From an uncultured Clostridia bacterium (GTDB taxonomy: Bacteria; Bacillota; Clostridia; Christensenellales; UBA1242), in NCBI GenBank assembly GCA_944383685.1, contig CALWQM010000006.1, positions 25,767 through 89,766 of the forward strand: DNA of 64,000 nucleotides, in the 5' to 3' direction. The position numbers and the translations under genes were made by a program. The notes under the pieces are model-generated. The model was not told the DNA's origin and ran no database searches. It saw only the letters and a program-made list of their open reading frames with translations. This document shows positions 1 to 64,000 of the stretch, piece by piece (position 1 is the first letter of the stretch; each line of letters opens with the position of its first letter).

Positions 1-1431
1 ACCTCAACATTCCTTGATATTTACATTGAAAGAGATATGCAAAAGAAGTTGATGACCGAAATGGAAGCACAAGAACTTATTGACCAATTTATTATTAAAC
101 TTCGTCTTGTTCGCCATTTGAGAACACCTGAATACGATGAAATTTTTGCTGGGGACCCAACTTGGGTAACAGAAAGTGTTGGTGGTATGCTTGATGATGA
201 AAGAAGTTTGGTTACCAAAAACTCATTTAGATATTTGCAATCATTAATCAATCTCAACCCTTCACCAGAACCAAATTTAACCATTTTGTATTCGCAAAAA
301 CTTCCACTTAACTTTAAAAAGTTTTGCGCAAAGATTTCAATACTCACAGATGCCATTCAATATGAAGGTGACGATGTGATGCGTCCAATATATGGAAGCG
401 ATTATGCCATTGCTTGCTGTGTTTCTGCAATGAAAGTTGGAAAACAAATGCAATTCTTTGGTGCAAGATGCAACTTGGCAAAAGCCCTTCTTTACTCTTT
501 AAATGGTGGTGTAGATGAAAAATCTGGCGCACTTGTTGTGGATGGCTTAAAGAAAAACACCGAAAAAGTTTTGTCTTATGACAAAGTTTGGAAAAATTAT
601 CAAAAGACAATGAAAATTGTTGCAAAAACTTATGTTGATGCAATGAATATTATCCACTATATGCATGATAAATATGCTTACGAAGCAGCGCAAATGGCAT
701 TACATGACACACATGTTGAAAGATTAATGGCATTTGGGGTTGCAGGTTTCTCTGTTGCAGTTGACTCTTTAAGTGCAATCAAATATGCAAAAGTTAAACC
801 AATAAGAAATGACGAAGGTGTTATTGTTGATTTCGAAACAGAGGGTGATTTTCCTAAGTTTGGAAATGATGACGACAGAGTTGATGAAATCGCTGTTCAA
901 CTCGTTCAATATTTTATGGATTGCTTAAACGAACAAAAACCATACAGAAATGCAAAGCAAACTTTGTCACTTTTAACAATCACATCAAATGTTATGTATG
1001 GCAAAAAGACAGGAACAACACCAGATGGAAGAAAAGCAGGCGAGCCTTTTGCACCAGGCGCAAATCCAATGCATGAGAGGGATTGCTCTGGGGCACTTGC
1101 TTCCCTCAATTCAGTTGCAAAAATCCCATATTGTGGATGTTGCCAAGATGGTGTTTCAAACACCTTCTCAATTGTGCCAGATGCTCTTGGTAAAGACGAA
1201 AAGTCAAGAGTTAAAAATCTTGTAAATGTGTTGGATGGTTATTTTGTTCAAGGAGCACAACATTTAAATGTTAATGTTTTAAATAGGGAACTTTTAATTG
1301 ATGCAATGAACAACCCTTGGAAATATCCAAATTTAACCATAAGAGTTTCTGGATATGCAGTTAACTTTAACAAACTTTCAAGGGCTCACCAAGAAGAAGT
1401 TATTGCAAGAACCTTCCACACATCTAGATAA
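1..1431 (+). CDS. pflB: Pyruvate formate-lyase (formate C-acetyltransferase), 5'-truncated by window edge
   Basis: Frame is open from base 1 ([12 protein letters not shown]...). Catalytic IACCVS pair and glycyl-radical motif [10 protein letters not shown] are present. The activase gene follows. Confidence 0.97.
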
Positions 1432-1508
1432 ATTTAAATTTTTAGATTAGTTTAAATATTAGCTCATCAATGAATTACAAAAGTTTAATTTTGAAAGTAG
1501 GAAAAAGA

Positions 1509-2207
1509 ATGATTAAAGGAAATATAGATAGCTTTGAAACCATGGGACTTGTGGATGGACCTGGTGTTCGCTTTGTTGTGTTCATGCAAGGGTGTCCACT
1601 TCGTTGTGCATATTGTCACAATCCTGAAACATGGCTTGACCAGACAAAAATTCAAATGACCCCAGAAGAACTTGTGAAAAAAATACTTAAATACAAACCA
1701 TATTTTGGTGATGATGGTGGGGTTACTTTTTCTGGTGGAGAACCTCTGCATCAACCAGAATTTCTTCTTGAAGCCTTAAAGGAGTGTAAAAAGAATGGAA
1801 TTAACACTTGTTTAGATACTTCTGGCTTTGGAGATAATTATGATGAAATCCTTGATTATTGTGACTTGGTGATTTTGGATGTTAAAGAGCTTGATGCAGA
1901 AAAGTATAAAAAATTAACAGGTCAACCGATTGATAAATTTTATGTTTTTTTGAACAAATGCCAAGAAAAGGGTGTTAAAATGTGGTTTAGGCAAGTTATC
2001 TTGCCACATTATAATGACACACCAGAAAGTGTTTTAAAGTTAAAAGATTTTGCTTCAAAGTGTCAAAATGTTGAAAAAGTTGAACTTTTACCATACCACA
2101 GCATGGCAAAGGAGAAATATAAAAAGCTGGGAATAAAATATAGGCTTGAAAACTTAGAAGATATGAACAAGGAAAGGTGTAGAGAATTGGAAAAACTTTT
2201 AAAATAA
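1509..2207 (+). CDS. pflA: Pyruvate formate-lyase activating enzyme (radical SAM)
   Basis: GLVDGPGVRFVVFMQGCPLRCAYCHNPETW (CxxxCxxC) and GGVTFSGGEP. Start moved to ATG 1509 after the purine-rich AAGTAGGAAAAAG. Confidence 0.96.
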   Translation: MIKGNIDSFETMGLVDGPGVRFVVFMQGCPLRCAYCHNPETWLDQTKIQMTPEELVKKILKYKPYFGDDGGVTFSGGEPLHQPEFLLEALKECKKNGINTCLDTSGFGDNYDEILDYCDLVILDVKELDAEKYKKLTGQPIDKFYVFLNKCQEKGVKMWFRQVILPHYNDTPESVLKLKDFASKCQNVEKVELLPYHSMAKEKYKKLGIKYRLENLEDMNKERCRELEKLLK

Positions 2208-2246
2208 GTCTTATTATAGGTAAGAAAGTTTTGAGATTATCATAGT

Positions 2247-2290
2247 AACAGCACTTTAACGTCAAAAGGTTAAAGTGCTGTTTATTTTTG
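2247..2290 (+). terminator. Intrinsic terminator of pflBA
   Basis: Perfect 14-bp stem AACAGCACTTTAAC / GTTAAAGTGCTGTT with an 8-nt loop, followed by a T-rich tract. Confidence 0.85.
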
Positions 2291-2435
2291 TCTGCAAATA
2301 TCATTTAAACCTGATATGTTCAGGTGTATATTTTTTAAATTTTATTAAAAAACAGATGGTAAAGAACAACCAAAATTCATATTTTTAAAAGGTTACTGAA
2401 TTTTTTCAGTTTTTTTTAATTTTTTTGTGAAAATA

Positions 2436-2464
2436 TTGACTTTGATTTCTTTATATGTAATAAT
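2436..2464 (+). promoter_or_regulatory. Sigma-A promoter for ORF 2493
   Basis: TTGACT-N17-AATAAT with TG extension. AGGAGG SD precedes ATG 2493. Confidence 0.6.
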
Positions 2465-2492
2465 AAAAGTAATAGTATTTTAGGAGGATAAA

Positions 2493-3245
2493 ATGAAAAC
2501 TTATAGTAAAAAATATAGAAAAATGGGGAATAGGGCAGAATTTTTTAATGGTGAAAAATGGGTTGATTGTGGATTGAATTTTGACAATTTATATGTTATA
2601 GATGAGCATTTAGAGATTGCTATTGGTAAGGAATTAGAAAGTGGTCAAATTTATTTAATTATCCAAGGACAATATGACATGCCTTATAATATGTGCGTAG
2701 AAACAAAAGAAGGAGCTTATCTTTTTGCAAGTTTGAATGAAGATGGGAAACCAAAATCTTTATCTGCTGATGGAAAGTGGTATATGTATGCTGTTGATGC
2801 TAAAAACAATGTTATAGGAGATCAATTTGCAACCTATCAAGATTATTGCGGTTCAAGACCATTAGACTATGGAAGAGTTCTTTTTAATGATAAAATGGCA
2901 ATTGATCCAGAAGGGAATATTATTGATGCAAATAAATTGGATAGATTACAAGAAATATATGATAAGCCAACTGATTTTTTCAGTTTGAAAAAAGAAGATT
3001 ACACAGATAAAGCATTTATTAATGCTGCAACAGTAGCAGCTAAAAATGGGATAAGAAAAGATGTTGAAAATTTTAAATCTGTGCCTCAAGCATATGCAGA
3101 ATGGGTTGAGAACTTTTGTAGTATGGTTAAAGAAACTATTGAAACAACTTATAAAACACTTGAAGCAAATCCAGAATCAAAAACAACAGATGCGGAAAGT
3201 GACGCGGCAAAGAAAAATATCGAGAATATTTTGGGAGGTTTTTAA
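2493..3245 (+). CDS. Hypothetical cytoplasmic protein (ORFan, 250 aa)
   Basis: Long ORF with a strong SD (AGGAGG) and its own promoter. No recognised motif. Confidence 0.85.
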   Translation: MKTYSKKYRKMGNRAEFFNGEKWVDCGLNFDNLYVIDEHLEIAIGKELESGQIYLIIQGQYDMPYNMCVETKEGAYLFASLNEDGKPKSLSADGKWYMYAVDAKNNVIGDQFATYQDYCGSRPLDYGRVLFNDKMAIDPEGNIIDANKLDRLQEIYDKPTDFFSLKKEDYTDKAFINAATVAAKNGIRKDVENFKSVPQAYAEWVENFCSMVKETIETTYKTLEANPESKTTDAESDAAKKNIENILGGF

Positions 3246-3247
3246 AT

Positions 3248-3337
3248 ATGACAAAAAAGGAATTTCTTAAATTACTCGATGAAAAGTTTGATGAAATAAA
3301 AAAAATGATTGAAGAACACTTTAAAAAGAAATCATAA
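3248..3337 (+). CDS. Small 29-aa charged helical protein MTKKEFLKLLDEKFDEIKKMIEEHFKKKS (not in ORF track)
   Basis: GGAGGT SD lies within the last codons of the upstream ORF, ~8 nt before ATG 3248. The ORF ends just before a terminator. Confidence 0.6.
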   Translation: MTKKEFLKLLDEKFDEIKKMIEEHFKKKS

Positions 3338-3345
3338 TTAATAAA

Positions 3346-3373
3346 ACGCATGCCAATGGGCATGTATTTTTTT
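3346..3373 (+). terminator. Intrinsic terminator
   Basis: CATGCC-AATG-GGCATG hairpin followed by a T run. Confidence 0.65.
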
Positions 3374-3545
3374 AAATTTTAAGTGAGTAAATTTATAATT
3401 AATAGGGAAATAAAGGTGCAACTCTTGTATTAATTATTGAAAAATCAAAGCTTGTAAAAGCAATCATGAATAATAGAGACTTGCACTTATAATAACGTCA
3501 ATAAAAATAAAATTTTGTTTATAAAAAAATTGTCAAAAATAATGT

Positions 3546-4214
3546 ATGGACTATTTATTTTTAACAATTTTAGGCTTATATGGCGTTAAAGGTTTTCTCA
3601 AAGGTTTTGTAAGAATGCTTTTGTCATTGTTTAGTGTGGTGATTGTTGCTATATTAGCTTATATGATTGTTTTAAAGCTTTCAAATGGTCAAATTCTTTT
3701 TGGCATATATGATTATTTTAATTCAATTTTCGAGGATATTTTTAACAATTTGATTCCTGGTCAATTTTCAAATATAGACGATTTAATTGTGGCAATTGGC
3801 AGTTCTAATGTAATTATAACTCCTATTATAAAACTTGTTTTAAAAGGAGTTTATATGGATGGCAATATGACAGCAGGGGAGATTTTGGCACCCAATTTGG
3901 CAATGCTAGTATATAAAATAATTTTGTTTGTAATTGTCTTTTTACTTTTATCTGTCATTGTTAAACTTTTGAATCTAGTTGTCAATTTGATTATTAAAAA
4001 AACAGGTCTGTCCCTTGCAAACAGAACTGTTGGTTTGATTTTAGGTTTATTAAAAGGTATAATAATATCTTCAATTCTATATTTAATTTTATCAACTCTT
4101 GCAAGCTTAAACATCAGCGAAGGACTAACTAATTTTATGAATATGGGTGCCATTTCAAATTATATATATCAAAACTTTGTTGTGGCCATATTTGAATTTG
4201 TGTATTCACTGTAA
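3546..4214 (+). CDS. CvpA (colicin V production) family membrane protein
   Basis: N-terminal G..KGFLKGFVRMLLSL pattern and C-terminal NRTVGLILGLLKG motif. Multiple TM segments. Confidence 0.75.
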   Translation: MDYLFLTILGLYGVKGFLKGFVRMLLSLFSVVIVAILAYMIVLKLSNGQILFGIYDYFNSIFEDIFNNLIPGQFSNIDDLIVAIGSSNVIITPIIKLVLKGVYMDGNMTAGEILAPNLAMLVYKIILFVIVFLLLSVIVKLLNLVVNLIIKKTGLSLANRTVGLILGLLKGIIISSILYLILSTLASLNISEGLTNFMNMGAISNYIYQNFVVAIFEFVYSL

Positions 4215-4462
4215 TTTTCATCTTCAAGCACAAGAACTTGGCTGGTGTTTGGAATGTTTTCAATGTCGTCTTTTTTATCATCAATTTTATCTTTGAGAAC
4301 GCATATAACAATGATTTCAACAATTATCCCAATAATAAAAAGCACCAATAAAACAATAGAAAAAATTTTTAAAAATTTATTTTTTTTATTATTTTTTTCG
4401 CCTTCAAGATTATTTTTATTGTTTTTTTCTTCTTTTATTTCTTTTTGTAAATTTACTTTCAT
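4169..4462 (-). CDS. Small bitopic membrane protein; possible degenerate DivIC/FtsB-like septum protein by synteny
   Basis: Charged N-terminus, one TM and a short heptad-like segment. Lies immediately downstream of yabP-yabQ, where divIC normally sits. Confidence 0.5.
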   Translation of the reverse strand: MKVNLQKEIKEEKNNKNNLEGEKNNKKNKFLKIFSIVLLVLFIIGIIVEIIVICVLKDKIDDKKDDIENIPNTSQVLVLEDENYSEYTNSNMATTKF

Positions 4463-4799
4463 TTTTAAATTTATTTTTCCCTTTTAATTTGATATTATTG
4501 TAACATTTTTTTAGGCTTTGTGCAACTAAATTTCCAAGTAATATTCGTTCGATGGTAAAAGCCAAAGCGAATGAAAACAAAACATAAAATCTAAATTCGC
4601 CATAATTTAAATTTAAATTAATTAAATAAAAAATAAAAATACTTAAAAAAACACCTAAAAATAATATAAAATTGTTAAAAAACTTAATTTTTATTACATT
4701 TTTTAATAAATTTAATAAATCAAAAATAAATCCGGTTAAAAAACCGAATAAAATTATTAATAAAAATATATGAGGTTGGCTTAATGTTTCATATAACAT
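4416..4799 (-). CDS. yabQ: Spore cortex biosynthesis protein YabQ-like
   Basis: MLYETLSQ...GFLTGFIFD and NYGEFRFY motifs. Coupled to yabP by a TAATG overlap. Confidence 0.75.
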   Translation of the reverse strand: MLYETLSQPHIFLLIILFGFLTGFIFDLLNLLKNVIKIKFFNNFILFLGVFLSIFIFYLINLNLNYGEFRFYVLFSFALAFTIERILLGNLVAQSLKKCYNNIKLKGKNKFKNESKFTKRNKRRKKQ

Positions 4800-5050
4800 T
4801 ATTTAAATATCCTTTTCAAGAAGCTTGTTTTCTCTTGTTTAGTTGAATATTTTATTGAATTAACTTCACCTGAAAATTCCACTTCTTTATCTTCAAGATT
4901 TAACTTAACAACTTCCAAATTGCTTCCTGAAATAATAATGTTTGACTCTGCAACTTCAACAACGGCTTGCGTGCTTGTGCATGAAACCACTTTTGTTGCT
5001 CCATAAATTGTTAATAACTTTCTATTTTCTAAGACAACTTTTTCTTCCAT
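4799..5050 (-). CDS. yabP: Sporulation protein YabP/YqfC family
   Basis: LENRKLLTIYGATKVVS...IISGSNLEVVKLNLE...SGEVNSIKY pattern, AGGAG SD, and position upstream of yabQ. Confidence 0.85.
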   Translation of the reverse strand: MEEKVVLENRKLLTIYGATKVVSCTSTQAVVEVAESNIIISGSNLEVVKLNLEDKEVEFSGEVNSIKYSTKQEKTSFLKRIFK

Positions 5051-5066
5051 TTTTTCTCCTTGCTTT

Positions 5067-5095
5067 ATTTTATGTAAGATTTAATTTAGTTAGAA
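5067..5095 (-). promoter_or_regulatory. Candidate sigma-E-type promoter for yabPQ
   Basis: Minus strand TTCTAAC-N14-CATAAAAT. The -10 matches the CATAnanT consensus, and yabPQ are sigma-E genes in Bacillus subtilis. Confidence 0.45.
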
Positions 5096-5102
5096 TAATT
5101 TG

Positions 5103-5131
5103 TTGATATATTCTTGAAAATATATTAAAAT
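5103..5131 (+). promoter_or_regulatory. Sigma-A promoter giving a probably leaderless RluA mRNA
   Basis: TTGATA-N17-TAAAAT, then 6 nt, then ATG 5138. No SD. Confidence 0.6.
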
Positions 5132-5137
5132 AAACTT

Positions 5138-5959
5138 ATGATAAAAAAAGATATTGTGGTTAGTAAAGGAAAAAAACTTTTGGATGTCATTGTTGATAAT
5201 AATTTTTCATACGCAACAGCCCGCAAAGCTTTGAGAAATAAAGATATTAAGGTTAATGGCAGGGCTTGTAAGGAAAATGTTAAAGTTGAAGAAGGAGATG
5301 TTGTTACGATTTATTTCAAAGAAGATGCTCAAATTAAGCCTTATGAAATTGTGTTTGAAGATGATGATGTTGTGATTGTGAATAAGTTTTCAGGTGTTGA
5401 GGTTGAAAATGGGATAGATAAACTTTTAAATGCTTATGCCGTTCACAGGTTGGATAGAAACACAGAAGGGCTTCTTGTTTTGGCTAAAACTGTTGAAGCG
5501 AAAAAACTTCTTGAAAAGGCTTTTAAACAACATTTGATTAGAAAGTTTTATTTGACAGAGGTTGTGGGAGAGTTTGAGGTTAACAAAATGTTTACAGCTT
5601 ATCTAGAAAAAGACAGTGAAAAAGCCTTGGTTAAGGTTTTGCCTAAGAAAACAGAAAATTCTGTTAAAATTGAAACATATATAAAATCTGTTAAAGTTGG
5701 AAAAGAAAGCAGTTTGGTTGAAGTTGAAATTATAGGTGGGAAAACGCATCAAATAAGGGCTCATCTGGCATATTTAGGTCATGCTATTATTGGGGATGGT
5801 AAGTATGGCAAGCGTGAAGATTATAAAAAGTTTAAAGAAAACAAACAAAAACTTTTTGCCTACAAGCTTGTTTTTGGAAATGTTGGAATTGCAGGATTGG
5901 ATGGGAAAGAGTTTAAAATTCTTCCTAAGTGGCTTAAAAATGTTAAAGTTGACATTTGA
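5138..5959 (+). CDS. RluA family RNA pseudouridine synthase
   Basis: N-terminal S4-like segment, catalytic VHRLDRNTEG, GKTHQIRAHLAYLGHAIIGDGKYG. Confidence 0.93.
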   Translation: MIKKDIVVSKGKKLLDVIVDNNFSYATARKALRNKDIKVNGRACKENVKVEEGDVVTIYFKEDAQIKPYEIVFEDDDVVIVNKFSGVEVENGIDKLLNAYAVHRLDRNTEGLLVLAKTVEAKKLLEKAFKQHLIRKFYLTEVVGEFEVNKMFTAYLEKDSEKALVKVLPKKTENSVKIETYIKSVKVGKESSLVEVEIIGGKTHQIRAHLAYLGHAIIGDGKYGKREDYKKFKENKQKLFAYKLVFGNVGIAGLDGKEFKILPKWLKNVKVDI

Positions 5960-5976
5960 TTGTAAATATGTTTTTT

Positions 5977-6001
5977 AAAGTGGCAAACAGCCACTTTTTT
6001 T
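5977..6001 (+). terminator. Intrinsic terminator
   Basis: AAAGTGGC-AAACA-GCCACTTT plus T run. Confidence 0.8.
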
Positions 6002-6015
6002 CATAAATAAAAATA

Positions 6016-6486
6016 ATGACAAAGAAAATTTTAACTAAGAATTCATATTATGAAGGTCTTTTGCAAGACCTATATTGCGGAAATGATGGTTTATTTTCAA
6101 ATTTTTTGCATTTTTTCTATCAATATAACAACATTTTTGTGTTTTATGAGAAATTTTCTAATGAGTTTCAAACTTTATACAAACTTGAACTTGAAGCATG
6201 TGAATCTGTTTGCAAAGTGATATTTTCAATGGGTGGTGACCCAAAATATTTTTCTGCCAACAAAAAATATATTAGTGGAATGAACATTGATTATGTTAAA
6301 AACTTAAAGAATATAGTTGAATTTGATATTGAACTTATTGAAAAAAGTTTGATTGATGTTAAGAATGTGATTTCTAAGATTGACGATGTGGAGATAAAAG
6401 CGAGAATAAAAAATATTTTACAAATCAAAAAGGCAGAAGAAAAAATTTTAAAAAATTTGTTTTTAAAATTAAATCAAATAAATTAA
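6016..6486 (+). CDS. Ferritin-like (CotJC/Mn-catalase-related) protein, metal ligands apparently lost
   Basis: LLQDLYCGNDG...FFYQ, IFSMGGDP and NIDY...DIE spacing resemble the clostridial ferritin-like family. ExxH motifs are absent. Confidence 0.55.
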   Translation: MTKKILTKNSYYEGLLQDLYCGNDGLFSNFLHFFYQYNNIFVFYEKFSNEFQTLYKLELEACESVCKVIFSMGGDPKYFSANKKYISGMNIDYVKNLKNIVEFDIELIEKSLIDVKNVISKIDDVEIKARIKNILQIKKAEEKILKNLFLKLNQIN

Positions 6487-6690
6487 ATTTCATAAAATAA
6501 GCTAAAAATTTAATTTTTTTATAAAAAATTGCATTTTTAATTCATTTTTATTTAATTTTTTAAGATTTTTCTATATGCGATAAGATGGGATTCTTATGAT
6601 TTTTTTTCATTTTATTTATTTAAAATGATTTCCAAAAAATTCTATATTTTTATATAAATAATATTTATTTATATTTTTTATCATTTTTAT

Positions 6691-6720
6691 TTGATAAATT
6701 CTTTTGTTAAGTGGTAAAAT
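6691..6720 (+). promoter_or_regulatory. Sigma-A promoter of the giant lipoprotein gene
   Basis: TTGATA-N18-TAAAAT with TG extension. GAGAGG SD before ATG 6759. Confidence 0.55.
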
Positions 6721-6758
6721 AAAATTAGATATTTGAGTTTGGAAAGAGAGGTAAAGTC

Positions 6759-9700
6759 ATGAAAAAAATTAACATATTGTTAGTATCGATTTTTACTGTT
6801 CTTGTTGGAACATTTCTTTCGGCATGTAATTTTAAAACGGAGTCCGCTTCTTTTACGCAAGATGAGATAAGTGTGTCAGTTGGAGATGAGATAAATCTTG
6901 CAGATTACATTGAAGCAAAAGAAGTGGATAAAAATGATATTACCTTCAAATTTTCCAACTCTGCTTTGTTTTCGCAAAATTCTTCTGTTTTAACTGCAAA
7001 TAGTTTTGGGCAAAGCGTTGTTTATGCAACTTATGACGGCAACACTTTGGACAGCATGAGAATAGTTGTTAGAAAGCCTTTTGAACAAGTTACAAATATC
7101 ACCATGGATGATTTGGGGCTTGTTACATGGAACAATGTTGTTGATAAATTTGATGAAACAGAAAATTTTACTTCTCCTTCTCAATATAAGATTCATTTTT
7201 CATATGTCAACATGGATACCCAAGAAACAAGAGAGTATGATGAATTTGTTAATACAAATAGTTATCAACTTGTTGAAAACGGCAGATACACTTTAACATT
7301 TTATGCTGTTGGTGAAGGCAAGTTTGACGATTCTTTGCCAGCAAGTGTAACTGTTTATTTTGGTTATATGCCAAAACTTGCAAAAAGTGATTTTACCTTT
7401 GATGTGACAAACAACACTTTAACATGGTCAAATGTGAGTGATGCTTGTTATTCTGTTGAATTTAACGGACAAGTTATAAGCGAGAAACAAGCTGAAAACT
7501 CAATCAATCTCACAGAAAACTTAGCTTCTTTGGAGGCAGGCGATTATCAGCTTAACATTATTGTGCATGATAAAAACGAAGAAAAAATCAGTGTTAAGAG
7601 TGAAGATATTTTAATCAACAAACTTGTTGCACCAGTTGGAGAGAACTTGTTTGATGAAACTTCTGGCGGTAGATTTCAAATAACTGCACCTGACAATTTT
7701 GAAAAAGTTGAAGTTAAACTTGGCGAAGAATTTTCTTTTGATTTCAATGAAAAAGTTAGTGTTACAACCTTTGAAGGAGTGACAGCTGGAAAATATATGG
7801 TGACAGCAAAAGTGTTTGCAGAAGAAAGCGATACTCCTGGGGTTTTCTATGCTGACAGTGATATAGTTACCCTTGGCTACATCTATAAACTTGACAAATT
7901 AACTTTGCAAGGAACAGGAAACAATGCTGTGGATGCCACTAGTTTTAACTTTGATGTTAATAGGACTTTTAATGAAGTTACATCAAAGGTCAAAGTTGTT
8001 TTAAAAGGCGGAGAAACTGTTGAAAAAGTTGAAGACGGTTTCAGCACCTATGAAAGTAATTTAAACAAAAATGTTGATGTTGCAGAAAGTGGAACATACA
8101 ACCTTTCAGTTTTTGAATTAGCTGGACAGGCAACAATAAATTTTGAAAACGATGATTGCTTTGTTATTAACAGTGATGAGAGTGATTTGTTGAATTTTGT
8201 TAAACTTGATGCATTTTCTAATTTTGCTGGTTATGAGGCTGTTGTGCATGCTTATGAAACTGACAAATCAATTTTGCAATTCAACCTTGTTGAGTCTGCA
8301 TCAAATTACTCACTCTTAGTTAAAAATGCAGAGGAATTTGAAACGGTTGAGCCAGATTTATATTCTTATGAAAATGGAAAGTTTACATTTAATGGAAAAA
8401 TTGAAAATTTGTTTAGTGATTACATAAATTCTAATGAAATCACTTTTAAAATTGTGGCTGAAAATGAAAATAAACAAAATTCAATTTCTTCTTCTGCAAT
8501 TAAGACTTTATCAGTTTTAGAAACTCCAACAAGTGATGGCGGAAACATTGAAAGTGATACATATAGCTTTAATTCAGTTGCCGGCGCTGATGATTATTTT
8601 GTGAGATATGCAATTATAGATAAAGTTCAATATTCACTTGGTGTTGACGGAATAGAAACAGAGAGCTTGTCATTCACAGAAACCACAATAAGCGAAACAA
8701 GTTTAACTCTTGATGCGGGAAATTATTATTACATTGAAATAGCAGCTAACCCAGAAAATGAAAGTTTGAACTTGACCTCAAACACATTTAAAGCTGTTTT
8801 CTTCCTTTCAAAGGCACTTGATACCCCAGTTGTTTCTTTTGGATATGATGAAAGTTATCAAGGAGCAATAACTGATGCAAGCGGTTATTTTCTTAAAGTT
8901 AACAATGTTGAAAATATGGAAAGTTTGACGGTTGTCAATGGTGCAAGCCAAATGACTTCATATTCCACAGGTGAAAATGAAACAATTTATCTTTTTACAG
9001 ATAATTTTAGTGCTGAAATTTCTGTTGATATTATGGTAACTGCACACTCTAATGACTCCACAATTTACTTAGATAGCGAGACCTACACATTGACAGTTAC
9101 AAGGTTAAAAAGTATTCAATATGCAGATTTAATTTTTGACGAACTTACAAAAAACATGACTGTCAAAGGCGGAATTGAAGGGGTTACAAAAATAAGAATT
9201 TTTGAGAGTGGCACAATCAAGGTTGAAAGCCCAAACATTGACGCTGTTTTAGGTATTTCAAAAATAACAAATAGCACAGTGACGGTTAATTTATATGGCA
9301 GTAAACTTGAAGATAAATTATTTGAAGTTGTTGACGACAAAGTTTACCTTGACAGTGCAACATCAACATTTAATTTAAGACGTTTGGAAAGCCCAACTGA
9401 GTTTAGTTATAAAGATGGAAATTTAACATTTGTGACAGACAGAACAAGGGTTGAATATTTTGTTCTTGACATGTTCTTGGTTGATGTAAATAATAATCAA
9501 AAACTTTTAAAAGTCAACTTGACAAGTCCTGAAATTGATGTTGATATTTATGATGTTCTTGCAGACGAAATTGCGTTGATACAAGAAGATATCAAACTTA
9601 CAGGAGAGGTTCTTTCAGGGGATGGTACTTTTGAAATTGACTTTAACACCTTGCTTTCTTTAATTAAAGAAAATGAAACTTTGAACACCTATTATTCACA

Positions 9701-12700
9701 AGCTGTGAAGGTTGAGTTTAGTTTGTATTCTTATCAAACAATGCTAAGTTCTTACATATATCTTTCTTCATATAATGCAACCTTAAAGAGTGATGCGGGT
9801 TTAGATAGACTTACAGTTGAAAAAATGGCAAGCCCTGTTATAGCTTATGAAAAATCAACCAGCAATTTAACATGGCAAGCAGTAGGCGAAGAAAGTGCCG
9901 AAACTGTTTATGTGGTTTATGACATTTCAAGCGGTGAACGTGTGCAAGTTTCTTCTTCAAATGCAACAGCTTATAATGTTGACCTTTCACTTTTGACCTT
10001 ATCAACTGATTATAAGTATGTTGTTGTTGCAACAAATCCATATTATCTTGAATCTGGTGAGTCTAATGAGATTTTAATTCATAAGTTAAGCCCAATTAAT
10101 TCGGTTAAACTTGCGGACAACAAAATTCAGTTTTCTGCTCGTGTGGAGGATGTTGATTTTGTTAAACATACTTCACTTGTTATTGATGAAAATCCTGAAA
10201 TTGAAATAAGCAATTTTGAGCATACAATCACCACAGACGGAACTTACAACTTTAAATTTGTTGCCACCGACAGCTTAGAGGCAAGTGGGAAATATTATAT
10301 TGATTCAAGTGTGACAACCTATTTAGTAAACTCAATGTCAACCATTGCACCTAGTGATGAAAATGTGAAATTTCAAGATAACACAGTTTCTTTTGAAAAG
10401 TTTGGACAAGACAAAAACTTGCAAAGTTTAAGATACATAATTGTGTTTAGTGACGCATCTAATAATATGGTTCAAATACCAACAACTGAAAATACCTACA
10501 CAATAGACCAACAAAGCGATTTAAATCCTTTGAACAATTTGACAGCAGGCGATATTAAAATTGAGGTTTATGCTGTGCTTGACCCTTATAATATTTCCGC
10601 AAATGGTGAAATTTATTATGGTGAAGAAATAAGCTTGTCTAATGGTGAAAAAATGTTTAATGCATTTAAATATACCAGTGATAAAGTGATTACAAAACTT
10701 ACAACCCCAACCATTTCAAATATTGAATTTGTTGAACAAGATAATGCTCAAAGACCAACCATGAAAATTCATGTGAATGGAAATTATTCAAGCAATGAAA
10801 AGTTCCTTGTGTTTATTGGAAACACTGATGTTTATGTTAAGGAAGTTGATTGTGCCACTGCCATGACAAAAGAAAATACATATGAAATCGACTTGGCTTT
10901 TAGTGAATTTAGTGATTATCTTCCTGTTGGTGAAGAAACAGAAATTTACATTTATGTGACAAGCAGTAACAATTTACCATCATCGTATAGTTCTGCAGCT
11001 ATTTACCGCAATAAACCTCTTCTTTCCATTGAACAAAATTCTAATGCTGACCAAATTGGTTATGTTCAAAGAATAACTTTCACTTTTGAAAGTGAAGAAG
11101 CATTGCAATATGCAACAGGCGGAATTACATTGAACATAAATTACACAAGCGGTGAAGAAACAAAAACTGCCACATTGCAAGTGCCAACTAATAGTTATGT
11201 TGATGCCAACAAAATTACTTATGACCTAACAAGTTTCTTTGGCCAAAACATGGCAAGTGGTGGAAGCCTAAGTTACAGTGCATTTGTCAACAATTTCAAC
11301 GGAAACGGAAAGTATTATTTGTCCAGTGAAAGCATTGAAAGTCAGGCGTATAATGTGCTTGAAAGCCCTGAAAACTATTTAAACAAACTTCAAGGTGGAG
11401 TGGAAATTGGCGGAAAGGAAGACGGCTCATTAATTAATAGCACTGAAACAAAATACATTATCACCAAGGGCAGTGAAAGATATGAAATAACTTTGAATGA
11501 CGAAGGTAAATTCTATTTTGAATATCCAACAACTTGGGAAAATGGCAACCACTCTTACACCATTGTGGCAATTGAAGATGGCATGATTAATTCAAACTTT
11601 GTGACAGTAAGCTTAGACATGGAAAGACTTGACAAGGTCACAAATATAACCTTCAAGCGAGATGCAAGTTTGCAGGCAATTTCACTTTCATGGGATGCGG
11701 TGGCAAATGCAGATAATTACATCATAAGAGCTTATGTCACAGGTGAACAAGACACCTTAATCAACGAGTTTGAAACAAGTTCAACTTCTTTCTTGATGTC
11801 AAATGTTTTTGGTGAAAATTTTGAAAAGTTATCAGGATATATCTCTCTTGGTGCAAATATTAGATTTGATATAATTGCCTCAAACTCACAAAACACAAAT
11901 TATAACAATTCATCAATTCAATATGTTTATGCTGAATTTTTGGCAAACAACATAACAGTTCTTGATTTCAACGTTGGGGAAGATGGACAACTTTATTTCC
12001 CAACTGAAATTGGAAAAGATTATATGTATCGTGTTGTGGATGTAAGCGGAACAGAGTATTTAAGTTGGCAGACAATCACAGCCGTTGCAGATTCCTATGT
12101 TTTAGATTTAACTGGTATTGAAGCTTTAACTTCTGCAAACACATTTAGAGTTCAAGTTATAACTGTTGGAAATGCAACCACCGCAGGAACAATATATAAT
12201 GACGACACAATTAAGCTTATAATTGACTCTGCTTATGTTGCCAGTGAAAAAACTTTTATGCTTTCACCAACGGCACATGAGGTAAGGCCAAATGAGATTG
12301 ATGCAAGTGGAATTTACATTTCTCTTGAAGATCAAAGCTCAGTTATATACGCAAGTTTAAGTTCAAAATATGACTATAATCAAGTGGTTAAACTTGATAT
12401 AGATTACTCCAACATTGTTGAAGAAAACGGATATTATCTTTACAACATGGATTACACCGGCATTTTTGATATGTTTAATGTTGAAACTACCACAAAAATT
12501 TATTTCTTCTCTTATAAATCTGGGGAAGAAGCTAATTATGTTATTTCAAAACCATTTGAATATGAGTTTAAGGTTGAGTCCACCACAGAATATTCTGGCA
12601 TTGAAAAAATTACATCAGGTGACAATGTTGACCTTGTAAATTCATATATCACGGTTGACAGAAACACACAAAATAATTTAATCACAGCATTTTACATCAA

Positions 12701-15700
12701 AATTCTTTACACTGCTCCTGGTGGAGAAACTCAAACTTTCAAATATATGTATAGCGGTGTCAATTTTGAATATAATCTTTTTGAAAACAAGATTGGCATT
12801 AATGTGACCACAATTTTGAATGATAACGATGTTGATAACGGGGTGGGAACATACAAACTTTATATAAGCAACATCAAAGTGGAAAATCAAGGTTCAGAGG
12901 ATAGCCCAAATTATGTTACATATTTTAGTCCTTATGTTGAGGTGACTAAAGATGGCGAAGAATTTTTGTTTACAAAGCTTCCTGAAATGACAAGTGTATA
13001 TTTGAATAATGGTGATTTGTATTGGACTTATGATGAAAATTACTTAGAGCAAACAACAAAATATTACATCTATTATAGAAGCATATCAAACACAAATGAC
13101 TATAATAAATATGAAACAACTTCAAACACACAAAATTCTTTCAGTGGATTGTTGTTTGCAGGCTCAACAAATGCTTACAATATTTCAGTTAGACCTGTAA
13201 GCGAAGATGCTAAAATTATCGCTGGCAATGAAAAATATGTTGCGGACAGTGAAGGAACACCAATCAATGTTGTTAAAAACAGATTTAATAATCCTCTCAA
13301 ACTTTCCAGCACAGGAACGCTTTATGTAGATTGGAAGTCTCAAGACCCAGAAACCACAACCGACCATGATATTTATAAGCTGTTGACACAAGAAACAATC
13401 ACAACGGAAATGGCAAATGATTTTGTCAATGAAACTTTCTATTATCCTTTCACTTTCAACATAAGCGACTTAACTTATGGTAACACAAGGGTAAGATTTA
13501 GATTTACATCATATTTAGATGACTCAAAAGAAACCATTTCTTATCGCCGTTCAGTTGATATCAATGCAATTTATTTACTTGGCATCCTAGATATTGGAAA
13601 TGATACTTTCTTGCAAAAAATAGATGAAATTTCAAAACTCTTGGTTGATTCAGCCGAACAAAATCTTGTTAAAGCTTTCAGCGACACAGTCATGAAAAGA
13701 ATGGGCGGAATTGGAAGTTATATCAACATATTTGACGATTTCTTTGAACTTATCCAAGAAGGAAAATATGAAATTGAATATTGCTTGTTGGGTAATTCAT
13801 CAACTTTAACTTCTGTTTGGTACACCTTGACACAAGATGACGGCAGTAAAGACTTTTATGTTAATTCAACTCCAAAAGTAAATGCTGGGGTCACCAAAGT
13901 TAGTGAAATTTCAAATGAATATTTTGTTAAACTTAGAGAAAGCGAAGTTTATGGTAAAGATGGCACAAAAATGCCTGCAACAACTTATTATCTTCAAATG
14001 AAAAACAGCAATGAAACCAAAAAATATGGTTTTGAAATAAGCACACAAGATAGTGGCGCAACTTGGAATTTGAAGATGACTGGCAATGATGAAATTGCTG
14101 CTTACAATATTGATAAGGAAGTTGGCAGTGATGGATATAATTACCTTGTAATTTACTTTAACTTACATAATGGCAATTCAATCAAATCAAAATACAACGA
14201 ATATGTTAAGGATGAAGACTTTGCTTTTGAAATATATGCACAGGGCAACAGTTCTTCCCTTTCAAGTAAGTCGTCAAGATTCACAATTTCCTTCTATAAT
14301 GCTTGCGATGATTTCAAGATTGAAGATGGTGAATTTAGTTGGATATCTTACTTAAACAACGACACAAAAATTGTTTATAAAGCAGAAAATGATGCAAGTG
14401 AAAAAACGGTTGTGGTGAAACCAGAAGTTAACAAAATGTCCTATTTCAGCCTTGAAGGACTCAGCACAGGTAGGTATGAATATATCAAATTTGTCACCCT
14501 CGGTAAGGTTGAAGGAAATGTTATAAGGGTAGATAGTGAAGTTTATACAGTTAGCAATGTTTACAAACTTATTGCTCCAACTCTCAGTGCTGACTTGAAC
14601 CTTATTGCAGTTGATGATTCAAACAACGAAGGTTTCTATGAATTAAGTTACAGCGATAACGAATTTAACAGGTTTAATGTTTATAATGATGTTTCAACAT
14701 CAAGTTTAAGTTACACATTCTCTTCCGGCGAGCAGGTTGCTCTTTATGAACCAGGCATAACCAATTATTTGACAACAGATGTCGATTATGCATACAAGGC
14801 AACAGAAGAAACTGCAACAAAGTTCAACTTTTTAAGTTTGGGAAGCACAGCAAGTTTCAATGCTGTTCTTGATGTTAATGACATATCAAACAACACTTAT
14901 AATTTCAAAGTGGTTGGAAAAGAGAGTGAAGATGTTGCAATTTGTGTTATGAGCACGGTGAAAGAAATTTCTGCATCTATGCTTAATCCAGTGACAAACA
15001 TTTTGGTAAGCAATGGTATTATCACATGGAGTGATGTTGATGTTTTGGGTGAAAACACTTATGACGAAGAAAACTATGATTTAGTTTATAAAGTTACATT
15101 AACATTCTATGACAAAAACAACAGTTCATCAGGAACAACAAATGACACTGTTGGCGAAAGCATCGTAAGTTACACAGCAAAAACCTCTTTTGACACATCA
15201 AAAGTTGAAGATATGTTCCCAGTAGAAATTAACTACCTTAAAATCACAATTCAAGCAATGGTGTTGCAAGTTTTTGATGCTGAGTCATCTGGAAATTATG
15301 TTTCACTTATTGAAGGTGGCTATGCGGAAGGCAAAAATATCCTTTATTCAAATGTTAGAAATTACATTTTAATTTCAAATGGTGCAACAGCAAGCGATAT
15401 CCAATTCTCCGCACCTGTCACAAATTTAAGGGTGGAGGATGGAAAAATCAAATGGGATTATCAAGGAAATGGTAACTTTACAGTTGAGGATAGCGATGGT
15501 AACTCAATTTCAGGACAGATAACCGCAAACGGCGAAACCTACACATTCACACCAGACAACAATGCTCTATCTTTTGGTGACCATGAAATAGCTGTCTATG
15601 CAAACAGCACTGATGGATATAACATTGTTAAATCTAAGGGTGTCAAGACAATAGTTCATAAACTTTATAACTTCGGCGAAGATGGTGAAATTGATTATGA

Positions 15701-17390
15701 AATTTATGAAGACACCAGAAATAACACCGATGGTGAAGCAGAAACTGTTGAAATATTAGATTTCACAAAATATTTCGAGAAAAATTCTGCTGGCATCAAT
15801 GTTACCTTAACAATTTCATACATGGATGCAGACAGCATTTTAAGAACTTTTGAAATAACCAAAGAAAATTGCAAAGTTGTTATTACATCTTCTCCTGATG
15901 TTATAATTGAAACAACAGAAAATGTTTTATCCGTTATTGACGTATTAAGTTTAACAGTTGAAGCAAAAGGTGAATATGCTGATGGCAGAACAAACAATAT
16001 TTTAAATGCCGATCAATTCATTCTTGACCTTGAAAGACCAGAAAATAATTATGTTATTTCTTGGGATGAAACCAAAGATATATTCAGTTGGGCACTTCAA
16101 GAAGGTGCGGAAGAATTGAGAAATGATGAAGATATTGTCTTTGTTGTTACCGTGAGATATAATCATTCAACTTTTGATAATGAGACAAGAAAATACGAAC
16201 TTACTGGAACAGAGTTTATGCCAACAGTAATTTCAAATGTTTCTCTTGACCTTGCAATTAAGTTTGGCAGTCAAGGACTTATTTCAAAAACAGTATCTTA
16301 CAAAAATGAAGTAGACAACAGAGATTATGCAAGATTTGACTTGTTTGAAAGTGGCTCTGGAACACAAGAAGACCCTTACGTTATTTCAAATGAAAATCAC
16401 TTCACAAATATGCAATACAGAATGACAAAGCCAAGTTATTTAACGAGTTATACTGATGAAGATGGCTTAACACAAATCGAGCCAGAAAGATTCTATTTCA
16501 ACATCACAAACGGACTTAAAATCACCTTCAATGACGACCAAGGAATTTATTTTAAAGGCGATTTTGAAGGAGTTATTCAAGGAAATAACAATTTAATTAC
16601 TTACACATCAAAGGCTGTTGAAGCTTTAACAAATTATATTGATGTTAGAGATGGCACAATTAAAAGTTTGGAAAGTGGTCAGTCCTCAACAAGGTTTAGT
16701 TATGGAATTGGCCTGTTTGAAAGCTTAAGTTCAAATGCTTCAATTTCAAACTTGATTATCAAACCTAACTTCACATCCGCTGAAATAATTACTCAGCACG
16801 TTTTGGTTGCAGGGCTTGTCATCAACAATCGTGGAACAATAACAAATGTCAGTGTGGATGGAATGACATCAAATCTTGTTATATACAGAAGCACACAGTC
16901 ATTAATTGGGGCTTACAGTGGAATTGCCAGCATTAACAGTGGAACAATTTCTTCCTGCAACATAACAGGAGATATTGCTCTTACTGATACCAATGCGGTT
17001 GGAAGTAATGCAAGTCAGGCTTATGCACAAAACTTCTTTATTGGCGGAATTTGTTACACCAATTACAGAGAAATAAGAAACTGTATTTTGGAAGCTAATA
17101 TAACCCTTACCGTTGGAAGCAACATGATGACAACACACCAAATTGCAGGCATAAGTGTTACCTCAACAGAAACTGGCACTCTTGCAAACAATCAAATTGC
17201 AACCTCTGCTGGGGAAACTTATAAAGTTACAATAACTTGCACAAATTCAAATCAGTGCAGAGCTTATGTTGCAGGGCTTGCAGTTTATGGAAAAGGCTCA
17301 ATAAGTGGCAACACAACAAATGAGGGCTGTGCTGTTGCAAACAATGTGACAGAAGCACATGTTGTGACAGATATTTATGACGGAATTTAA
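6759..17390 (+). CDS. Giant lipoprotein (3543 aa): many Fn3-like beta-sandwich repeats plus a C-terminal GLUG-type beta-helix head
   Basis: Signal peptide II with lipobox LSA-C23. Recurrent (K/R)LxxP...LxW..V..A..Y units. GSGTQEDPYVIS cap at 16353, followed by FKGDFEGVIQG, GIGLFESL, VAGLV, YSGIASIN, IGGICYTN and IAGISV rungs. Confidence 0.85.
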   Translation: MKKINILLVSIFTVLVGTFLSACNFKTESASFTQDEISVSVGDEINLADYIEAKEVDKNDITFKFSNSALFSQNSSVLTANSFGQSVVYATYDGNTLDSMRIVVRKPFEQVTNITMDDLGLVTWNNVVDKFDETENFTSPSQYKIHFSYVNMDTQETREYDEFVNTNSYQLVENGRYTLTFYAVGEGKFDDSLPASVTVYFGYMPKLAKSDFTFDVTNNTLTWSNVSDACYSVEFNGQVISEKQAENSINLTENLASLEAGDYQLNIIVHDKNEEKISVKSEDILINKLVAPVGENLFDETSGGRFQITAPDNFEKVEVKLGEEFSFDFNEKVSVTTFEGVTAGKYMVTAKVFAEESDTPGVFYADSDIVTLGYIYKLDKLTLQGTGNNAVDATSFNFDVNRTFNEVTSKVKVVLKGGETVEKVEDGFSTYESNLNKNVDVAESGTYNLSVFELAGQATINFENDDCFVINSDESDLLNFVKLDAFSNFAGYEAVVHAYETDKSILQFNLVESASNYSLLVKNAEEFETVEPDLYSYENGKFTFNGKIENLFSDYINSNEITFKIVAENENKQNSISSSAIKTLSVLETPTSDGGNIESDTYSFNSVAGADDYFVRYAIIDKVQYSLGVDGIETESLSFTETTISETSLTLDAGNYYYIEIAANPENESLNLTSNTFKAVFFLSKALDTPVVSFGYDESYQGAITDASGYFLKVNNVENMESLTVVNGASQMTSYSTGENETIYLFTDNFSAEISVDIMVTAHSNDSTIYLDSETYTLTVTRLKSIQYADLIFDELTKNMTVKGGIEGVTKIRIFESGTIKVESPNIDAVLGISKITNSTVTVNLYGSKLEDKLFEVVDDKVYLDSATSTFNLRRLESPTEFSYKDGNLTFVTDRTRVEYFVLDMFLVDVNNNQKLLKVNLTSPEIDVDIYDVLADEIALIQEDIKLTGEVLSGDGTFEIDFNTLLSLIKENETLNTYYSQAVKVEFSLYSYQTMLSSYIYLSSYNATLKSDAGLDRLTVEKMASPVIAYEKSTSNLTWQAVGEESAETVYVVYDISSGERVQVSSSNATAYNVDLSLLTLSTDYKYVVVATNPYYLESGESNEILIHKLSPINSVKLADNKIQFSARVEDVDFVKHTSLVIDENPEIEISNFEHTITTDGTYNFKFVATDSLEASGKYYIDSSVTTYLVNSMSTIAPSDENVKFQDNTVSFEKFGQDKNLQSLRYIIVFSDASNNMVQIPTTENTYTIDQQSDLNPLNNLTAGDIKIEVYAVLDPYNISANGEIYYGEEISLSNGEKMFNAFKYTSDKVITKLTTPTISNIEFVEQDNAQRPTMKIHVNGNYSSNEKFLVFIGNTDVYVKEVDCATAMTKENTYEIDLAFSEFSDYLPVGEETEIYIYVTSSNNLPSSYSSAAIYRNKPLLSIEQNSNADQIGYVQRITFTFESEEALQYATGGITLNINYTSGEETKTATLQVPTNSYVDANKITYDLTSFFGQNMASGGSLSYSAFVNNFNGNGKYYLSSESIESQAYNVLESPENYLNKLQGGVEIGGKEDGSLINSTETKYIITKGSERYEITLNDEGKFYFEYPTTWENGNHSYTIVAIEDGMINSNFVTVSLDMERLDKVTNITFKRDASLQAISLSWDAVANADNYIIRAYVTGEQDTLINEFETSSTSFLMSNVFGENFEKLSGYISLGANIRFDIIASNSQNTNYNNSSIQYVYAEFLANNITVLDFNVGEDGQLYFPTEIGKDYMYRVVDVSGTEYLSWQTITAVADSYVLDLTGIEALTSANTFRVQVITVGNATTAGTIYNDDTIKLIIDSAYVASEKTFMLSPTAHEVRPNEIDASGIYISLEDQSSVIYASLSSKYDYNQVVKLDIDYSNIVEENGYYLYNMDYTGIFDMFNVETTTKIYFFSYKSGEEANYVISKPFEYEFKVESTTEYSGIEKITSGDNVDLVNSYITVDRNTQNNLITAFYIKILYTAPGGETQTFKYMYSGVNFEYNLFENKIGINVTTILNDNDVDNGVGTYKLYISNIKVENQGSEDSPNYVTYFSPYVEVTKDGEEFLFTKLPEMTSVYLNNGDLYWTYDENYLEQTTKYYIYYRSISNTNDYNKYETTSNTQNSFSGLLFAGSTNAYNISVRPVSEDAKIIAGNEKYVADSEGTPINVVKNRFNNPLKLSSTGTLYVDWKSQDPETTTDHDIYKLLTQETITTEMANDFVNETFYYPFTFNISDLTYGNTRVRFRFTSYLDDSKETISYRRSVDINAIYLLGILDIGNDTFLQKIDEISKLLVDSAEQNLVKAFSDTVMKRMGGIGSYINIFDDFFELIQEGKYEIEYCLLGNSSTLTSVWYTLTQDDGSKDFYVNSTPKVNAGVTKVSEISNEYFVKLRESEVYGKDGTKMPATTYYLQMKNSNETKKYGFEISTQDSGATWNLKMTGNDEIAAYNIDKEVGSDGYNYLVIYFNLHNGNSIKSKYNEYVKDEDFAFEIYAQGNSSSLSSKSSRFTISFYNACDDFKIEDGEFSWISYLNNDTKIVYKAENDASEKTVVVKPEVNKMSYFSLEGLSTGRYEYIKFVTLGKVEGNVIRVDSEVYTVSNVYKLIAPTLSADLNLIAVDDSNNEGFYELSYSDNEFNRFNVYNDVSTSSLSYTFSSGEQVALYEPGITNYLTTDVDYAYKATEETATKFNFLSLGSTASFNAVLDVNDISNNTYNFKVVGKESEDVAICVMSTVKEISASMLNPVTNILVSNGIITWSDVDVLGENTYDEENYDLVYKVTLTFYDKNNSSSGTTNDTVGESIVSYTAKTSFDTSKVEDMFPVEINYLKITIQAMVLQVFDAESSGNYVSLIEGGYAEGKNILYSNVRNYILISNGATASDIQFSAPVTNLRVEDGKIKWDYQGNGNFTVEDSDGNSISGQITANGETYTFTPDNNALSFGDHEIAVYANSTDGYNIVKSKGVKTIVHKLYNFGEDGEIDYEIYEDTRNNTDGEAETVEILDFTKYFEKNSAGINVTLTISYMDADSILRTFEITKENCKVVITSSPDVIIETTENVLSVIDVLSLTVEAKGEYADGRTNNILNADQFILDLERPENNYVISWDETKDIFSWALQEGAEELRNDEDIVFVVTVRYNHSTFDNETRKYELTGTEFMPTVISNVSLDLAIKFGSQGLISKTVSYKNEVDNRDYARFDLFESGSGTQEDPYVISNENHFTNMQYRMTKPSYLTSYTDEDGLTQIEPERFYFNITNGLKITFNDDQGIYFKGDFEGVIQGNNNLITYTSKAVEALTNYIDVRDGTIKSLESGQSSTRFSYGIGLFESLSSNASISNLIIKPNFTSAEIITQHVLVAGLVINNRGTITNVSVDGMTSNLVIYRSTQSLIGAYSGIASINSGTISSCNITGDIALTDTNAVGSNASQAYAQNFFIGGICYTNYREIRNCILEANITLTVGSNMMTTHQIAGISVTSTETGTLANNQIATSAGETYKVTITCTNSNQCRAYVAGLAVYGKGSISGNTTNEGCAVANNVTEAHVVTDIYDGI

Positions 17391-17419
17391 TTAACGCAAT
17401 CGAATAAAAGGAAGAATTT

Positions 17420-17440
17420 ATGAATAGAATTTATCTATGA
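17420..17440 (+). other. Six-codon leader ORF MNRIYL overlapping the next start (ATGA)
   Basis: The SD-like AAGGAAG at 17408-17414 is positioned for ATG 17420, not for ATG 17437. The TGA overlaps the downstream ATG. Confidence 0.45.
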
Positions 17441-18288
17441 AAAAAATTCTTCTTTTTATTTTTCTGTCTTTATCAATCTGCTTAGGCTTATTTAATTTTT
17501 CAAGTGGATTATCCGTAACTGCTGAAAGTGTTGATAACAACAATTCTATTGAATTAATCAAAATTTCCTATGGGCAAAACAACACATTTGTGTATTTGTT
17601 TCCAGTTAATTCCAAAAAACTTGAAGAAATTGGTGTGGACAGCATATCACTTGAAGGGTTCAAGTTTTATTTAAAAGGAAACGTTTCCGTTTTGAAAGCT
17701 GCTTATGAAGAAAAAGCAAAAGAAATTGAAGATATGAAAGTTGAAGATGTTAAATATTACACTGATTATGATGCTGTTGGTTTTGAAATTGAATTTAGTT
17801 CGCTTGATGCATATTCAAAGTTTTTTGGAAGTGATGGGTCAAAAGATAATATAGGCAGTATCAAAAATAGTGGGCTTTTTACGACAAGGACAGACTATGA
17901 AATCAAGTTTCCTTTTTCCTTAAAGTCAGCGGAAGTTTTCAGGAAAATGTATTCAAATTTGGTAACCACATGGGCGGCAACTTTTGAAATTGATGACACA
18001 GCAAAAAATGAAATTGAAGGTGTTTTTGAAGATACCTCTTTTACGTATGAGCTAGTTTCAACAAGTGGGCAAATTCATAGTGACAACACATTTGAAAAAG
18101 ATGGACTTGTTTACAACATTTTTGAAAAGAATTATAGTGAATTGCAAGAAAATGAATATATTTCATTTTACACTGTGAAAGTTAACAAAGGCTGGTGGTA
18201 TTTCTTTGCACTTGTTGCAACTTTGGTGGTTACAGTTATTTGTTTTATTGTTATTAAATTGAAAAGCAAATTTATCCACAAAAATTGA
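17437..18288 (+). CDS. Hypothetical exported protein with C-terminal TM anchor (283 aa)
   Basis: N-terminal signal peptide and C-terminal WWYFFALVATLVVTVICFIVI followed by a basic tail. No terminator separates it from the giant lipoprotein gene. Confidence 0.8.
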   Translation: MKKILLFIFLSLSICLGLFNFSSGLSVTAESVDNNNSIELIKISYGQNNTFVYLFPVNSKKLEEIGVDSISLEGFKFYLKGNVSVLKAAYEEKAKEIEDMKVEDVKYYTDYDAVGFEIEFSSLDAYSKFFGSDGSKDNIGSIKNSGLFTTRTDYEIKFPFSLKSAEVFRKMYSNLVTTWAATFEIDDTAKNEIEGVFEDTSFTYELVSTSGQIHSDNTFEKDGLVYNIFEKNYSELQENEYISFYTVKVNKGWWYFFALVATLVVTVICFIVIKLKSKFIHKN

Positions 18289-18375
18289 TTTATCCACACA
18301 ATTAGTTCGTTTTAAATAGCAAATATTATCAAGATTTTTTATTAATACGCAAATTTGAAGGGTGATTTATCCACA
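18272..18375 (+). promoter_or_regulatory. Cluster of three perfect DnaA boxes (TTATCCACA) at 18272, 18290 and 18367
   Basis: Exact consensus 9-mers, all in the same orientation, within 104 bp. Confidence 0.8.
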
Positions 18376-18392
18376 TTTTTGCGTATTTTTTG
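18344..18392 (+). terminator. Terminator-like inverted repeat with DnaA box 3 in its loop
   Basis: AATACGCAAA (18344-18353) pairs with TTTGCGTATT (18378-18387), followed by a T run. Confidence 0.55.
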
Positions 18393-18433
18393 TTATTTTT
18401 TACAAACAATTTTTCAAAATATTATTTATAGCC

Positions 18434-18462
18434 TTGTAAATTTTTAAAAAAAGTGTTATAAT
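18434..18462 (+). promoter_or_regulatory. Sigma-A promoter of typA
   Basis: TTGTAA-N17-TATAAT with TG extension. Confidence 0.7.
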
Positions 18463-18488
18463 ATGTCGTTAGATTATGAGAGGGAAAT

Positions 18489-20321
18489 ATGGAAAACAGA
18501 AATATAAGAAACGTGGCTATCATTGCCCATGTTGACCACGGCAAAACATCTTTGGTCAACGAAATGCTTAAACAAGGAAATGTTTTTAGGGATAATCAAG
18601 TGGTTGAAGACCGTGTTATGGACAGCAACGCACTTGAAAGAGAAAGAGGTATCACAATTTTGTCAAAAAACACCTCTTGCTTTTATAATGGTGTTAAGAT
18701 AAATGTTGTTGACACACCAGGACACGCAGATTTTGGCGGTGAAGTTGAAAGAGTTTTGAAGATGGTTGATGGTGTTCTTCTTGTTGTGGATGCTTTTGAA
18801 GGCCCAATGCCTCAAACACGTTTTGTGCTTGAAAAAGCCTTGGCTTTACAACTTAAAGTTGTTGTTGTAATCAACAAAATCGACAGACCAGATGCCAGAA
18901 TCAAAGAAGTTATAGACGAAGTTTTGGAATTGTTCTTGGAGCTTGATGCAAATGAAGAACAACTTAATTCTCCTTTTGTTTTTGCTTCTGCAAGGGAAGG
19001 AATTGCTTCCACTGATATGAATAAAAGGGGAACTGACTTAAAGCCACTTTTTGAAACAATAATCGACTATGTTCCAGCACCAGTTGGAGATGAAAAAGCT
19101 GGACTTAAAATGCTTATTTCATCTGCTGAACATAATGACTATGTTGGCAAACTTGCTGTTGGAAAAGTTGAAAGAGGGGAAATCAAAGTTGGGCAGAATG
19201 TTGTTGTTTGCAACTATCACGATGAAAGCAAAAAGATTAAGTCAAAAATCGTCAGCCTTTTTGTGTATGAAGGGTTAAAAAGAGTTCCTGTTGAAAAGGC
19301 CACAGTTGGTGAAATTGTTTGTGTGGCTGGGCTTGAAAATGTTACCATTGGCGACACAATTTGTGATGAGTTTGCAGTTGAACCTATTGAATTTGTTAAA
19401 ATTGCAGAGCCTTCTGTGGAAATGACTTTCATGGTTAACGACAGTCCTTTTGCAGGCCGTGAAGGAAAGTTTGTTACATCCAGACATTTAAGAGACAGGC
19501 TTTATAAGGAAGCAGTGAAAGACCTTTCTCTTAAAGTGGAAGATGGCGAAACTGCTGAAAAGTTTAAAGTTAGTGGCCGTGGTGAAATGCACCTTTCAAT
19601 TTTGATTGAAAATATGCGTCGTGACGGATACGAATTTCAGGTTTCTCAACCAAAAGTTTTAATTAAGGAAATTGATGGTGTGAAATGTGAACCTATCGAC
19701 CTTTTGTATCTTGATGTCCCAGAAGATTGCGTTGGACCAGTAATGAACAAAATGGGAGTGAGAAAAGGTGAACTTCAAGGTATGACTCCACATGGAAGCC
19801 GTATGAGAATGGAATTTTTAATTCCATCAAGAGGGCTTTTTGGTTTCAAAAGCGAATTTTTAACTGACACCAGAGGTGAAGGAATAATCAATTCAATTTT
19901 CCATGACTATGAACCATATAAGGGTGAAATCAATCGCCGTGATTATGGTGCACTTATTGCTCATGAGGAAGGCGAAGCCATTGTGTATGGACTTTTCAAT
20001 GCACAAGAAAGAGGGGAACTTTTCATTGGACCAGGAACTCCTGTTTATGCAGGTATGGTTGTTGGAATTAATCCTAAGGGCGGAGATATTGTTGTTAATG
20101 TTTGCAAGCGTAAACACCTTTCAAATATGCGTGCATCTGGCTCGGATGATGCGTTGAGACTTACTCCTCCAAAAGTTATGAGTCTTGAAGACTGCATTGA
20201 ATTTTTGGCAGATGATGAATATTTGGAAGTGACACCAAAATCAATAAGAATAAGAAAAATCATCTTAGACCACAACATGCGTTTAAGAGAACGTGGGAAA
20301 ATGCTTAGAGGGGAAATTTAA
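18489..20321 (+). CDS. typA: Translational GTPase TypA/BipA
   Basis: [42 protein letters not shown] and C-terminal [14 protein letters not shown]. Confidence 0.98.
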
Positions 20322-20343
20322 TAAGAGTCTTAAATTTGTTTGC

Positions 20344-20377
20344 AAAAGAACCTGTGAAAAACAGGTTCTTTTTTTTG
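20344..20377 (+). terminator. Intrinsic terminator of typA
   Basis: AAAAGAACCTGT-GAAAA-ACAGGTTCTTTT plus T run. Confidence 0.88.
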
Positions 20378-20433
20378 ATTTTAGCAATTTTTATTGATTG
20401 GCATAAATAACTTTAAAGAAAACTTGCCATTTA

Positions 20434-20462
20434 TTGACAAAATTATTTTAAATTGATATACT
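20434..20462 (+). promoter_or_regulatory. Sigma-A promoter of the dnaB-gltX operon
   Basis: TTGACA-N17-TATACT with TG extension. Confidence 0.8.
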
Positions 20463-20482
20463 TTAAATATTAGAGAGATATT

Positions 20483-20740
20483 ATGAAAGTTTCAGAAAGA
20501 ATGGTTTTAAAAGATAGGTTGATAAAATTAGGGATATTTTGCCTTATAGTTTTTCTTCCTATTATGGTTGTTGCAATTGTGCTTGCAAGTTGTGGAGTTT
20601 CACAAGCTGTGAACATTGTTGTCAATGTGGTTTTGCTTATTGTTTTATTTTTGCTTTTTATGTATATTTGCAATGTCATTGACAAAAAGAAGGAAAAGAA
20701 GCTTAAAGAGAGTGGCAAAAAAGACCCATTTGCAGATTAA
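20483..20740 (+). CDS. Small two-TM membrane protein (85 aa), unknown function
   Basis: Two hydrophobic segments and a basic C-tail. First gene after a strong promoter. Confidence 0.75.
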   Translation: MKVSERMVLKDRLIKLGIFCLIVFLPIMVVAIVLASCGVSQAVNIVVNVVLLIVLFLLFMYICNVIDKKKEKKLKESGKKDPFAD

Positions 20741-20749
20741 GGAGAGAAA

Positions 20750-22117
20750 ATGGCTGAATATAAGGTTTTACCAAACAATTTAGAGTCGGAACAAGCGGTT
20801 TTAGGATGTGTTCTTATTGATCAAGAAGCACAAACCGATATTTTATCCACGTTAAATAGAGATGATTTTTATTCGGAAGCACACAGAAATATTTTTCAGG
20901 CAATGCAAACAATCTTCACAAAAAGCATACCTGTTGACTTTGTCACACTCACAAGCGAACTTGAAGTTGAAAAGAAACTTGAAACAGTTGGCGGAATTGA
21001 TTACATAACATATCTTTCAAACGTTGTGCCATCAGCCGCAAACTTTAAGCATTATTGTGATATTGTCATCTCAAATTCGGTGAGAAGAAATTTAATTAAA
21101 TGCGGACAATCTATAATTGAAGATGCTTTCAAGAATGGTGATGAAAAAAGTTCAATGCAGTTTGCTGAAAAATCAATTTTCGACTTGTCTCAAAAGCAAC
21201 AAGACAGTGACCTTGAACTTGTTGGTAAACCAGGTGGGGTATTGACAGAAGTTTTGAAAGAATTAAGTGAAATTGCGGAAAATCAAGGAAAAATGCGTGG
21301 TATTCCAACAGGCTTTAAAGATTTTGATGCAATCACAAACGGCCTTCAAAAAAGTGATTTGATTTTGCTTGCGGCTCGTCCTGGTGTTGGTAAAACTTCT
21401 TTTGCCATGAATATTGCAACCAATGTTGCCATAAACGAAGGGAAAAGAGTGGCAATATTTGACCTTGAAATGAGTAAGGCTCAACTTATGCAAAGGGCAC
21501 TCGCTTCTGTTGCAAAAGTAAATTTAACACATGTTTTAAGAGGTTCCATGGACCAAGAGGAATGGAAAAGACTTTGGACCGCTGAGAAAAAACTTGCTGA
21601 AAGCATGATTTATCTTGATGACTCGTCAATGACCACTCCACTTGATATCATTTCAAAATGCAGAAAACTTAAAATGACAGAAGGTCTCGATTTAATTGTT
21701 ATTGACTATCTTCAACTTATGAAAGCCAATAAAAAAGGAACAAGTGAAAACAGAACTCAGGAAGTTAGTGATATAACAAGAATGCTTAAAGTTGCTGCAA
21801 AAGACCTCAATGTGCCAATCATTCTTTTGTCGCAGTTATCACGTTTGGTTGAACAAAGAGAAGACCATAAGCCAATATTAAGTGACCTTCGTGAGTCTGG
21901 TTCTATTGAGCAGGATGCTGATATTGTGCTTTTCTTATACAATCCTGAAAATTACAATGATGTTATATCAAACGAAGAACCAGGAACTGTTCATCTTATC
22001 ATTGCAAAACACAGAAGCGGTTCAACTGGTGAAATTAAACTTAAATGGATAAAAGAAATCACAACTTACACCAATATGCCTGCAAATCGTCAGCAAGAAA
22101 GAGTAGAGGAGGAATAA
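20750..22117 (+). CDS. dnaB: Replicative DNA helicase DnaB/DnaC
   Basis: PNNLESEQAVLG, Walker A AARPGVGKT, IDYLQL, LSQLSR, DLRESGSIEQDAD, IIAKHR. Confidence 0.98.
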   Translation: MAEYKVLPNNLESEQAVLGCVLIDQEAQTDILSTLNRDDFYSEAHRNIFQAMQTIFTKSIPVDFVTLTSELEVEKKLETVGGIDYITYLSNVVPSAANFKHYCDIVISNSVRRNLIKCGQSIIEDAFKNGDEKSSMQFAEKSIFDLSQKQQDSDLELVGKPGGVLTEVLKELSEIAENQGKMRGIPTGFKDFDAITNGLQKSDLILLAARPGVGKTSFAMNIATNVAINEGKRVAIFDLEMSKAQLMQRALASVAKVNLTHVLRGSMDQEEWKRLWTAEKKLAESMIYLDDSSMTTPLDIISKCRKLKMTEGLDLIVIDYLQLMKANKKGTSENRTQEVSDITRMLKVAAKDLNVPIILLSQLSRLVEQREDHKPILSDLRESGSIEQDADIVLFLYNPENYNDVISNEEPGTVHLIIAKHRSGSTGEIKLKWIKEITTYTNMPANRQQERVEEE

Positions 22118-22932
22118 TGAAAAAGGGGATAATAATAACAGTTATTTTTCTTGTGATTGCCGTTGTGCTTACCATTGTTTTCATCAATCTTTTCAAAGAA
22201 AGAGACACAAGAGATTTGTCAAATCAAGTTGTTGATGCGGTGCAAGAGGGATACTTAAATGATGATGCAGAAGACACGGAAAGTACCTATAACATAATTA
22301 ACAATTATTTAAAATCAGTTGTTTCAAGTGAAGGAATAACTGCCAGCGAAGTCAATGAAATTAAAAATGTTCGAAAACTTTATGAAACTTATGCTCTTGT
22401 TGCTGATTTTTACAGCAAAGAACTTGTTTTCAGTGACTATAATGATACCTATAAACGCAATAAAAATGATGCAAAAAATGGGTTAAGCGAAGCAAGTGAT
22501 AAAGCGCAAGAAATGGTTAACTATATTCAAGAAAATGCAGAAAAAGTTGGTGAGAGCACAAGCTGGAAGGCAAGAACTTGGACTGATTTAAGGAATATTG
22601 CCTTCACTTTTGTTGATGCAAACAACAGAGCTTTCACATCATTGCAAGTTATTTTTGAGGCATCTGTGACATCCAGCCTTTCAAACAATGAATTTTCAAA
22701 CCTTGTGCTTACTGCAATTAATGATAACTTTGGAAAAGCAAGAAATGAAATAAGTGAACTTGCAAACTTCACTGATAATGCTTACATAATGGCAAATTCA
22801 TATTTAACAAATGATTATTTAAGAATTATGGGCTATGTTTATAACACAGATTTAAAAGAAAAAGTTAAATACATTAATGAAAATGGAACAGAAAACGAAT
22901 ATTACAACTCTTTGCTTACAGGAAAACTTTAA
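22117..22932 (+). CDS. Hypothetical N-terminally membrane-anchored helical protein
   Basis: Start at ATG 22117 overlaps the dnaB stop (TAATG) with a GGAGGA SD. N-terminal TM. Confidence 0.8.
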   Translation: MKKGIIITVIFLVIAVVLTIVFINLFKERDTRDLSNQVVDAVQEGYLNDDAEDTESTYNIINNYLKSVVSSEGITASEVNEIKNVRKLYETYALVADFYSKELVFSDYNDTYKRNKNDAKNGLSEASDKAQEMVNYIQENAEKVGESTSWKARTWTDLRNIAFTFVDANNRAFTSLQVIFEASVTSSLSNNEFSNLVLTAINDNFGKARNEISELANFTDNAYIMANSYLTNDYLRIMGYVYNTDLKEKVKYINENGTENEYYNSLLTGKL

Positions 22933-22944
22933 TAAGGAGAGATT

Positions 22945-24027
22945 ATGACAGAAAGAAAGATTATATCGTCAAAATCAAAAATTGCAATATCAATACTTCT
23001 CATTTTTACCTGCTTGGTTTGCGTGCTGACATTTGCTGGTTGTGGAGCATTATCGGTTACCACTGTTAAGGAAAGTTTGGACAAAATGAACACTGAACTT
23101 GGACAATACACAGATGTGCTCACAAAAGATGATTCAGCACATAACACAATAAATTATTATAAAGTTCACTATGGCACTGTTGTGGATGGGCTTGTGAATG
23201 GTGGTGCAGAAAACTATGCTGATTTGCAAATTTATAATTCCATTTTTTCAATAGCCATGAGTTATATAGAAGAAAACCATGCTGTTATCACCAATTTGAC
23301 AGACGAAGAAGCAAATGATGCAACAAAAAATGAATTAGACAATCTCAACTCAAACATTGAAAGTTTCACAAATGAAATTAAAGTTTTTGTTGAAAGCAAA
23401 AAAAGCCTTGAAAACTTTTTCAATGAATATGGCGAAACAATGGGCGAAGCTGATAAATTAGCAAAATTAAGAGAATTTAAAAGAGAATATTCTAATTTTG
23501 TTAACAAAAGTGTTGTGCTTGCATCAAGTTTATCAAGTGCGGTTAATGCGACAGGTGTTTTAAATGATATTGAAAATGTTGAATTAATTAAAAATTTTAT
23601 CTGCAACAAAGTTTTAAGTGTTTACAATGAGTTCTTTATAGTTGAAATGGGTAATTTTAACTGGCAAGAATCAAGTGAAACAGCAACAAAAACACAAATT
23701 AATGGAATAATAAGCAGCCTTAAAAATGCTTTCATAACCTATCTTCAAATTGTCAGTCTCAACGATTCAAGTTTGAAAACTTTGACAGCAGAAGAATTAA
23801 AGTCAATCACAAATCAAGCTGAAAGCTTTATGACCGAGGCAAATAATTTCTTTGAAGCTTTGCAAGGTTTGGATATTGAAAACTTAGCAGTTAATTATTT
23901 AAACGATATTGATAAATATGTTGAAGACAACAACTTTGCTGCTATTTACTTAGAAAAAATTGAACAATTTGTAAACTATACATTGCCAAACTATTTAAGT
24001 GAATTTAGAGCAAGTATAGCAAATTAA
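22945..24027 (+). CDS. Hypothetical alpha-helical lipoprotein (360 aa)
   Basis: AAGGAG SD, signal peptide with lipobox FAG-C33, and a heptad-rich mature part. Confidence 0.8.
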   Translation: MTERKIISSKSKIAISILLIFTCLVCVLTFAGCGALSVTTVKESLDKMNTELGQYTDVLTKDDSAHNTINYYKVHYGTVVDGLVNGGAENYADLQIYNSIFSIAMSYIEENHAVITNLTDEEANDATKNELDNLNSNIESFTNEIKVFVESKKSLENFFNEYGETMGEADKLAKLREFKREYSNFVNKSVVLASSLSSAVNATGVLNDIENVELIKNFICNKVLSVYNEFFIVEMGNFNWQESSETATKTQINGIISSLKNAFITYLQIVSLNDSSLKTLTAEELKSITNQAESFMTEANNFFEALQGLDIENLAVNYLNDIDKYVEDNNFAAIYLEKIEQFVNYTLPNYLSEFRASIAN

Positions 24028-24041
24028 AGGAGTAATCAATA

Positions 24042-25673
24042 ATGGATAACAAAAAATTAGCAGACCTTCTTTTCCCAAACAACAAATTTACTGTTGAGGA
24101 AATTGAAAAGAAATATCCAAAAAGAAATTTAAAGGAAGGAGCCGAAGTCACAAGATTTGCACCAAGCCCAACAGGTTTTATGCATATTGGTGGATTTTTT
24201 CAAGCAATTATTGACAAAAACATTGCAAAGCGATCTAATGGTGTTTTTATGCTTAGAATTGAAGACACTGATAAAAAAAGAGAAATAATCGGCGCAAGCA
24301 CCATTATTCTTGAAGTTTTGAAGCGTTATGACTGTATGCCAGATGAGTATGAAGAAAAAGGTGTTCAAGTTGTTGGAAATTATGGGCCATATTTTCAAAG
24401 CGAAAGAGAAGAATACTATAAAGCTTATGCGAAAAAGTTGGTAAGTGAAGGTAAGGCTTTCCCATGTTTTTGCAGAAAAACAGAAGGGCTTAATGATGTT
24501 AAAGAAAAAAGAGAAAAAATGTTTGCTCTTGGTTTAACAGAAGATAAAGACCCATGCCGTAATCTCACGATAGAGCAGATTGAGGAATATCTTGAAGAAG
24601 GAAAACCTTTCGCAATTAAATTGAAAGCAAAGGGCAATGGACAAAACAAAATTAAAGTTAAAGATATTTTGAAAGGCGAACTTGAAATTCAAGAAAATGG
24701 CGAGGATGCTGTGCTTTTGAAAAGTGACGGAATGCCAACTTATGCCTTTGCACATGCGATTGATGACCACTTGATGGGGACCACAACGGTTGTGCGTGGG
24801 GAAGAATGGTTGCCATCATATCCACTTCATATTGAGATTCATGAAGCTTTGGGATTTAAGTTGCCTAAGTATATTCATACACCACTTATTTATAAAATTC
24901 GTGAAAATGGTGGCAGAACAAAAATTTCAAAAAGAATTGATGTTGAAGCCGACATGAGATATTTTTCAAAAGAAGGGTATGAGCCACAAGCACTTGAAGA
25001 ATATTTAATCAATTTGGCAAACTCCAACTTTGAGCCTTGGAGAAAGGAAAATCCAAATGCGCCACTTGATGAATTTCCATTCGATGGTTTCAATATAACA
25101 GCCAATACACCTGTTTTTGACATTGTGAAATTAAATGATATTTCCAAAGAGCTTATTGCAAAATACAGTGCAGAAACTTGTTATAACAAACTGCTTGCTT
25201 GGGCAGAAGAAAATTCAGTTGAAAATGTTGATTATCTTAAAAAAGACAAAAACTATGTTTTGAAAGTTTTAAATATTGATAGAGAAAAAGAAAAACCAAG
25301 AAAAGACATCTTCAAGTGGAGTATGGTTTTTGATTATTATGATTACATGTTCAGTGCTCCAAAGGCTTATCAAGTTGAAGAAAACGAAAGGAAGAAATTT
25401 GAGGAAGTTTTAAGAGCATATAAAAACTATATTGATTTAACAAGTAAAGATGCTTGGTTTGCAAAGGTTAAAGAAATGGCTGAAAAACTTGGCTATGCTG
25501 TTGACAATAAAGCTTTTAAAAAAGAACCTGAAAAATTTAAGGGTAATGTTGCCAAGGTTTGCGAGTTTATAAGAGTGGCAATTACTGGTCAAAAAAATTC
25601 TCCTGACCTTTATGAAATTATGTCCGTTCTTGGAGAGGAAAAAGTTAGAGAAAGAATTTCTTTAATTGTTTAA
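24042..25673 (+). CDS. gltX: Glutamate--tRNA ligase
   Basis: TRFAPSPTGFMHIGG (HIGH-like), LRIEDTD, LLKSDGMPTY, VVRGEEW, KISKR (KMSKS-like). Confidence 0.97.
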   Translation: MDNKKLADLLFPNNKFTVEEIEKKYPKRNLKEGAEVTRFAPSPTGFMHIGGFFQAIIDKNIAKRSNGVFMLRIEDTDKKREIIGASTIILEVLKRYDCMPDEYEEKGVQVVGNYGPYFQSEREEYYKAYAKKLVSEGKAFPCFCRKTEGLNDVKEKREKMFALGLTEDKDPCRNLTIEQIEEYLEEGKPFAIKLKAKGNGQNKIKVKDILKGELEIQENGEDAVLLKSDGMPTYAFAHAIDDHLMGTTTVVRGEEWLPSYPLHIEIHEALGFKLPKYIHTPLIYKIRENGGRTKISKRIDVEADMRYFSKEGYEPQALEEYLINLANSNFEPWRKENPNAPLDEFPFDGFNITANTPVFDIVKLNDISKELIAKYSAETCYNKLLAWAEENSVENVDYLKKDKNYVLKVLNIDREKEKPRKDIFKWSMVFDYYDYMFSAPKAYQVEENERKKFEEVLRAYKNYIDLTSKDAWFAKVKEMAEKLGYAVDNKAFKKEPEKFKGNVAKVCEFIRVAITGQKNSPDLYEIMSVLGEEKVRERISLIV

Positions 25674-25688
25674 AAAATAAATATAAAT

Positions 25689-25718
25689 AAAAAATAGCAA
25701 AAAATCATGCTATTTTTT
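25689..25718 (+). terminator. Intrinsic terminator after gltX
   Basis: AAAAAATAGCA-N8-TGCTATTTTTT. Confidence 0.7.
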
Positions 25719-25949
25719 ATTTTTTTATTAATTTTTTGCATTTTTTTAGCATTTTTTATTTAAAAAATATTTTTTTTATAAAAATAAACAATTTTATTTA
25801 TTTTTTAATTTTAAATTAATTCAAAAAAATACTAATTAAAATTTATTTTTTTGATTTTTATTTAATTAAAAATATTTTTGTTCATAATTTCGCTTATAAA
25901 AATGGGATTAATATTAAATAATATATATAATACTTTTTACCAAATTTAT

Positions 25950-25979
25950 TTGCATTTTCATTTTATTTTTTTGTATAAT
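25950..25979 (+). promoter_or_regulatory. Sigma-A promoter of the giant membrane protein gene
   Basis: TTGCAT-N18-TATAAT. GGAGT SD before ATG 26018. Confidence 0.55.
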
Positions 25980-26017
25980 AATAATGACTGATAAGTTTGG
26001 CAAATGTATGGAGTATT

Positions 26018-29000
26018 ATGAAGATAAGAAGTTGGTTATGTTCATTCTTATTTGTTCTTTGTGGCATAATGGGTGCCTATACTTTGACATTGCCAACATT
26101 TAATAATGTTGCAAGTGCTGTAAGCGATGATGCAAGTGTTTGGAATGGAGAATATCCAAGTTCAGTATCTAAAAATGATTTTTATGTGGATGAAGGTAAA
26201 AATGAGGCTTACATATACTCAGCAAAAGGCTTTGCTTATTTTGCACAGTCTTTAACGATGAATAATGCATCTTATTCAAACACCACGGTTTATCTTGAAA
26301 CAGACATTGATTTAAAAGAAAGAAATTGGGCTCCTATTGGTTCAAGAAATCAAGCAAATTCATTTGCTGCTTTTACTGGAACTTTTGATGGAAAAAATCA
26401 CACAATTTATAATTTAAAAATTGACTCTTCAAGTACATACACATATTTTGATGGCAGAAGTTACTCTTATACTGACACCTATGTTGGACTTTTTGCAAGC
26501 ATTGGGCAAGGTGGCTCAGTATCCAATTTGCATTTGGCAAATGTCAACATAAATTATGGTGTTAACAATGCTTATGTTGGAGCAATTGCAGGCCAAGTTT
26601 CCAATGGTGGTTGGATTTCATCTGTAAGTGTCAACGGCTCGATTTCAGCAAATTCAGCATTTGGTGTTGGTGGTGTTGTTGGAACTGCTGTTGGCAGATT
26701 GTCTAGTGAGCCACTTGCTCAATACACCCCAAAGACCTTCAATTTAGAAAAAAATGAAGCAGGAAGGGATACCTATATAAGTAAAGTTGTAAATAGAGCC
26801 AGTGTTTCAGGTGGAACAAAAGTTGGCGGTATTGCAGGTATTTCAAATTATTCTGTTTTGTTTGAAGAATGCGCAAACTATGGAGAATTAAGTTCAGCAC
26901 AATCAAGCGGAAACATATATATTGGTGGTATTGTTGGCAGTGCGGATGACAGTGACACAAACAGTTACATTGTTGTTCAAAATGCTTTCAATATGGGCGA
27001 TTTGGTTATTGATAAAAGCAATATTAATGCTGGTGGTATTCTTGGATATAGTGCAACAAACAGAAGTAGAAACTATTTTGAAATTAGAAATGCCTATAAT
27101 GCCGGTGATTTCTTAACAAATTCCACAGGGCTCTCAAATGTCAATGTTTCTGGTATTATTGGCTCTGCTGCAAATCCAAATTATTTCTATTGCTACACAG
27201 ATTCCTCAAATGAAGAAAATAATTCAAATAAATACTATCTTTATGGAACATTTAATATTGGAAATTTAATTGACGCAAACAATGGAAATGAACTTACAAG
27301 TGCAACTGGTGTCACTTTTAGAGATTTGATTTATTTTACAACAAATAGCTCTGTTTCAATTGAAAAAGAAACTGTTCTTTACGATTATGACACAGCAAAC
27401 ACATCTGGAACAGACCTGCAATATGCAAGCAAAATTGCTCAACTTGATGGAAAAATCAGCAATATAGACTTTTTGGAAAACACACTTTTATGGAATAAAA
27501 CAAGAGACGAAAAAGGTATTGTTGATGTTAACAGCAACCAAAATATATGGGCTATCAATAGAAATTACAATGAAAGTTTACCTTATTTAACCTTTATTTA
27601 TGATTCTTCTTTTACTGATAAGGACACTGAAACTTCCGTTGAAGACCTGTGGCTTGGGGAAGGAACAATTGATTCTCCTTATTTAATTTATACAGCGGAA
27701 GATTTGGCGAGAATTGCGGATGTAAATAATGGAAAAAGCTTTGGCGCTGGAAAAGAAGATAACCCTATATACTTTTCACTTCAAAATAATATAGACTTGT
27801 CAAGCCAGGCTTGGACTCCAATTGGTATAGATGGTGGTTCTTTTGAAAATTCAGTTTTTGATGGAAATAATTTCACTATTTCTGGAATTAACTGTTCACT
27901 TCAAGTGGAATATAATGAAGCAGTTGGCCTTTTTGGAACAATAAGTAATTCTATTATAAGAAATGTTAAGATAAAAGATTTTAGATATATTGGTTCAACA
28001 AGCACAACTGATCCAATTAAGGCCACATTGGTGGGAAGAATGCAAGATTCTTACATAATTAACTGTGCAGATTTAACAGGTAGGAGTGAAAATACTGTTG
28101 GGGAAACAGTTATATTAGGAGAAAATACCACTCAAAAGTCTTACGTTATTTATGGCAAAAATAATATAGAAAACGTAAGTAATAATTATAAAGCAAATAT
28201 TAGTTTGCCTAATGAAAGTGGACAACTTATTGAAGGCTATCTTGTTACATTAAATTTAAAAAATGGAACTTTGTATGACAGCTTTGCTGATTCTAACATC
28301 GAAGTTCATAAAGGTAATTCCCAATTTGTTTTGACAGGTGCAAGTGACGGCGAAACTTCTGGATATGGCTTGCTTGATATGTCAAGTTTGGATCCAACAT
28401 ATTTAACAAGTTTACCGGTGGACACCCTTAATGTTGAAAATAATCAAAATAACACATCAAATGTAATTATTAAACCTGGCTTTATTATCAGTGGATACAC
28501 CATTGCAGGTGTTGCAGATGATGGTGGGCTTGACGGCGAAAAGAAATTTGCCGACATAGGCGCAAGTTTTTCATCAAATGTCAGCTCAGATGGTAGCCCA
28601 AATGATATATTTAAGCTTGTTGAAAGCGGTGTGAATGCTTATTGGACAGAACACGCAGATATTGAATATACCGTTTACACAAATAAGTTTGAAAAAACTG
28701 TTGCAGACAAAACAGGAACTGATTATTTGGAAATTACTGGGGATAATGTTTTAACCATTTCAACACCTTACAACACTTATTGGAGCATTGCTGAGTTTGT
28801 TAATTCCCTTAATGCAGAAATGGAATTGCAAGGAACAGCAAGACAAGGTTTTGAAATTTCTGGTATCTTCCCTGAATTTGATGAAGAAAAGGCAGAATTT
28901 GGTGGAACATCTCTTAATCTTAGCGGTGAAAGTGGAGTTGGTTTCTTCTTGAATCAAAATGAAGATTACTTCATTCAATGGAAGGGGACTGAAAATTACA

Positions 29001-32000
29001 CTATAACATTGAATTTGGTGGATAATTCAAGTGAATATAAAGGCCGTTTTGATTTTAAGGATGCAATTTTAAATGTTGATGTGAAATTTAACACAGACAC
29101 TGAAATTGAGGGGATGACAGCAAATCAAATCACATATAATTATTCAAATTTTGTGGAAGATAAACTTTTAATCAACTTTTCAATGGAATATTTGGATAAT
29201 TTTGATAGATTGCTTTCATCAAGTGAAGACATTTACTCATTTATAAGTGAAAATATTGAAATTGTTATTACTTTGAAAGATGGCTTCACTTTTGATACAG
29301 GCCTTGACAGTGAAGACCATGAAACTCTTGTTCAAAATTATTTCAAAGATAGCGGAATCTTAAATTTGTCAACAAATACTGATAAGAGTTACAATGCTGT
29401 TTATGGACAAGCAAAACTTGACATGAACACTGAAACGGGAGCTGATGTATCCAATCACACAATGACAATTTCGCTTGCAGAATTTGTTGGAAATGTATCG
29501 CTTAATGTTCCTATTATCCGTGGGAACTATTCTTTCCCAATCAATGTTGGTGAAGGCGTTTACTTTGGCTTGACATTACCAGAAACTGTTTCAAACGTAG
29601 GTTGGTATCAAGTTCTTTCCCCAAACACTGAAAGATTTGTTGATATGCAAGATTACAATCTTGAATTTAACAGGGCAGTTTCCAATTCAAACAATTTCAG
29701 CCTTGGCTTAAATATGTTCGACAATTATTTGATTTCAACCTCAGCCAAGAGCCAGGAAACAACATTTGATTGTTTTGATATGACTGCAAATACAAGTTAT
29801 TACACTGGAACTGATGGGATTGGAAAACAATTAATTATTTATGACACAGAGAATAACGTTTATTATTTATTTGAATTTACAACCTCAGTTGAAGGGGAAA
29901 TTCAATACTTTGATCAAACTCTCTATTTAATTTCTGCAAGTGAAAGCACAAAATATAGTGTTGCTGATTCTTACACAAAACTTGATATGATTGCAAGAAT
30001 CACCTTAGAGTTAAGTGGTAGCGACAATTTTGACAGGGTAGCCGGCGATGATTTCGGTGGAATAGTTTATAATACACGTCCTTTTGCTTCTGTTACATAT
30101 TACACTAATGCTAATTTTGGTTTGGTTTTCTCAACAGAAACAAACGAGGCACAAATCAATAACCATCAAACTGGACCAGACGGCAGAGTTAATTATCTTT
30201 ATAGTCAAAATATAACATCAGGCGGAAACACATCAACACAATATTATAAGATTTCTTATTATTTTGATAATCCAGCCGACGGCACTGTAAATGTTGGAGG
30301 AGAAGAAAGTATAGTTTACAACTTCTCATACCTTGCCTCTTATATAAATGGTACAAGCAATTTAAAAATTTCCCAAACAAGGACAACGGCAACTTTCAAT
30401 ATTCATTTTGTGGACGAAGAGGGAAATCCTCTTTTCACCAGTGAAGAAACAAAAAATCAAGCACCAACAATAAGAGCACAAATAAACAGCACAGGTAATT
30501 ATTCAATTGTTCAAGAGAGTGTTCAAGTGGACACAAATAATGCTAGCAACATAAAGTTCACCATTGAAAACAACAATTATTACGAGTGGGTAAACCGTGG
30601 AACAAGTGACGAAGGTGTTAATTTGGCCGTTGGAAGCCATGACTCATCAGCATATGCTTTATATTTTGATATCAACATAGATAAGACAACAGAAAGTGGT
30701 GTTGAAAGTGTTGTTGATGGCATTGATAATATATTAAAAGGAAGCACAACCTCTAGTGGAATTAAAACTGATAATAGTACAAGAAAAGCTTATTCATTTA
30801 CACTTAATTTCAATCTTATGTATTCAGCAAGCGGGGATATTATACCTCTTGCTTATGAATATGATTTAACCTTTGTTTTAAAGAAAGTTAATTTTAAGGT
30901 CAATGTGGAAACAGTGTTTAGGCAAAGGTCAACCGCAAGTGACGCAGAATATTATAATGACGATGTTGCACAAATTTCAATTTCCAACACTTCAACAGCA
31001 GAATCAGGGCAAAATGCACTTTTCAATTATGGCGACACAATGCAAGTTTCAACAAACATAAAAGTGGGAAGCGATGGAAAACCAGTAACACAAGGTTACG
31101 AATTTGTTGGATACAGAATTATTTTGAACACTGGAGATAGCATAACTAAACAGAACATTGAAATTTCAGGAAATGACAATTCAAGTTTTGAAATGACAAT
31201 TCAGGAATTTTTAAGTAACTATCAAAATGCTTTTGAAAGTTATATTGCAGGTGATGAAGATGTATATTCTTACACAATTCAAGCAATTTATCAAAGTAAG
31301 ATGATAAGTTACGAAGCCACATCTTCAAAATTTTTAATAAACAACTATAATGGAAATATTTATGATGAAAGCAAAAACAATGCGGATGTAAGTTTCAGCT
31401 TTGACTCTGCAAGCATCTTCTCAAAAATGGACACAGTGGATGACAGTGGTTTATCAGTTGAAAATGCAAATCGTGGGCAATTCTATTATTATAACTCATC
31501 CACAACAACTGGTGGCAACACACTTGAAAGCGTCAAAATTGTTTACGACCTTAAAGCTACTTATGCAACAAAATACGCATTCAAAGGTTTTGCAATTGTT
31601 GTGAGTGATAATTATCAAACAAACAGCATTGTGGACCCAAATAGTTATGCTTCACAACTTTTCCTTGATGGGCAAGGTGGAAATGCTTTTGAAATTTTAA
31701 GCAGTGGCACAGGAAGTGAACAAACATATTCACTTTCAATTAAAGGCTCCTTCATTGTTGACTATTTAAGAACTTGTATGGCAGATGAAAACTTTGTTGG
31801 AAACAATGGCTTTGTTAATAAAACCTTCTACATTTTGCCTGTTATGGAACAGAAGTCACTTATTATCAATTTAACTTCTGGTTACACAAACTTTGGTGAT
31901 AGTGAAAGTCAAATTGTTTATAACACAGGGGCAGATGAAGTTGAAAACACAACAACAAACACTGTCACTTTGAAATATTATTATAGAAGTAACATCAGTG

Positions 32001-35000
32001 TTGATTTCAATGCTGACTATTCAAGAAATGAAAATCAAGAATACACACTTGTTGTGAAAGATGCAGACGGCAGCGAGCTTACCAATTATGAAACTTTGGC
32101 TTTAAATGATTATTTTGGATATCGCACAGGTTACAGTGCAAATGGTTGGTTGGTTGCAGACAACAGCGCAAGGATTTCATTATCAACTTATAGAATAGAT
32201 AATTTATATTTCTCGTCAAGATATGCAATGAAAGAAACCTCCGCAAATGCAGGACTAGCTGACTTTGAAATCACAATAAACAAAAACTGGCAGGCAAATA
32301 ATTACACTGTTATTTATTCAAGTGGAGATGGAAGAGTAAATTCTAATATTTTTGGAAATTCCACAGGTAGCATTGACAACAAGGTTGTAAGTTATGACAC
32401 AGCATTTAATATTGCTGAAAATCCTTATCAAATTGTTGGATATGAATTTGCAGGCTGGAACACTGAGGTTAATGGAAGTGGAACAGCTTACACAGCGGAT
32501 CAAGAAGTGAAAAACCTTAGGACTGGGGCAAATGAAAGTGACATAATAAGTGAACCTAACGCAGGACGAACAATTTATCTTTATGCACAATGGACGGCAA
32601 AACAATATCATATTAAATTGGTGGCAAATGGTGGGGAATTTAGTGACGGTGTTACTGAACTTTTTGTTGGACCAATCACATATAACACCGAAATAACTGG
32701 GCTTGATGCCACACCTACACGTGCCGGATTTGAATTTGATGGCTATTATGTTTTTGTTGATGGTGAAAAATTGTCAGCAAATCAAGTTGAAAATGGTGAC
32801 CTTTTAAGAAATAGCATTGCAACTTTCCAAGATAGTGTTTACGAAAATGAGCAAAGTGAACCTTGTTTAGTTCTTTATGCAACATGGCGTTTTGCTGGCA
32901 CAAGTTCGCTTTACTATAACTCTCAAATTTCAAAGACATATATTGGGCTTGGAAAGCAGATTGAAATTAATTTAAGTGAGCTTAGCGCTGAAAACTTTGT
33001 TGATGAAACTGGAAATTTGGTTGTTACAAATGATGAAGACGGATTTAAAATTTCTTCAAACTTTGATTATGTTGATGTTTCTTACGAATTTTCTGGTTTA
33101 GATGGAAACGTTACTGTTGACGAAAGCAATAATATTTTCGTGCCAAGTGCAGTTGGAACATATTATCTCAATTTAAGGGTTATTCTTGCTGATGCTTACA
33201 CTTTTGAAGATTTCAATGGTGTTTATAACCTTGGAGATAACATTTACGAAACTTCATTGTTGATAACTATTAATGTTACTAAGGCAGATGTTGCATACAG
33301 GGAAAATGATAACAGCATAAGGCTTGCAAACATAAGATATTTGGTTTCATTGACAGAAGAAAGCATAATGGTTAACACTTTTAATGGCTTTGACGATTTT
33401 AACGAACTTTTAAGTTATATTCAAAAAACTGATGTAAGTGCAAGTGATATTACCATCGACCAAGCCTATGAATATCTCTTTATGAAATACTTTAATATGG
33501 TTAATGCAACACCTTCAAGTTTTAGAGATTATAGAAATTGGACCTATGATACATATCTTGAATATTACGGCGGAACAAACTACTTTAATGGCGACGACCA
33601 ACTTGAAGAAATTGTGGATGATGGTTCTTTGGGACAAGAAATTATAAACCGCAGAGTGACAAGGAAAAATATTTTGCAAAACACAATGTTTCTTGCAAGT
33701 TACGACTATCAAAACAAAGTAAACTCAATAACTCTTTATGCAGAAAATGGAGTTTATAGATATAACAAAAATCAAATAACCTTATATTCTCTTGAAACAA
33801 GTGAAAGCATTCAAGATGAACTTCAAATTAATGAAATTGTTGTAACTTCAAATAACACAATTTCTCCAAACACCAGTTACCAAGTTAAAGCTTATTTAAC
33901 ATCCATCAATGGTGCAGCAGTAAACTATAATTTATATAGTGATAATCATGGAAACTTTGTATATCTAGATAATGCTTATATTCTTGTTCAAGTTTTAAGA
34001 TTAAAGAATAATGCTGAACTTGCAAAACAATCCACTTTCTTTAATTCAACTCTGCAAAATGTTGATGTAACTTGGGTAAGCGAAGAACAGGCAGAGCAGG
34101 TTTACACCAATGCGGATAATTCAAACTTCTATCCAATTGAAGTTGATTCAAATCTTTATGTGAATGTTGAAATAGAAACATCAAATGCTGGCAGTAAAGA
34201 TGTTGACACAGTCTTCAAATTCTATGATACAAACAATTATTTTAATCTTTCAAATTATCAAATTTATTTAAAGAGTGGCGAGTTTTATCTTAACTATTCA
34301 ACTTATTTCAACTTGATTTTGGATGAAACTTTCACATACACAATTTACAATATTGTTAACACTTCACAAATCAACTTTGCAACATCTCTTTTAACCAAAG
34401 AAGAAGGATATGTTGTAAACAGCGAGATTGACGAAGAGTTAATTTCAGGGCTTTTCAATGTAACAGGGTTTACATATTCTATCAGCGGAAACGAAAAGAC
34501 AGTTGAAGTCAGTGAAGATGGCAAGTATTTCTCAACTGAGGAAGAGGGGAGTATTCTTCTTTTGGATATAACCGGCAACAACACTGCAAGTCCTGTTGTG
34601 TTTAGCGGTGGTGCAGTTAAATCAATCAACTTCCAAATTGCGAGCAAAAACCTTGACACCTACACAAGACTTTACCATGTTGGAACAGACATAATTTTTG
34701 AACTTAATGATGAACATAATGACAACGTCCTTAACACCATTGATTTAAGTGGTTTTGAATTTGTTGATGGCGAAATAAACGAAATTACCTATTATGCTAA
34801 TTATTCCGACCTTGTTAGAGTTGACTATGACATGAATTTACCTATTGAGGTTGACCCATATTCAAGTTATTTGCAACTTGGAGTGGACAAAGAAGATGCA
34901 ATCATTGAGGTAACTCAAACAAACCTTGCTCTTTCAAAGCTTATGTATGTTAAACCAAATAACGAAGAAATTGAGTATCAAAATATCTTCACAGGTCCAG

Positions 35001-38000
35001 ATGGTGTTTATGTTGGCTACTTGGAAGGTAACATGTATGCACCTGTTCAACTTAAAGCATATTGGACCATTGCTGACCTTGAAGTATCAAATTATGGTGT
35101 GGTGGTAAATAACTCCGTTGGACTTGTGGATGAAGTGTATGCAGACGAAGTTGGCTCTTTGATTTCAGAAGAAAATGAACTTTTTAATTATAAATATGAA
35201 ATGCTCAAAGATGGAGTTGTTGTTTCTTCAAGTTCAAGTTTTGAAACTTTAAAAGTTACTTTTGAAAATGGCGGAACTTTAAAAGATAATGGAAATTATA
35301 TTGTTAGAATTACCACAACTATTAAAGATGAGTATGCATACATCTTAGATTCTGCAAGTGAAAAATCAGTTGTTAATGAAAATATCACATTTAGTGTTCA
35401 ATTAATGCCAATTAGGATAACAGCAGTTGGATTTGTTGGACAAAATGAAATCACCTATGATGGCCTTGACCATAAACTTGAATTTCAAATAAGTGTTTCT
35501 TATCAAATGTTCGATGCAAATATTTTAGATTACAGTGATGAAGTTCTTACACAAAACTATCAATATGGACAACTTGAAATGCTTAAAATTGGTATTTTCA
35601 AGGATGATGAAGAACAGACACTTCTTATGAATGCTGGAAGTTATGTTATTCAAATTTCACCAGATGTTAATTTCTATGTGTTGGCAGACAATTTAACCCA
35701 AGACAACTTGAAATTTAACTATTTAATTAATAAATACGAAATAAAACTTGATGAAAAGAATATTCAACTTGGTAAACAATTTAATACAGAAGATGGCGAA
35801 CTTGTTTTCACATTTGTTGAAGCAAATGAAACAATAACTCTTAATTTAACAAGAGATGCAGGTGAAGCCGTTGGAAGTTACGGGCTTTATCTTGAAACCT
35901 TTACTTCAAAAAATAATGAAAATTTCATTGTGAAGTACGAAGAAGTGACTTTATATGAAAATGGAAGCTATTCAAATCTTGACACAAGAATTGGAACTTT
36001 CACAATTTCAAGTGCTGGAAATTTAAGAATTTACTGGGATGTCACAGAAATATATCCAAAGAACTTTGAGGTGGCTTACGATAAAAATGGTTACAGCGCT
36101 TATATTTCAAATGGACAACTGATAATTAAAAATGGTGAAAACAATGTTGCAAGTTTAACTCTTGCTCTTTACGACATAAATGCCAATGAAAGAATAACAT
36201 CACAAGACCTTTTGGATGTTGTTATACCTTTGTTAAATGATGTTAAAGTATATTTATTTAATACATCCAATTTGGAAATTGCTTATAATGCTGCTGTTTA
36301 CTCTTTTGAAACTGAAATCCCTGAAAATTCAGAGATAAAAAATTATTTCCAAAACGTTGTATTTTCAAGTGATTATACTTTGCAAATTATAAGTCAAACA
36401 ATTGATGTTGAAGAATTTGATTTCTCTAAAACTTTTGATGGCACAAGCGAAGCAGTTTTTGACATTGACGGCAATTTGGTTGATTTAACAACCTTTTCTG
36501 GTGTTTATATCAGTGTTAACTATGCTGATATCCATGCAAGTGACAATGTTTCTGCAACACTTGCTCTTGCTTCAAACAGCAGTGAACAGGCATCCAATTA
36601 TGCTTTGTCAAATACAAGAGTTGTTACAAGGATTAATAAGAGAAAAGCAAACATCACATTCAGTTTAAGCCAAGACAGTTTCACTTATGGACAGTTGAAT
36701 GTTTCTAACTTAAAAGATTATGTTTCATATACTGTTCAAGGCGAAGGTGGAGAAAATTTAACCGAATTGTTTAACACATATTCACTTTATAATCTTGCTT
36801 TTGACTTAGATAATGTGACAAATAAAATAAGCTCACAAGGATACTACTATGCTGGAACTTACAGCCTTGTTTCAACATCCACTTATCAAGATTTTGATAT
36901 GACTGAAAATTTGGGCGAAGTTGTTATTTCTCCATATAAATACAGCATAACTCTTCCAGAAAGTTACATTGTTATCACAGTTTTAGATGATGTTGAAAGT
37001 GTTTACACAGAAAACAGAATTTTGGAAGAAACAGGTGACAATTTTGAGGTAAGTTATAGACCTGTTGATGCTGTTAAAGGGAATATTGGTAAATATGATT
37101 TGGAACTTGTTAATTCCCTTTACTTTGACGGGAATGTGGAAGTTTCAATTAACACTCCAAACAATGCATTTGAGATTACCGAAGCCACTAACACTTTATA
37201 CCTTGAACTTGAAAATCCAGAAATATTGGAACAAGTTTACAATGCAAAAGTTTACACAATGACAACCAGTGCAGAAGAGTTTACGGTTACAGTGGAAAAC
37301 GAAGATGTTGGCTTTGAAACAGTTTCAAGTAAATTTAAATTCTATTATTATGACGAAGCTGGCGAAAAACAATATTTGGAAAATGGCGAATTTTCTAATA
37401 TTGAAATTTACTATAATGAAAACATCACCACCTTTAAGGATGTTGGAAATTATAAATTGACTTTGAATGCTGAAAGTGATTTGTATGAAAAGGTTGCTTT
37501 TGCAGAAAATTATTACTTTGTGATTTCTGGAAAAGTTATTGATGTTTCAACTTTAACTTTCACAAAAGTTTATGATGGAAACAATTATGTCGTTGTTAAC
37601 AATATCCCTGATGTCATTGCAGGCGACGATGTTTCAGTAAGGGCAATTTATAGTTCAATGAATGCAGGCGATTCAATTGGTGTAAGCCTTTATCTTAATG
37701 GTGAATCTGCCAAAAATTATGTTCTTTCTTCAAATATGAGTGTGGGCTCAATCACTAAACGAGATGCAACGATAAGTTTAACACAAGATAGCTTAATGTA
37801 TGGAACAGTGTTGAAAGACACAAGTTCATTCAGTTTCACAGTTACCGCTGATGGTGAAGCGGTTGCAGTAAATCAATATGTAATCACTGCAACTGTTAAA
37901 GATGGCGTATATAATGGAAACTATTTAACAAAAGGTGACTATGCTTTAACTCTCAATGTTGAAAGTCAAAACTATAACATAACATCATCTGGTGAAATTA

Positions 38001-41000
38001 TATTACATATTGTTCCAAATGAACTTTCTTTCACAATTTCCACAGATGGACTTTACATGACATCATCAGGAACAACGGAGAGTAAATCAAACACATTCAC
38101 AAGAAGTTATCTCACTTCGTATGGTGACACAATTAACATTGAATACACAAGAGAGCCTGGCTCAACTGTTGGGTATTACAGAATTTTAAGCGGAAAAGTT
38201 TTGGATAATGAAAACTACACCGTTAAAAATGTCACAGATGAAAGTGCAAATGGTGGTTTTAGAATTGTTATTTCAAATGATGTGCTTTATCTTCTTGCAA
38301 GTGAAGATGCAGAAATAACGACACAAGAAGAAGGCAACATTTTGAACTTGACTTATGATGGAAACAATTATGATAAAGTTACAATCAACTTAACTAGTGA
38401 TGGTTACGAATTAGTTTTAAGTAACAGCACAGATGAAAGCATTAAACAAACATATAAACTTAACTTGTATTCTTATGATGAAGGGACAGGAACTTACACG
38501 TTAACAGACATTCAAGATAATTCAATAATTGCAAACGCTTATTTAGACGCAACCAACCCTATTGTTAAGGATGTTGGCAATTACATCATATATAGTGGCG
38601 AAGTGACAAGTGATAACTTCACAATAAGATTAGGTAAGGCAAATTCTCTTTATTCATATATGGTTAGGGTTTCACCTTGCACACTTTACTTTAACACTTC
38701 AACAATCAGCAAAATTTTTGATAACAATGAAGCGGTAATTACATTTAGCAGTGCGAAAGAAGTTTTAAACGGCTTTATTGGAAGTGATGATGCAACTCTT
38801 AAAGTAACATTCTATGATAGTGATGATAATGTTGCTGTTTATGCTGGAAGCGGTTACCGCATTGAGGCAGAACTTAGCGGAAACAACAATTATGTTGTTG
38901 AGCTGACAATGCAAGACGGCACAGAAGTGACAGGAACAATCGATAAAGCTCCTTTGATTGTGAATGTTAATAATGCAACTGCAATTTATGGCAACCCTTA
39001 TAATTTAACTTACACATTCACAAGTGAAACACTAGACTTGAATGCATACGATACCTCTAAGATTAATTTCTCATTAAGTGTGCTCAGCCCAATTTACACC
39101 ACTTCAAACAACTTGAAGGTTGGGGAATATAGACTTAATTATGAATTTAATTCTAATGATTTTTACATCTATATGTTTAATTGCAACAATATTCTTCAAG
39201 AGAATTTAAATTCAACATTACAAATTACTCCAAGGGAATTGACAATTCAAGAAACTGATACAGCTTTAAGCGAAATCTTCACAAAGCAATTTGACAATTC
39301 TGCTGATGCTGAAATTTTTGATGAAGGCGGGCAACTTTTGTTTGGGCTTTCAAATGTTATGGCGGGTGATGATGTCACAGTTTTAAGCGGAACTTATGCT
39401 CAAAAAGAAGTTGGAACATTGATTAAAGTGACTTTCACATTGGGCGGAACTGATTTTGAAAACTACACCGTTAAAACCTATGATTTTGGACAAATTAATT
39501 CTGTTATTATCAATTTAACTTTTGACTATGTGGCAGGTGATGATGAGGTTGTTTCCAATGTTGACCTTGCAGGACTTAAAACAATTTCTATGTTAAGTTA
39601 CCCATTCATATCAAATAACTACATAACAGAAAATTCAGCAAGTGAAGACACAAACAAATCTCGTAACTTCCCAACAGTTCTGACTGGAAAAACTGGAAAC
39701 ACATTCAGCCATTGGGTTTTGGAACTTTCCGCAACAGAAAGTTCTCCGGAATATATATTCCTTGATAACTTATTGAACGATATTGGCAATGAATACACAT
39801 ATGAAAATGGTGTGTTCTTAATTACAGTTGGAAACAATGCAATCACAGTAAGTTTGATTAACAACTTGGTGAGTGATGAAAATGATTATTTTGGTGTAAG
39901 TTACTTTGCTCATGAAGATATCAACTTCACTTTCAAAGCCGTTTGGATTGGAGATGTTTATCAAGTTAGTGTTAAAACTCAAAATGCAAATGGAGAGTTG
40001 TCCACAGAGTTTGCACAGGTTATGGTAAACAATAAAGAAATGGCAACTGCAAGTGAAATTCAATCTGTTAATTTTGGTGACCAAGTTGTAATAAATGTTA
40101 CAACCAATCCTTATGTTAAACTTTTAGGTTTCTTCAATGAACTTAATGATGAGATGTATGTTGATGGAGAAGGTTGTACCATTGAGCAGGCTGGCAATTT
40201 AACAACAATAACTTTTGATAACATGCAAAGCAGTATCTTTGTTGTTATTAAATTTAGTTATGCAGATGTTGCAATTACATTAGACCTATCAACATTTACT
40301 GATGAAATAACATTTAATGACCCTAATTTTGTTCCAATAGGAAGCAAGATTTACACATGGAAAACTGATTACAGTGCAATCAAAAATCTTTATGTAAGTG
40401 ATTTGCCAACATTGAGTAGAACAGGCTTTACAGTTTCAAACTACACATTCAATGGGCTTCAAATTGTTAATGCAAGCGACTTTGCTTCTAGACAACTTCA
40501 AGAATTTTTAGTTGGAGCAGAAAATGGTAATTATGAAATAACCTACATTCCTGCTTTTGTTGGGAAACAAGTTGATGTAACACTTGATTATGGTTACGAT
40601 GGCATCACTGAAATCATCCAAGTTCCATATCAAGGCAAGTTTGCTGATTCAACTGGCTGGAAAGAAACTATTGAAAGAGTGGGTTATGACTTTAATGGTT
40701 GGTTCAATGGTGAACAACAAGTGACAGGGGAAGACCAACTTATGGACGAAACGGGACTCACGCTTTTTGCTCACTGGACAGCACAAAAGAACACTGTTGA
40801 CTTAACCATTGAAAACATGACAATCACTTATGCTTCAACTACTTACCTTGAACAAGATGGACATTACATATTTAGTGATTTAGATTATGGCACAACATTA
40901 ACCATCTCTTTAACTCCTGATGAAGGATATGAAGTTGACAGCATTAAATACACTCATATTGACAGCGAAGAAAAAGATGTTATCTTCAATACATCAGCAG

Positions 41001-44000
41001 AAGGAGTTGCAACATTAACCTTTGATATATTAGAGCCACCAACAATTTACATGACTGCTTCAAGCAAAGCAAAGACAAACACAGTTGAAGTTCTTGGTGA
41101 CCATATTGACTCATTTACTGCATATAAGAACGGAAATGAAGAAATCCAAGTTTCTGGAAATAGTTTTGAAGTTGAAACAAATGTGGATATAAGACTTGTT
41201 GTTAACATTATGGAAGGTTTCGACTTTACAGACTTTGTAATAAGTGACAGAGATGTTGTTTCAAATTACAGTTTAAGCGGAAATGAATTGACAATTAATT
41301 TATCTAATATAAATAAATCATTCTCAGTAACAATCAATGCTGTTGAAAGAACAAATAAGGTTCATTTGAGTTTTGATGATACAAGTTTGGTTGATGCTTT
41401 GGTTGTTGATAATCAAAATGTCAACTCATATGACTTTGATGTTTTGACTGGACAAATTCTTACAATCTACGCAAAACTTGTTGTGGGTTACAGTGTTGAC
41501 ACAGTGACATCAACTTCATACTCAACTTCACTTAACGAAATAACTGACACTTCTAGCCCATACTTTGGATATTATGAAATTGTTGTGGATGGAATAAACA
41601 GAGATGGAACTGTTGAAATAACAACAAAACGCACAGTTTACACTTTGAAGGTTGAAACCATTGTTTATGGCGACAACCAAGAGATTGTTCAAGACAGTAA
41701 TAACAAAGCCTTTGTCAATGGGCAAAGCGAAGTGAGCCTTGAATATCTTACCAATGTTTCACTCACAGCCGAAGCAGAAACTCTTTACAGTTTTGCTGGT
41801 TGGAGTAAGGATGGTGAAGAAGTGTTCAGCACTGAAAATCCACTTTCCTATGAAATAACTCAAAATGAAACAATTTACGCAATCTTCTCTAAACTTGAAT
41901 TTACAATTAATTTAAATTCATATAACCACTACTTCTTATACACTGAATATAATGACGCTGATAGAACACAAGAAGTTTATGACCAAATTTACACAGCACC
42001 ATTCTATGAAGAAGATATGGAAACTCAAATTTCAGCAGTTAAATTGTTCTATGGTGCTTCAAAAACAATTTATCTTGAAGTTCCAACAGGTTACATCTAT
42101 GAAGGCTTTGGATATATTAGAGCAGACGGCACTTATGAATATATTTTAAGGGAAAATTCAGCTGACAAAATGATTGAAATTTATCTTTCAACCTTTGATT
42201 TTGAAGTTGAAAATTCAACAGTTAACTTGTTTGTTGCACTTTCTGCCCTTGAAGCAAACATCAAGGTTTCCTCTTGGATAGATTTTGACGGCACTTATGA
42301 AGAAGACGATAAGGTTGGCGACATTTCTCTTGTGAGTGTTCTTGGCGAAAGTGTTAATAGATATGGTTATGTTGATGGAACAAGAAACCATTATGACAGC
42401 AATTCCTTTATTCAAGGAAGCGGACTTGTGGATAGCAGAAATATGACAATCATAAGTTACACAAGTGACACAATTTATCTTAAAATTAAATCAACAAGAC
42501 CAGGATATTTCTTCTCAACATTAACTGTTGACAATTCAAGTGTTATGGTTTCAGTTAAGGATGTTGTTAACGAAGAAGATGGTACATATTGTATCTATCA
42601 AATATCCAACTTTGTTGGCGGTGGAAATGATTTGAATGTTTCAGTTTACTTTAAACCACAAAAGAACATCACAACAATCAATTTCATCAATGAAAATGGT
42701 TCGGTTGTGGATGGCGGTAACTTACATATTCAAGTTGAAAGCGAATACTCAGGAAAGATTTGGGCAGATGGAACAAACTTCTCATCAATGAAAGTCACAG
42801 GTTTCACAGACACTAAATTCTCAGTTGTGGCATACATAAGACTTGGCTTTATGATTGATGAAGAAAACATTGCAATCACATTCAATGATGCACTTGTTAA
42901 AGTTGATAATATTAGATTTGAAAAACTTATGTTTGAAAAGACAAACTATAACTATGCAATCTATTTTGATGTGTATGATTATGCTGACGACACCACAATT
43001 TCAATCAATGTGATTCCACAAACATATTCGGTTATCCTTAGAGATGAAACTCTTGAAAATCCTGAACTTGTGAGAATTGATAATGTTAAATTCCATGAAG
43101 CGATTGATTTATCAATTGCAAACCAAGGAAACATCACAATTTATGACGAGTTTATGGGCTTTAATGAAACAGGCTTAAATGTTGTTCAATCAAGAGATAA
43201 CTATGCATTTGGTGGTTACTTCACTTATGCAGGTGGTAAAGGTATCCAATATATCAATTCAAGTGGTTTAACTTTGATTGATTTCATGGAAACAGGCTAT
43301 GAATTTGATGAACAAGAACAAATTTATAAACTTACCGACAATGCCTATATTGAAACAGATGGCACAATTGTGATAAATCTTTACTTATATTGGTCATATC
43401 TTAAAACCCAAATCAACTTTGAGATTGTTCCAAATATCAGCATTGGTTCAACGGCACTTGATATTGTGCAAGGAGTTGATTTAACAAACTCTTGGTATAA
43501 CGATGTTTCTCCACTTTATATTGAAGTTGCATTTAACACGAATATCAACTTTGTTGCACCTGAAATTGCTGGTTATAAATTCTATAAATTTGTTATCAAA
43601 CAAAAAGATTTCAACAATAACTGGCTTACAGATGTTGTAAGTTATTCAACTTCTGTTCCTTGGTCAACAAACGAATATGACAGAATTGTTGAAGTTCATG
43701 TTCAACTTGTTTACTTTGCAAAGGTTGACGTTCAACTTTATGGCGGAGAATTGGAATTTGAAATAACGCAAACCGCAGATGACAACACAGCTCGTAACCT
43801 TATAAGAGAAGGATATGTTGACACGACAAAAGATTTCACTCTCACTGCATTAGAGTCCGCAGGTTATGACTTTGTTTACTGGCAAAATATTGCAACAGGT
43901 CAAAGATACACAAGTTCATCTTTCACAACAAGAATAAATGAAAGAACAATCTTCCTTTTGTATGCACAAGGGAAAGAAGTGAACTTGCTGTTTGATGAGT

Positions 44001-45109
44001 ATGATGCCACAGACGGACAAATTGTCATGCTTCAAACAAGAACTCAAACTGGTAATATGTCAACACAGATTTTAGGTTCGTTTATCAACGGCTCATTTGT
44101 TAAAGTTTTGAATAGAGTAACCTTGCATGTTGGTGACACCGTTACATTTGTTATGAACATTAACTTTGGTTATGGTGTTGAATTTAATTTGGAGGATGTT
44201 GAGTTAACTCAAATGACTTCACAATATTATTACTTCACAATGAAGCTTGGAGAAAGCCTTGCAAATCAGTCATTGCAAGTTATTCCAACTTTTGTTGGTG
44301 AAAGTGTGGCGTTCTATGTTGAGCAGATATTTGGTGAAGATGAAATAATCAGCAATGCCATCGATGGAAACAATGCCGATTATGCAGGTTACACATCTTA
44401 CAATGACGAAATAACAGATGTTATAACCGACAGCATTCACACAGAAATCAACATTAAAGTTAACGTGACAGCGAGGTATAGAGTTGTTTCTATTAAAGCA
44501 ATTTCAAACAATGGAACAATTTTAGATATAACAAGTTGCTATAATGATATTGACAGCATTTTAAGCCTTTCTCCAAACTATATGGCAGAAAACAACATTG
44601 CAGGAACATTGCAACTTCAAATTGAGTATGAAAGATTGTATTATGGGGATTCAATAATTGAAGAATCTGGCTCAGGCACAGAAGATGACCCATACACAAT
44701 TTCAACGGCAGATGAACTTGCATATTACATGACCAGAATCAACAATGGAGCTGTCAACAACAATGGGCTTAGATATGCCGAAGCAAATTACATTATTATG
44801 GCAGATATAAGTTTGGGAGAAAAATTCTGGACACCTATTGGAACTTATGAAAATCCATTTAACGGAACATTCAATTTCAATAGCCACAGAATTGACACCA
44901 TTGGTCTTGCTGTGATTTATGACCAAACAAGTTATGGCGGACTTTTTGGAGTGCTTGGTGAAAATGCAACAATTTACATGAGCATAACAAATTATTGGTA
45001 TATCTACATAATTATTGCGATTGTTTTACTTTTAATCATTCTCTTAATCATTCTTCTTTTGGTGAACAAAAAGAGAAAGAAACGCAGAGAAGAACTTAAC
45101 GTGAAATAA
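26018..45109 (+). CDS. Giant type I membrane surface protein (~6363 aa): GLUG-type heads, InlB B-repeat (Listeria-Bacteroides), MBG- and YDG-like stalk domains, C-terminal TM
   Basis: Signal peptide MKIRSW...NNVASA. Head motifs are YLETDIDL..NWAPIG..FTGTFDG with VGGVVG/VGGIAG/IGGIVG rungs, and GEGTIDSPYLI at ~27656. InlB-B-like GYEFAGWNTEVNGSG..LYAQW at ~32300-32890 and ~40570-40790. YDG-like FTKVYDG..AGDDVSV..KNY units at ~36420-39500. TM at ~44993-45063 with a KKRKKRR tail. No LPXTG. Confidence 0.85.
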   Translation: MKIRSWLCSFLFVLCGIMGAYTLTLPTFNNVASAVSDDASVWNGEYPSSVSKNDFYVDEGKNEAYIYSAKGFAYFAQSLTMNNASYSNTTVYLETDIDLKERNWAPIGSRNQANSFAAFTGTFDGKNHTIYNLKIDSSSTYTYFDGRSYSYTDTYVGLFASIGQGGSVSNLHLANVNINYGVNNAYVGAIAGQVSNGGWISSVSVNGSISANSAFGVGGVVGTAVGRLSSEPLAQYTPKTFNLEKNEAGRDTYISKVVNRASVSGGTKVGGIAGISNYSVLFEECANYGELSSAQSSGNIYIGGIVGSADDSDTNSYIVVQNAFNMGDLVIDKSNINAGGILGYSATNRSRNYFEIRNAYNAGDFLTNSTGLSNVNVSGIIGSAANPNYFYCYTDSSNEENNSNKYYLYGTFNIGNLIDANNGNELTSATGVTFRDLIYFTTNSSVSIEKETVLYDYDTANTSGTDLQYASKIAQLDGKISNIDFLENTLLWNKTRDEKGIVDVNSNQNIWAINRNYNESLPYLTFIYDSSFTDKDTETSVEDLWLGEGTIDSPYLIYTAEDLARIADVNNGKSFGAGKEDNPIYFSLQNNIDLSSQAWTPIGIDGGSFENSVFDGNNFTISGINCSLQVEYNEAVGLFGTISNSIIRNVKIKDFRYIGSTSTTDPIKATLVGRMQDSYIINCADLTGRSENTVGETVILGENTTQKSYVIYGKNNIENVSNNYKANISLPNESGQLIEGYLVTLNLKNGTLYDSFADSNIEVHKGNSQFVLTGASDGETSGYGLLDMSSLDPTYLTSLPVDTLNVENNQNNTSNVIIKPGFIISGYTIAGVADDGGLDGEKKFADIGASFSSNVSSDGSPNDIFKLVESGVNAYWTEHADIEYTVYTNKFEKTVADKTGTDYLEITGDNVLTISTPYNTYWSIAEFVNSLNAEMELQGTARQGFEISGIFPEFDEEKAEFGGTSLNLSGESGVGFFLNQNEDYFIQWKGTENYTITLNLVDNSSEYKGRFDFKDAILNVDVKFNTDTEIEGMTANQITYNYSNFVEDKLLINFSMEYLDNFDRLLSSSEDIYSFISENIEIVITLKDGFTFDTGLDSEDHETLVQNYFKDSGILNLSTNTDKSYNAVYGQAKLDMNTETGADVSNHTMTISLAEFVGNVSLNVPIIRGNYSFPINVGEGVYFGLTLPETVSNVGWYQVLSPNTERFVDMQDYNLEFNRAVSNSNNFSLGLNMFDNYLISTSAKSQETTFDCFDMTANTSYYTGTDGIGKQLIIYDTENNVYYLFEFTTSVEGEIQYFDQTLYLISASESTKYSVADSYTKLDMIARITLELSGSDNFDRVAGDDFGGIVYNTRPFASVTYYTNANFGLVFSTETNEAQINNHQTGPDGRVNYLYSQNITSGGNTSTQYYKISYYFDNPADGTVNVGGEESIVYNFSYLASYINGTSNLKISQTRTTATFNIHFVDEEGNPLFTSEETKNQAPTIRAQINSTGNYSIVQESVQVDTNNASNIKFTIENNNYYEWVNRGTSDEGVNLAVGSHDSSAYALYFDINIDKTTESGVESVVDGIDNILKGSTTSSGIKTDNSTRKAYSFTLNFNLMYSASGDIIPLAYEYDLTFVLKKVNFKVNVETVFRQRSTASDAEYYNDDVAQISISNTSTAESGQNALFNYGDTMQVSTNIKVGSDGKPVTQGYEFVGYRIILNTGDSITKQNIEISGNDNSSFEMTIQEFLSNYQNAFESYIAGDEDVYSYTIQAIYQSKMISYEATSSKFLINNYNGNIYDESKNNADVSFSFDSASIFSKMDTVDDSGLSVENANRGQFYYYNSSTTTGGNTLESVKIVYDLKATYATKYAFKGFAIVVSDNYQTNSIVDPNSYASQLFLDGQGGNAFEILSSGTGSEQTYSLSIKGSFIVDYLRTCMADENFVGNNGFVNKTFYILPVMEQKSLIINLTSGYTNFGDSESQIVYNTGADEVENTTTNTVTLKYYYRSNISVDFNADYSRNENQEYTLVVKDADGSELTNYETLALNDYFGYRTGYSANGWLVADNSARISLSTYRIDNLYFSSRYAMKETSANAGLADFEITINKNWQANNYTVIYSSGDGRVNSNIFGNSTGSIDNKVVSYDTAFNIAENPYQIVGYEFAGWNTEVNGSGTAYTADQEVKNLRTGANESDIISEPNAGRTIYLYAQWTAKQYHIKLVANGGEFSDGVTELFVGPITYNTEITGLDATPTRAGFEFDGYYVFVDGEKLSANQVENGDLLRNSIATFQDSVYENEQSEPCLVLYATWRFAGTSSLYYNSQISKTYIGLGKQIEINLSELSAENFVDETGNLVVTNDEDGFKISSNFDYVDVSYEFSGLDGNVTVDESNNIFVPSAVGTYYLNLRVILADAYTFEDFNGVYNLGDNIYETSLLITINVTKADVAYRENDNSIRLANIRYLVSLTEESIMVNTFNGFDDFNELLSYIQKTDVSASDITIDQAYEYLFMKYFNMVNATPSSFRDYRNWTYDTYLEYYGGTNYFNGDDQLEEIVDDGSLGQEIINRRVTRKNILQNTMFLASYDYQNKVNSITLYAENGVYRYNKNQITLYSLETSESIQDELQINEIVVTSNNTISPNTSYQVKAYLTSINGAAVNYNLYSDNHGNFVYLDNAYILVQVLRLKNNAELAKQSTFFNSTLQNVDVTWVSEEQAEQVYTNADNSNFYPIEVDSNLYVNVEIETSNAGSKDVDTVFKFYDTNNYFNLSNYQIYLKSGEFYLNYSTYFNLILDETFTYTIYNIVNTSQINFATSLLTKEEGYVVNSEIDEELISGLFNVTGFTYSISGNEKTVEVSEDGKYFSTEEEGSILLLDITGNNTASPVVFSGGAVKSINFQIASKNLDTYTRLYHVGTDIIFELNDEHNDNVLNTIDLSGFEFVDGEINEITYYANYSDLVRVDYDMNLPIEVDPYSSYLQLGVDKEDAIIEVTQTNLALSKLMYVKPNNEEIEYQNIFTGPDGVYVGYLEGNMYAPVQLKAYWTIADLEVSNYGVVVNNSVGLVDEVYADEVGSLISEENELFNYKYEMLKDGVVVSSSSSFETLKVTFENGGTLKDNGNYIVRITTTIKDEYAYILDSASEKSVVNENITFSVQLMPIRITAVGFVGQNEITYDGLDHKLEFQISVSYQMFDANILDYSDEVLTQNYQYGQLEMLKIGIFKDDEEQTLLMNAGSYVIQISPDVNFYVLADNLTQDNLKFNYLINKYEIKLDEKNIQLGKQFNTEDGELVFTFVEANETITLNLTRDAGEAVGSYGLYLETFTSKNNENFIVKYEEVTLYENGSYSNLDTRIGTFTISSAGNLRIYWDVTEIYPKNFEVAYDKNGYSAYISNGQLIIKNGENNVASLTLALYDINANERITSQDLLDVVIPLLNDVKVYLFNTSNLEIAYNAAVYSFETEIPENSEIKNYFQNVVFSSDYTLQIISQTIDVEEFDFSKTFDGTSEAVFDIDGNLVDLTTFSGVYISVNYADIHASDNVSATLALASNSSEQASNYALSNTRVVTRINKRKANITFSLSQDSFTYGQLNVSNLKDYVSYTVQGEGGENLTELFNTYSLYNLAFDLDNVTNKISSQGYYYAGTYSLVSTSTYQDFDMTENLGEVVISPYKYSITLPESYIVITVLDDVESVYTENRILEETGDNFEVSYRPVDAVKGNIGKYDLELVNSLYFDGNVEVSINTPNNAFEITEATNTLYLELENPEILEQVYNAKVYTMTTSAEEFTVTVENEDVGFETVSSKFKFYYYDEAGEKQYLENGEFSNIEIYYNENITTFKDVGNYKLTLNAESDLYEKVAFAENYYFVISGKVIDVSTLTFTKVYDGNNYVVVNNIPDVIAGDDVSVRAIYSSMNAGDSIGVSLYLNGESAKNYVLSSNMSVGSITKRDATISLTQDSLMYGTVLKDTSSFSFTVTADGEAVAVNQYVITATVKDGVYNGNYLTKGDYALTLNVESQNYNITSSGEIILHIVPNELSFTISTDGLYMTSSGTTESKSNTFTRSYLTSYGDTINIEYTREPGSTVGYYRILSGKVLDNENYTVKNVTDESANGGFRIVISNDVLYLLASEDAEITTQEEGNILNLTYDGNNYDKVTINLTSDGYELVLSNSTDESIKQTYKLNLYSYDEGTGTYTLTDIQDNSIIANAYLDATNPIVKDVGNYIIYSGEVTSDNFTIRLGKANSLYSYMVRVSPCTLYFNTSTISKIFDNNEAVITFSSAKEVLNGFIGSDDATLKVTFYDSDDNVAVYAGSGYRIEAELSGNNNYVVELTMQDGTEVTGTIDKAPLIVNVNNATAIYGNPYNLTYTFTSETLDLNAYDTSKINFSLSVLSPIYTTSNNLKVGEYRLNYEFNSNDFYIYMFNCNNILQENLNSTLQITPRELTIQETDTALSEIFTKQFDNSADAEIFDEGGQLLFGLSNVMAGDDVTVLSGTYAQKEVGTLIKVTFTLGGTDFENYTVKTYDFGQINSVIINLTFDYVAGDDEVVSNVDLAGLKTISMLSYPFISNNYITENSASEDTNKSRNFPTVLTGKTGNTFSHWVLELSATESSPEYIFLDNLLNDIGNEYTYENGVFLITVGNNAITVSLINNLVSDENDYFGVSYFAHEDINFTFKAVWIGDVYQVSVKTQNANGELSTEFAQVMVNNKEMATASEIQSVNFGDQVVINVTTNPYVKLLGFFNELNDEMYVDGEGCTIEQAGNLTTITFDNMQSSIFVVIKFSYADVAITLDLSTFTDEITFNDPNFVPIGSKIYTWKTDYSAIKNLYVSDLPTLSRTGFTVSNYTFNGLQIVNASDFASRQLQEFLVGAENGNYEITYIPAFVGKQVDVTLDYGYDGITEIIQVPYQGKFADSTGWKETIERVGYDFNGWFNGEQQVTGEDQLMDETGLTLFAHWTAQKNTVDLTIENMTITYASTTYLEQDGHYIFSDLDYGTTLTISLTPDEGYEVDSIKYTHIDSEEKDVIFNTSAEGVATLTFDILEPPTIYMTASSKAKTNTVEVLGDHIDSFTAYKNGNEEIQVSGNSFEVETNVDIRLVVNIMEGFDFTDFVISDRDVVSNYSLSGNELTINLSNINKSFSVTINAVERTNKVHLSFDDTSLVDALVVDNQNVNSYDFDVLTGQILTIYAKLVVGYSVDTVTSTSYSTSLNEITDTSSPYFGYYEIVVDGINRDGTVEITTKRTVYTLKVETIVYGDNQEIVQDSNNKAFVNGQSEVSLEYLTNVSLTAEAETLYSFAGWSKDGEEVFSTENPLSYEITQNETIYAIFSKLEFTINLNSYNHYFLYTEYNDADRTQEVYDQIYTAPFYEEDMETQISAVKLFYGASKTIYLEVPTGYIYEGFGYIRADGTYEYILRENSADKMIEIYLSTFDFEVENSTVNLFVALSALEANIKVSSWIDFDGTYEEDDKVGDISLVSVLGESVNRYGYVDGTRNHYDSNSFIQGSGLVDSRNMTIISYTSDTIYLKIKSTRPGYFFSTLTVDNSSVMVSVKDVVNEEDGTYCIYQISNFVGGGNDLNVSVYFKPQKNITTINFINENGSVVDGGNLHIQVESEYSGKIWADGTNFSSMKVTGFTDTKFSVVAYIRLGFMIDEENIAITFNDALVKVDNIRFEKLMFEKTNYNYAIYFDVYDYADDTTISINVIPQTYSVILRDETLENPELVRIDNVKFHEAIDLSIANQGNITIYDEFMGFNETGLNVVQSRDNYAFGGYFTYAGGKGIQYINSSGLTLIDFMETGYEFDEQEQIYKLTDNAYIETDGTIVINLYLYWSYLKTQINFEIVPNISIGSTALDIVQGVDLTNSWYNDVSPLYIEVAFNTNINFVAPEIAGYKFYKFVIKQKDFNNNWLTDVVSYSTSVPWSTNEYDRIVEVHVQLVYFAKVDVQLYGGELEFEITQTADDNTARNLIREGYVDTTKDFTLTALESAGYDFVYWQNIATGQRYTSSSFTTRINERTIFLLYAQGKEVNLLFDEYDATDGQIVMLQTRTQTGNMSTQILGSFINGSFVKVLNRVTLHVGDTVTFVMNINFGYGVEFNLEDVELTQMTSQYYYFTMKLGESLANQSLQVIPTFVGESVAFYVEQIFGEDEIISNAIDGNNADYAGYTSYNDEITDVITDSIHTEINIKVNVTARYRVVSIKAISNNGTILDITSCYNDIDSILSLSPNYMAENNIAGTLQLQIEYERLYYGDSIIEESGSGTEDDPYTISTADELAYYMTRINNGAVNNNGLRYAEANYIIMADISLGEKFWTPIGTYENPFNGTFNFNSHRIDTIGLAVIYDQTSYGGLFGVLGENATIYMSITNYWYIYIIIAIVLLLIILLIILLLVNKKRKKRREELNVK

Positions 45110-45151
45110 TAAAATTGCTTTTAATTAAATATAATAAAACAAGGAGGCAGT

Positions 45152-45913
45152 ATGTCCATTTTCCTTGTTTTATTTTTTATGGGACTTGTGCAAGGCTTAA
45201 CTGAATTTTTGCCAGTAAGTTCAAGTGGGCATTTGGTGCTTATATCAAAATTGTTTAATATGGAAGAAAGCTTGTTTTTAAGCATCCTTCTTCATGTTGC
45301 AACACTGTTTTCAATCGTTGTTGTTTTTTGGAGGGATATTTGGGAACTTATAAGGCATCCATTTTCAAAGAAAACGGTCATGCTTATGGTTGCCACAATT
45401 CCAACTTGCTTAATTGTGCTTGTTTTAATGCCAATCATTAAATCTTCATTTGGCGGAGCATTACTTCCATTTTGCTTTTTAATTTCAGCACTTCTTTTGT
45501 TTGCAACTGAATTTTTAACAAAAAAGAAAACCACGCATGAACTTAATTATAAAACCGCATTTATTATGGGCATTGCGCAAGGTTTTGCAGTTTTCCCAGG
45601 GATATCTCGTTCTGGAACAACAATTTGTGCAGGGATTCTTGCGGGTGGAGATAAAAAAGAAAGTGCCAAGTTTTCCTTTTTAATGAGCATTCCAATAATC
45701 ATCCTTTCAATGGTTATGGAGATTTATGAAATATGCCAAGGAAGTGTGACAATAAATTATCCAGTCATTGCAATCATTGCATCATTTTTAGTTGCATTTT
45801 TAAGCGGCATCTTTGCAATAAAATTTATGATGAAACTGACAGAAAAAGGAAATTTAAAATGGTTCAGTTTATATCTTCTTATCATTGGAATTGTAACATT
45901 TTTCATTATTTAA
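45152..45913 (+). CDS. uppP: Undecaprenyl-diphosphate phosphatase (BacA family)
   Basis: QGLTEFLPVSSSGHL, LHVATL, PGISRSGTT, FSFLMSIP. Confidence 0.96.
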   Translation: MSIFLVLFFMGLVQGLTEFLPVSSSGHLVLISKLFNMEESLFLSILLHVATLFSIVVVFWRDIWELIRHPFSKKTVMLMVATIPTCLIVLVLMPIIKSSFGGALLPFCFLISALLLFATEFLTKKKTTHELNYKTAFIMGIAQGFAVFPGISRSGTTICAGILAGGDKKESAKFSFLMSIPIIILSMVMEIYEICQGSVTINYPVIAIIASFLVAFLSGIFAIKFMMKLTEKGNLKWFSLYLLIIGIVTFFII

Positions 45914-45930
45914 AGTTTTGATGTGAAAAT

Positions 45931-45937
45931 TGTCGAA
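45931..45937 (+). promoter_or_regulatory. Possible Spo0A box (TGTCGAA) upstream of the Ca-type ATPase
   Basis: Exact 0A-box heptamer in a short intergenic gap. Single copy only. Confidence 0.3.
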
Positions 45938-45988
45938 TAGTCATATTAACAAATTCCACATTTGTATATTAATCACAAAGGAAGTGGT

Positions 45989-48589
45989 ATGGACTATTAC
46001 AAGTTGCCCGTTGAAAAGTGCCTAATTGAACTTGGTTCAAGGACAAATGGGCTTTCAAACATTGAAGTTAACAGCAGAATTGCAAAAACCAAGGACTTAC
46101 TCATTAAAAGCGGTAAAAAAAGCAATCTTTTTATTAAATTTTTGGAGCAGTTAAAGGAATTAATGATTTTAATTCTTTTAATTTCTGCGGTCGTGTCAAT
46201 AGTCATTGGAGGAATCGAAAATTCCACAAGCGAAATTGTGGACGGGGTTATCATTCTTGGAATAGTTGTTATGAATGCCATGTTTGGTGTTTTACAGGAA
46301 CATAAAACGGAAAAGGCCATTGAGAGTTTGAAAAAGATGACAGAAGCAGAAACTTTTGTTTTAAGAGATGGTAAGGTTGAAAAAATAAAGAGCAGTCATC
46401 TTGTGCACGGCGATATTGTTGTGCTTGAAGCAGGTTCAATTGTTCCTGCTGATGTAAGAATAATTGAATGTGCAAATTTTAAGGTCGATGAGTCCATGCT
46501 GACTGGGGAAAGTAACGCGGTAAATAAGAGTGCTGAAATTGTTTATGACAATAGTGTTGCCATTGCAGACCGCAAAAATATGGCATACTCTGGAAGTATA
46601 GTTGAGAATGGACATGCCAAAGGGCTTGTGGTTGGGATTGGAACAGAAACAGAATTTGGTAAAATTGCGGAAAGCATAAAAGACACAAAAAAAGAGCTCA
46701 CACCTCTTCAAAAGAACATTCAATCAGTTGGCAAAATTTTAACTTATTTAATTTTGCTTATTGCCTCAATTACCTTTGTTTTAGAGGTCATTGCAAAGCC
46801 AACGGAAATTTTAAATGCATTTTTAACTGCTGTTGCAATTTCTGTTGCGGCGATTCCTGAAAGTATGCCTGCGGTCATAACAATTATTATGAGTCTTGGG
46901 ATGGCAGAACTAAGCAAGAAAAAGGCAATAGTCAAAAAAATGCATGCAGTGGAAACTTTGGGATGCTGTGATGTTATATGCTCGGACAAAACTGGAACAA
47001 TCACTCAAAACAAGATGACTGTGCAAGAGGTGTATGCAAACTTCGACTCTAAAAGTCCATATTATGATTTATTGTTAAAGGACATGATATTGTGCAATGA
47101 TGCCTTTTTAGGAAAGGATGGATATGTTGGAGATTCAACCGAAGTTGCCCTTTTAAATTTTGCGAAGTCGCAAGGAGTTTTAAAGGAAAACGATTCTTCA
47201 ACAAGACTAAGCGAAAATTCATTCAGTTCTGACAGGAAAATGATGTCAACATTCAATCAATGCGGAATCAAAAAAATTCTTTTTGTTAAAGGGGCCTTGG
47301 ACAGAATATTATCTAAATGCACAAAAGTGGTTAAAGGGGACAATGTTGTTGTTTTAGATAAAAAAACTAAAAAGGAAATTAAAGAAGTTAATTCCAAAAT
47401 GTGCAAAAATGCATTGAGAGTGCTTGCATTTGCTTTTAAAAGAGATGACGCAAGTGAAGAAGATTTAACCTTTTTAGGGCTGAGTGGCATAATTGACCCA
47501 CCAAGACCAGAAATTTATGATGCTGTAAACAAATGTAAAGAAGCTGGTATGCGTGCAGTGATGATTACAGGAGATTATAAAGACACGGCTTATGCGATTG
47601 CAAAAATGATAGGTGTTGTTAAAAGTGAAAAGGAAGTTATATCCGGGGAAGAAATAGATGGTTACAGTGATGAAGAATTTTCATCAGTTGTGGAAAAAAT
47701 TAATGTTTTTGCCCGTGTAAGCCCCGCACATAAGGTTAGAATTGTTGAAGCCCTCAAAAAGAATGGACATAATGTTGCCATGACGGGTGATGGCGTGAAT
47801 GACGCACCAAGCATGAAAAAAGCAAGCATAGGAATTGGCATGGGAAAAAGTGGCACGGATGTAACCAAAGAGGTTGCTGACATTATCATCACTGACGATA
47901 ATTTTGCAACGATAGTGGTGGCTGTTGAGCAGGGTAGAAAAATTTACAGCAACATTCAAAAGACAATCAAATTTTTGTTTTCTGCAAACATGGCGGAAAT
48001 TTTGGCATTATTTTTTGTGACAATCATCTTTCCAAATTTGACTTTCCTTTTGCCAGTGCAAATTTTGTTTATCAACTTAATCACCGACTCTTTGCCGGCA
48101 ATCGCCCTTGGAGTGGAAAAAGTGGAAAGTGGCATTATGCACGAAAAGCCTCGAAGTAGTTCCAGCGGACTGTTCTCAAATGGAGTTGGTGTAAGCATAG
48201 TAATTCTGGGGCTCGTTCAAACAATTTTAACACTTTCGGCTTATGTTTTTGGACTTTTCATGTATAATGAAAATGTTGCTATGACAATGGCATTTTACAC
48301 ATTAAATTTAATACAATTATTCTATATGTTTACGGCAAGATGTAAAGAAAGTTGCTTTAAAAGTAATCCATTCAAAAACAAATTTTTTACCTTATCCATG
48401 GTTGTTGGGCTTGGACTTATTCTCATAATTGCAACAACCTCATTTAAAAATGTTTTGAAATTGACTTCTCTCAACTTTTCTTGCTGGCTTGTGGTTTTGT
48501 TGCTGTCATTGTCGATTATCTTTATTTGCGAACTTTACAAAATTATTGAAAGAAAAATTATGAGTAAGAAAAATGTGAAAAAAAATTAA
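45989..48589 (+). CDS. P2A-type (SERCA-like) cation-transporting P-type ATPase, probably Ca2+
   Basis: DESMLTGES, IPESMP (PEGL variant), CSDKTGT phosphorylation site, MITGD, TGDGVNDAP, FINLITDSLPAIALG. Confidence 0.93.
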   Translation: MDYYKLPVEKCLIELGSRTNGLSNIEVNSRIAKTKDLLIKSGKKSNLFIKFLEQLKELMILILLISAVVSIVIGGIENSTSEIVDGVIILGIVVMNAMFGVLQEHKTEKAIESLKKMTEAETFVLRDGKVEKIKSSHLVHGDIVVLEAGSIVPADVRIIECANFKVDESMLTGESNAVNKSAEIVYDNSVAIADRKNMAYSGSIVENGHAKGLVVGIGTETEFGKIAESIKDTKKELTPLQKNIQSVGKILTYLILLIASITFVLEVIAKPTEILNAFLTAVAISVAAIPESMPAVITIIMSLGMAELSKKKAIVKKMHAVETLGCCDVICSDKTGTITQNKMTVQEVYANFDSKSPYYDLLLKDMILCNDAFLGKDGYVGDSTEVALLNFAKSQGVLKENDSSTRLSENSFSSDRKMMSTFNQCGIKKILFVKGALDRILSKCTKVVKGDNVVVLDKKTKKEIKEVNSKMCKNALRVLAFAFKRDDASEEDLTFLGLSGIIDPPRPEIYDAVNKCKEAGMRAVMITGDYKDTAYAIAKMIGVVKSEKEVISGEEIDGYSDEEFSSVVEKINVFARVSPAHKVRIVEALKKNGHNVAMTGDGVNDAPSMKKASIGIGMGKSGTDVTKEVADIIITDDNFATIVVAVEQGRKIYSNIQKTIKFLFSANMAEILALFFVTIIFPNLTFLLPVQILFINLITDSLPAIALGVEKVESGIMHEKPRSSSSGLFSNGVGVSIVILGLVQTILTLSAYVFGLFMYNENVAMTMAFYTLNLIQLFYMFTARCKESCFKSNPFKNKFFTLSMVVGLGLILIIATTSFKNVLKLTSLNFSCWLVVLLLSLSIIFICELYKIIERKIMSKKNVKKN

Positions 48590-48612
48590 AGAGTGATTTT
48601 TCACTCTTTTTT
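48588..48612 (+). terminator. Intrinsic terminator
   Basis: AAAGAGTGA-TTTT-TCACTCTTT plus T run. Confidence 0.8.
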
Positions 48613-48629
48613 AAATATCCAGAAAAACT

Positions 48630-48658
48630 TTTACATTTTGTCAAAAGTGTGATAAAAT
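48630..48658 (+). promoter_or_regulatory. Sigma-A promoter giving a probably leaderless holB mRNA
   Basis: TTTACA-N17-TAAAAT (TG-extended), then 6 nt, then ATG 48665. No SD. Confidence 0.6.
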
Positions 48659-48664
48659 AGTTAC

Positions 48665-49621
48665 ATGAGCATTGTAGAAGTTATCAAAAATCAAAATTTT
48701 TTTCAAAAACTTGAAGAAAAATTTAAAGAAAATAAATTTGCAAATTCTGTTATGTTTTTTTGTGAAGATTCTTTCACAAGTGAAGTGGTTTTGATTTACA
48801 CAAGTTTGATGTTGAATTATCCAACTTATCAACTTTTTGATGAAAAAAGTGCAGAGTATCAAAGGGTGTTGAAAGATGCAGATTTGGATATAAAACTTTA
48901 TCCAAAGAACAAAGAGAAATTGTTGGTTGCAGATTCAAACGATATTGTTATGGAAACTTATGTGAAACCTGTGAATAGGGAAAATAAAATTTTTATAATT
49001 GAAAATATTGATAAATCGACCGAGCAAGCTCAAAACAAACTTTTGAAAGTTTTGGAAGAGCCGCCAAAAAATGTTTATTTTTTGATTAGTTGTTCGCAAA
49101 GTGACAAGGTTTTGCCAACGATAAAATCGCGTTGTGACAAAATTAATGTGGAAAAACTTACAGATGATGAACTTAAAAAAATTTGTCAAAGTCCACTTGC
49201 TTGCATGTTAAGTGAAGGCTATGCAGGCAGGGCACTTATGCTTGAAAAAAACAAAGAACTTCAAGACATTGTTGATTTTGCAATAAGTCTTATTTGTGAG
49301 CTAAAAAACAGTTCTCAGGTTTTAAGGTTTTCAAGAGAATTTCAAGACAGAAAAGGGAATATGGAGCTTGTTTTAAAAACTTTTTCGCTGGCACTTGAAG
49401 ATATGGTTAAAATTAAAACGGAAAAGGAAGAACTTTGCACGTTGAAGGAATATTTGCCAATGCTTAAAAGTGTGGAAAGTGAATTTTCAGTTTCAGCAAT
49501 TTGCGAGATAAATTCTCTTATATCTCACTTTTTGGAGAAGTTACAGTTCAATGCAAATTTATCTATGGCGGTTGATAATTTTTTGCTTAAAGTTTTGGAG
49601 GTTAAATATTTATGCAAATAA
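48665..49621 (+). CDS. holB: DNA polymerase III delta-prime subunit (divergent)
   Basis: KIFIIENID....AQNKLLKVLEEPP....FLI....LPTIKSRC signature. Directly upstream of yaaT as in other Firmicutes. Confidence 0.88.
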   Translation: MSIVEVIKNQNFFQKLEEKFKENKFANSVMFFCEDSFTSEVVLIYTSLMLNYPTYQLFDEKSAEYQRVLKDADLDIKLYPKNKEKLLVADSNDIVMETYVKPVNRENKIFIIENIDKSTEQAQNKLLKVLEEPPKNVYFLISCSQSDKVLPTIKSRCDKINVEKLTDDELKKICQSPLACMLSEGYAGRALMLEKNKELQDIVDFAISLICELKNSSQVLRFSREFQDRKGNMELVLKTFSLALEDMVKIKTEKEELCTLKEYLPMLKSVESEFSVSAICEINSLISHFLEKLQFNANLSMAVDNFLLKVLEVKYLCK

Positions 49622-50436
49622 ATGTTGTTGGAGTTAAATTTAAAAACAGTAATCACGTTTACAGTTTTTCACCAAATGGTTTGAAATTAAAAAAGGGTGA
49701 TTATGTTATTGTTCAAACCGAAAAGGGTGAGGACCTTGGGGTTATTGTGAAAGAAGAATACCAAACGAACCACGAAGATTTGGTTTCAGCGCTTAAAAAT
49801 GTTGTTAAAGTTGCATCACCTGAAATGGTTAAAAAGGCAGAAGAATATGACAAAAAGGCCGCAGAGCACACACAAAAAGTGAAGGAAATTGTTAAATCTT
49901 TCAATTTGGATATGAAGGTGGTTAAAGTTGAAGCCAATTTTGATAACAGTAAGTTAATTATCAATTTCACCGCTGAAAACAGAGTTGATTTCAGGGATTT
50001 AGTAAAAAAGCTTGCAGAAGTTTTTAAAACAAGGGTGGAATTAAGACAAATTGGAAGTCGTGACGAAGTGAGAATGCTTGGTGGATTTGGACCTTGTGGC
50101 AAGATTTGTTGTTGTGTTCAAAACTTTGGAGAGTTTGACCATGTTTCAATGAAAATGGCAAAAAATCAAAATTTGTCACTTAACCCAAACAGCATAAGTG
50201 GACTTTGTGGAAAGTTAATGTGTTGCATTGCTTACGAAAATCCAACCTATCAAGAGTCTATTAAACTTATGCCAAAAGTTAACAGCGAAGTAAAGACAAA
50301 AGATGGAGTTGGAGTTGTGGTTTACAATGACTTACTCAACAGAAAGGTTGATGTGAAATTTGTTAAAGGGGATGAAAGTGAAATAAAAACTTATTCTCTT
50401 GAAGAAATCAAATTTAACAAGGAACAGTCCAATTAG
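49612..50436 (+). CDS. ricT: RicT/YaaT (PSP1 domain, stage 0 sporulation family)
   Basis: RVDFRDLVKKLA..FKTRVELRQIG.RDE, GPCGKICCC, ISGLCGKLMCCIAYE. Confidence 0.95.
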   Translation: MQINVVGVKFKNSNHVYSFSPNGLKLKKGDYVIVQTEKGEDLGVIVKEEYQTNHEDLVSALKNVVKVASPEMVKKAEEYDKKAAEHTQKVKEIVKSFNLDMKVVKVEANFDNSKLIINFTAENRVDFRDLVKKLAEVFKTRVELRQIGSRDEVRMLGGFGPCGKICCCVQNFGEFDHVSMKMAKNQNLSLNPNSISGLCGKLMCCIAYENPTYQESIKLMPKVNSEVKTKDGVGVVVYNDLLNRKVDVKFVKGDESEIKTYSLEEIKFNKEQSN

Positions 50437-50439
50437 TTT

Positions 50440-51177
50440 ATGTGTAACAAGGTAGAATTAGAAAAAGGCGAAAGAATTGAAGATTTGGGGTGTAATAATC
50501 TTAAAATAATTCAAAATAAAGATTATTATACTTTTACTTGTGATTCAGTGATACTTGCCAACTTTTTAAAAATTAAACCAAGGGAAATTGCAGTGGAAAT
50601 TGGGGCAGGAAGTGGTGTTGTTTCAATTCTTGCCTCTGCAAAAAACAAACCAAAAAAGATTGTTATGTTTGAGATACAAGAAGAATTGCAAAAACTTTGT
50701 GAAAAAAATATTATATTAAATAATTTATCCAATCTTTTGGAATTAAAAAAAGATGATGTGCTAAATTTTAATAAGTATTTTGAAAAAGGTTCAATTGATG
50801 TTGTTTTCTCAAATCCGCCTTATTTTGCAGTGGATGAAAATTTGGGAAATGAAGTGAGAAAAATTGCAAGGCAGGAAATTAAGTTGAATTTAGAAAACTT
50901 GATAAAAGTTTCAAGTGAAATGCTTAAATACAAAGGTAGATTATATTTGGTGTATCCAGCAGAAAGAATGTGTGAACTTGTTTTTGTTTGTATGAAAAAT
51001 AATCTTGCAATTAAAAAAATGTTCTTCACAGATAATGGCAAAGGTAAAATAACACTGGTTGTTATTGAAGCGGTAAAGGGCGGTAAAGATAAAGTTAAAA
51101 TTTTGCCAACTCTTAAAACCAACACAGAAGATGGGAAATTTTTAGAAGAATTAAAAACAAGAAAATTTTTATCTTAA
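50440..51177 (+). CDS. tRNA1(Val) adenine-N6 methyltransferase family (YabB/TrmN6)
   Basis: IIQNKDYYTFTCDSVILANF, EIGAGSG SAM motif, NPPYF. Located after yaaT. Confidence 0.88.
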   Translation: MCNKVELEKGERIEDLGCNNLKIIQNKDYYTFTCDSVILANFLKIKPREIAVEIGAGSGVVSILASAKNKPKKIVMFEIQEELQKLCEKNIILNNLSNLLELKKDDVLNFNKYFEKGSIDVVFSNPPYFAVDENLGNEVRKIARQEIKLNLENLIKVSSEMLKYKGRLYLVYPAERMCELVFVCMKNNLAIKKMFFTDNGKGKITLVVIEAVKGGKDKVKILPTLKTNTEDGKFLEELKTRKFLS

Positions 51178-51227
51178 AAGAAAAAATATAAAATAATCAA
51201 AAAAGAATTTATTAAAAATAAAAAAAC

Positions 51228-51258
51228 ACTAAAAAATACTAAAAAATACTAAAAAAAT
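51228..51258 (+). repeat. Three tandem copies of ACTAAAAAAT (third copy has one extra A)
   Basis: Read directly in the A-rich intergenic tract. Confidence 0.6.
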
Positions 51259-51265
51259 AAATAAA

Positions 51266-51295
51266 AAAGCTCAAAAAAATTGATTTTTGAGCTTT
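51266..51295. terminator. Bidirectional terminator between convergent genes
   Basis: AAAGCTCAAAAA-N6-TTTTTGAGCTTT with A run before and T run after. Confidence 0.8.
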
Positions 51296-51518
51296 ATTTT
51301 ATTAAAATTTAATTTATTTTTATATTAATTATTATTTTTAGGTTTATTTTCTTCTCCGCAATTAGGGCTCACGGGGGGGGTTGTCAAGCAAACATTACAA
51401 AATTTTATAATATAATAGATAGATAATATAATTTTAATGATTTTTTTGCATAAAATATTAAAAACATATAATGCGAATATGCTGTATCTTTAAATGCGAG
51501 ATAATATTTTAAAATAGG

Positions 51519-52025
51519 TTACATCACTTTACAAATTAAGCAGGCAAGTATTGTTCCAACAATGGAACAGATAAGGGCAACAGGAATGGCATATAAAAGT
51601 TTCTTCACTTTTGTTTGAGAAAAATAAACTGTTGCAACATAGAAAATTGTTTCACTGCATCCCATGATAACGCAGGCACATCTTGCAATGTAACTGTCTG
51701 CTCCATAGGTTGCCAAAACATTCTCTAAGAGTGCATAACTTCCACTTCCTGTGAAGGGCCTTAAAAGCACAAGCTCGCAGAGTTCTGGCGGAACGCCAAG
51801 TAAGTTAAAAATCGGGGTTAAAATTTGTGTCAGCCAAGTTGTTATTCCACTCACTCTTAAAAGTGCAACTGCAATCATTATGGAGGCGATGAAAGGGAAA
51901 ATATCCACAACAAGTTTAATTGCCCCTTTTGCACCCTTAACAAAATAGTCATAGGTATTTATTCTTTTATACATGCAGTATAAAATCAACAAAATAAAAA
52001 GGATAGGTAAAATGTATGCACTCAT
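51519..52025 (-). CDS. spmB: Spore maturation protein B
   Basis: YDYFVKGAKG, LLRPFTGSGS, MGCSETIFYVATVYF. ATGA overlap with spmA. Confidence 0.93.
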   Translation of the reverse strand: MSAYILPILFILLILYCMYKRINTYDYFVKGAKGAIKLVVDIFPFIASIMIAVALLRVSGITTWLTQILTPIFNLLGVPPELCELVLLRPFTGSGSYALLENVLATYGADSYIARCACVIMGCSETIFYVATVYFSQTKVKKLLYAIPVALICSIVGTILACLICKVM

Positions 52026-52603
52026 TCTTTCTTCCTACCTTTTATTTTCTTTCGCAGTTTTTCAATGCCATGCACAAGCAAAATTCCAAGCACAGTTGTT
52101 GTCACTGTCACAATAAGTGTTGGCAAAATTATGTCTGCGGGGTTGCTGCTGCCTGCACTTGAACGTAGTCCAATAACAGTTGTTGGCAGAAGTTGAATTG
52201 ATGTTGCATTGATAACAACCAGCATAATCATGGCAAAGTTTGCTTTTCCACTTTTATCGTCAAGAGCTTGCATTGCTTTTATGCCCATAGGAGTTGCCGC
52301 GTTCCCAACTCCAAGCATGTTGGCAGAAATGTTTAAGGCTATTATTTTTTGGATTTCTTCGTTGTCAACTTTGAATATCTTTTTGATTAACGGACGCAAA
52401 AGCTTTGCAAGTTTGGTTGATAAACCACTTGCATCAATAAGTTCAATAAAGCCCAGCCAAACCACATAAACTGCACAAAGTTCAAAACAAAGTTCCAAGG
52501 CATCTGTGGACGCGCCAATCATTTCGGCAAGCATGGCAGAAGGGTTTGTGATTAACAGGACAAGTATGGATGACAGCATCATCAAAATCCAAAAGATGTT
52601 CAT
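52022..52603 (-). CDS. spmA: Spore maturation protein A
   Basis: MNIFW start, NISANMLGVGNAATPMGIKAM and INATSIQLLPTTVI motifs. Confidence 0.93.
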   Translation of the reverse strand: MNIFWILMMLSSILVLLITNPSAMLAEMIGASTDALELCFELCAVYVVWLGFIELIDASGLSTKLAKLLRPLIKKIFKVDNEEIQKIIALNISANMLGVGNAATPMGIKAMQALDDKSGKANFAMIMLVVINATSIQLLPTTVIGLRSSAGSSNPADIILPTLIVTVTTTVLGILLVHGIEKLRKKIKGRKKE

Positions 52604-52659
52604 GTTTATATTTATGCTTGAAATTGCTGAAAAAGTCATTTTCTGTCATTTTATATCTG

Positions 52660-52688
52660 TTGACTTAAACAAGTTTTTTTGATAAACT
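52660..52688 (+). promoter_or_regulatory. Sigma-A promoter of tatD-rsmA
   Basis: TTGACT-N17-TAAACT with TG extension. GAGGT SD before ATG 52709. Confidence 0.65.
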
Positions 52689-52708
52689 TTAATTATTACG
52701 AGGTTGTT

Positions 52709-53467
52709 ATGTTTATTGATGTTCATGCGCATTTGAATGATGAAAAATTTGAGAATGTAGAAAGCATTGTTGAAAATGCTTTAAGTGAGAAGGTTGACAA
52801 AATTATCACTGCGGGGTTTGATATTGCTTCATCACGTAAAAATCTTGAAATCGCTTCAAGATTTCCAAATGTTTTTGCAACGATTGGGGTTCATCCAGAA
52901 ATGGTTGATGAGTTAGAAAAAGATTATCTTGAAGTTTTAAAAGATATGAGTAAAAATAAAAAGGTTGTTGCAATAGGGGAAATTGGTCTTGACTATCATT
53001 TTAAAAATGACAATAAAGAACTTCAAAAGGAAATTTTTGTTAAGCAAATTGAACTTGCCAACTTTTTAGATTTGCCTGTTGTGGTGCATAGCCGTGATGC
53101 AATGGGGGATACATTGGAACTATTAAAAAAGCATCCTCCCAAAAAGGAAAGTTTGCTTCATTGTTACAGTGGAAGCATTGAAAGTGCAAAGGAGTTTATT
53201 AAGCTTGGTTTTTCATTCTCTTTTGGTGGGGTGGTGACTTTTAATAATGCTAAAAATGTGGTTAAGGTTGTGGAAGAATTGCCTATTGAAAAAATTATGC
53301 TTGAAACAGATTGCCCTTATATGGCACCTGTGCCTTTTAGGGGAAAGAGGAATGAGCCTATGTATATTCCATATATTGCAAGGAAGATAGCAGAAATAAA
53401 AAATATTGAAGTTGAAAAAATTGCAGAAATAACCACAAAAAATGCTGAAAAAATGTTTAAAATATAG
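52709..53467 (+). CDS. tatD: TatD family deoxyribonuclease
   Basis: DVHAH, GVHP, AIGEIGLDY, VVHSRDA, LHCYSG, ETDCPY. Confidence 0.95.
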   Translation: MFIDVHAHLNDEKFENVESIVENALSEKVDKIITAGFDIASSRKNLEIASRFPNVFATIGVHPEMVDELEKDYLEVLKDMSKNKKVVAIGEIGLDYHFKNDNKELQKEIFVKQIELANFLDLPVVVHSRDAMGDTLELLKKHPPKKESLLHCYSGSIESAKEFIKLGFSFSFGGVVTFNNAKNVVKVVEELPIEKIMLETDCPYMAPVPFRGKRNEPMYIPYIARKIAEIKNIEVEKIAEITTKNAEKMFKI

Positions 53468-53502
53468 TAAAAAATCAATTTTTTATAATAAAAGGGAAAA
53501 TA

Positions 53503-54288
53503 ATGTTTAATTTTAAGAAAAAATTTGGGCAAAATTTCATAAGTGACACAAACCTTTTAAAAGCAATTGTTGCTGATGCGGGTATAAATGAAGATGATGT
53601 TGTGCTTGAAATTGGGGCGGGTGCAGGAGCACTCACAAAAGAACTTTCACTTGCCAGCAAGAGAGTTGTTTCGTACGAAATTGACTTTGAGCTTAAAGAA
53701 CAACTTTTGTCACTTGGGTTAAAAAATGTTGAGTTTAGATTTGAAGATTTTATGAAGGCAAATCTTAAAGATCTTGATGCAGAACTTAGAAAATTTGAGG
53801 TGGTTGCAAATTTGCCATATTACATCACAACACCAATCATTTTCAAACTTCTTGAAGAAAGTGAAAAAGTTTCTTCGCTTTCAATTATGGTTCAAAAAGA
53901 AGTTGCCGAACGAATTATTGCGAAGGCTGGCGGAAAGGATTATGGAATACTGACTGTTATGATAAACTTTTATGGCAATGCAGCAATATCACGAATTGTG
54001 AAAAGACAGATGTTTAACCCCATGCCAAATGTTGATTCTGCAATGGTGACAATTAAAATTGACAAAAACAAGTTTGTGGATATTGATAAGGCTAAATTTG
54101 GCAAGTTTGTTAAAGCATGCTTTTCAATGAGAAGAAAAACTTTGCTGAATAACTTGTCGACAATCATTCCAAAGGAAAAGTTGAAAAGTGTTTTAGACGA
54201 AGAAACTTTGAAAAGACGCGCTGAAACTTTTTCGACTGATGAATTTGTGGAACTGTTTAGAAAACTTAATGTTTGTCAATATCAATAA
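53503..54288 (+). CDS. rsmA: 16S rRNA m6,2A1518/1519 dimethyltransferase KsgA
   Basis: KKKFGQNF, EIGAGAG, VANLPYYITTP, MVQKEVAER, RRKTL.NNL. Confidence 0.97.
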   Translation: MFNFKKKFGQNFISDTNLLKAIVADAGINEDDVVLEIGAGAGALTKELSLASKRVVSYEIDFELKEQLLSLGLKNVEFRFEDFMKANLKDLDAELRKFEVVANLPYYITTPIIFKLLEESEKVSSLSIMVQKEVAERIIAKAGGKDYGILTVMINFYGNAAISRIVKRQMFNPMPNVDSAMVTIKIDKNKFVDIDKAKFGKFVKACFSMRRKTLLNNLSTIIPKEKLKSVLDEETLKRRAETFSTDEFVELFRKLNVCQYQ

Positions 54289-54307
54289 AATTTAAATATA
54301 TATTATT

Positions 54308-54463
54308 ATGGAGAAAGAAGACTTAATTACCCTTGCAACCTTTATTGCTATGGAACTTTCAAGGGGGAAAACCGTTGAAGAAATAAGAGAGATGCGGGAC
54401 CTTGTTAATCAAGTTGCTTGTTCTTTAAACACGCTTTTAAGTTGCAGACCTTATAAAAAATAA
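54308..54463 (+). CDS. Small 51-aa protein MEKEDLITLATFIAMELSRGKTVEEIREMRDLVNQVACSLNTLLSCRPYKK (DUF6774-like; not in ORF track)
   Basis: Clean ORF with coding-like composition inside a very AT-rich gap. The LATFIA..L..GKT.EE....L..Q pattern recalls small clostridial DUF6774 proteins. Confidence 0.65.
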   Translation: MEKEDLITLATFIAMELSRGKTVEEIREMRDLVNQVACSLNTLLSCRPYKK

Positions 54464-54608
54464 AATAAAAATAATAAAATAAATTATTAAAAATAGAAAA
54501 AATATTAATAAAATTCAAAAAAATATAGAAAAAATCATAAAAAATAGTATTTTTTAATTTTTATTAAATTTTAAATACGAAAAATATTATAAAATTATTA
54601 TTAAAAAT

Positions 54609-54646
54609 AAAAAAACTAAAATACATTAAAATATTTTAGTTTTTTT
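54609..54646. terminator. Bidirectional terminator between the small ORF and rplI
   Basis: 15-bp stem AAAAAAACTAAAATA / TATTTTAGTTTTTTT with an 8-nt loop. Confidence 0.65.
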
Positions 54647-54655
54647 CATCTTATT

Positions 54656-55105
54656 TTATTCGGCAAGAGGGATAACATTAACAGTAAATTTTGCAGTTAT
54701 ATCAGGATAAATTTTAGCAGTCAATTTGTATGAGCCAGATAGTTTAATTGGTTCTTTTAAATCAATTTTTTTCTTGTCTATGCTGACCCCCAATTTTTCA
54801 AGTTCTTCTGCAATTTCTTTGCTTGTGATTGAACCGAACATTTTTCCATTTGCACCGCATTTAATTTTTATATTGATGTCTTTTCCTTCAATCTTTTTTG
54901 CAAGTTCTTTTGCTGCTTTAATTTCTTCTTGTTTATGAAATGCTTGTGCGCTTTTTTGAATTTTGTTTTCACTTATTGCAGAGTTGTCAGCAAGTTTTGC
55001 CAACTTTTGTTTAAATAAGAAGTTATTTGCAAAACCGTCTGCAACTTCCTTTATCTCTCCCTTTTTGCCTGTGCCTTTAACATCTTTTAAAAGTACTACT
55101 TTCAT
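54656..55105 (-). CDS. rplI: 50S ribosomal protein L9
   Basis: [30 protein letters not shown] and GKMFGSIT. Confidence 0.98.
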
Positions 55106-55140
55106 ATTTTTCTCCTTTTGTTAAATTTTAATATAATTTA

Positions 55141-55169
55141 GTTTTATTTGTCAAGAAATGGGAAATAAT
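55141..55169 (+). promoter_or_regulatory. Candidate sigma-F/G-type forespore promoter
   Basis: GTTTT-N15-GGAAATAAT compared with the consensus GYWTA-N15-GGnnAnAnT. Confidence 0.4.
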
Positions 55170-55191
55170 AGTTTGTGATAAGTGAGGGGTT

Positions 55192-55500
55192 ATGGACATT
55201 AGATGCAGAAAAACAAGTTGTATTTATAATGATAGATACACATGTAAAGCAAAAAATATTGATATTTCAAAAAGTTGTGTTTGCCGAAAGTTTCAAAAAG
55301 GGAATGATCCAGTTGTGGATAAAACAAAAAACATGTTTTCAAGAACTCCAAGTTATGCACCTCAAAGAGATAGCAAAACAATTAAGATTGAATGTTCCGC
55401 ACATTGCCTTTTTAACAATGATGGTGATTGCCAGGCGAATGGGGTTACGCTTAATGATTTAAAATCAAAGCCATACTGTATAACCTTTTTAAGGAAATAA
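55192..55500 (+). CDS. Cys-rich protein with tandem DUF1540-like domains
   Basis: Two copies of I.C....C..N....C.A..I/V, ending in CITF. GAGGGG SD. Confidence 0.7.
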   Translation: MDIRCRKTSCIYNDRYTCKAKNIDISKSCVCRKFQKGNDPVVDKTKNMFSRTPSYAPQRDSKTIKIECSAHCLFNNDGDCQANGVTLNDLKSKPYCITFLRK

Positions 55501-55603
55501 AGTTCTGGGGTTTATCACCTTTTACATAACAAAAATTTTACAAAAAATATATTGCTTTTAATTTCACAGATATAGTATAATTTTCATATAAAGGAAGGGA
55601 GTT

Positions 55604-57070
55604 ATGGAATTTTCTACTAATGAAAAGCTTACAAACAATCTTATCAATGATATTCAGGGTGCAAACGAAAGATTGGAGCAGGAAGTAAATCGTCTTCTTG
55701 GCGACAGCCTTGACCAAGTTGCTGATAAGCTGCCTGATGCCGACAACAAGGAAGAATTAAAAGTTGATTTCTCTCAAATTGTGCAAAAATTTGAAAATTT
55801 CAGCCAAATGGAAACAATATTGCGAAGTGGGCTTATTGGGGAATATCAAAACGGCAAATATGATATTGCAGATGGCGTTAAGAAAGATTTGCTTAAATTA
55901 AGAAAAATTGTTGACGATGAGCAAGAAAATATTATTAAATGCCATGCTTTCTATGGTGAACGCAACTTTGATTTTGTTATTGAATATGACAGCCTTACAA
56001 CCTATTGTTCATCAAAAATTTATTTAATTGAAGATAGAGATGATGTTGACATTGTGGAAAAATTGAAAACACTTGTCGGTGCAGAAGTTTTTCCTGGTGG
56101 AACAGATGTTGTGGAATCAATAAGTAAAGCTTGGAATTTGAAAAAAGGGACAGATGAAGAAGGCGAGAGTCAAGAAATTGAACTAACTGACCTTGATGCA
56201 GTTTTGCTTGGAGTTAAGAAGGACTATGCTTTCAGTAAGGAACTTATGGAAATTTTGTCCCAAATATATATTTTGAGGATGACTGCTCTTTATGGAAAAC
56301 TTGGAGAAGAAGGACAAAAGATTTTGAACGAATATAATAAAATTGTTAAAGGTCTTGCAATCACACGTCCATCAGTTCTTCAAAGTTACAGCAAATTAAA
56401 AAACATTTTAGATAAGGTCATAAAAAAACATGACGGAATTACAATGCTTAAAAATTCCAACGAAAAAGCTGTAAGCGAAATTTTAGAAAGTTACTATAAA
56501 CCTCTTGAAAGAATTAATATTAAAGTTAGCCAAAAAGCTGATGATATGGTAGCTGTCAACATTGAGCCTCAAAAGAAAACAATTGAAAAGGTGCAAAAAG
56601 CTGAAAAAAAAGCAAAAGCAGCAGAAAAAAGCAAACCTTCAAAGAAATCTGGCGGAAAATCAAGTGATGTTAAAGGACCAACTGTTAAACCTTGGGGAAG
56701 TTATAAATATGAAGATACAGCAGGTAAAATAAAAATCCCAATTTTCACTGTTCTTCGCCCAATACTTCCAGAGGTAAAATTGGAAACTCCTAAAAAAGAT
56801 AAAGGTGCCCCAGAAATCAAGCCTGTTGCACCTAAGCCAAAAATGCCCGAAAGAGAAATTAATGATGATGACATTTTCAATGGACTTAATGCAATGGGAG
56901 ATAAATCTAGTACCCAAATTATGGAAGGGACACCTTTAACGGCTGATAAAACAATAACAAGTGAAGCTCCACCTATTAATGAAGGTCCAATTGATTTAAA
57001 TACTCCTCCTGTTGATTTAGGAAATATACAGCCACAGGTAAAACAAAGTGGTGGTATGGAATTGAAATAA
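55604..57070 (+). CDS. Hypothetical protein (ORFan, 488 aa) with a Lys/Pro-rich low-complexity C-terminal third
   Basis: Long ORF with an AGGAAGGGAG SD, an upstream TTGCTT-N18-TATAAT promoter and its own terminator. Confidence 0.85.
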   Translation: MEFSTNEKLTNNLINDIQGANERLEQEVNRLLGDSLDQVADKLPDADNKEELKVDFSQIVQKFENFSQMETILRSGLIGEYQNGKYDIADGVKKDLLKLRKIVDDEQENIIKCHAFYGERNFDFVIEYDSLTTYCSSKIYLIEDRDDVDIVEKLKTLVGAEVFPGGTDVVESISKAWNLKKGTDEEGESQEIELTDLDAVLLGVKKDYAFSKELMEILSQIYILRMTALYGKLGEEGQKILNEYNKIVKGLAITRPSVLQSYSKLKNILDKVIKKHDGITMLKNSNEKAVSEILESYYKPLERINIKVSQKADDMVAVNIEPQKKTIEKVQKAEKKAKAAEKSKPSKKSGGKSSDVKGPTVKPWGSYKYEDTAGKIKIPIFTVLRPILPEVKLETPKKDKGAPEIKPVAPKPKMPEREINDDDIFNGLNAMGDKSSTQIMEGTPLTADKTITSEAPPINEGPIDLNTPPVDLGNIQPQVKQSGGMELK

Positions 57071-57099
57071 AAAAATGAAAGCCTAGGCTTTCATTTTTT
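57070..57099. terminator. Perfect 30-bp palindrome; bidirectional terminator between two convergent ORFans
   Basis: AAAAAATGAAAGCCTAGGCTTTCATTTTTT is its own reverse complement. Confidence 0.85.
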
Positions 57100-57131
57100 G
57101 TTTATATTTTATTTAATTGGAATTACGAAAT

Positions 57132-57530
57132 TTATTTTTTAATACGTCCTTGTTCATAAGCATTAACTTTTGGTAAATTTTCTTTGTTGCAAGCTTGCAT
57201 TGTGTACAAGAAACTTTTTGCAAAATCCTTAAATTCTTCACTGTTTTTATCTTTAATTTTGTTGTAATCTTCTTCAAATTGTTCAATATTCAAAGTTAAA
57301 AGTGTGTTTGAAATTTCTGGATAATCAAGGTACCTATTCATTGCCTTGTTAAAATCTGCAAAGGCATTAACAAAATCTCTGCTTAATCCCATATTTGCCA
57401 AGGTTACTTTAAGTTCGTCATATTCTTTTGAACCTTTACCTGTTGCAAGATTTGTGAAGAATCCTGAAATTTTAAAAGTTGTGTATTTTAAATCGCTTGA
57501 AGTTACTCTATGTGCATAATTTTTTAACAT
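57132..57530 (-). CDS. Hypothetical protein (ORFan, 132 aa)
   Basis: AAGGAAGGAG SD and its own promoter. No recognised motif. Confidence 0.8.
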   Translation of the reverse strand: MLKNYAHRVTSSDLKYTTFKISGFFTNLATGKGSKEYDELKVTLANMGLSRDFVNAFADFNKAMNRYLDYPEISNTLLTLNIEQFEEDYNKIKDKNSEEFKDFAKSFLYTMQACNKENLPKVNAYEQGRIKK

Positions 57531-57565
57531 ATCATTTCTCCTTCCTTTGGAAATTTCTTGACCTT

Positions 57566-57594
57566 ATTATAACACACTAATTTCAAATTGTAAA
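57566..57594 (-). promoter_or_regulatory. Sigma-A promoter for the 132-aa ORFan
   Basis: Minus strand TTTACA-N17-TATAAT with TG extension. Confidence 0.65.
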
Positions 57595-57696
57595 TAGGCT
57601 TTTTAAAAATTTTTGAATAAAAGTGTTTTTTTGCCACATTCTACTTTTTAAATTTTAGTTTTGGCGTGTTTTGGAAATATTAAAAGTAGGTGCTGT

Positions 57697-59235
57697 ATGA
57701 AGTTTAAGTCATTGAATAAGGTTGGTGGTGGGGCTTTAATCCTTTTAATTAGTGGTGTGATTTGCAAGTGTCTTGGGGCATTTTTCCGCCTTCCACTCAC
57801 AAATATGCTTGGCATTGAGGGAATTGGGGTGTTTCAACTCGTTATGTCCCTTTATGCTTTTGCTCTTGTGGTCACTTCTGGCGGAGTCAGTTCCTCCCTT
57901 TCAAAATTAATTGGTTCAGCAAGGGCAGGTGAACGCACAGAAAAAGTTAGAATTTATCTTAAACAAGCGCTTTTGATTTCCGTTGGAATAGGTTTAGGGC
58001 TTGGAGTTCTTTTTTTGATATTCGGGAAATATATCGCCATTTTTCAAAACATTGAGAATCCTTCTTCATATTATCTTTTTGCCTTGATGTTGCCTCTTGG
58101 GGCGGGGCTTGCAACTTTAAGGGGATATTTTCAAGGCTACGAAAATATGCTTCCAACGGCGCTAAGTCAAATTATTGAGCAAGTTGTTAAGTTTGCTTTT
58201 GGGCTTTTGTTTGCTTATTACTTTTCAAAATTTGGCATGGTTCAAGGGGTTTTTGGTGCATTTTTAGGGGTGACACTAAGTGAACTTGTTTCGTTAATTT
58301 TCCTTTTTATCTATTATGAAGTTAAAAAGCATAGTAAAAAAGAAATTTACAGCAAAGAATTTTTAAAATCCACAAGAAAGGAGTTCAACAGTGCAAACTT
58401 TCCTTTGACATTAAGTGCTTCCATTTTGCCACTTGTGAATGCTTTTGAAGGACTTGTTATCATTCCAAGGCTTGTGCGTTCTGGGCTTACATCATCTTTT
58501 GCAACAGAACTTTTTGGGCTTCAAGTGGGTGTGGTTGGGGCAATTCTCAATTTTCCGCTTATAATTTCCATTGCTGTGACAACTGCACTTCTTCCTAACA
58601 TTTCTTATCACATATCAAAAGGAAGCGGAGGGAAAGTGATTATTGAAAAAGGACTTAAAACACTTTTATATTTAATTTTGCCAACAACTTTTGGAATGGT
58701 GGCAATCTCAAAAGAAGTTTTGGATCTTGTTTACAATGATATGACTCCGCTTTTAATTTCCATTGCCTTTAACCTTATGTTTTACGGTGGTTTTTCCATT
58801 GTTTTTACCGCCCTCATGCAATACATCATTATGCTTTTGCAAGCTAACGGTCAATTTAACTTTATTTTGCTTATCACCATTATTGGCGGAGCAATAAAGG
58901 CAACTCTTTCTTTCACACTTTCTGCAATTCCGTCAATTAATATTTATGCAATACTGCTTGGAAACATTGCAATGACAACCTTGGTGTGTTTACTTGGCCT
59001 TGTGAAACTTAAAAAACTTGTTTCCTTTTCTTTGCCAATAAGCCAAGTGGCAGTGCTTTTCTTTGGAACGGCATTAATGTATTTAGCTGTTTACACCTTT
59101 GTTAATAGTTCCTATTTTTCTCCAATTGTCAACATTCTTTTGGGTGTGGTTTTGGGAGTTGTTGTTTATGTTGTTTTAACAATTTCCTTTCTTCTTAAAA
59201 TTTTTACACGAAAAAAAGTTAAAAACACTGTTTAA
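57697..59235 (+). CDS. MOP-superfamily flippase (SpoVB/YabM/MurJ-like polysaccharide biosynthesis protein)
   Basis: GALILLISGVICKCLGAFFRLPL, RGYFQGYENM.PTA.SQIIEQ, LPNIS, and many TMs. Start refined to ATG 57697. Confidence 0.88.
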   Translation: MKFKSLNKVGGGALILLISGVICKCLGAFFRLPLTNMLGIEGIGVFQLVMSLYAFALVVTSGGVSSSLSKLIGSARAGERTEKVRIYLKQALLISVGIGLGLGVLFLIFGKYIAIFQNIENPSSYYLFALMLPLGAGLATLRGYFQGYENMLPTALSQIIEQVVKFAFGLLFAYYFSKFGMVQGVFGAFLGVTLSELVSLIFLFIYYEVKKHSKKEIYSKEFLKSTRKEFNSANFPLTLSASILPLVNAFEGLVIIPRLVRSGLTSSFATELFGLQVGVVGAILNFPLIISIAVTTALLPNISYHISKGSGGKVIIEKGLKTLLYLILPTTFGMVAISKEVLDLVYNDMTPLLISIAFNLMFYGGFSIVFTALMQYIIMLLQANGQFNFILLITIIGGAIKATLSFTLSAIPSINIYAILLGNIAMTTLVCLLGLVKLKKLVSFSLPISQVAVLFFGTALMYLAVYTFVNSSYFSPIVNILLGVVLGVVVYVVLTISFLLKIFTRKKVKNTV

Positions 59236-59277
59236 AAACTTTTCACTTTGACAAACATCTTTTTAGGAGGAAATTTT

Positions 59278-59553
59278 ATGAATAAACAAGAAATGCTTAC
59301 TGTTCTTGCAAAAAAGACAAGTTTGCCTAAAACAAAATGTGAAAAGGTGATTGATGAATTTAAAAACTTAATTCTTGATGTTTGTGGAAAAGGAGAGGAA
59401 CTCAGTTTAAGAAATTTTGGTGCTTTCAAGATGTTTGAAACAAAAGAAAGAAGATACTTAAACCCACAGACAAAAAGGTATTATATTTGCAAACCGAAAA
59501 AAGTTATTCAGTTTAAAGGTTACAAAAATTTCAAATACGCATTTCAATATTAA
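59278..59553 (+). CDS. HU/IHF family DNA-binding protein (divergent arm)
   Basis: MNKQEML..LAKKT.L.K..., L.NFGAF...ERR..NPQT, KVIQFK. GGAGGA SD. Confidence 0.85.
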   Translation: MNKQEMLTVLAKKTSLPKTKCEKVIDEFKNLILDVCGKGEELSLRNFGAFKMFETKERRYLNPQTKRYYICKPKKVIQFKGYKNFKYAFQY

Positions 59554-59575
59554 AGCATGGCAACATGCTTTTTTG
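59552..59575 (+). terminator. Intrinsic terminator
   Basis: AAAGCATG-GCAA-CATGCTTT plus T run. Confidence 0.75.
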
Positions 59576-59584
59576 TTTTTTGTA

Positions 59585-59613
59585 TTGAATTGCCTTAATG
59601 AATATGTTACAAT
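59585..59613 (+). promoter_or_regulatory. Sigma-A promoter of the SF2 helicase gene
   Basis: TTGAAT-N17-TACAAT with TG extension. AGGAG SD before ATG 59631. Confidence 0.6.
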
Positions 59614-59630
59614 ATAAATATAGGAGCATT

Positions 59631-62429
59631 ATGAAAACAATAGAAGAATTAGAAAATGATGGAATTTTAAAAGAACACAATTTTAAAGTTTATCAAGAAA
59701 TTGAAGCATTGTTTGAAAAGGAAAACAGAGTTGCACTTGTTCAAGCAACAGGGACAGGTAAAAGTTTTGTTGCAATTCAGTGGCTTTTTGATAATTGCTT
59801 GTTGAATGGTAAAAAGGTTTTGTATTTGACTGCATACAACACAATTAAAGACCAATTCAATAAAAACATTGAGAATGTTTTCATTGACAGAGCAGAAGCC
59901 TTTAAGAATATGGATGAGTTTTTGTATCAAAAATTGTTGCAAGTTGATGATGCTGACTTTGAAGCATTGAAATATGACTACATAATTTTGGACGAATTTC
60001 ACCGTGTGGGTGCGGAGAAGTGGGAGAGTGCAGTTAAAAAATTGCTTGCAGTAAATAAAGATGCAAAAGTGCTTGGACTTTCTGCAACACCAGTAAGATT
60101 TCTTGACAGTGGCAGAGATATGGCAACTGAAATTTTTGATGGTAATGTGGTTGAAGGTTTAAACCTTGCAGAAGCGATTGAAAAGGGAATTTTGCCAAAA
60201 CCAGAATATCATTATGGTATATATTCTCTTTATGACCAACTTCAAAACTTGGAAGAAAAGAAAAAGAGAATACAAAATAAAGTTAAAAGAGAAGAAATTA
60301 CAAGATTTTTGGGACGAGCAAGAAAAATGGCTCAACAGGCAGACGGGCTTGAAGAAATTTTTGCAAAAAACATAAAAGTTAAAGACGGAAGATATATTTT
60401 GTTTTGCTCTAATTTGGAACAAGTGAAGGAAATAAAGGAAAGAATTGAAGGTGGCTTGTTTAATGCAGTAAATGATAAGGTCAAACTTTTTGAAATTTCT
60501 TACACACAAAGTTCAAAGGCGGTCTTAGACCAAATTGACAAGTTTGAAAAAGCAAGCGATGACTCTCTTAAACTAATGCTTGCAGTTGATATGTTAAACG
60601 AAGGTGTTCATGTGAAAGATGTGGATGGTTGCGTGATGTTTAGAAGCACCATTTCGCCAAGAATTTATCTTCAACAGATTGGTAGAGTTCTTTCAGTTGG
60701 AACTAAAAAAACGCCAGTTATTTTTGATATCTCAAACAACATAAAAAGTTTGCAAACCATTGCGGATGTTTTTGTCGAGAAAGATAAAGAAGGTGTTAAT
60801 CCATATAAACTTGAAGATTATTTACCTTTCAAAATCGACAGTGAAAACATGGAAATCTATAAACTTCTTGCAAGAATTGATGAGATTGAAAGTTTCTATT
60901 CATATTCAACAGAAGAATGGCTTGACATGGCAAAAAAATATGCTGAAAAATTTGGGAGTTTGAATGTTTTTGGGAGATATAGAGATGATGAAACTGGCGC
61001 AATCTTATATTATTGGACAAAAAATATAAGAAATGAATATTTAAAAGGGAATAAGGATGTTGAAGGTGCTATAAAACAACTTCAAGAAATGGATCCAGAA
61101 TTTTTGACATACACAAGTGATATTTTAAGGAGTGATAGAGAAGCGAAAATATTGAGATGTGTTAAAGAGTATTATAAACATGAAAATGTAAAAGGTAAAG
61201 GCATACCAGCGAGATTAAAGGTTAAAGATCCACTTACAAATGAATTAGTGAATTTGGGTGTGGAAATTCAAACGATTAAATTGTTTTTAAAAGGGAACGC
61301 CAAACGAAGATATTCGCAAGAATTAATTGAACAATTAAGAAATATAGATGAAAATATTTTCAAGGGATTAGAAGATAAAAGAGAAGAAAAAGAAAATCAA
61401 ATTTTAAGATGTGTTAAAGCATTTTATGCTGATGAAAACAACAAAAATAAAACTATTCCTAGGAAACTTATTATGCTTGACCCAGTAACACGCAAAAAAG
61501 TTAATATTGGATATCAAATTGGAGAAATAAAAGGTTATTTAGCTGGATATGGGGCAAGTGTTTTCTCAAAGAAATTTATTCAAAAATTAAATGAAATAAA
61601 TTCAAACATATTAAAAAGTCAAGATGAAAAAAAAGAAGAAAGAGAAAATCAAATTATTAGGTGTGTTAAAGAATTTTATAAAGATGGTGACATGAACAAA
61701 CGCATGAAGCAAACCCAAACAATAATTGATCCACTTACAAATGAAAGAATAAGTATTGGTCAAGATATTATGGTGATAAAACGCTTCTTAAATGGTGGCG
61801 GAGATAATAAACCTTCACAAAGATTAATTAATGCTCTTTTAGAAATAAACAAAGATATCTTCAAAAGTGAAAGTGATTTTCGTAAAGAAAGAGAAGATCA
61901 GCTTTTAAGATGTGTTAAAGCATTTTATGCTGATGAAAACAACAAGGGTAAACACATACCAAACAATCCAGCATTTAAACTTTTTGATGCTGAAACTGGT
62001 GAAACAGTGAATGTTGGTGCAAAAATTTCTCAAATAAAGATGATTGTTAATGGTAAAAAACTGGAATATGCCTACTCTCAAAATCTAATAGACGAATTAT
62101 TAAAGATTGATAAAGACTTATTTGTAAGTGCTGATGAAAAAAGAAAGATTAAAGAGGAAAGAATACTTCGTTGTGTAACAGAGTTTTATAGTTATGAAGA
62201 GAACAAAGGCAAACCTATAACACAAGGTTATGTAATGGTTGACCCTGCAACAAAAAATCTTGATAAAGAAAATCAAGTAGTTGTAAATCTTGGAGATGAA
62301 ATTCACAGAATAAGACGATTTATTAAGGGACAAGGTGGAAGATATTCCCAAGAACTTATTGACAGTATAAACAAGATTGATAATAATGCTTTGCAAACAA
62401 AAAATAATAAAGAAAATCCAATTTTATAA
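59631..62429 (+). CDS. Superfamily 2 (DEAH-type) helicase with one HA-like domain and five ~84-aa C-terminal repeats
   Basis: ATGTGKS (I), DEFH (II), SAT (III), MLNEGVHV (V), YLQQIGR (VI). EEWLDMAKKY..KFGSL.V HA-like unit, then repeats. Confidence 0.88.
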   Translation: MKTIEELENDGILKEHNFKVYQEIEALFEKENRVALVQATGTGKSFVAIQWLFDNCLLNGKKVLYLTAYNTIKDQFNKNIENVFIDRAEAFKNMDEFLYQKLLQVDDADFEALKYDYIILDEFHRVGAEKWESAVKKLLAVNKDAKVLGLSATPVRFLDSGRDMATEIFDGNVVEGLNLAEAIEKGILPKPEYHYGIYSLYDQLQNLEEKKKRIQNKVKREEITRFLGRARKMAQQADGLEEIFAKNIKVKDGRYILFCSNLEQVKEIKERIEGGLFNAVNDKVKLFEISYTQSSKAVLDQIDKFEKASDDSLKLMLAVDMLNEGVHVKDVDGCVMFRSTISPRIYLQQIGRVLSVGTKKTPVIFDISNNIKSLQTIADVFVEKDKEGVNPYKLEDYLPFKIDSENMEIYKLLARIDEIESFYSYSTEEWLDMAKKYAEKFGSLNVFGRYRDDETGAILYYWTKNIRNEYLKGNKDVEGAIKQLQEMDPEFLTYTSDILRSDREAKILRCVKEYYKHENVKGKGIPARLKVKDPLTNELVNLGVEIQTIKLFLKGNAKRRYSQELIEQLRNIDENIFKGLEDKREEKENQILRCVKAFYADENNKNKTIPRKLIMLDPVTRKKVNIGYQIGEIKGYLAGYGASVFSKKFIQKLNEINSNILKSQDEKKEERENQIIRCVKEFYKDGDMNKRMKQTQTIIDPLTNERISIGQDIMVIKRFLNGGGDNKPSQRLINALLEINKDIFKSESDFRKEREDQLLRCVKAFYADENNKGKHIPNNPAFKLFDAETGETVNVGAKISQIKMIVNGKKLEYAYSQNLIDELLKIDKDLFVSADEKRKIKEERILRCVTEFYSYEENKGKPITQGYVMVDPATKNLDKENQVVVNLGDEIHRIRRFIKGQGGRYSQELIDSINKIDNNALQTKNNKENPIL
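61137..62400 (+). repeat. Five intragenic protein repeats (ILRCV..FY...NK...DP.T...VN.G..I..IK...YSQ.LI)
   Basis: Conserved Cys codons at 61158, 61410, 61662, 61911 and 62172 (periods of 84, 84, 83 and 87 codons). Confidence 0.9.
61402..61945 (+). repeat. Exact 43-bp direct repeat shared by repeat units 2 and 4 (61402-61444 and 61903-61945)
   Basis: TTTTAAGATGTGTTAAAGCATTTTATGCTGATGAAAACAACAA occurs at both positions. Confidence 0.85.
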
Positions 62430-62457
62430 GAAAGTGTGAAAGCACTTTCTTTTTTTC
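62428..62457 (+). terminator. Intrinsic terminator
   Basis: AAGAAAGTG-TGAAAG-CACTTTCTT plus T run. Confidence 0.8.
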
Positions 62458-62542
62458 TGTTTCAAGGTTTTCAGTTTTGATATAAAGGGAAGAAGAATTT
62501 TTGATGATATTTTTAGGTTTTTAAATTCCTTTAAATTTTCTC

Positions 62543-62571
62543 TTGAAATATTGAAATTTATGTGGTAAAAT
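62543..62571 (+). promoter_or_regulatory. Sigma-A promoter giving a probably leaderless dusB mRNA
   Basis: TTGAAA-N17-TAAAAT (TG-extended), then 6 nt, then ATG 62578. No SD. Confidence 0.6.
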
Positions 62572-62577
62572 ATGGGT

Positions 62578-63510
62578 ATGAAAATAAGAAATGTAGATTT
62601 TGGAGAAAACCCTTTATTCTTAGCACCAATGGCAGGTGTAAGTGATGTTGGTTTCAGGGAACAAGCAGTGAAGTTCGGTGCTGATGTGACAGTGACTGAA
62701 ATGCTTTCTTCTCGTGCAATGGCTCACAACCCAAGAAAGACCACTTTGATGACAATAACAAGTCCACTTGAAAAGTTATGTGTGGCTCAAATTTTTGGGC
62801 ATGAAAGTGAGTTTATGGTTAAGGCACTTGAAAGTGAAGTTTTGGCAAAATTTCCTGCCTATGACATCAACATGGGTTGCCCTGCACCAAAGATTTTAAA
62901 AAATGGCGATGGTGCAGCACTTATGGATAGTATCCACCTTGCAAGCCATATCATTGAAAGTTGCCGAGATGTTACAGACAAGCCATTGTCGGTTAAATTT
63001 AGAAAGGGTTATAGTGAAGAAAATTACTTAGATTTTGCAAAGATGTGTGAAGATAGCGGAGCTGACTTCATAACTTTTCACGCACGCACTGTGGAACAGG
63101 GTTATAGTGGGCAAGCAGATTATGATGCCATTGCAAATGTTAAGGCAAAGGTTAAAATTCCTGTCATTGGTAATGGTGATGTGACAGACATTGACAGTTA
63201 CCACAAAATGCTTGAAACTGGGGTTGACGGAGTTATGGTTGGCCGTGGTGCACTTGGCAGACCTTGGATATTTAAAGAACTTAAAGACGGCTTCTGCTTT
63301 GTTGACAAATACGAAGTTGTTAAAGAACATATTGAAACGTTAAGAAAGTTTTACAGCGAAGAATGGCTTAAACTTTACATAAGGAAGCATCTTCTTTGGT
63401 ATGCAAAGGACTTGCCTCTTGCAAGCACAATTCGTTTGTCACTTGCAACTTGTCAAAATATTGACGACTGCTTAGAGATTTTAAGAAAATGTTTTTCTAA
63501 AAATGCCTAA
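62578..63510 (+). CDS. dusB: tRNA-dihydrouridine synthase B
   Basis: LAPMAG, DINMGCP, VKFR, HART, GNGDV, VMVGRG. Start is ATG 62578, with 62572 as the alternative. Confidence 0.93.
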   Translation: MKIRNVDFGENPLFLAPMAGVSDVGFREQAVKFGADVTVTEMLSSRAMAHNPRKTTLMTITSPLEKLCVAQIFGHESEFMVKALESEVLAKFPAYDINMGCPAPKILKNGDGAALMDSIHLASHIIESCRDVTDKPLSVKFRKGYSEENYLDFAKMCEDSGADFITFHARTVEQGYSGQADYDAIANVKAKVKIPVIGNGDVTDIDSYHKMLETGVDGVMVGRGALGRPWIFKELKDGFCFVDKYEVVKEHIETLRKFYSEEWLKLYIRKHLLWYAKDLPLASTIRLSLATCQNIDDCLEILRKCFSKNA

Positions 63511-63563
63511 TTTTGTTTTGATATTTCTCCTAAAAAGTGTATTATTAAATTACGGGGGATGTT

Positions 63564-64000
63564 ATGAAGAGAACAATAAGAGATTTGAAAAACATTGAAG
63601 GTAAAAGAATATTACTTAGATGTGATTTTAATGTTCCACTCGATAAATATGGTGACATTTTGGATGCCACAAGAGTTTATGAGTCTCTTCCAACAATCAA
63701 ATTCCTTAATGACCAAGGATGTAAGCTTATTATTTGTTCGCATCTTGGCAGGCCAAAAGGATATGATAAGTTTCTCTCCCTTTTTCCAGTTGCGGTGTAT
63801 TTAATGAAACATTTTCCAAACAAGGTGAAGTTTTGCCCAAAGGTAACAGGAAAGGAAGTTGATGAAGCGGTTAAGAATATGAAAAATGGCGACATTTTGC
63901 TTCTTGAAAACCTAAGATTTGACCCAAGGGAAGAACAAAATGACCCAAACTTTGTTAAAGAACTTGCATCACTTGCAGATATTTATGTGGATGACGCTTT
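63564..64000 (+). CDS. pgk: Phosphoglycerate kinase, 3'-truncated by window edge (not in ORF track)
   Basis: LRCDFNVPL, SHLGRP, LLENLRF, LADIYVDDA. Frame is open to the window end. Confidence 0.97.
   Translation, partial: MKRTIRDLKNIEGKRILLRCDFNVPLDKYGDILDATRVYESLPTIKFLNDQGCKLIICSHLGRPKGYDKFLSLFPVAVYLMKHFPNKVKFCPKVTGKEVDEAVKNMKNGDILLLENLRFDPREEQNDPNFVKELASLADIYVDDA

Follow-up and report, generated by a model that had tools for sequence, protein, structure and literature searches.

The window analysed here, a stretch of 64,000 nucleotides, contains two giant open reading frames (ORFs) which together cover 29,745 bp: one of 3543 aa at 6759–17390 and a larger one at 25997–45109. All features of the window that are given below with coordinates lie on the forward strand. 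An earlier note on this DNA had reported two giant exported proteins in 29.7 kb, and the ORFs were found where it had placed them. Its description of the surroundings as core genes without mobility genes also agrees with our annotation: the flanks carry pflB/pflA, an rluA-type gene, typA, dnaB, gltX, uppP, a P-type ATPase gene and holB, and no mobility genes were found among the flanks of either giant. Directly downstream of the first giant lies a synteny-conserved gene for a secreted protein of 283 aa with a C-terminal membrane anchor (17437–18288; GWWYFF... followed by a basic tail), for which Pfam and NCBIfam yielded no family match and whose positional homologue in L007 has 286 aa. A housekeeping block at 18489–25673, assigned by Pfam, separates the two giants. 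It comprises typA, dnaB, two genes for small membrane or lipoproteins (22045–22932 and 22945–24027) and gltX, and its order is the same in L007. A simple scan detected no intrinsic terminator downstream of either giant, and no poly-G or poly-C promoter tracts were found upstream of them.

The 3543-aa protein is a predicted lipoprotein. Its N-terminus reads MKKINILLVSIFTVLVGTFLSAC, with a signal peptide encoded at 6759–6827 and a lipobox, LSAC, that places the cysteine at residue 23. The N-terminal pattern MKK...L[SA][AG]C.FK is common to about 30 orthologues, and the genome encodes both Lgt (217 bits) and LspA (117 bits). The protein thus combines what defines bacterial lipoproteins, namely [LVI][ASTVI][GAS]C after a signal peptide together with Lgt and LspA, and the N-terminal lipid anchor at Cys23 proposed in the earlier note is upheld, the lipid modification itself being predicted. 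Upstream of the gene we noted a promoter-like site at 6691–6720 (TTGATA, 18 nt, TG, TAAAAT) with 10 of 12 consensus matches, a score that shuffles of the AT-rich spacer at this place reach at least as often and that is weak when taken alone.

Since whole-protein sequence searches against Pfam, NCBIfam and PDB gave almost nothing, we turned to profiles and structural models. The stalk of the 3543-aa protein (6828–16334) has no Pfam, NCBIfam or PDB sequence match. Comparison of its profile with itself showed remote repeats of about 80–100 aa, and the AF2 model of aa 24–860 (837 of about 3170 residues, or about a quarter of the stalk) is all-beta with about nine domains at a pLDDT of 89.6. The best Foldseek matches of this model were the neck and base of the grappling-hook protein GhpA, a muscle thick-filament chain and FN3 chains of gp130 and fibronectin. 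Model and Foldseek together suggest a stalk of about 34 strongly diverged FN3/Ig-like beta-sandwich domains. No DNA repeats, tandem or dispersed, were present inside either giant gene. Along the whole length of the 3543-aa family no curated domain model applies, and nearly all of its members belong to one genus.

At the C-terminus the stalk is followed by a beta-helix head of aa 3199–3543 (16353–17387). The cap GSGTQEDPYVI starts at nt 16353, which is where the earlier note had seen a GSGT.EDPY.I-capped C-terminal head. The AF2 model of the head is confident (pLDDT 89.8, pTM 0.90), and Foldseek matched it to 3n6z, 6xjb, 6xja, 7uvl and 7uvk at probabilities of 0.95–1.0 and a TM of about 0.45; the adhesin solenoid of L. 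reuteri SRRP follows in the ranking. Sequence relatives of the head are few: only 53 matches were obtained among 1.84 billion representatives, nearly all of them the C-terminus of proteins of about 3100–3900 aa.

The larger ORF would encode 6370 aa when read from the TTG at 25997. We prefer the ATG at 26018, which follows GGAG and agrees with the N-termini of the orthologues (MK[IV][KR]S) as well as with the length given previously; the gene for the 6363-aa protein then spans 26018–45109. A candidate promoter (TTGCAT, 18 nt, TATAAT) at 25950–25979 was recognised by eye and was not called by the consensus promoter scan. The first residues form a signal peptide (26018–26119) with a likely signal peptidase I site between VASA and VSDD, as judged from the sequence. 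A reading of this N-terminus as a lipobox (FVLC) was rejected, because the orthologues have no Cys there and Leu at position −1 is atypical.

Two head modules follow. Module 1 (about aa 46–450; 26132–27346) is a beta-helix of the M26_N/GLUG type according to Pfam and hhalign. It matches PF05342, Peptidase_M26_N, with 30.2 bits against a cut-off of 27.7 (E 3.4e-7) and is related to the N-terminus of a 1677-codon ORF of the same genome. Module 2 (about aa 554–745; 27656–28231) begins with the cap GEGTIDSPYLI and belongs to the parts of the N-terminal region that are better conserved. It ends in a strain-variable patch (aa 700–745; 28094–28231): in comparison with a 98.6%-identical strain, 40 of the 89 differences fall within aa 501–750 and cluster around aa 700–745, and in metatranscriptome contigs the segment 28101–28215 is replaced at the same place. 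The stalk (28232–44665) contains Flg_new/InlB-B-type domains and is for the most part without a family match. Above the Pfam cut-off are Flg_new at 32303–32512 and 40664–40774 and Flg_new_2 at 41750–41893; MBG_2 gave a weak match, and orthologues carry precomputed PF09479, PF18657 (YDG) and PF18998.

The C-terminus consists of a transmembrane helix of about 24 hydrophobic residues, YWYIYIIIAIVLLLIILLIILLLV, followed by the basic cytoplasmic tail NKKRKKRREELNVK (44993–45106). This anchor, which the earlier note had described for a protein of about 6363 aa, is nearly invariant in the orthologues, the K-rich REEL tail included. A special C-terminal sorting signal was also considered and rejected; as no NCBIfam CTERM model matched at threshold, we take the anchor to be an ordinary stop-transfer helix. 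Adjoining the helix on its N-terminal side is a truncated head-like module with the cap GSGTEDDPYTI... (aa 6224–6326; 44666–44974), which had been overlooked. It is similar to head module 2 (BLASTP E 2e-9), aligns to positions 481–580 of the head profile A2 (E 5e-12) and is kept in the same ORF of relatives. The proposal that the heads of both proteins lie at the membrane-distal end holds as far as the opposite anchoring topology goes, but the 6363-aa protein also has a head-like module right beside its anchor.

The heads of the two giants are homologous. Profile-profile comparison with hhalign gave a probability of 97.2% (E 3.5e-11) for the heads and of 1% for the stalks, so that the view of similar heads, rather than unrelated folds, on unrelated stalks is supported: FN3/Ig-like by model and Foldseek in one case, Flg_new/Flg_new_2 in the other. 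The 3543-aa head has no Pfam match even at E 10, PF05342 included, and is tied to the M26_N family through the hhalign result and its fold, the model being an M26/GLUG beta-helix. PF07581 (GLUG, gathering threshold 20.5 bits) reached 9.2 bits (E 2.4) in the 6363-aa protein and gave no match in the 3543-aa protein, while some orthologues and homologues carry a precomputed PF07581; on these sequence scores "GLUG-type" is a superfamily-level description of both proteins and not a Pfam call. As the earlier note had stated, neither protein contains HExxH. Peptidase_M26_C did not match either of them, which sets them apart from M26 IgA1 proteases, and no glycoside hydrolase or lyase family was matched in Pfam or NCBIfam. 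A search for loci with the head alignment A2 led to a few true orthologues and otherwise to distant proteins that bear such heads, spread over many phyla; a search with a single head retrieved no relative among the genome contigs.

Beyond the window, the genome (1.13 Mb) holds at least seven giant genes of 2781–12137 codons, which make up about 10% of its DNA and are dispersed over at least four contigs. At least five of these lie elsewhere than the pair in the window, and all are anchored in one or the other of the two ways described above. Besides the two giants, at least six ORFs bear a member of the head family, in some cases internally or at both ends. Neither the additional giants nor the additional heads figure in the earlier note. 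A search for sortase in the genome found none, and two PBPs are encoded. The two opposite topologies are two ways of anchoring in a walled bacterium that lacks sortase.

Both families are conserved in length. The 6363-aa protein has 15 orthologues of 6169–6444 aa, and members of the 3543-aa family with a lipoprotein signal mostly measure 3529–3876 aa. Across species, at 30–45% identity, both families are collinear with few gaps and retain their length and domain order, unlike most repeat-based adhesins. In seven orthologues of the 6363-aa protein the stalk is collinear throughout, with aa 800–2000 most variable and aa 5600–6370 most conserved; the membrane-proximal parts of both giants are the best conserved. 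The earlier note had left it to be checked whether heads or stalks vary faster. In both giants the heads are conserved as well as or better than the stalks, apart from the one small strain-variable patch. This counts against an adhesin reading, under which one would expect the adhesive tips to evolve fast and to be the more variable part.

The suggested check of co-occurrence and synteny had a positive outcome in close relatives. Both genes were strongly matched in all ten closest members of the genus; in five of these they lie on the same strand, 9.7–11.2 kb apart. At least six genomes are syntenic for both giants, and in L007 the gene order around them is identical. In more distant members of the genus one giant occurs without the other at the thresholds used, or the context differs: G010 has a 6435-aa gene, a possible orthologue, in a different context, and in G002 the match is to the C-terminal module only.

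We also looked at transcription in the chicken gut. In four cDNA libraries both giants are present, as separate contigs. Those of the 3543-aa gene begin at 6762 in two runs, those of the 6363-aa gene at 25988, 26001 and 26008. In run X26 the depths of the giants are 38 and 41, compared with 32 for typA, 44 for dnaB–gltX and 5.7 for the 283-aa gene, which forms a separate contig; the depth of contigs reflects expression poorly, and DNA may be present in cDNA libraries. Both giants thus appear to be transcribed in the gut at a depth like that of the neighbouring housekeeping genes. They are independent transcription units with housekeeping genes between them.

Taken together, both genes probably encode giant surface proteins resembling fibrillar adhesins; the two would be independent, inherited vertically and part of a set of at least seven giants rather than halves of a two-part machine. 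The 3543-aa protein would be exported by Sec, receive its lipid on Cys23 and be held in the membrane by its N-terminus, and its roughly 34 FN3/Ig-like sandwiches would span the wall and hold the C-terminal beta-helix head outside it. Export of the 6363-aa protein by way of a cleavable signal peptide would be followed by its retention at the C-terminal stop-transfer helix, and the two beta-helix modules near its N-terminus would be displayed on a long stalk, of which the Flg_new/InlB-B-type domains are a part. Surface exposure, an extended shape and an adhesive function of both giants are inferred; the lengths of the order of 0.1 and 0.2 micrometre estimated in the earlier note are plausible if the proteins are extended. 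The heads are homologous to each other and would be non-catalytic relatives of the M26_N/GLUG beta-helix. Binding is their most likely task, with a glycan or another polymer on the surface of host mucus or epithelium, of food particles or of other bacteria as the probable ligand. With about 10% of 1.13 Mb devoted to seven giants, and with at least these two apparently transcribed in the gut, these proteins are prime candidates for holding the niche of an uncultured, probably partner- or host-dependent lineage of chicken-gut Clostridia. Small size, confident models and easy expression of the heads make the question of their ligand directly testable.

The earlier note had instead suggested that the two proteins may form a dedicated apparatus for cell contact or attachment. 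On this reading they would act together, as two tethers with opposite anchors and set lengths whose related heads are directed at a single target. Homologous heads are in line with this idea, as are tightly conserved lengths, similar depths in run X26 (38 and 41) and the presence of both genes in all ten closest genus members, 9.7–11.2 kb apart in five of them and in identical order in L007. Such synteny is, however, also predicted by vertical descent alone in a genus with conserved gene order, and a mirror-image pair is difficult to reconcile with at least five more giants carrying the same anchor types, with a head family that recurs, also internally, on at least six other ORFs and with the head-like module that the 6363-aa protein has next to the membrane. 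The two genes are moreover separate transcription units split by housekeeping genes, and distant genus members have one of them only, at the thresholds used, or have them in another context. We consider the dedicated pair improbable. Equally improbable is a variant for the whole genus of chicken-gut Clostridia, whose genomes measure 0.7–1.3 Mb, in which giant fibres of fixed length make up a conserved surface organelle. The 3543-aa and the 6363-aa protein would act as rulers of about 0.1 and about 0.2 micrometre, respectively, that set the heads at two distances for docking to a partner cell or host, the truncated module being a docking or assembly element. If it were true, the docking would be onto a cell or host surface on which the reduced metabolism of these bacteria depends.

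Two further explanations concern what independent giants might do, if not adhere. They could be fibrillar enzymes whose catalytic beta-helix heads (for example a polysaccharide lyase, a glycosidase or an unrecognised protease), kept at a distance from the cell by the stalks, digest mucin, plant polymers or the walls of neighbours. The right-handed beta-helix is common to many glycan-degrading enzymes; pectate lyases, polygalacturonases and tailspike depolymerases share it and appear lower in the Foldseek list. Distal domains of the Peptidase_M26_N type have also been classed as ambiguous, with a possibly catalytic function (PMC9210967). Yet the enzymes in that list have probabilities of at most 0.3 and a TM of at most 0.25, whereas the best matches, at 0.95–1.0, are 3n6z and the non-catalytic N-terminal helix of IgA1 proteases, and HExxH, the M26 catalytic domain and any glycoside hydrolase or lyase match in Pfam and NCBIfam are missing, which makes catalytic heads quite unlikely. 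A mainly structural role is unlikely as well. Here the giants would form a spacer, coat or fuzzy layer that sets the distance between cells or between cell and surface, or that protects the wall against phage, immunity or enzymes, with specific adhesion not their main task. Length and collinearity kept at 30–45% identity without repeat turnover would suit such fibres, and so would the strong conservation of the membrane-proximal parts, a cDNA depth resembling that of housekeeping genes and the investment of about 10% of a 1.13-Mb genome. Terminal globular heads whose family also occurs in proteins that are adhesin-like or grip a substrate nevertheless suggest binding, the strain-variable patch of head module 2 suggests an interaction with a variable partner, and nothing indicates lattice formation or self-association. 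We therefore retain independent adhesin-like giants as the preferred reading.

Fibrillar adhesins as described by Monzon et al. likewise combine a stalk of small repeated beta-domains, a distal globular domain and a surface anchor. Flg_new, Flg_new_2 and MBG are listed among their stalk domains, and a distal domain of the Peptidase_M26_N type with 3N6Z as best match has already been reported on such stalks (PMC9210967). The giants share with them the distal beta-helix family, one that these authors class as ambiguous in function, and the structural match 3n6z. The stalk of the 6363-aa protein qualifies through Flg_new and Flg_new_2, that of the 3543-aa protein by FN3/Ig-like domains seen in model and Foldseek only. 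There are also differences. LPXTG and sortase are typical of fibrillar adhesins, whereas the giants have a lipobox or a C-terminal transmembrane helix instead, with no sortase and no significant LPXTG match; the 3543-aa protein shows the reverse order, from an N-terminal anchor to a C-terminal head; the stalk domains of the giants have diverged strongly, show no repetition in the DNA and keep a fixed number; and 3.5–6.4 thousand residues are well above the usual size. Periscope proteins have near-identical tandem repeats in variable number, in contrast to the giants with their fixed lengths and lack of DNA repeats. Fixed length and the absence of repeat turnover set the giants apart from most fibrillar or periscope adhesins, and may hint at a structural role.

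The fold of the modelled 3543-aa head resembles that of BACOVA_03286 (3n6z) and of M26 IgA1 proteases (S. pneumoniae IgA1P, 6xja and 6xjb; G. haemolysans, 7uvk), at a TM of about 0.45 and 10–15% identity. The N-terminal beta-helix of IgA1P grips and gates the substrate and is non-catalytic (PMC7695701). Unlike these proteases, the giants lack the middle and C-terminal protease domain, HExxH and G5. GhpA of Aureispira (9flp, 9fly; bioRxiv 10.1101/2024.01.29.577165), the best structural match of the 3543-aa stalk model, forms part of a giant fibre for cell contact and, like the stalk modelled here, strings Ig/FN3-like sandwiches into a long chain, a likeness limited to the strings of domains (TM 0.18). 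The bacterium that makes it is a Gram-negative predator, in which it assembles into multimeric hooks, and its tip is unlike that of the giants. The binding region of Limosilactobacillus reuteri SRRP (5ny0, 5nxk; PMC5866549) is a distal beta-solenoid adhesive domain on a long surface protein of a gut commensal. It came third and fourth in the search with the 3543-aa head, with weak scores (probability 0.5–0.66, TM 0.22), and the giants, at 9–10% serine, have none of the serine-rich repeat tracts, LPXTG or sortase of SRRPs.

A parallel in scale is provided by Giant1–5 of Apilactobacillus kunkeei, which take up 6% of a 1.5 Mb genome (Pedersen et al., Genome Biol Evol 2026, PMC12863079). These proteins are extracellular, of 3000–8000 aa and with an estimated length of about 0.2 micrometre when extended, and their distal beta-solenoid heads are like the SRRP binding region (PMC12863079). 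Their stalks consist mostly of alpha-helical repeats, compared with a beta-sandwich stalk here. They bind the wall through C-terminal SH3b-like domains and have no membrane anchors, whereas the giants described here are membrane-anchored. The A. kunkeei genes are consecutive, while ours are dispersed over at least four contigs and occupy about 10% of the genome.

Both giant genes lie on the plus strand of the window. In the six-frame ORF list the small gene spans 6759–17390 (3543 aa) and the large gene 25997–45109 (6370 aa when counted from TTG), the two ORFs combined covering 29,745 of the 64,000 bases. A GGAG precedes the ATG at 26018, which yields a protein of 6363 aa, and this start agrees with the orthologue N-termini (MK[IV][KR]S...). 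The neighboring genes are core genes (pflB/pflA, pseudouridine synthase, typA, dnaB, gltX, uppP, P-type ATPase and holB) with no mobility genes among them. Places, lengths and core-gene setting are thus as the earlier note had claimed. The housekeeping genes that separate the giants are interspersed with genes for three proteins without a family match: one of 283 aa with signal peptide and C-terminal membrane helix (17437–18288), one of 295 aa with an N-terminal membrane helix (22045–22932) and a helical lipoprotein of 360 aa (22945–24027). Their position is kept in the related locus L007.

The small protein starts with MKKINILLVSIFTVLVGTFLSAC/NFK, residue 23 being the lipobox Cys, and the genes for Lgt and LspA are both present in the genome. 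The large protein carries a signal peptide ending VASA/VSDD and terminates in a hydrophobic helix of 24 residues plus NKKRKKRREELNVK. Known sorting-signal models gave no match to this C-terminal anchor, which is nearly invariant in the 6363-aa family (window 44993–45106), including the cytoplasmic tail N-K-K-K-K-x-K-R-E-E-L-x-x-K. In this genome, several further anchored proteins likewise show W/Y-rich residues directly ahead of the membrane helix (NYWYIY, SNWWIW, GWWYFF), and the C-terminal anchor with such residues could represent a recognition motif. No sortase was found in the genome, and penicillin-binding proteins are encoded. To retain proteins at its surface, a walled, sortase-less bacterium must rely on either a lipid or a membrane helix. 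Each of these anchors is used repeatedly here, and we therefore ascribe the mirror image of the two giants to two generic anchoring modes; in our view it does not speak for a designed pair.

In the small protein, the cap GSGTQEDPYVI begins at nt 16353, as previously read. A search of 1.84 billion representative proteins with the head (last 351 residues) returned only 53 matches, nearly all at the very C-terminal end of proteins about 3100–3900 aa long, most of which share the lipoprotein signal at the start. An AlphaFold2 model built on 29 heads (pLDDT 89.8, pTM 0.90) predicts a beta-solenoid preceded by a cap helix. Its best PDB match in Foldseek was 3n6z (E 4.9e-4, probability 1.0, TM 0.46), a 'putative IgA1 protease' of Bacteroides ovatus. 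IgA1 proteases of S. pneumoniae and Gemella (6xjb, 6xja, 7uvl, 7uvk) matched with a probability of 0.95–1.0, the solenoid of the L. reuteri SRRP adhesin with 0.5–0.66 and pectate-lyase-type enzymes with low probability only. Head module 1 of the large protein passed the Pfam threshold of Peptidase_M26_N (30.2 vs 27.7 bits); that of the Pfam GLUG model was reached by neither giant. Pairwise BLAST between the heads of the two giants was marginal (E 0.003), and profile-profile alignment of the two head families gave a probability of 97.2% and an E of 3.5e-11 over 228 columns, the head comparison using a structural model for one head and sequence profiles for the other. The claim of a shared head family therefore holds at the superfamily level. 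The large protein contains a third, truncated head-like module (GSGTEDDPYTI..., aa 6224–6326), which runs directly into the membrane helix, matches head module 2 (E 2e-9) and the head profile (E 5e-12), is kept in orthologues and lies within one of the protein's most conserved regions. The cap motifs FDGNGHTI and PYLIxTAxDL are also seen in large proteins from Bacteroides, Treponema, Planctomycetota, Dehalococcoidia, Synergistaceae and many Clostridia (loci L014, L033, L043, L048 and others), so that the head module is very widespread, whereas the two full-length families are narrow.

Sequence searches of Pfam, NCBIfam and PDB gave no match to the small-protein stalk. Profile self-comparison revealed many remote repeats of about 80–100 aa (probability 85–97%), and a model of aa 24–860 (pLDDT 89.6) is all-beta with about nine sandwich domains. 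This model best matched GhpA, the grappling-hook protein of Aureispira, in its neck and base (E 1e-16); other best matches were a mouse cardiac thick filament chain and FN3 chains of gp130, leptin receptor and fibronectin. The proposed Fn3-like stalk is thus supported by the model for this quarter. With domains of about 93 residues, about 34 of them would make up the stalk, and typical FN3 dimensions suggest a length of the order of 0.1 micrometre if extended. For the large protein an InlB-B/MBG/YDG-like stalk had been proposed. Flg_new at two places and Flg_new_2 scored above the Pfam threshold, MBG_2 was weak, and most of the length had no Pfam family match; orthologues carry precomputed PF09479, PF18657 (YDG) and PF18998, and one is named 'InlB B-repeat-containing protein' by NCBI. 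The stalks are indeed unrelated, the small-protein stalk profile showing no similarity to the large protein (probability 1%).

Of 37 genomes searched within the genus (0.7–1.3 Mb, the window's own counted), 26 yielded the small-protein head, always as a single copy and in ORFs of about 3160–4010 codons where the contig is complete; 24 other families of the order yielded none. Thirty-four orthologues align collinearly along the whole length of the small protein. Large-protein orthologues measure 6169–6444 aa; at least eight genus members have ORFs of 6100–6440 codons with the N-terminal heads as well as the C-terminal module, and several more show weaker matches in ORFs of similar size. In five genomes (G033, G008, G035, G013, G003) a distance of 9.7–11.2 kb separates the first gene's end from the second gene's start, both on the same strand, and in L007 the genes between the giants are ordered as in the window. 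Co-occurrence and synteny hold in these members but break down in more distant ones.

Identity in the small protein spans 0.18–0.41 per 100 residues, with the membrane-proximal 100 residues (0.41) and the head core (0.37–0.38) among the best conserved. As to whether heads or stalks vary faster, the large protein is most variable directly behind the heads (aa 800–2000, 0.22–0.30) and most conserved next to the membrane (aa 5600–6370, up to 0.63), its heads being intermediate. Between two strains that are 98.6% identical, 40 of the 89 amino-acid differences in the large protein fall within aa 501–750, clustering at about aa 700–745, where head module 2 ends (window 28094–28231), and including small insertions and deletions. 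Metatranscriptome contigs have segment 28101–28215 replaced at the same place and a 12-nt deletion at 28583. This strain-variable patch may be a ligand-contact or antigenic loop.

The genome (1.13 Mb, 99% complete) contains seven ORFs of 2781–12,137 codons, the window's two included, amounting to about 118 kb or about 10% of the DNA. The others are 12,137 codons (C5:7909–44319, plus strand; signal peptide and C-terminal membrane helix), 6920 codons (C2:51571–72330, plus; lipoprotein), 4136 codons (C16:30580–42987, minus), 3503 codons (C2:91743–102251, plus; lipoprotein) and 2781 codons (C6:6008–14350, minus; signal peptide and C-terminal membrane helix); one of these giants has an N-terminal membrane helix. 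The 12,137-codon ORF has repeats in common with aa 2004–2300 of the large protein. Searching the genome with the large-protein head profile identified six further head-bearing ORFs of 208–1677 codons. One of them, an 819-codon ORF with signal peptide, head and C-terminal membrane helix, is a miniature of the 6363-aa protein, and two other giants contain internal head-like segments by BLAST. Heads of this family are a generic feature of the genome. The 208-codon ORF (G000, contig C12:92745–93368, minus) encodes a signal peptide plus a head-cap module (GSGTEDDPYIV), then stops, and resembles the truncated beginning of a longer surface gene with a head.

We consider both giants to be, probably, fibrillar adhesin-like proteins offering non-catalytic beta-helix heads to a ligand. 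Each would be anchored in the membrane, its best conserved proximal domains would cross the wall, and the heads would face the ligand, for which glycans are most plausible by analogy to SRRP and other solenoid adhesins. An alternative is that the giants are fibrillar enzymes, which we regard as distinctly unlikely: HExxH is absent from both giants, as the earlier note had remarked, and in the pneumococcal IgA1 protease the same beta-helix is a non-catalytic N-terminal domain that opens to let substrate in (PMC7695701). A structural coat or spacer gains some weight from the fixed length and the lack of repeat turnover, tandem or dispersed DNA repeats being absent within both giant genes; set beside the adhesin-like reading of the heads, it is still distinctly unlikely. 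A dedicated mirror-image pair forming one apparatus, as formerly suggested, draws on the shared head family and the local synteny, and is very unlikely given seven giants, generic heads and generic anchors. The structural parts of that interpretation were largely right.

The giants share the architecture of fibrillar adhesins. A distal-domain cluster overlapping Peptidase_M26_N, with 3N6Z as best match and hundreds of thousands of metagenomic homologues, was described by Monzon et al., who called its function ambiguous (PMC9210967). Apilactobacillus kunkeei likewise has a small genome with heavy investment in several surface proteins of 3000–8000 aa with distal beta-solenoids (PMC12863079). 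Unlike described systems, the giants here are membrane-anchored by lipid or helix in a walled, sortase-less Clostridia lineage, have a fixed length and domain-by-domain orthology, and take a different share of the genome; the 3543-aa family has an inverted order, with anchor N-terminal and head C-terminal, and is without any curated model.

About a dozen studies of the chicken gut have yielded metagenomes that contain the window sequence, and four metatranscriptomic cDNA libraries from the same habitat contain it as well. Contigs of one of these runs (X26) cover 6762–17415 (3543-aa gene, word depth 38), 17443–18344 (283-aa gene, 5.7), 18364–19916 (typA, 32), 20485–25597 (dnaB to gltX, 44) and 26001 to beyond 45599 (6363-aa gene, 41), contig depth being a rough measure only. 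The 283-aa gene thus lies far below its neighbors. Sevenfold differences between adjacent units argue for RNA and against contaminating DNA. In other runs, contigs of the large gene begin at 25988 or 26008 and finish at 45084–45158. These boundaries are consistent with each giant gene being a transcription unit of its own, although contig ends may also arise from strain branching. The promoter assignments of both genes are weak: the candidate of the small gene is no better than chance in an AT-rich spacer, and that of the large gene was read by eye and is not called by a consensus scan. Upstream of the large gene's promoter region, the spacer at 25719–25872 is filled by AT-rich tandem repeats whose periods are 11, 16 and 46 nt (2.2 copies for the 46-nt repeat).
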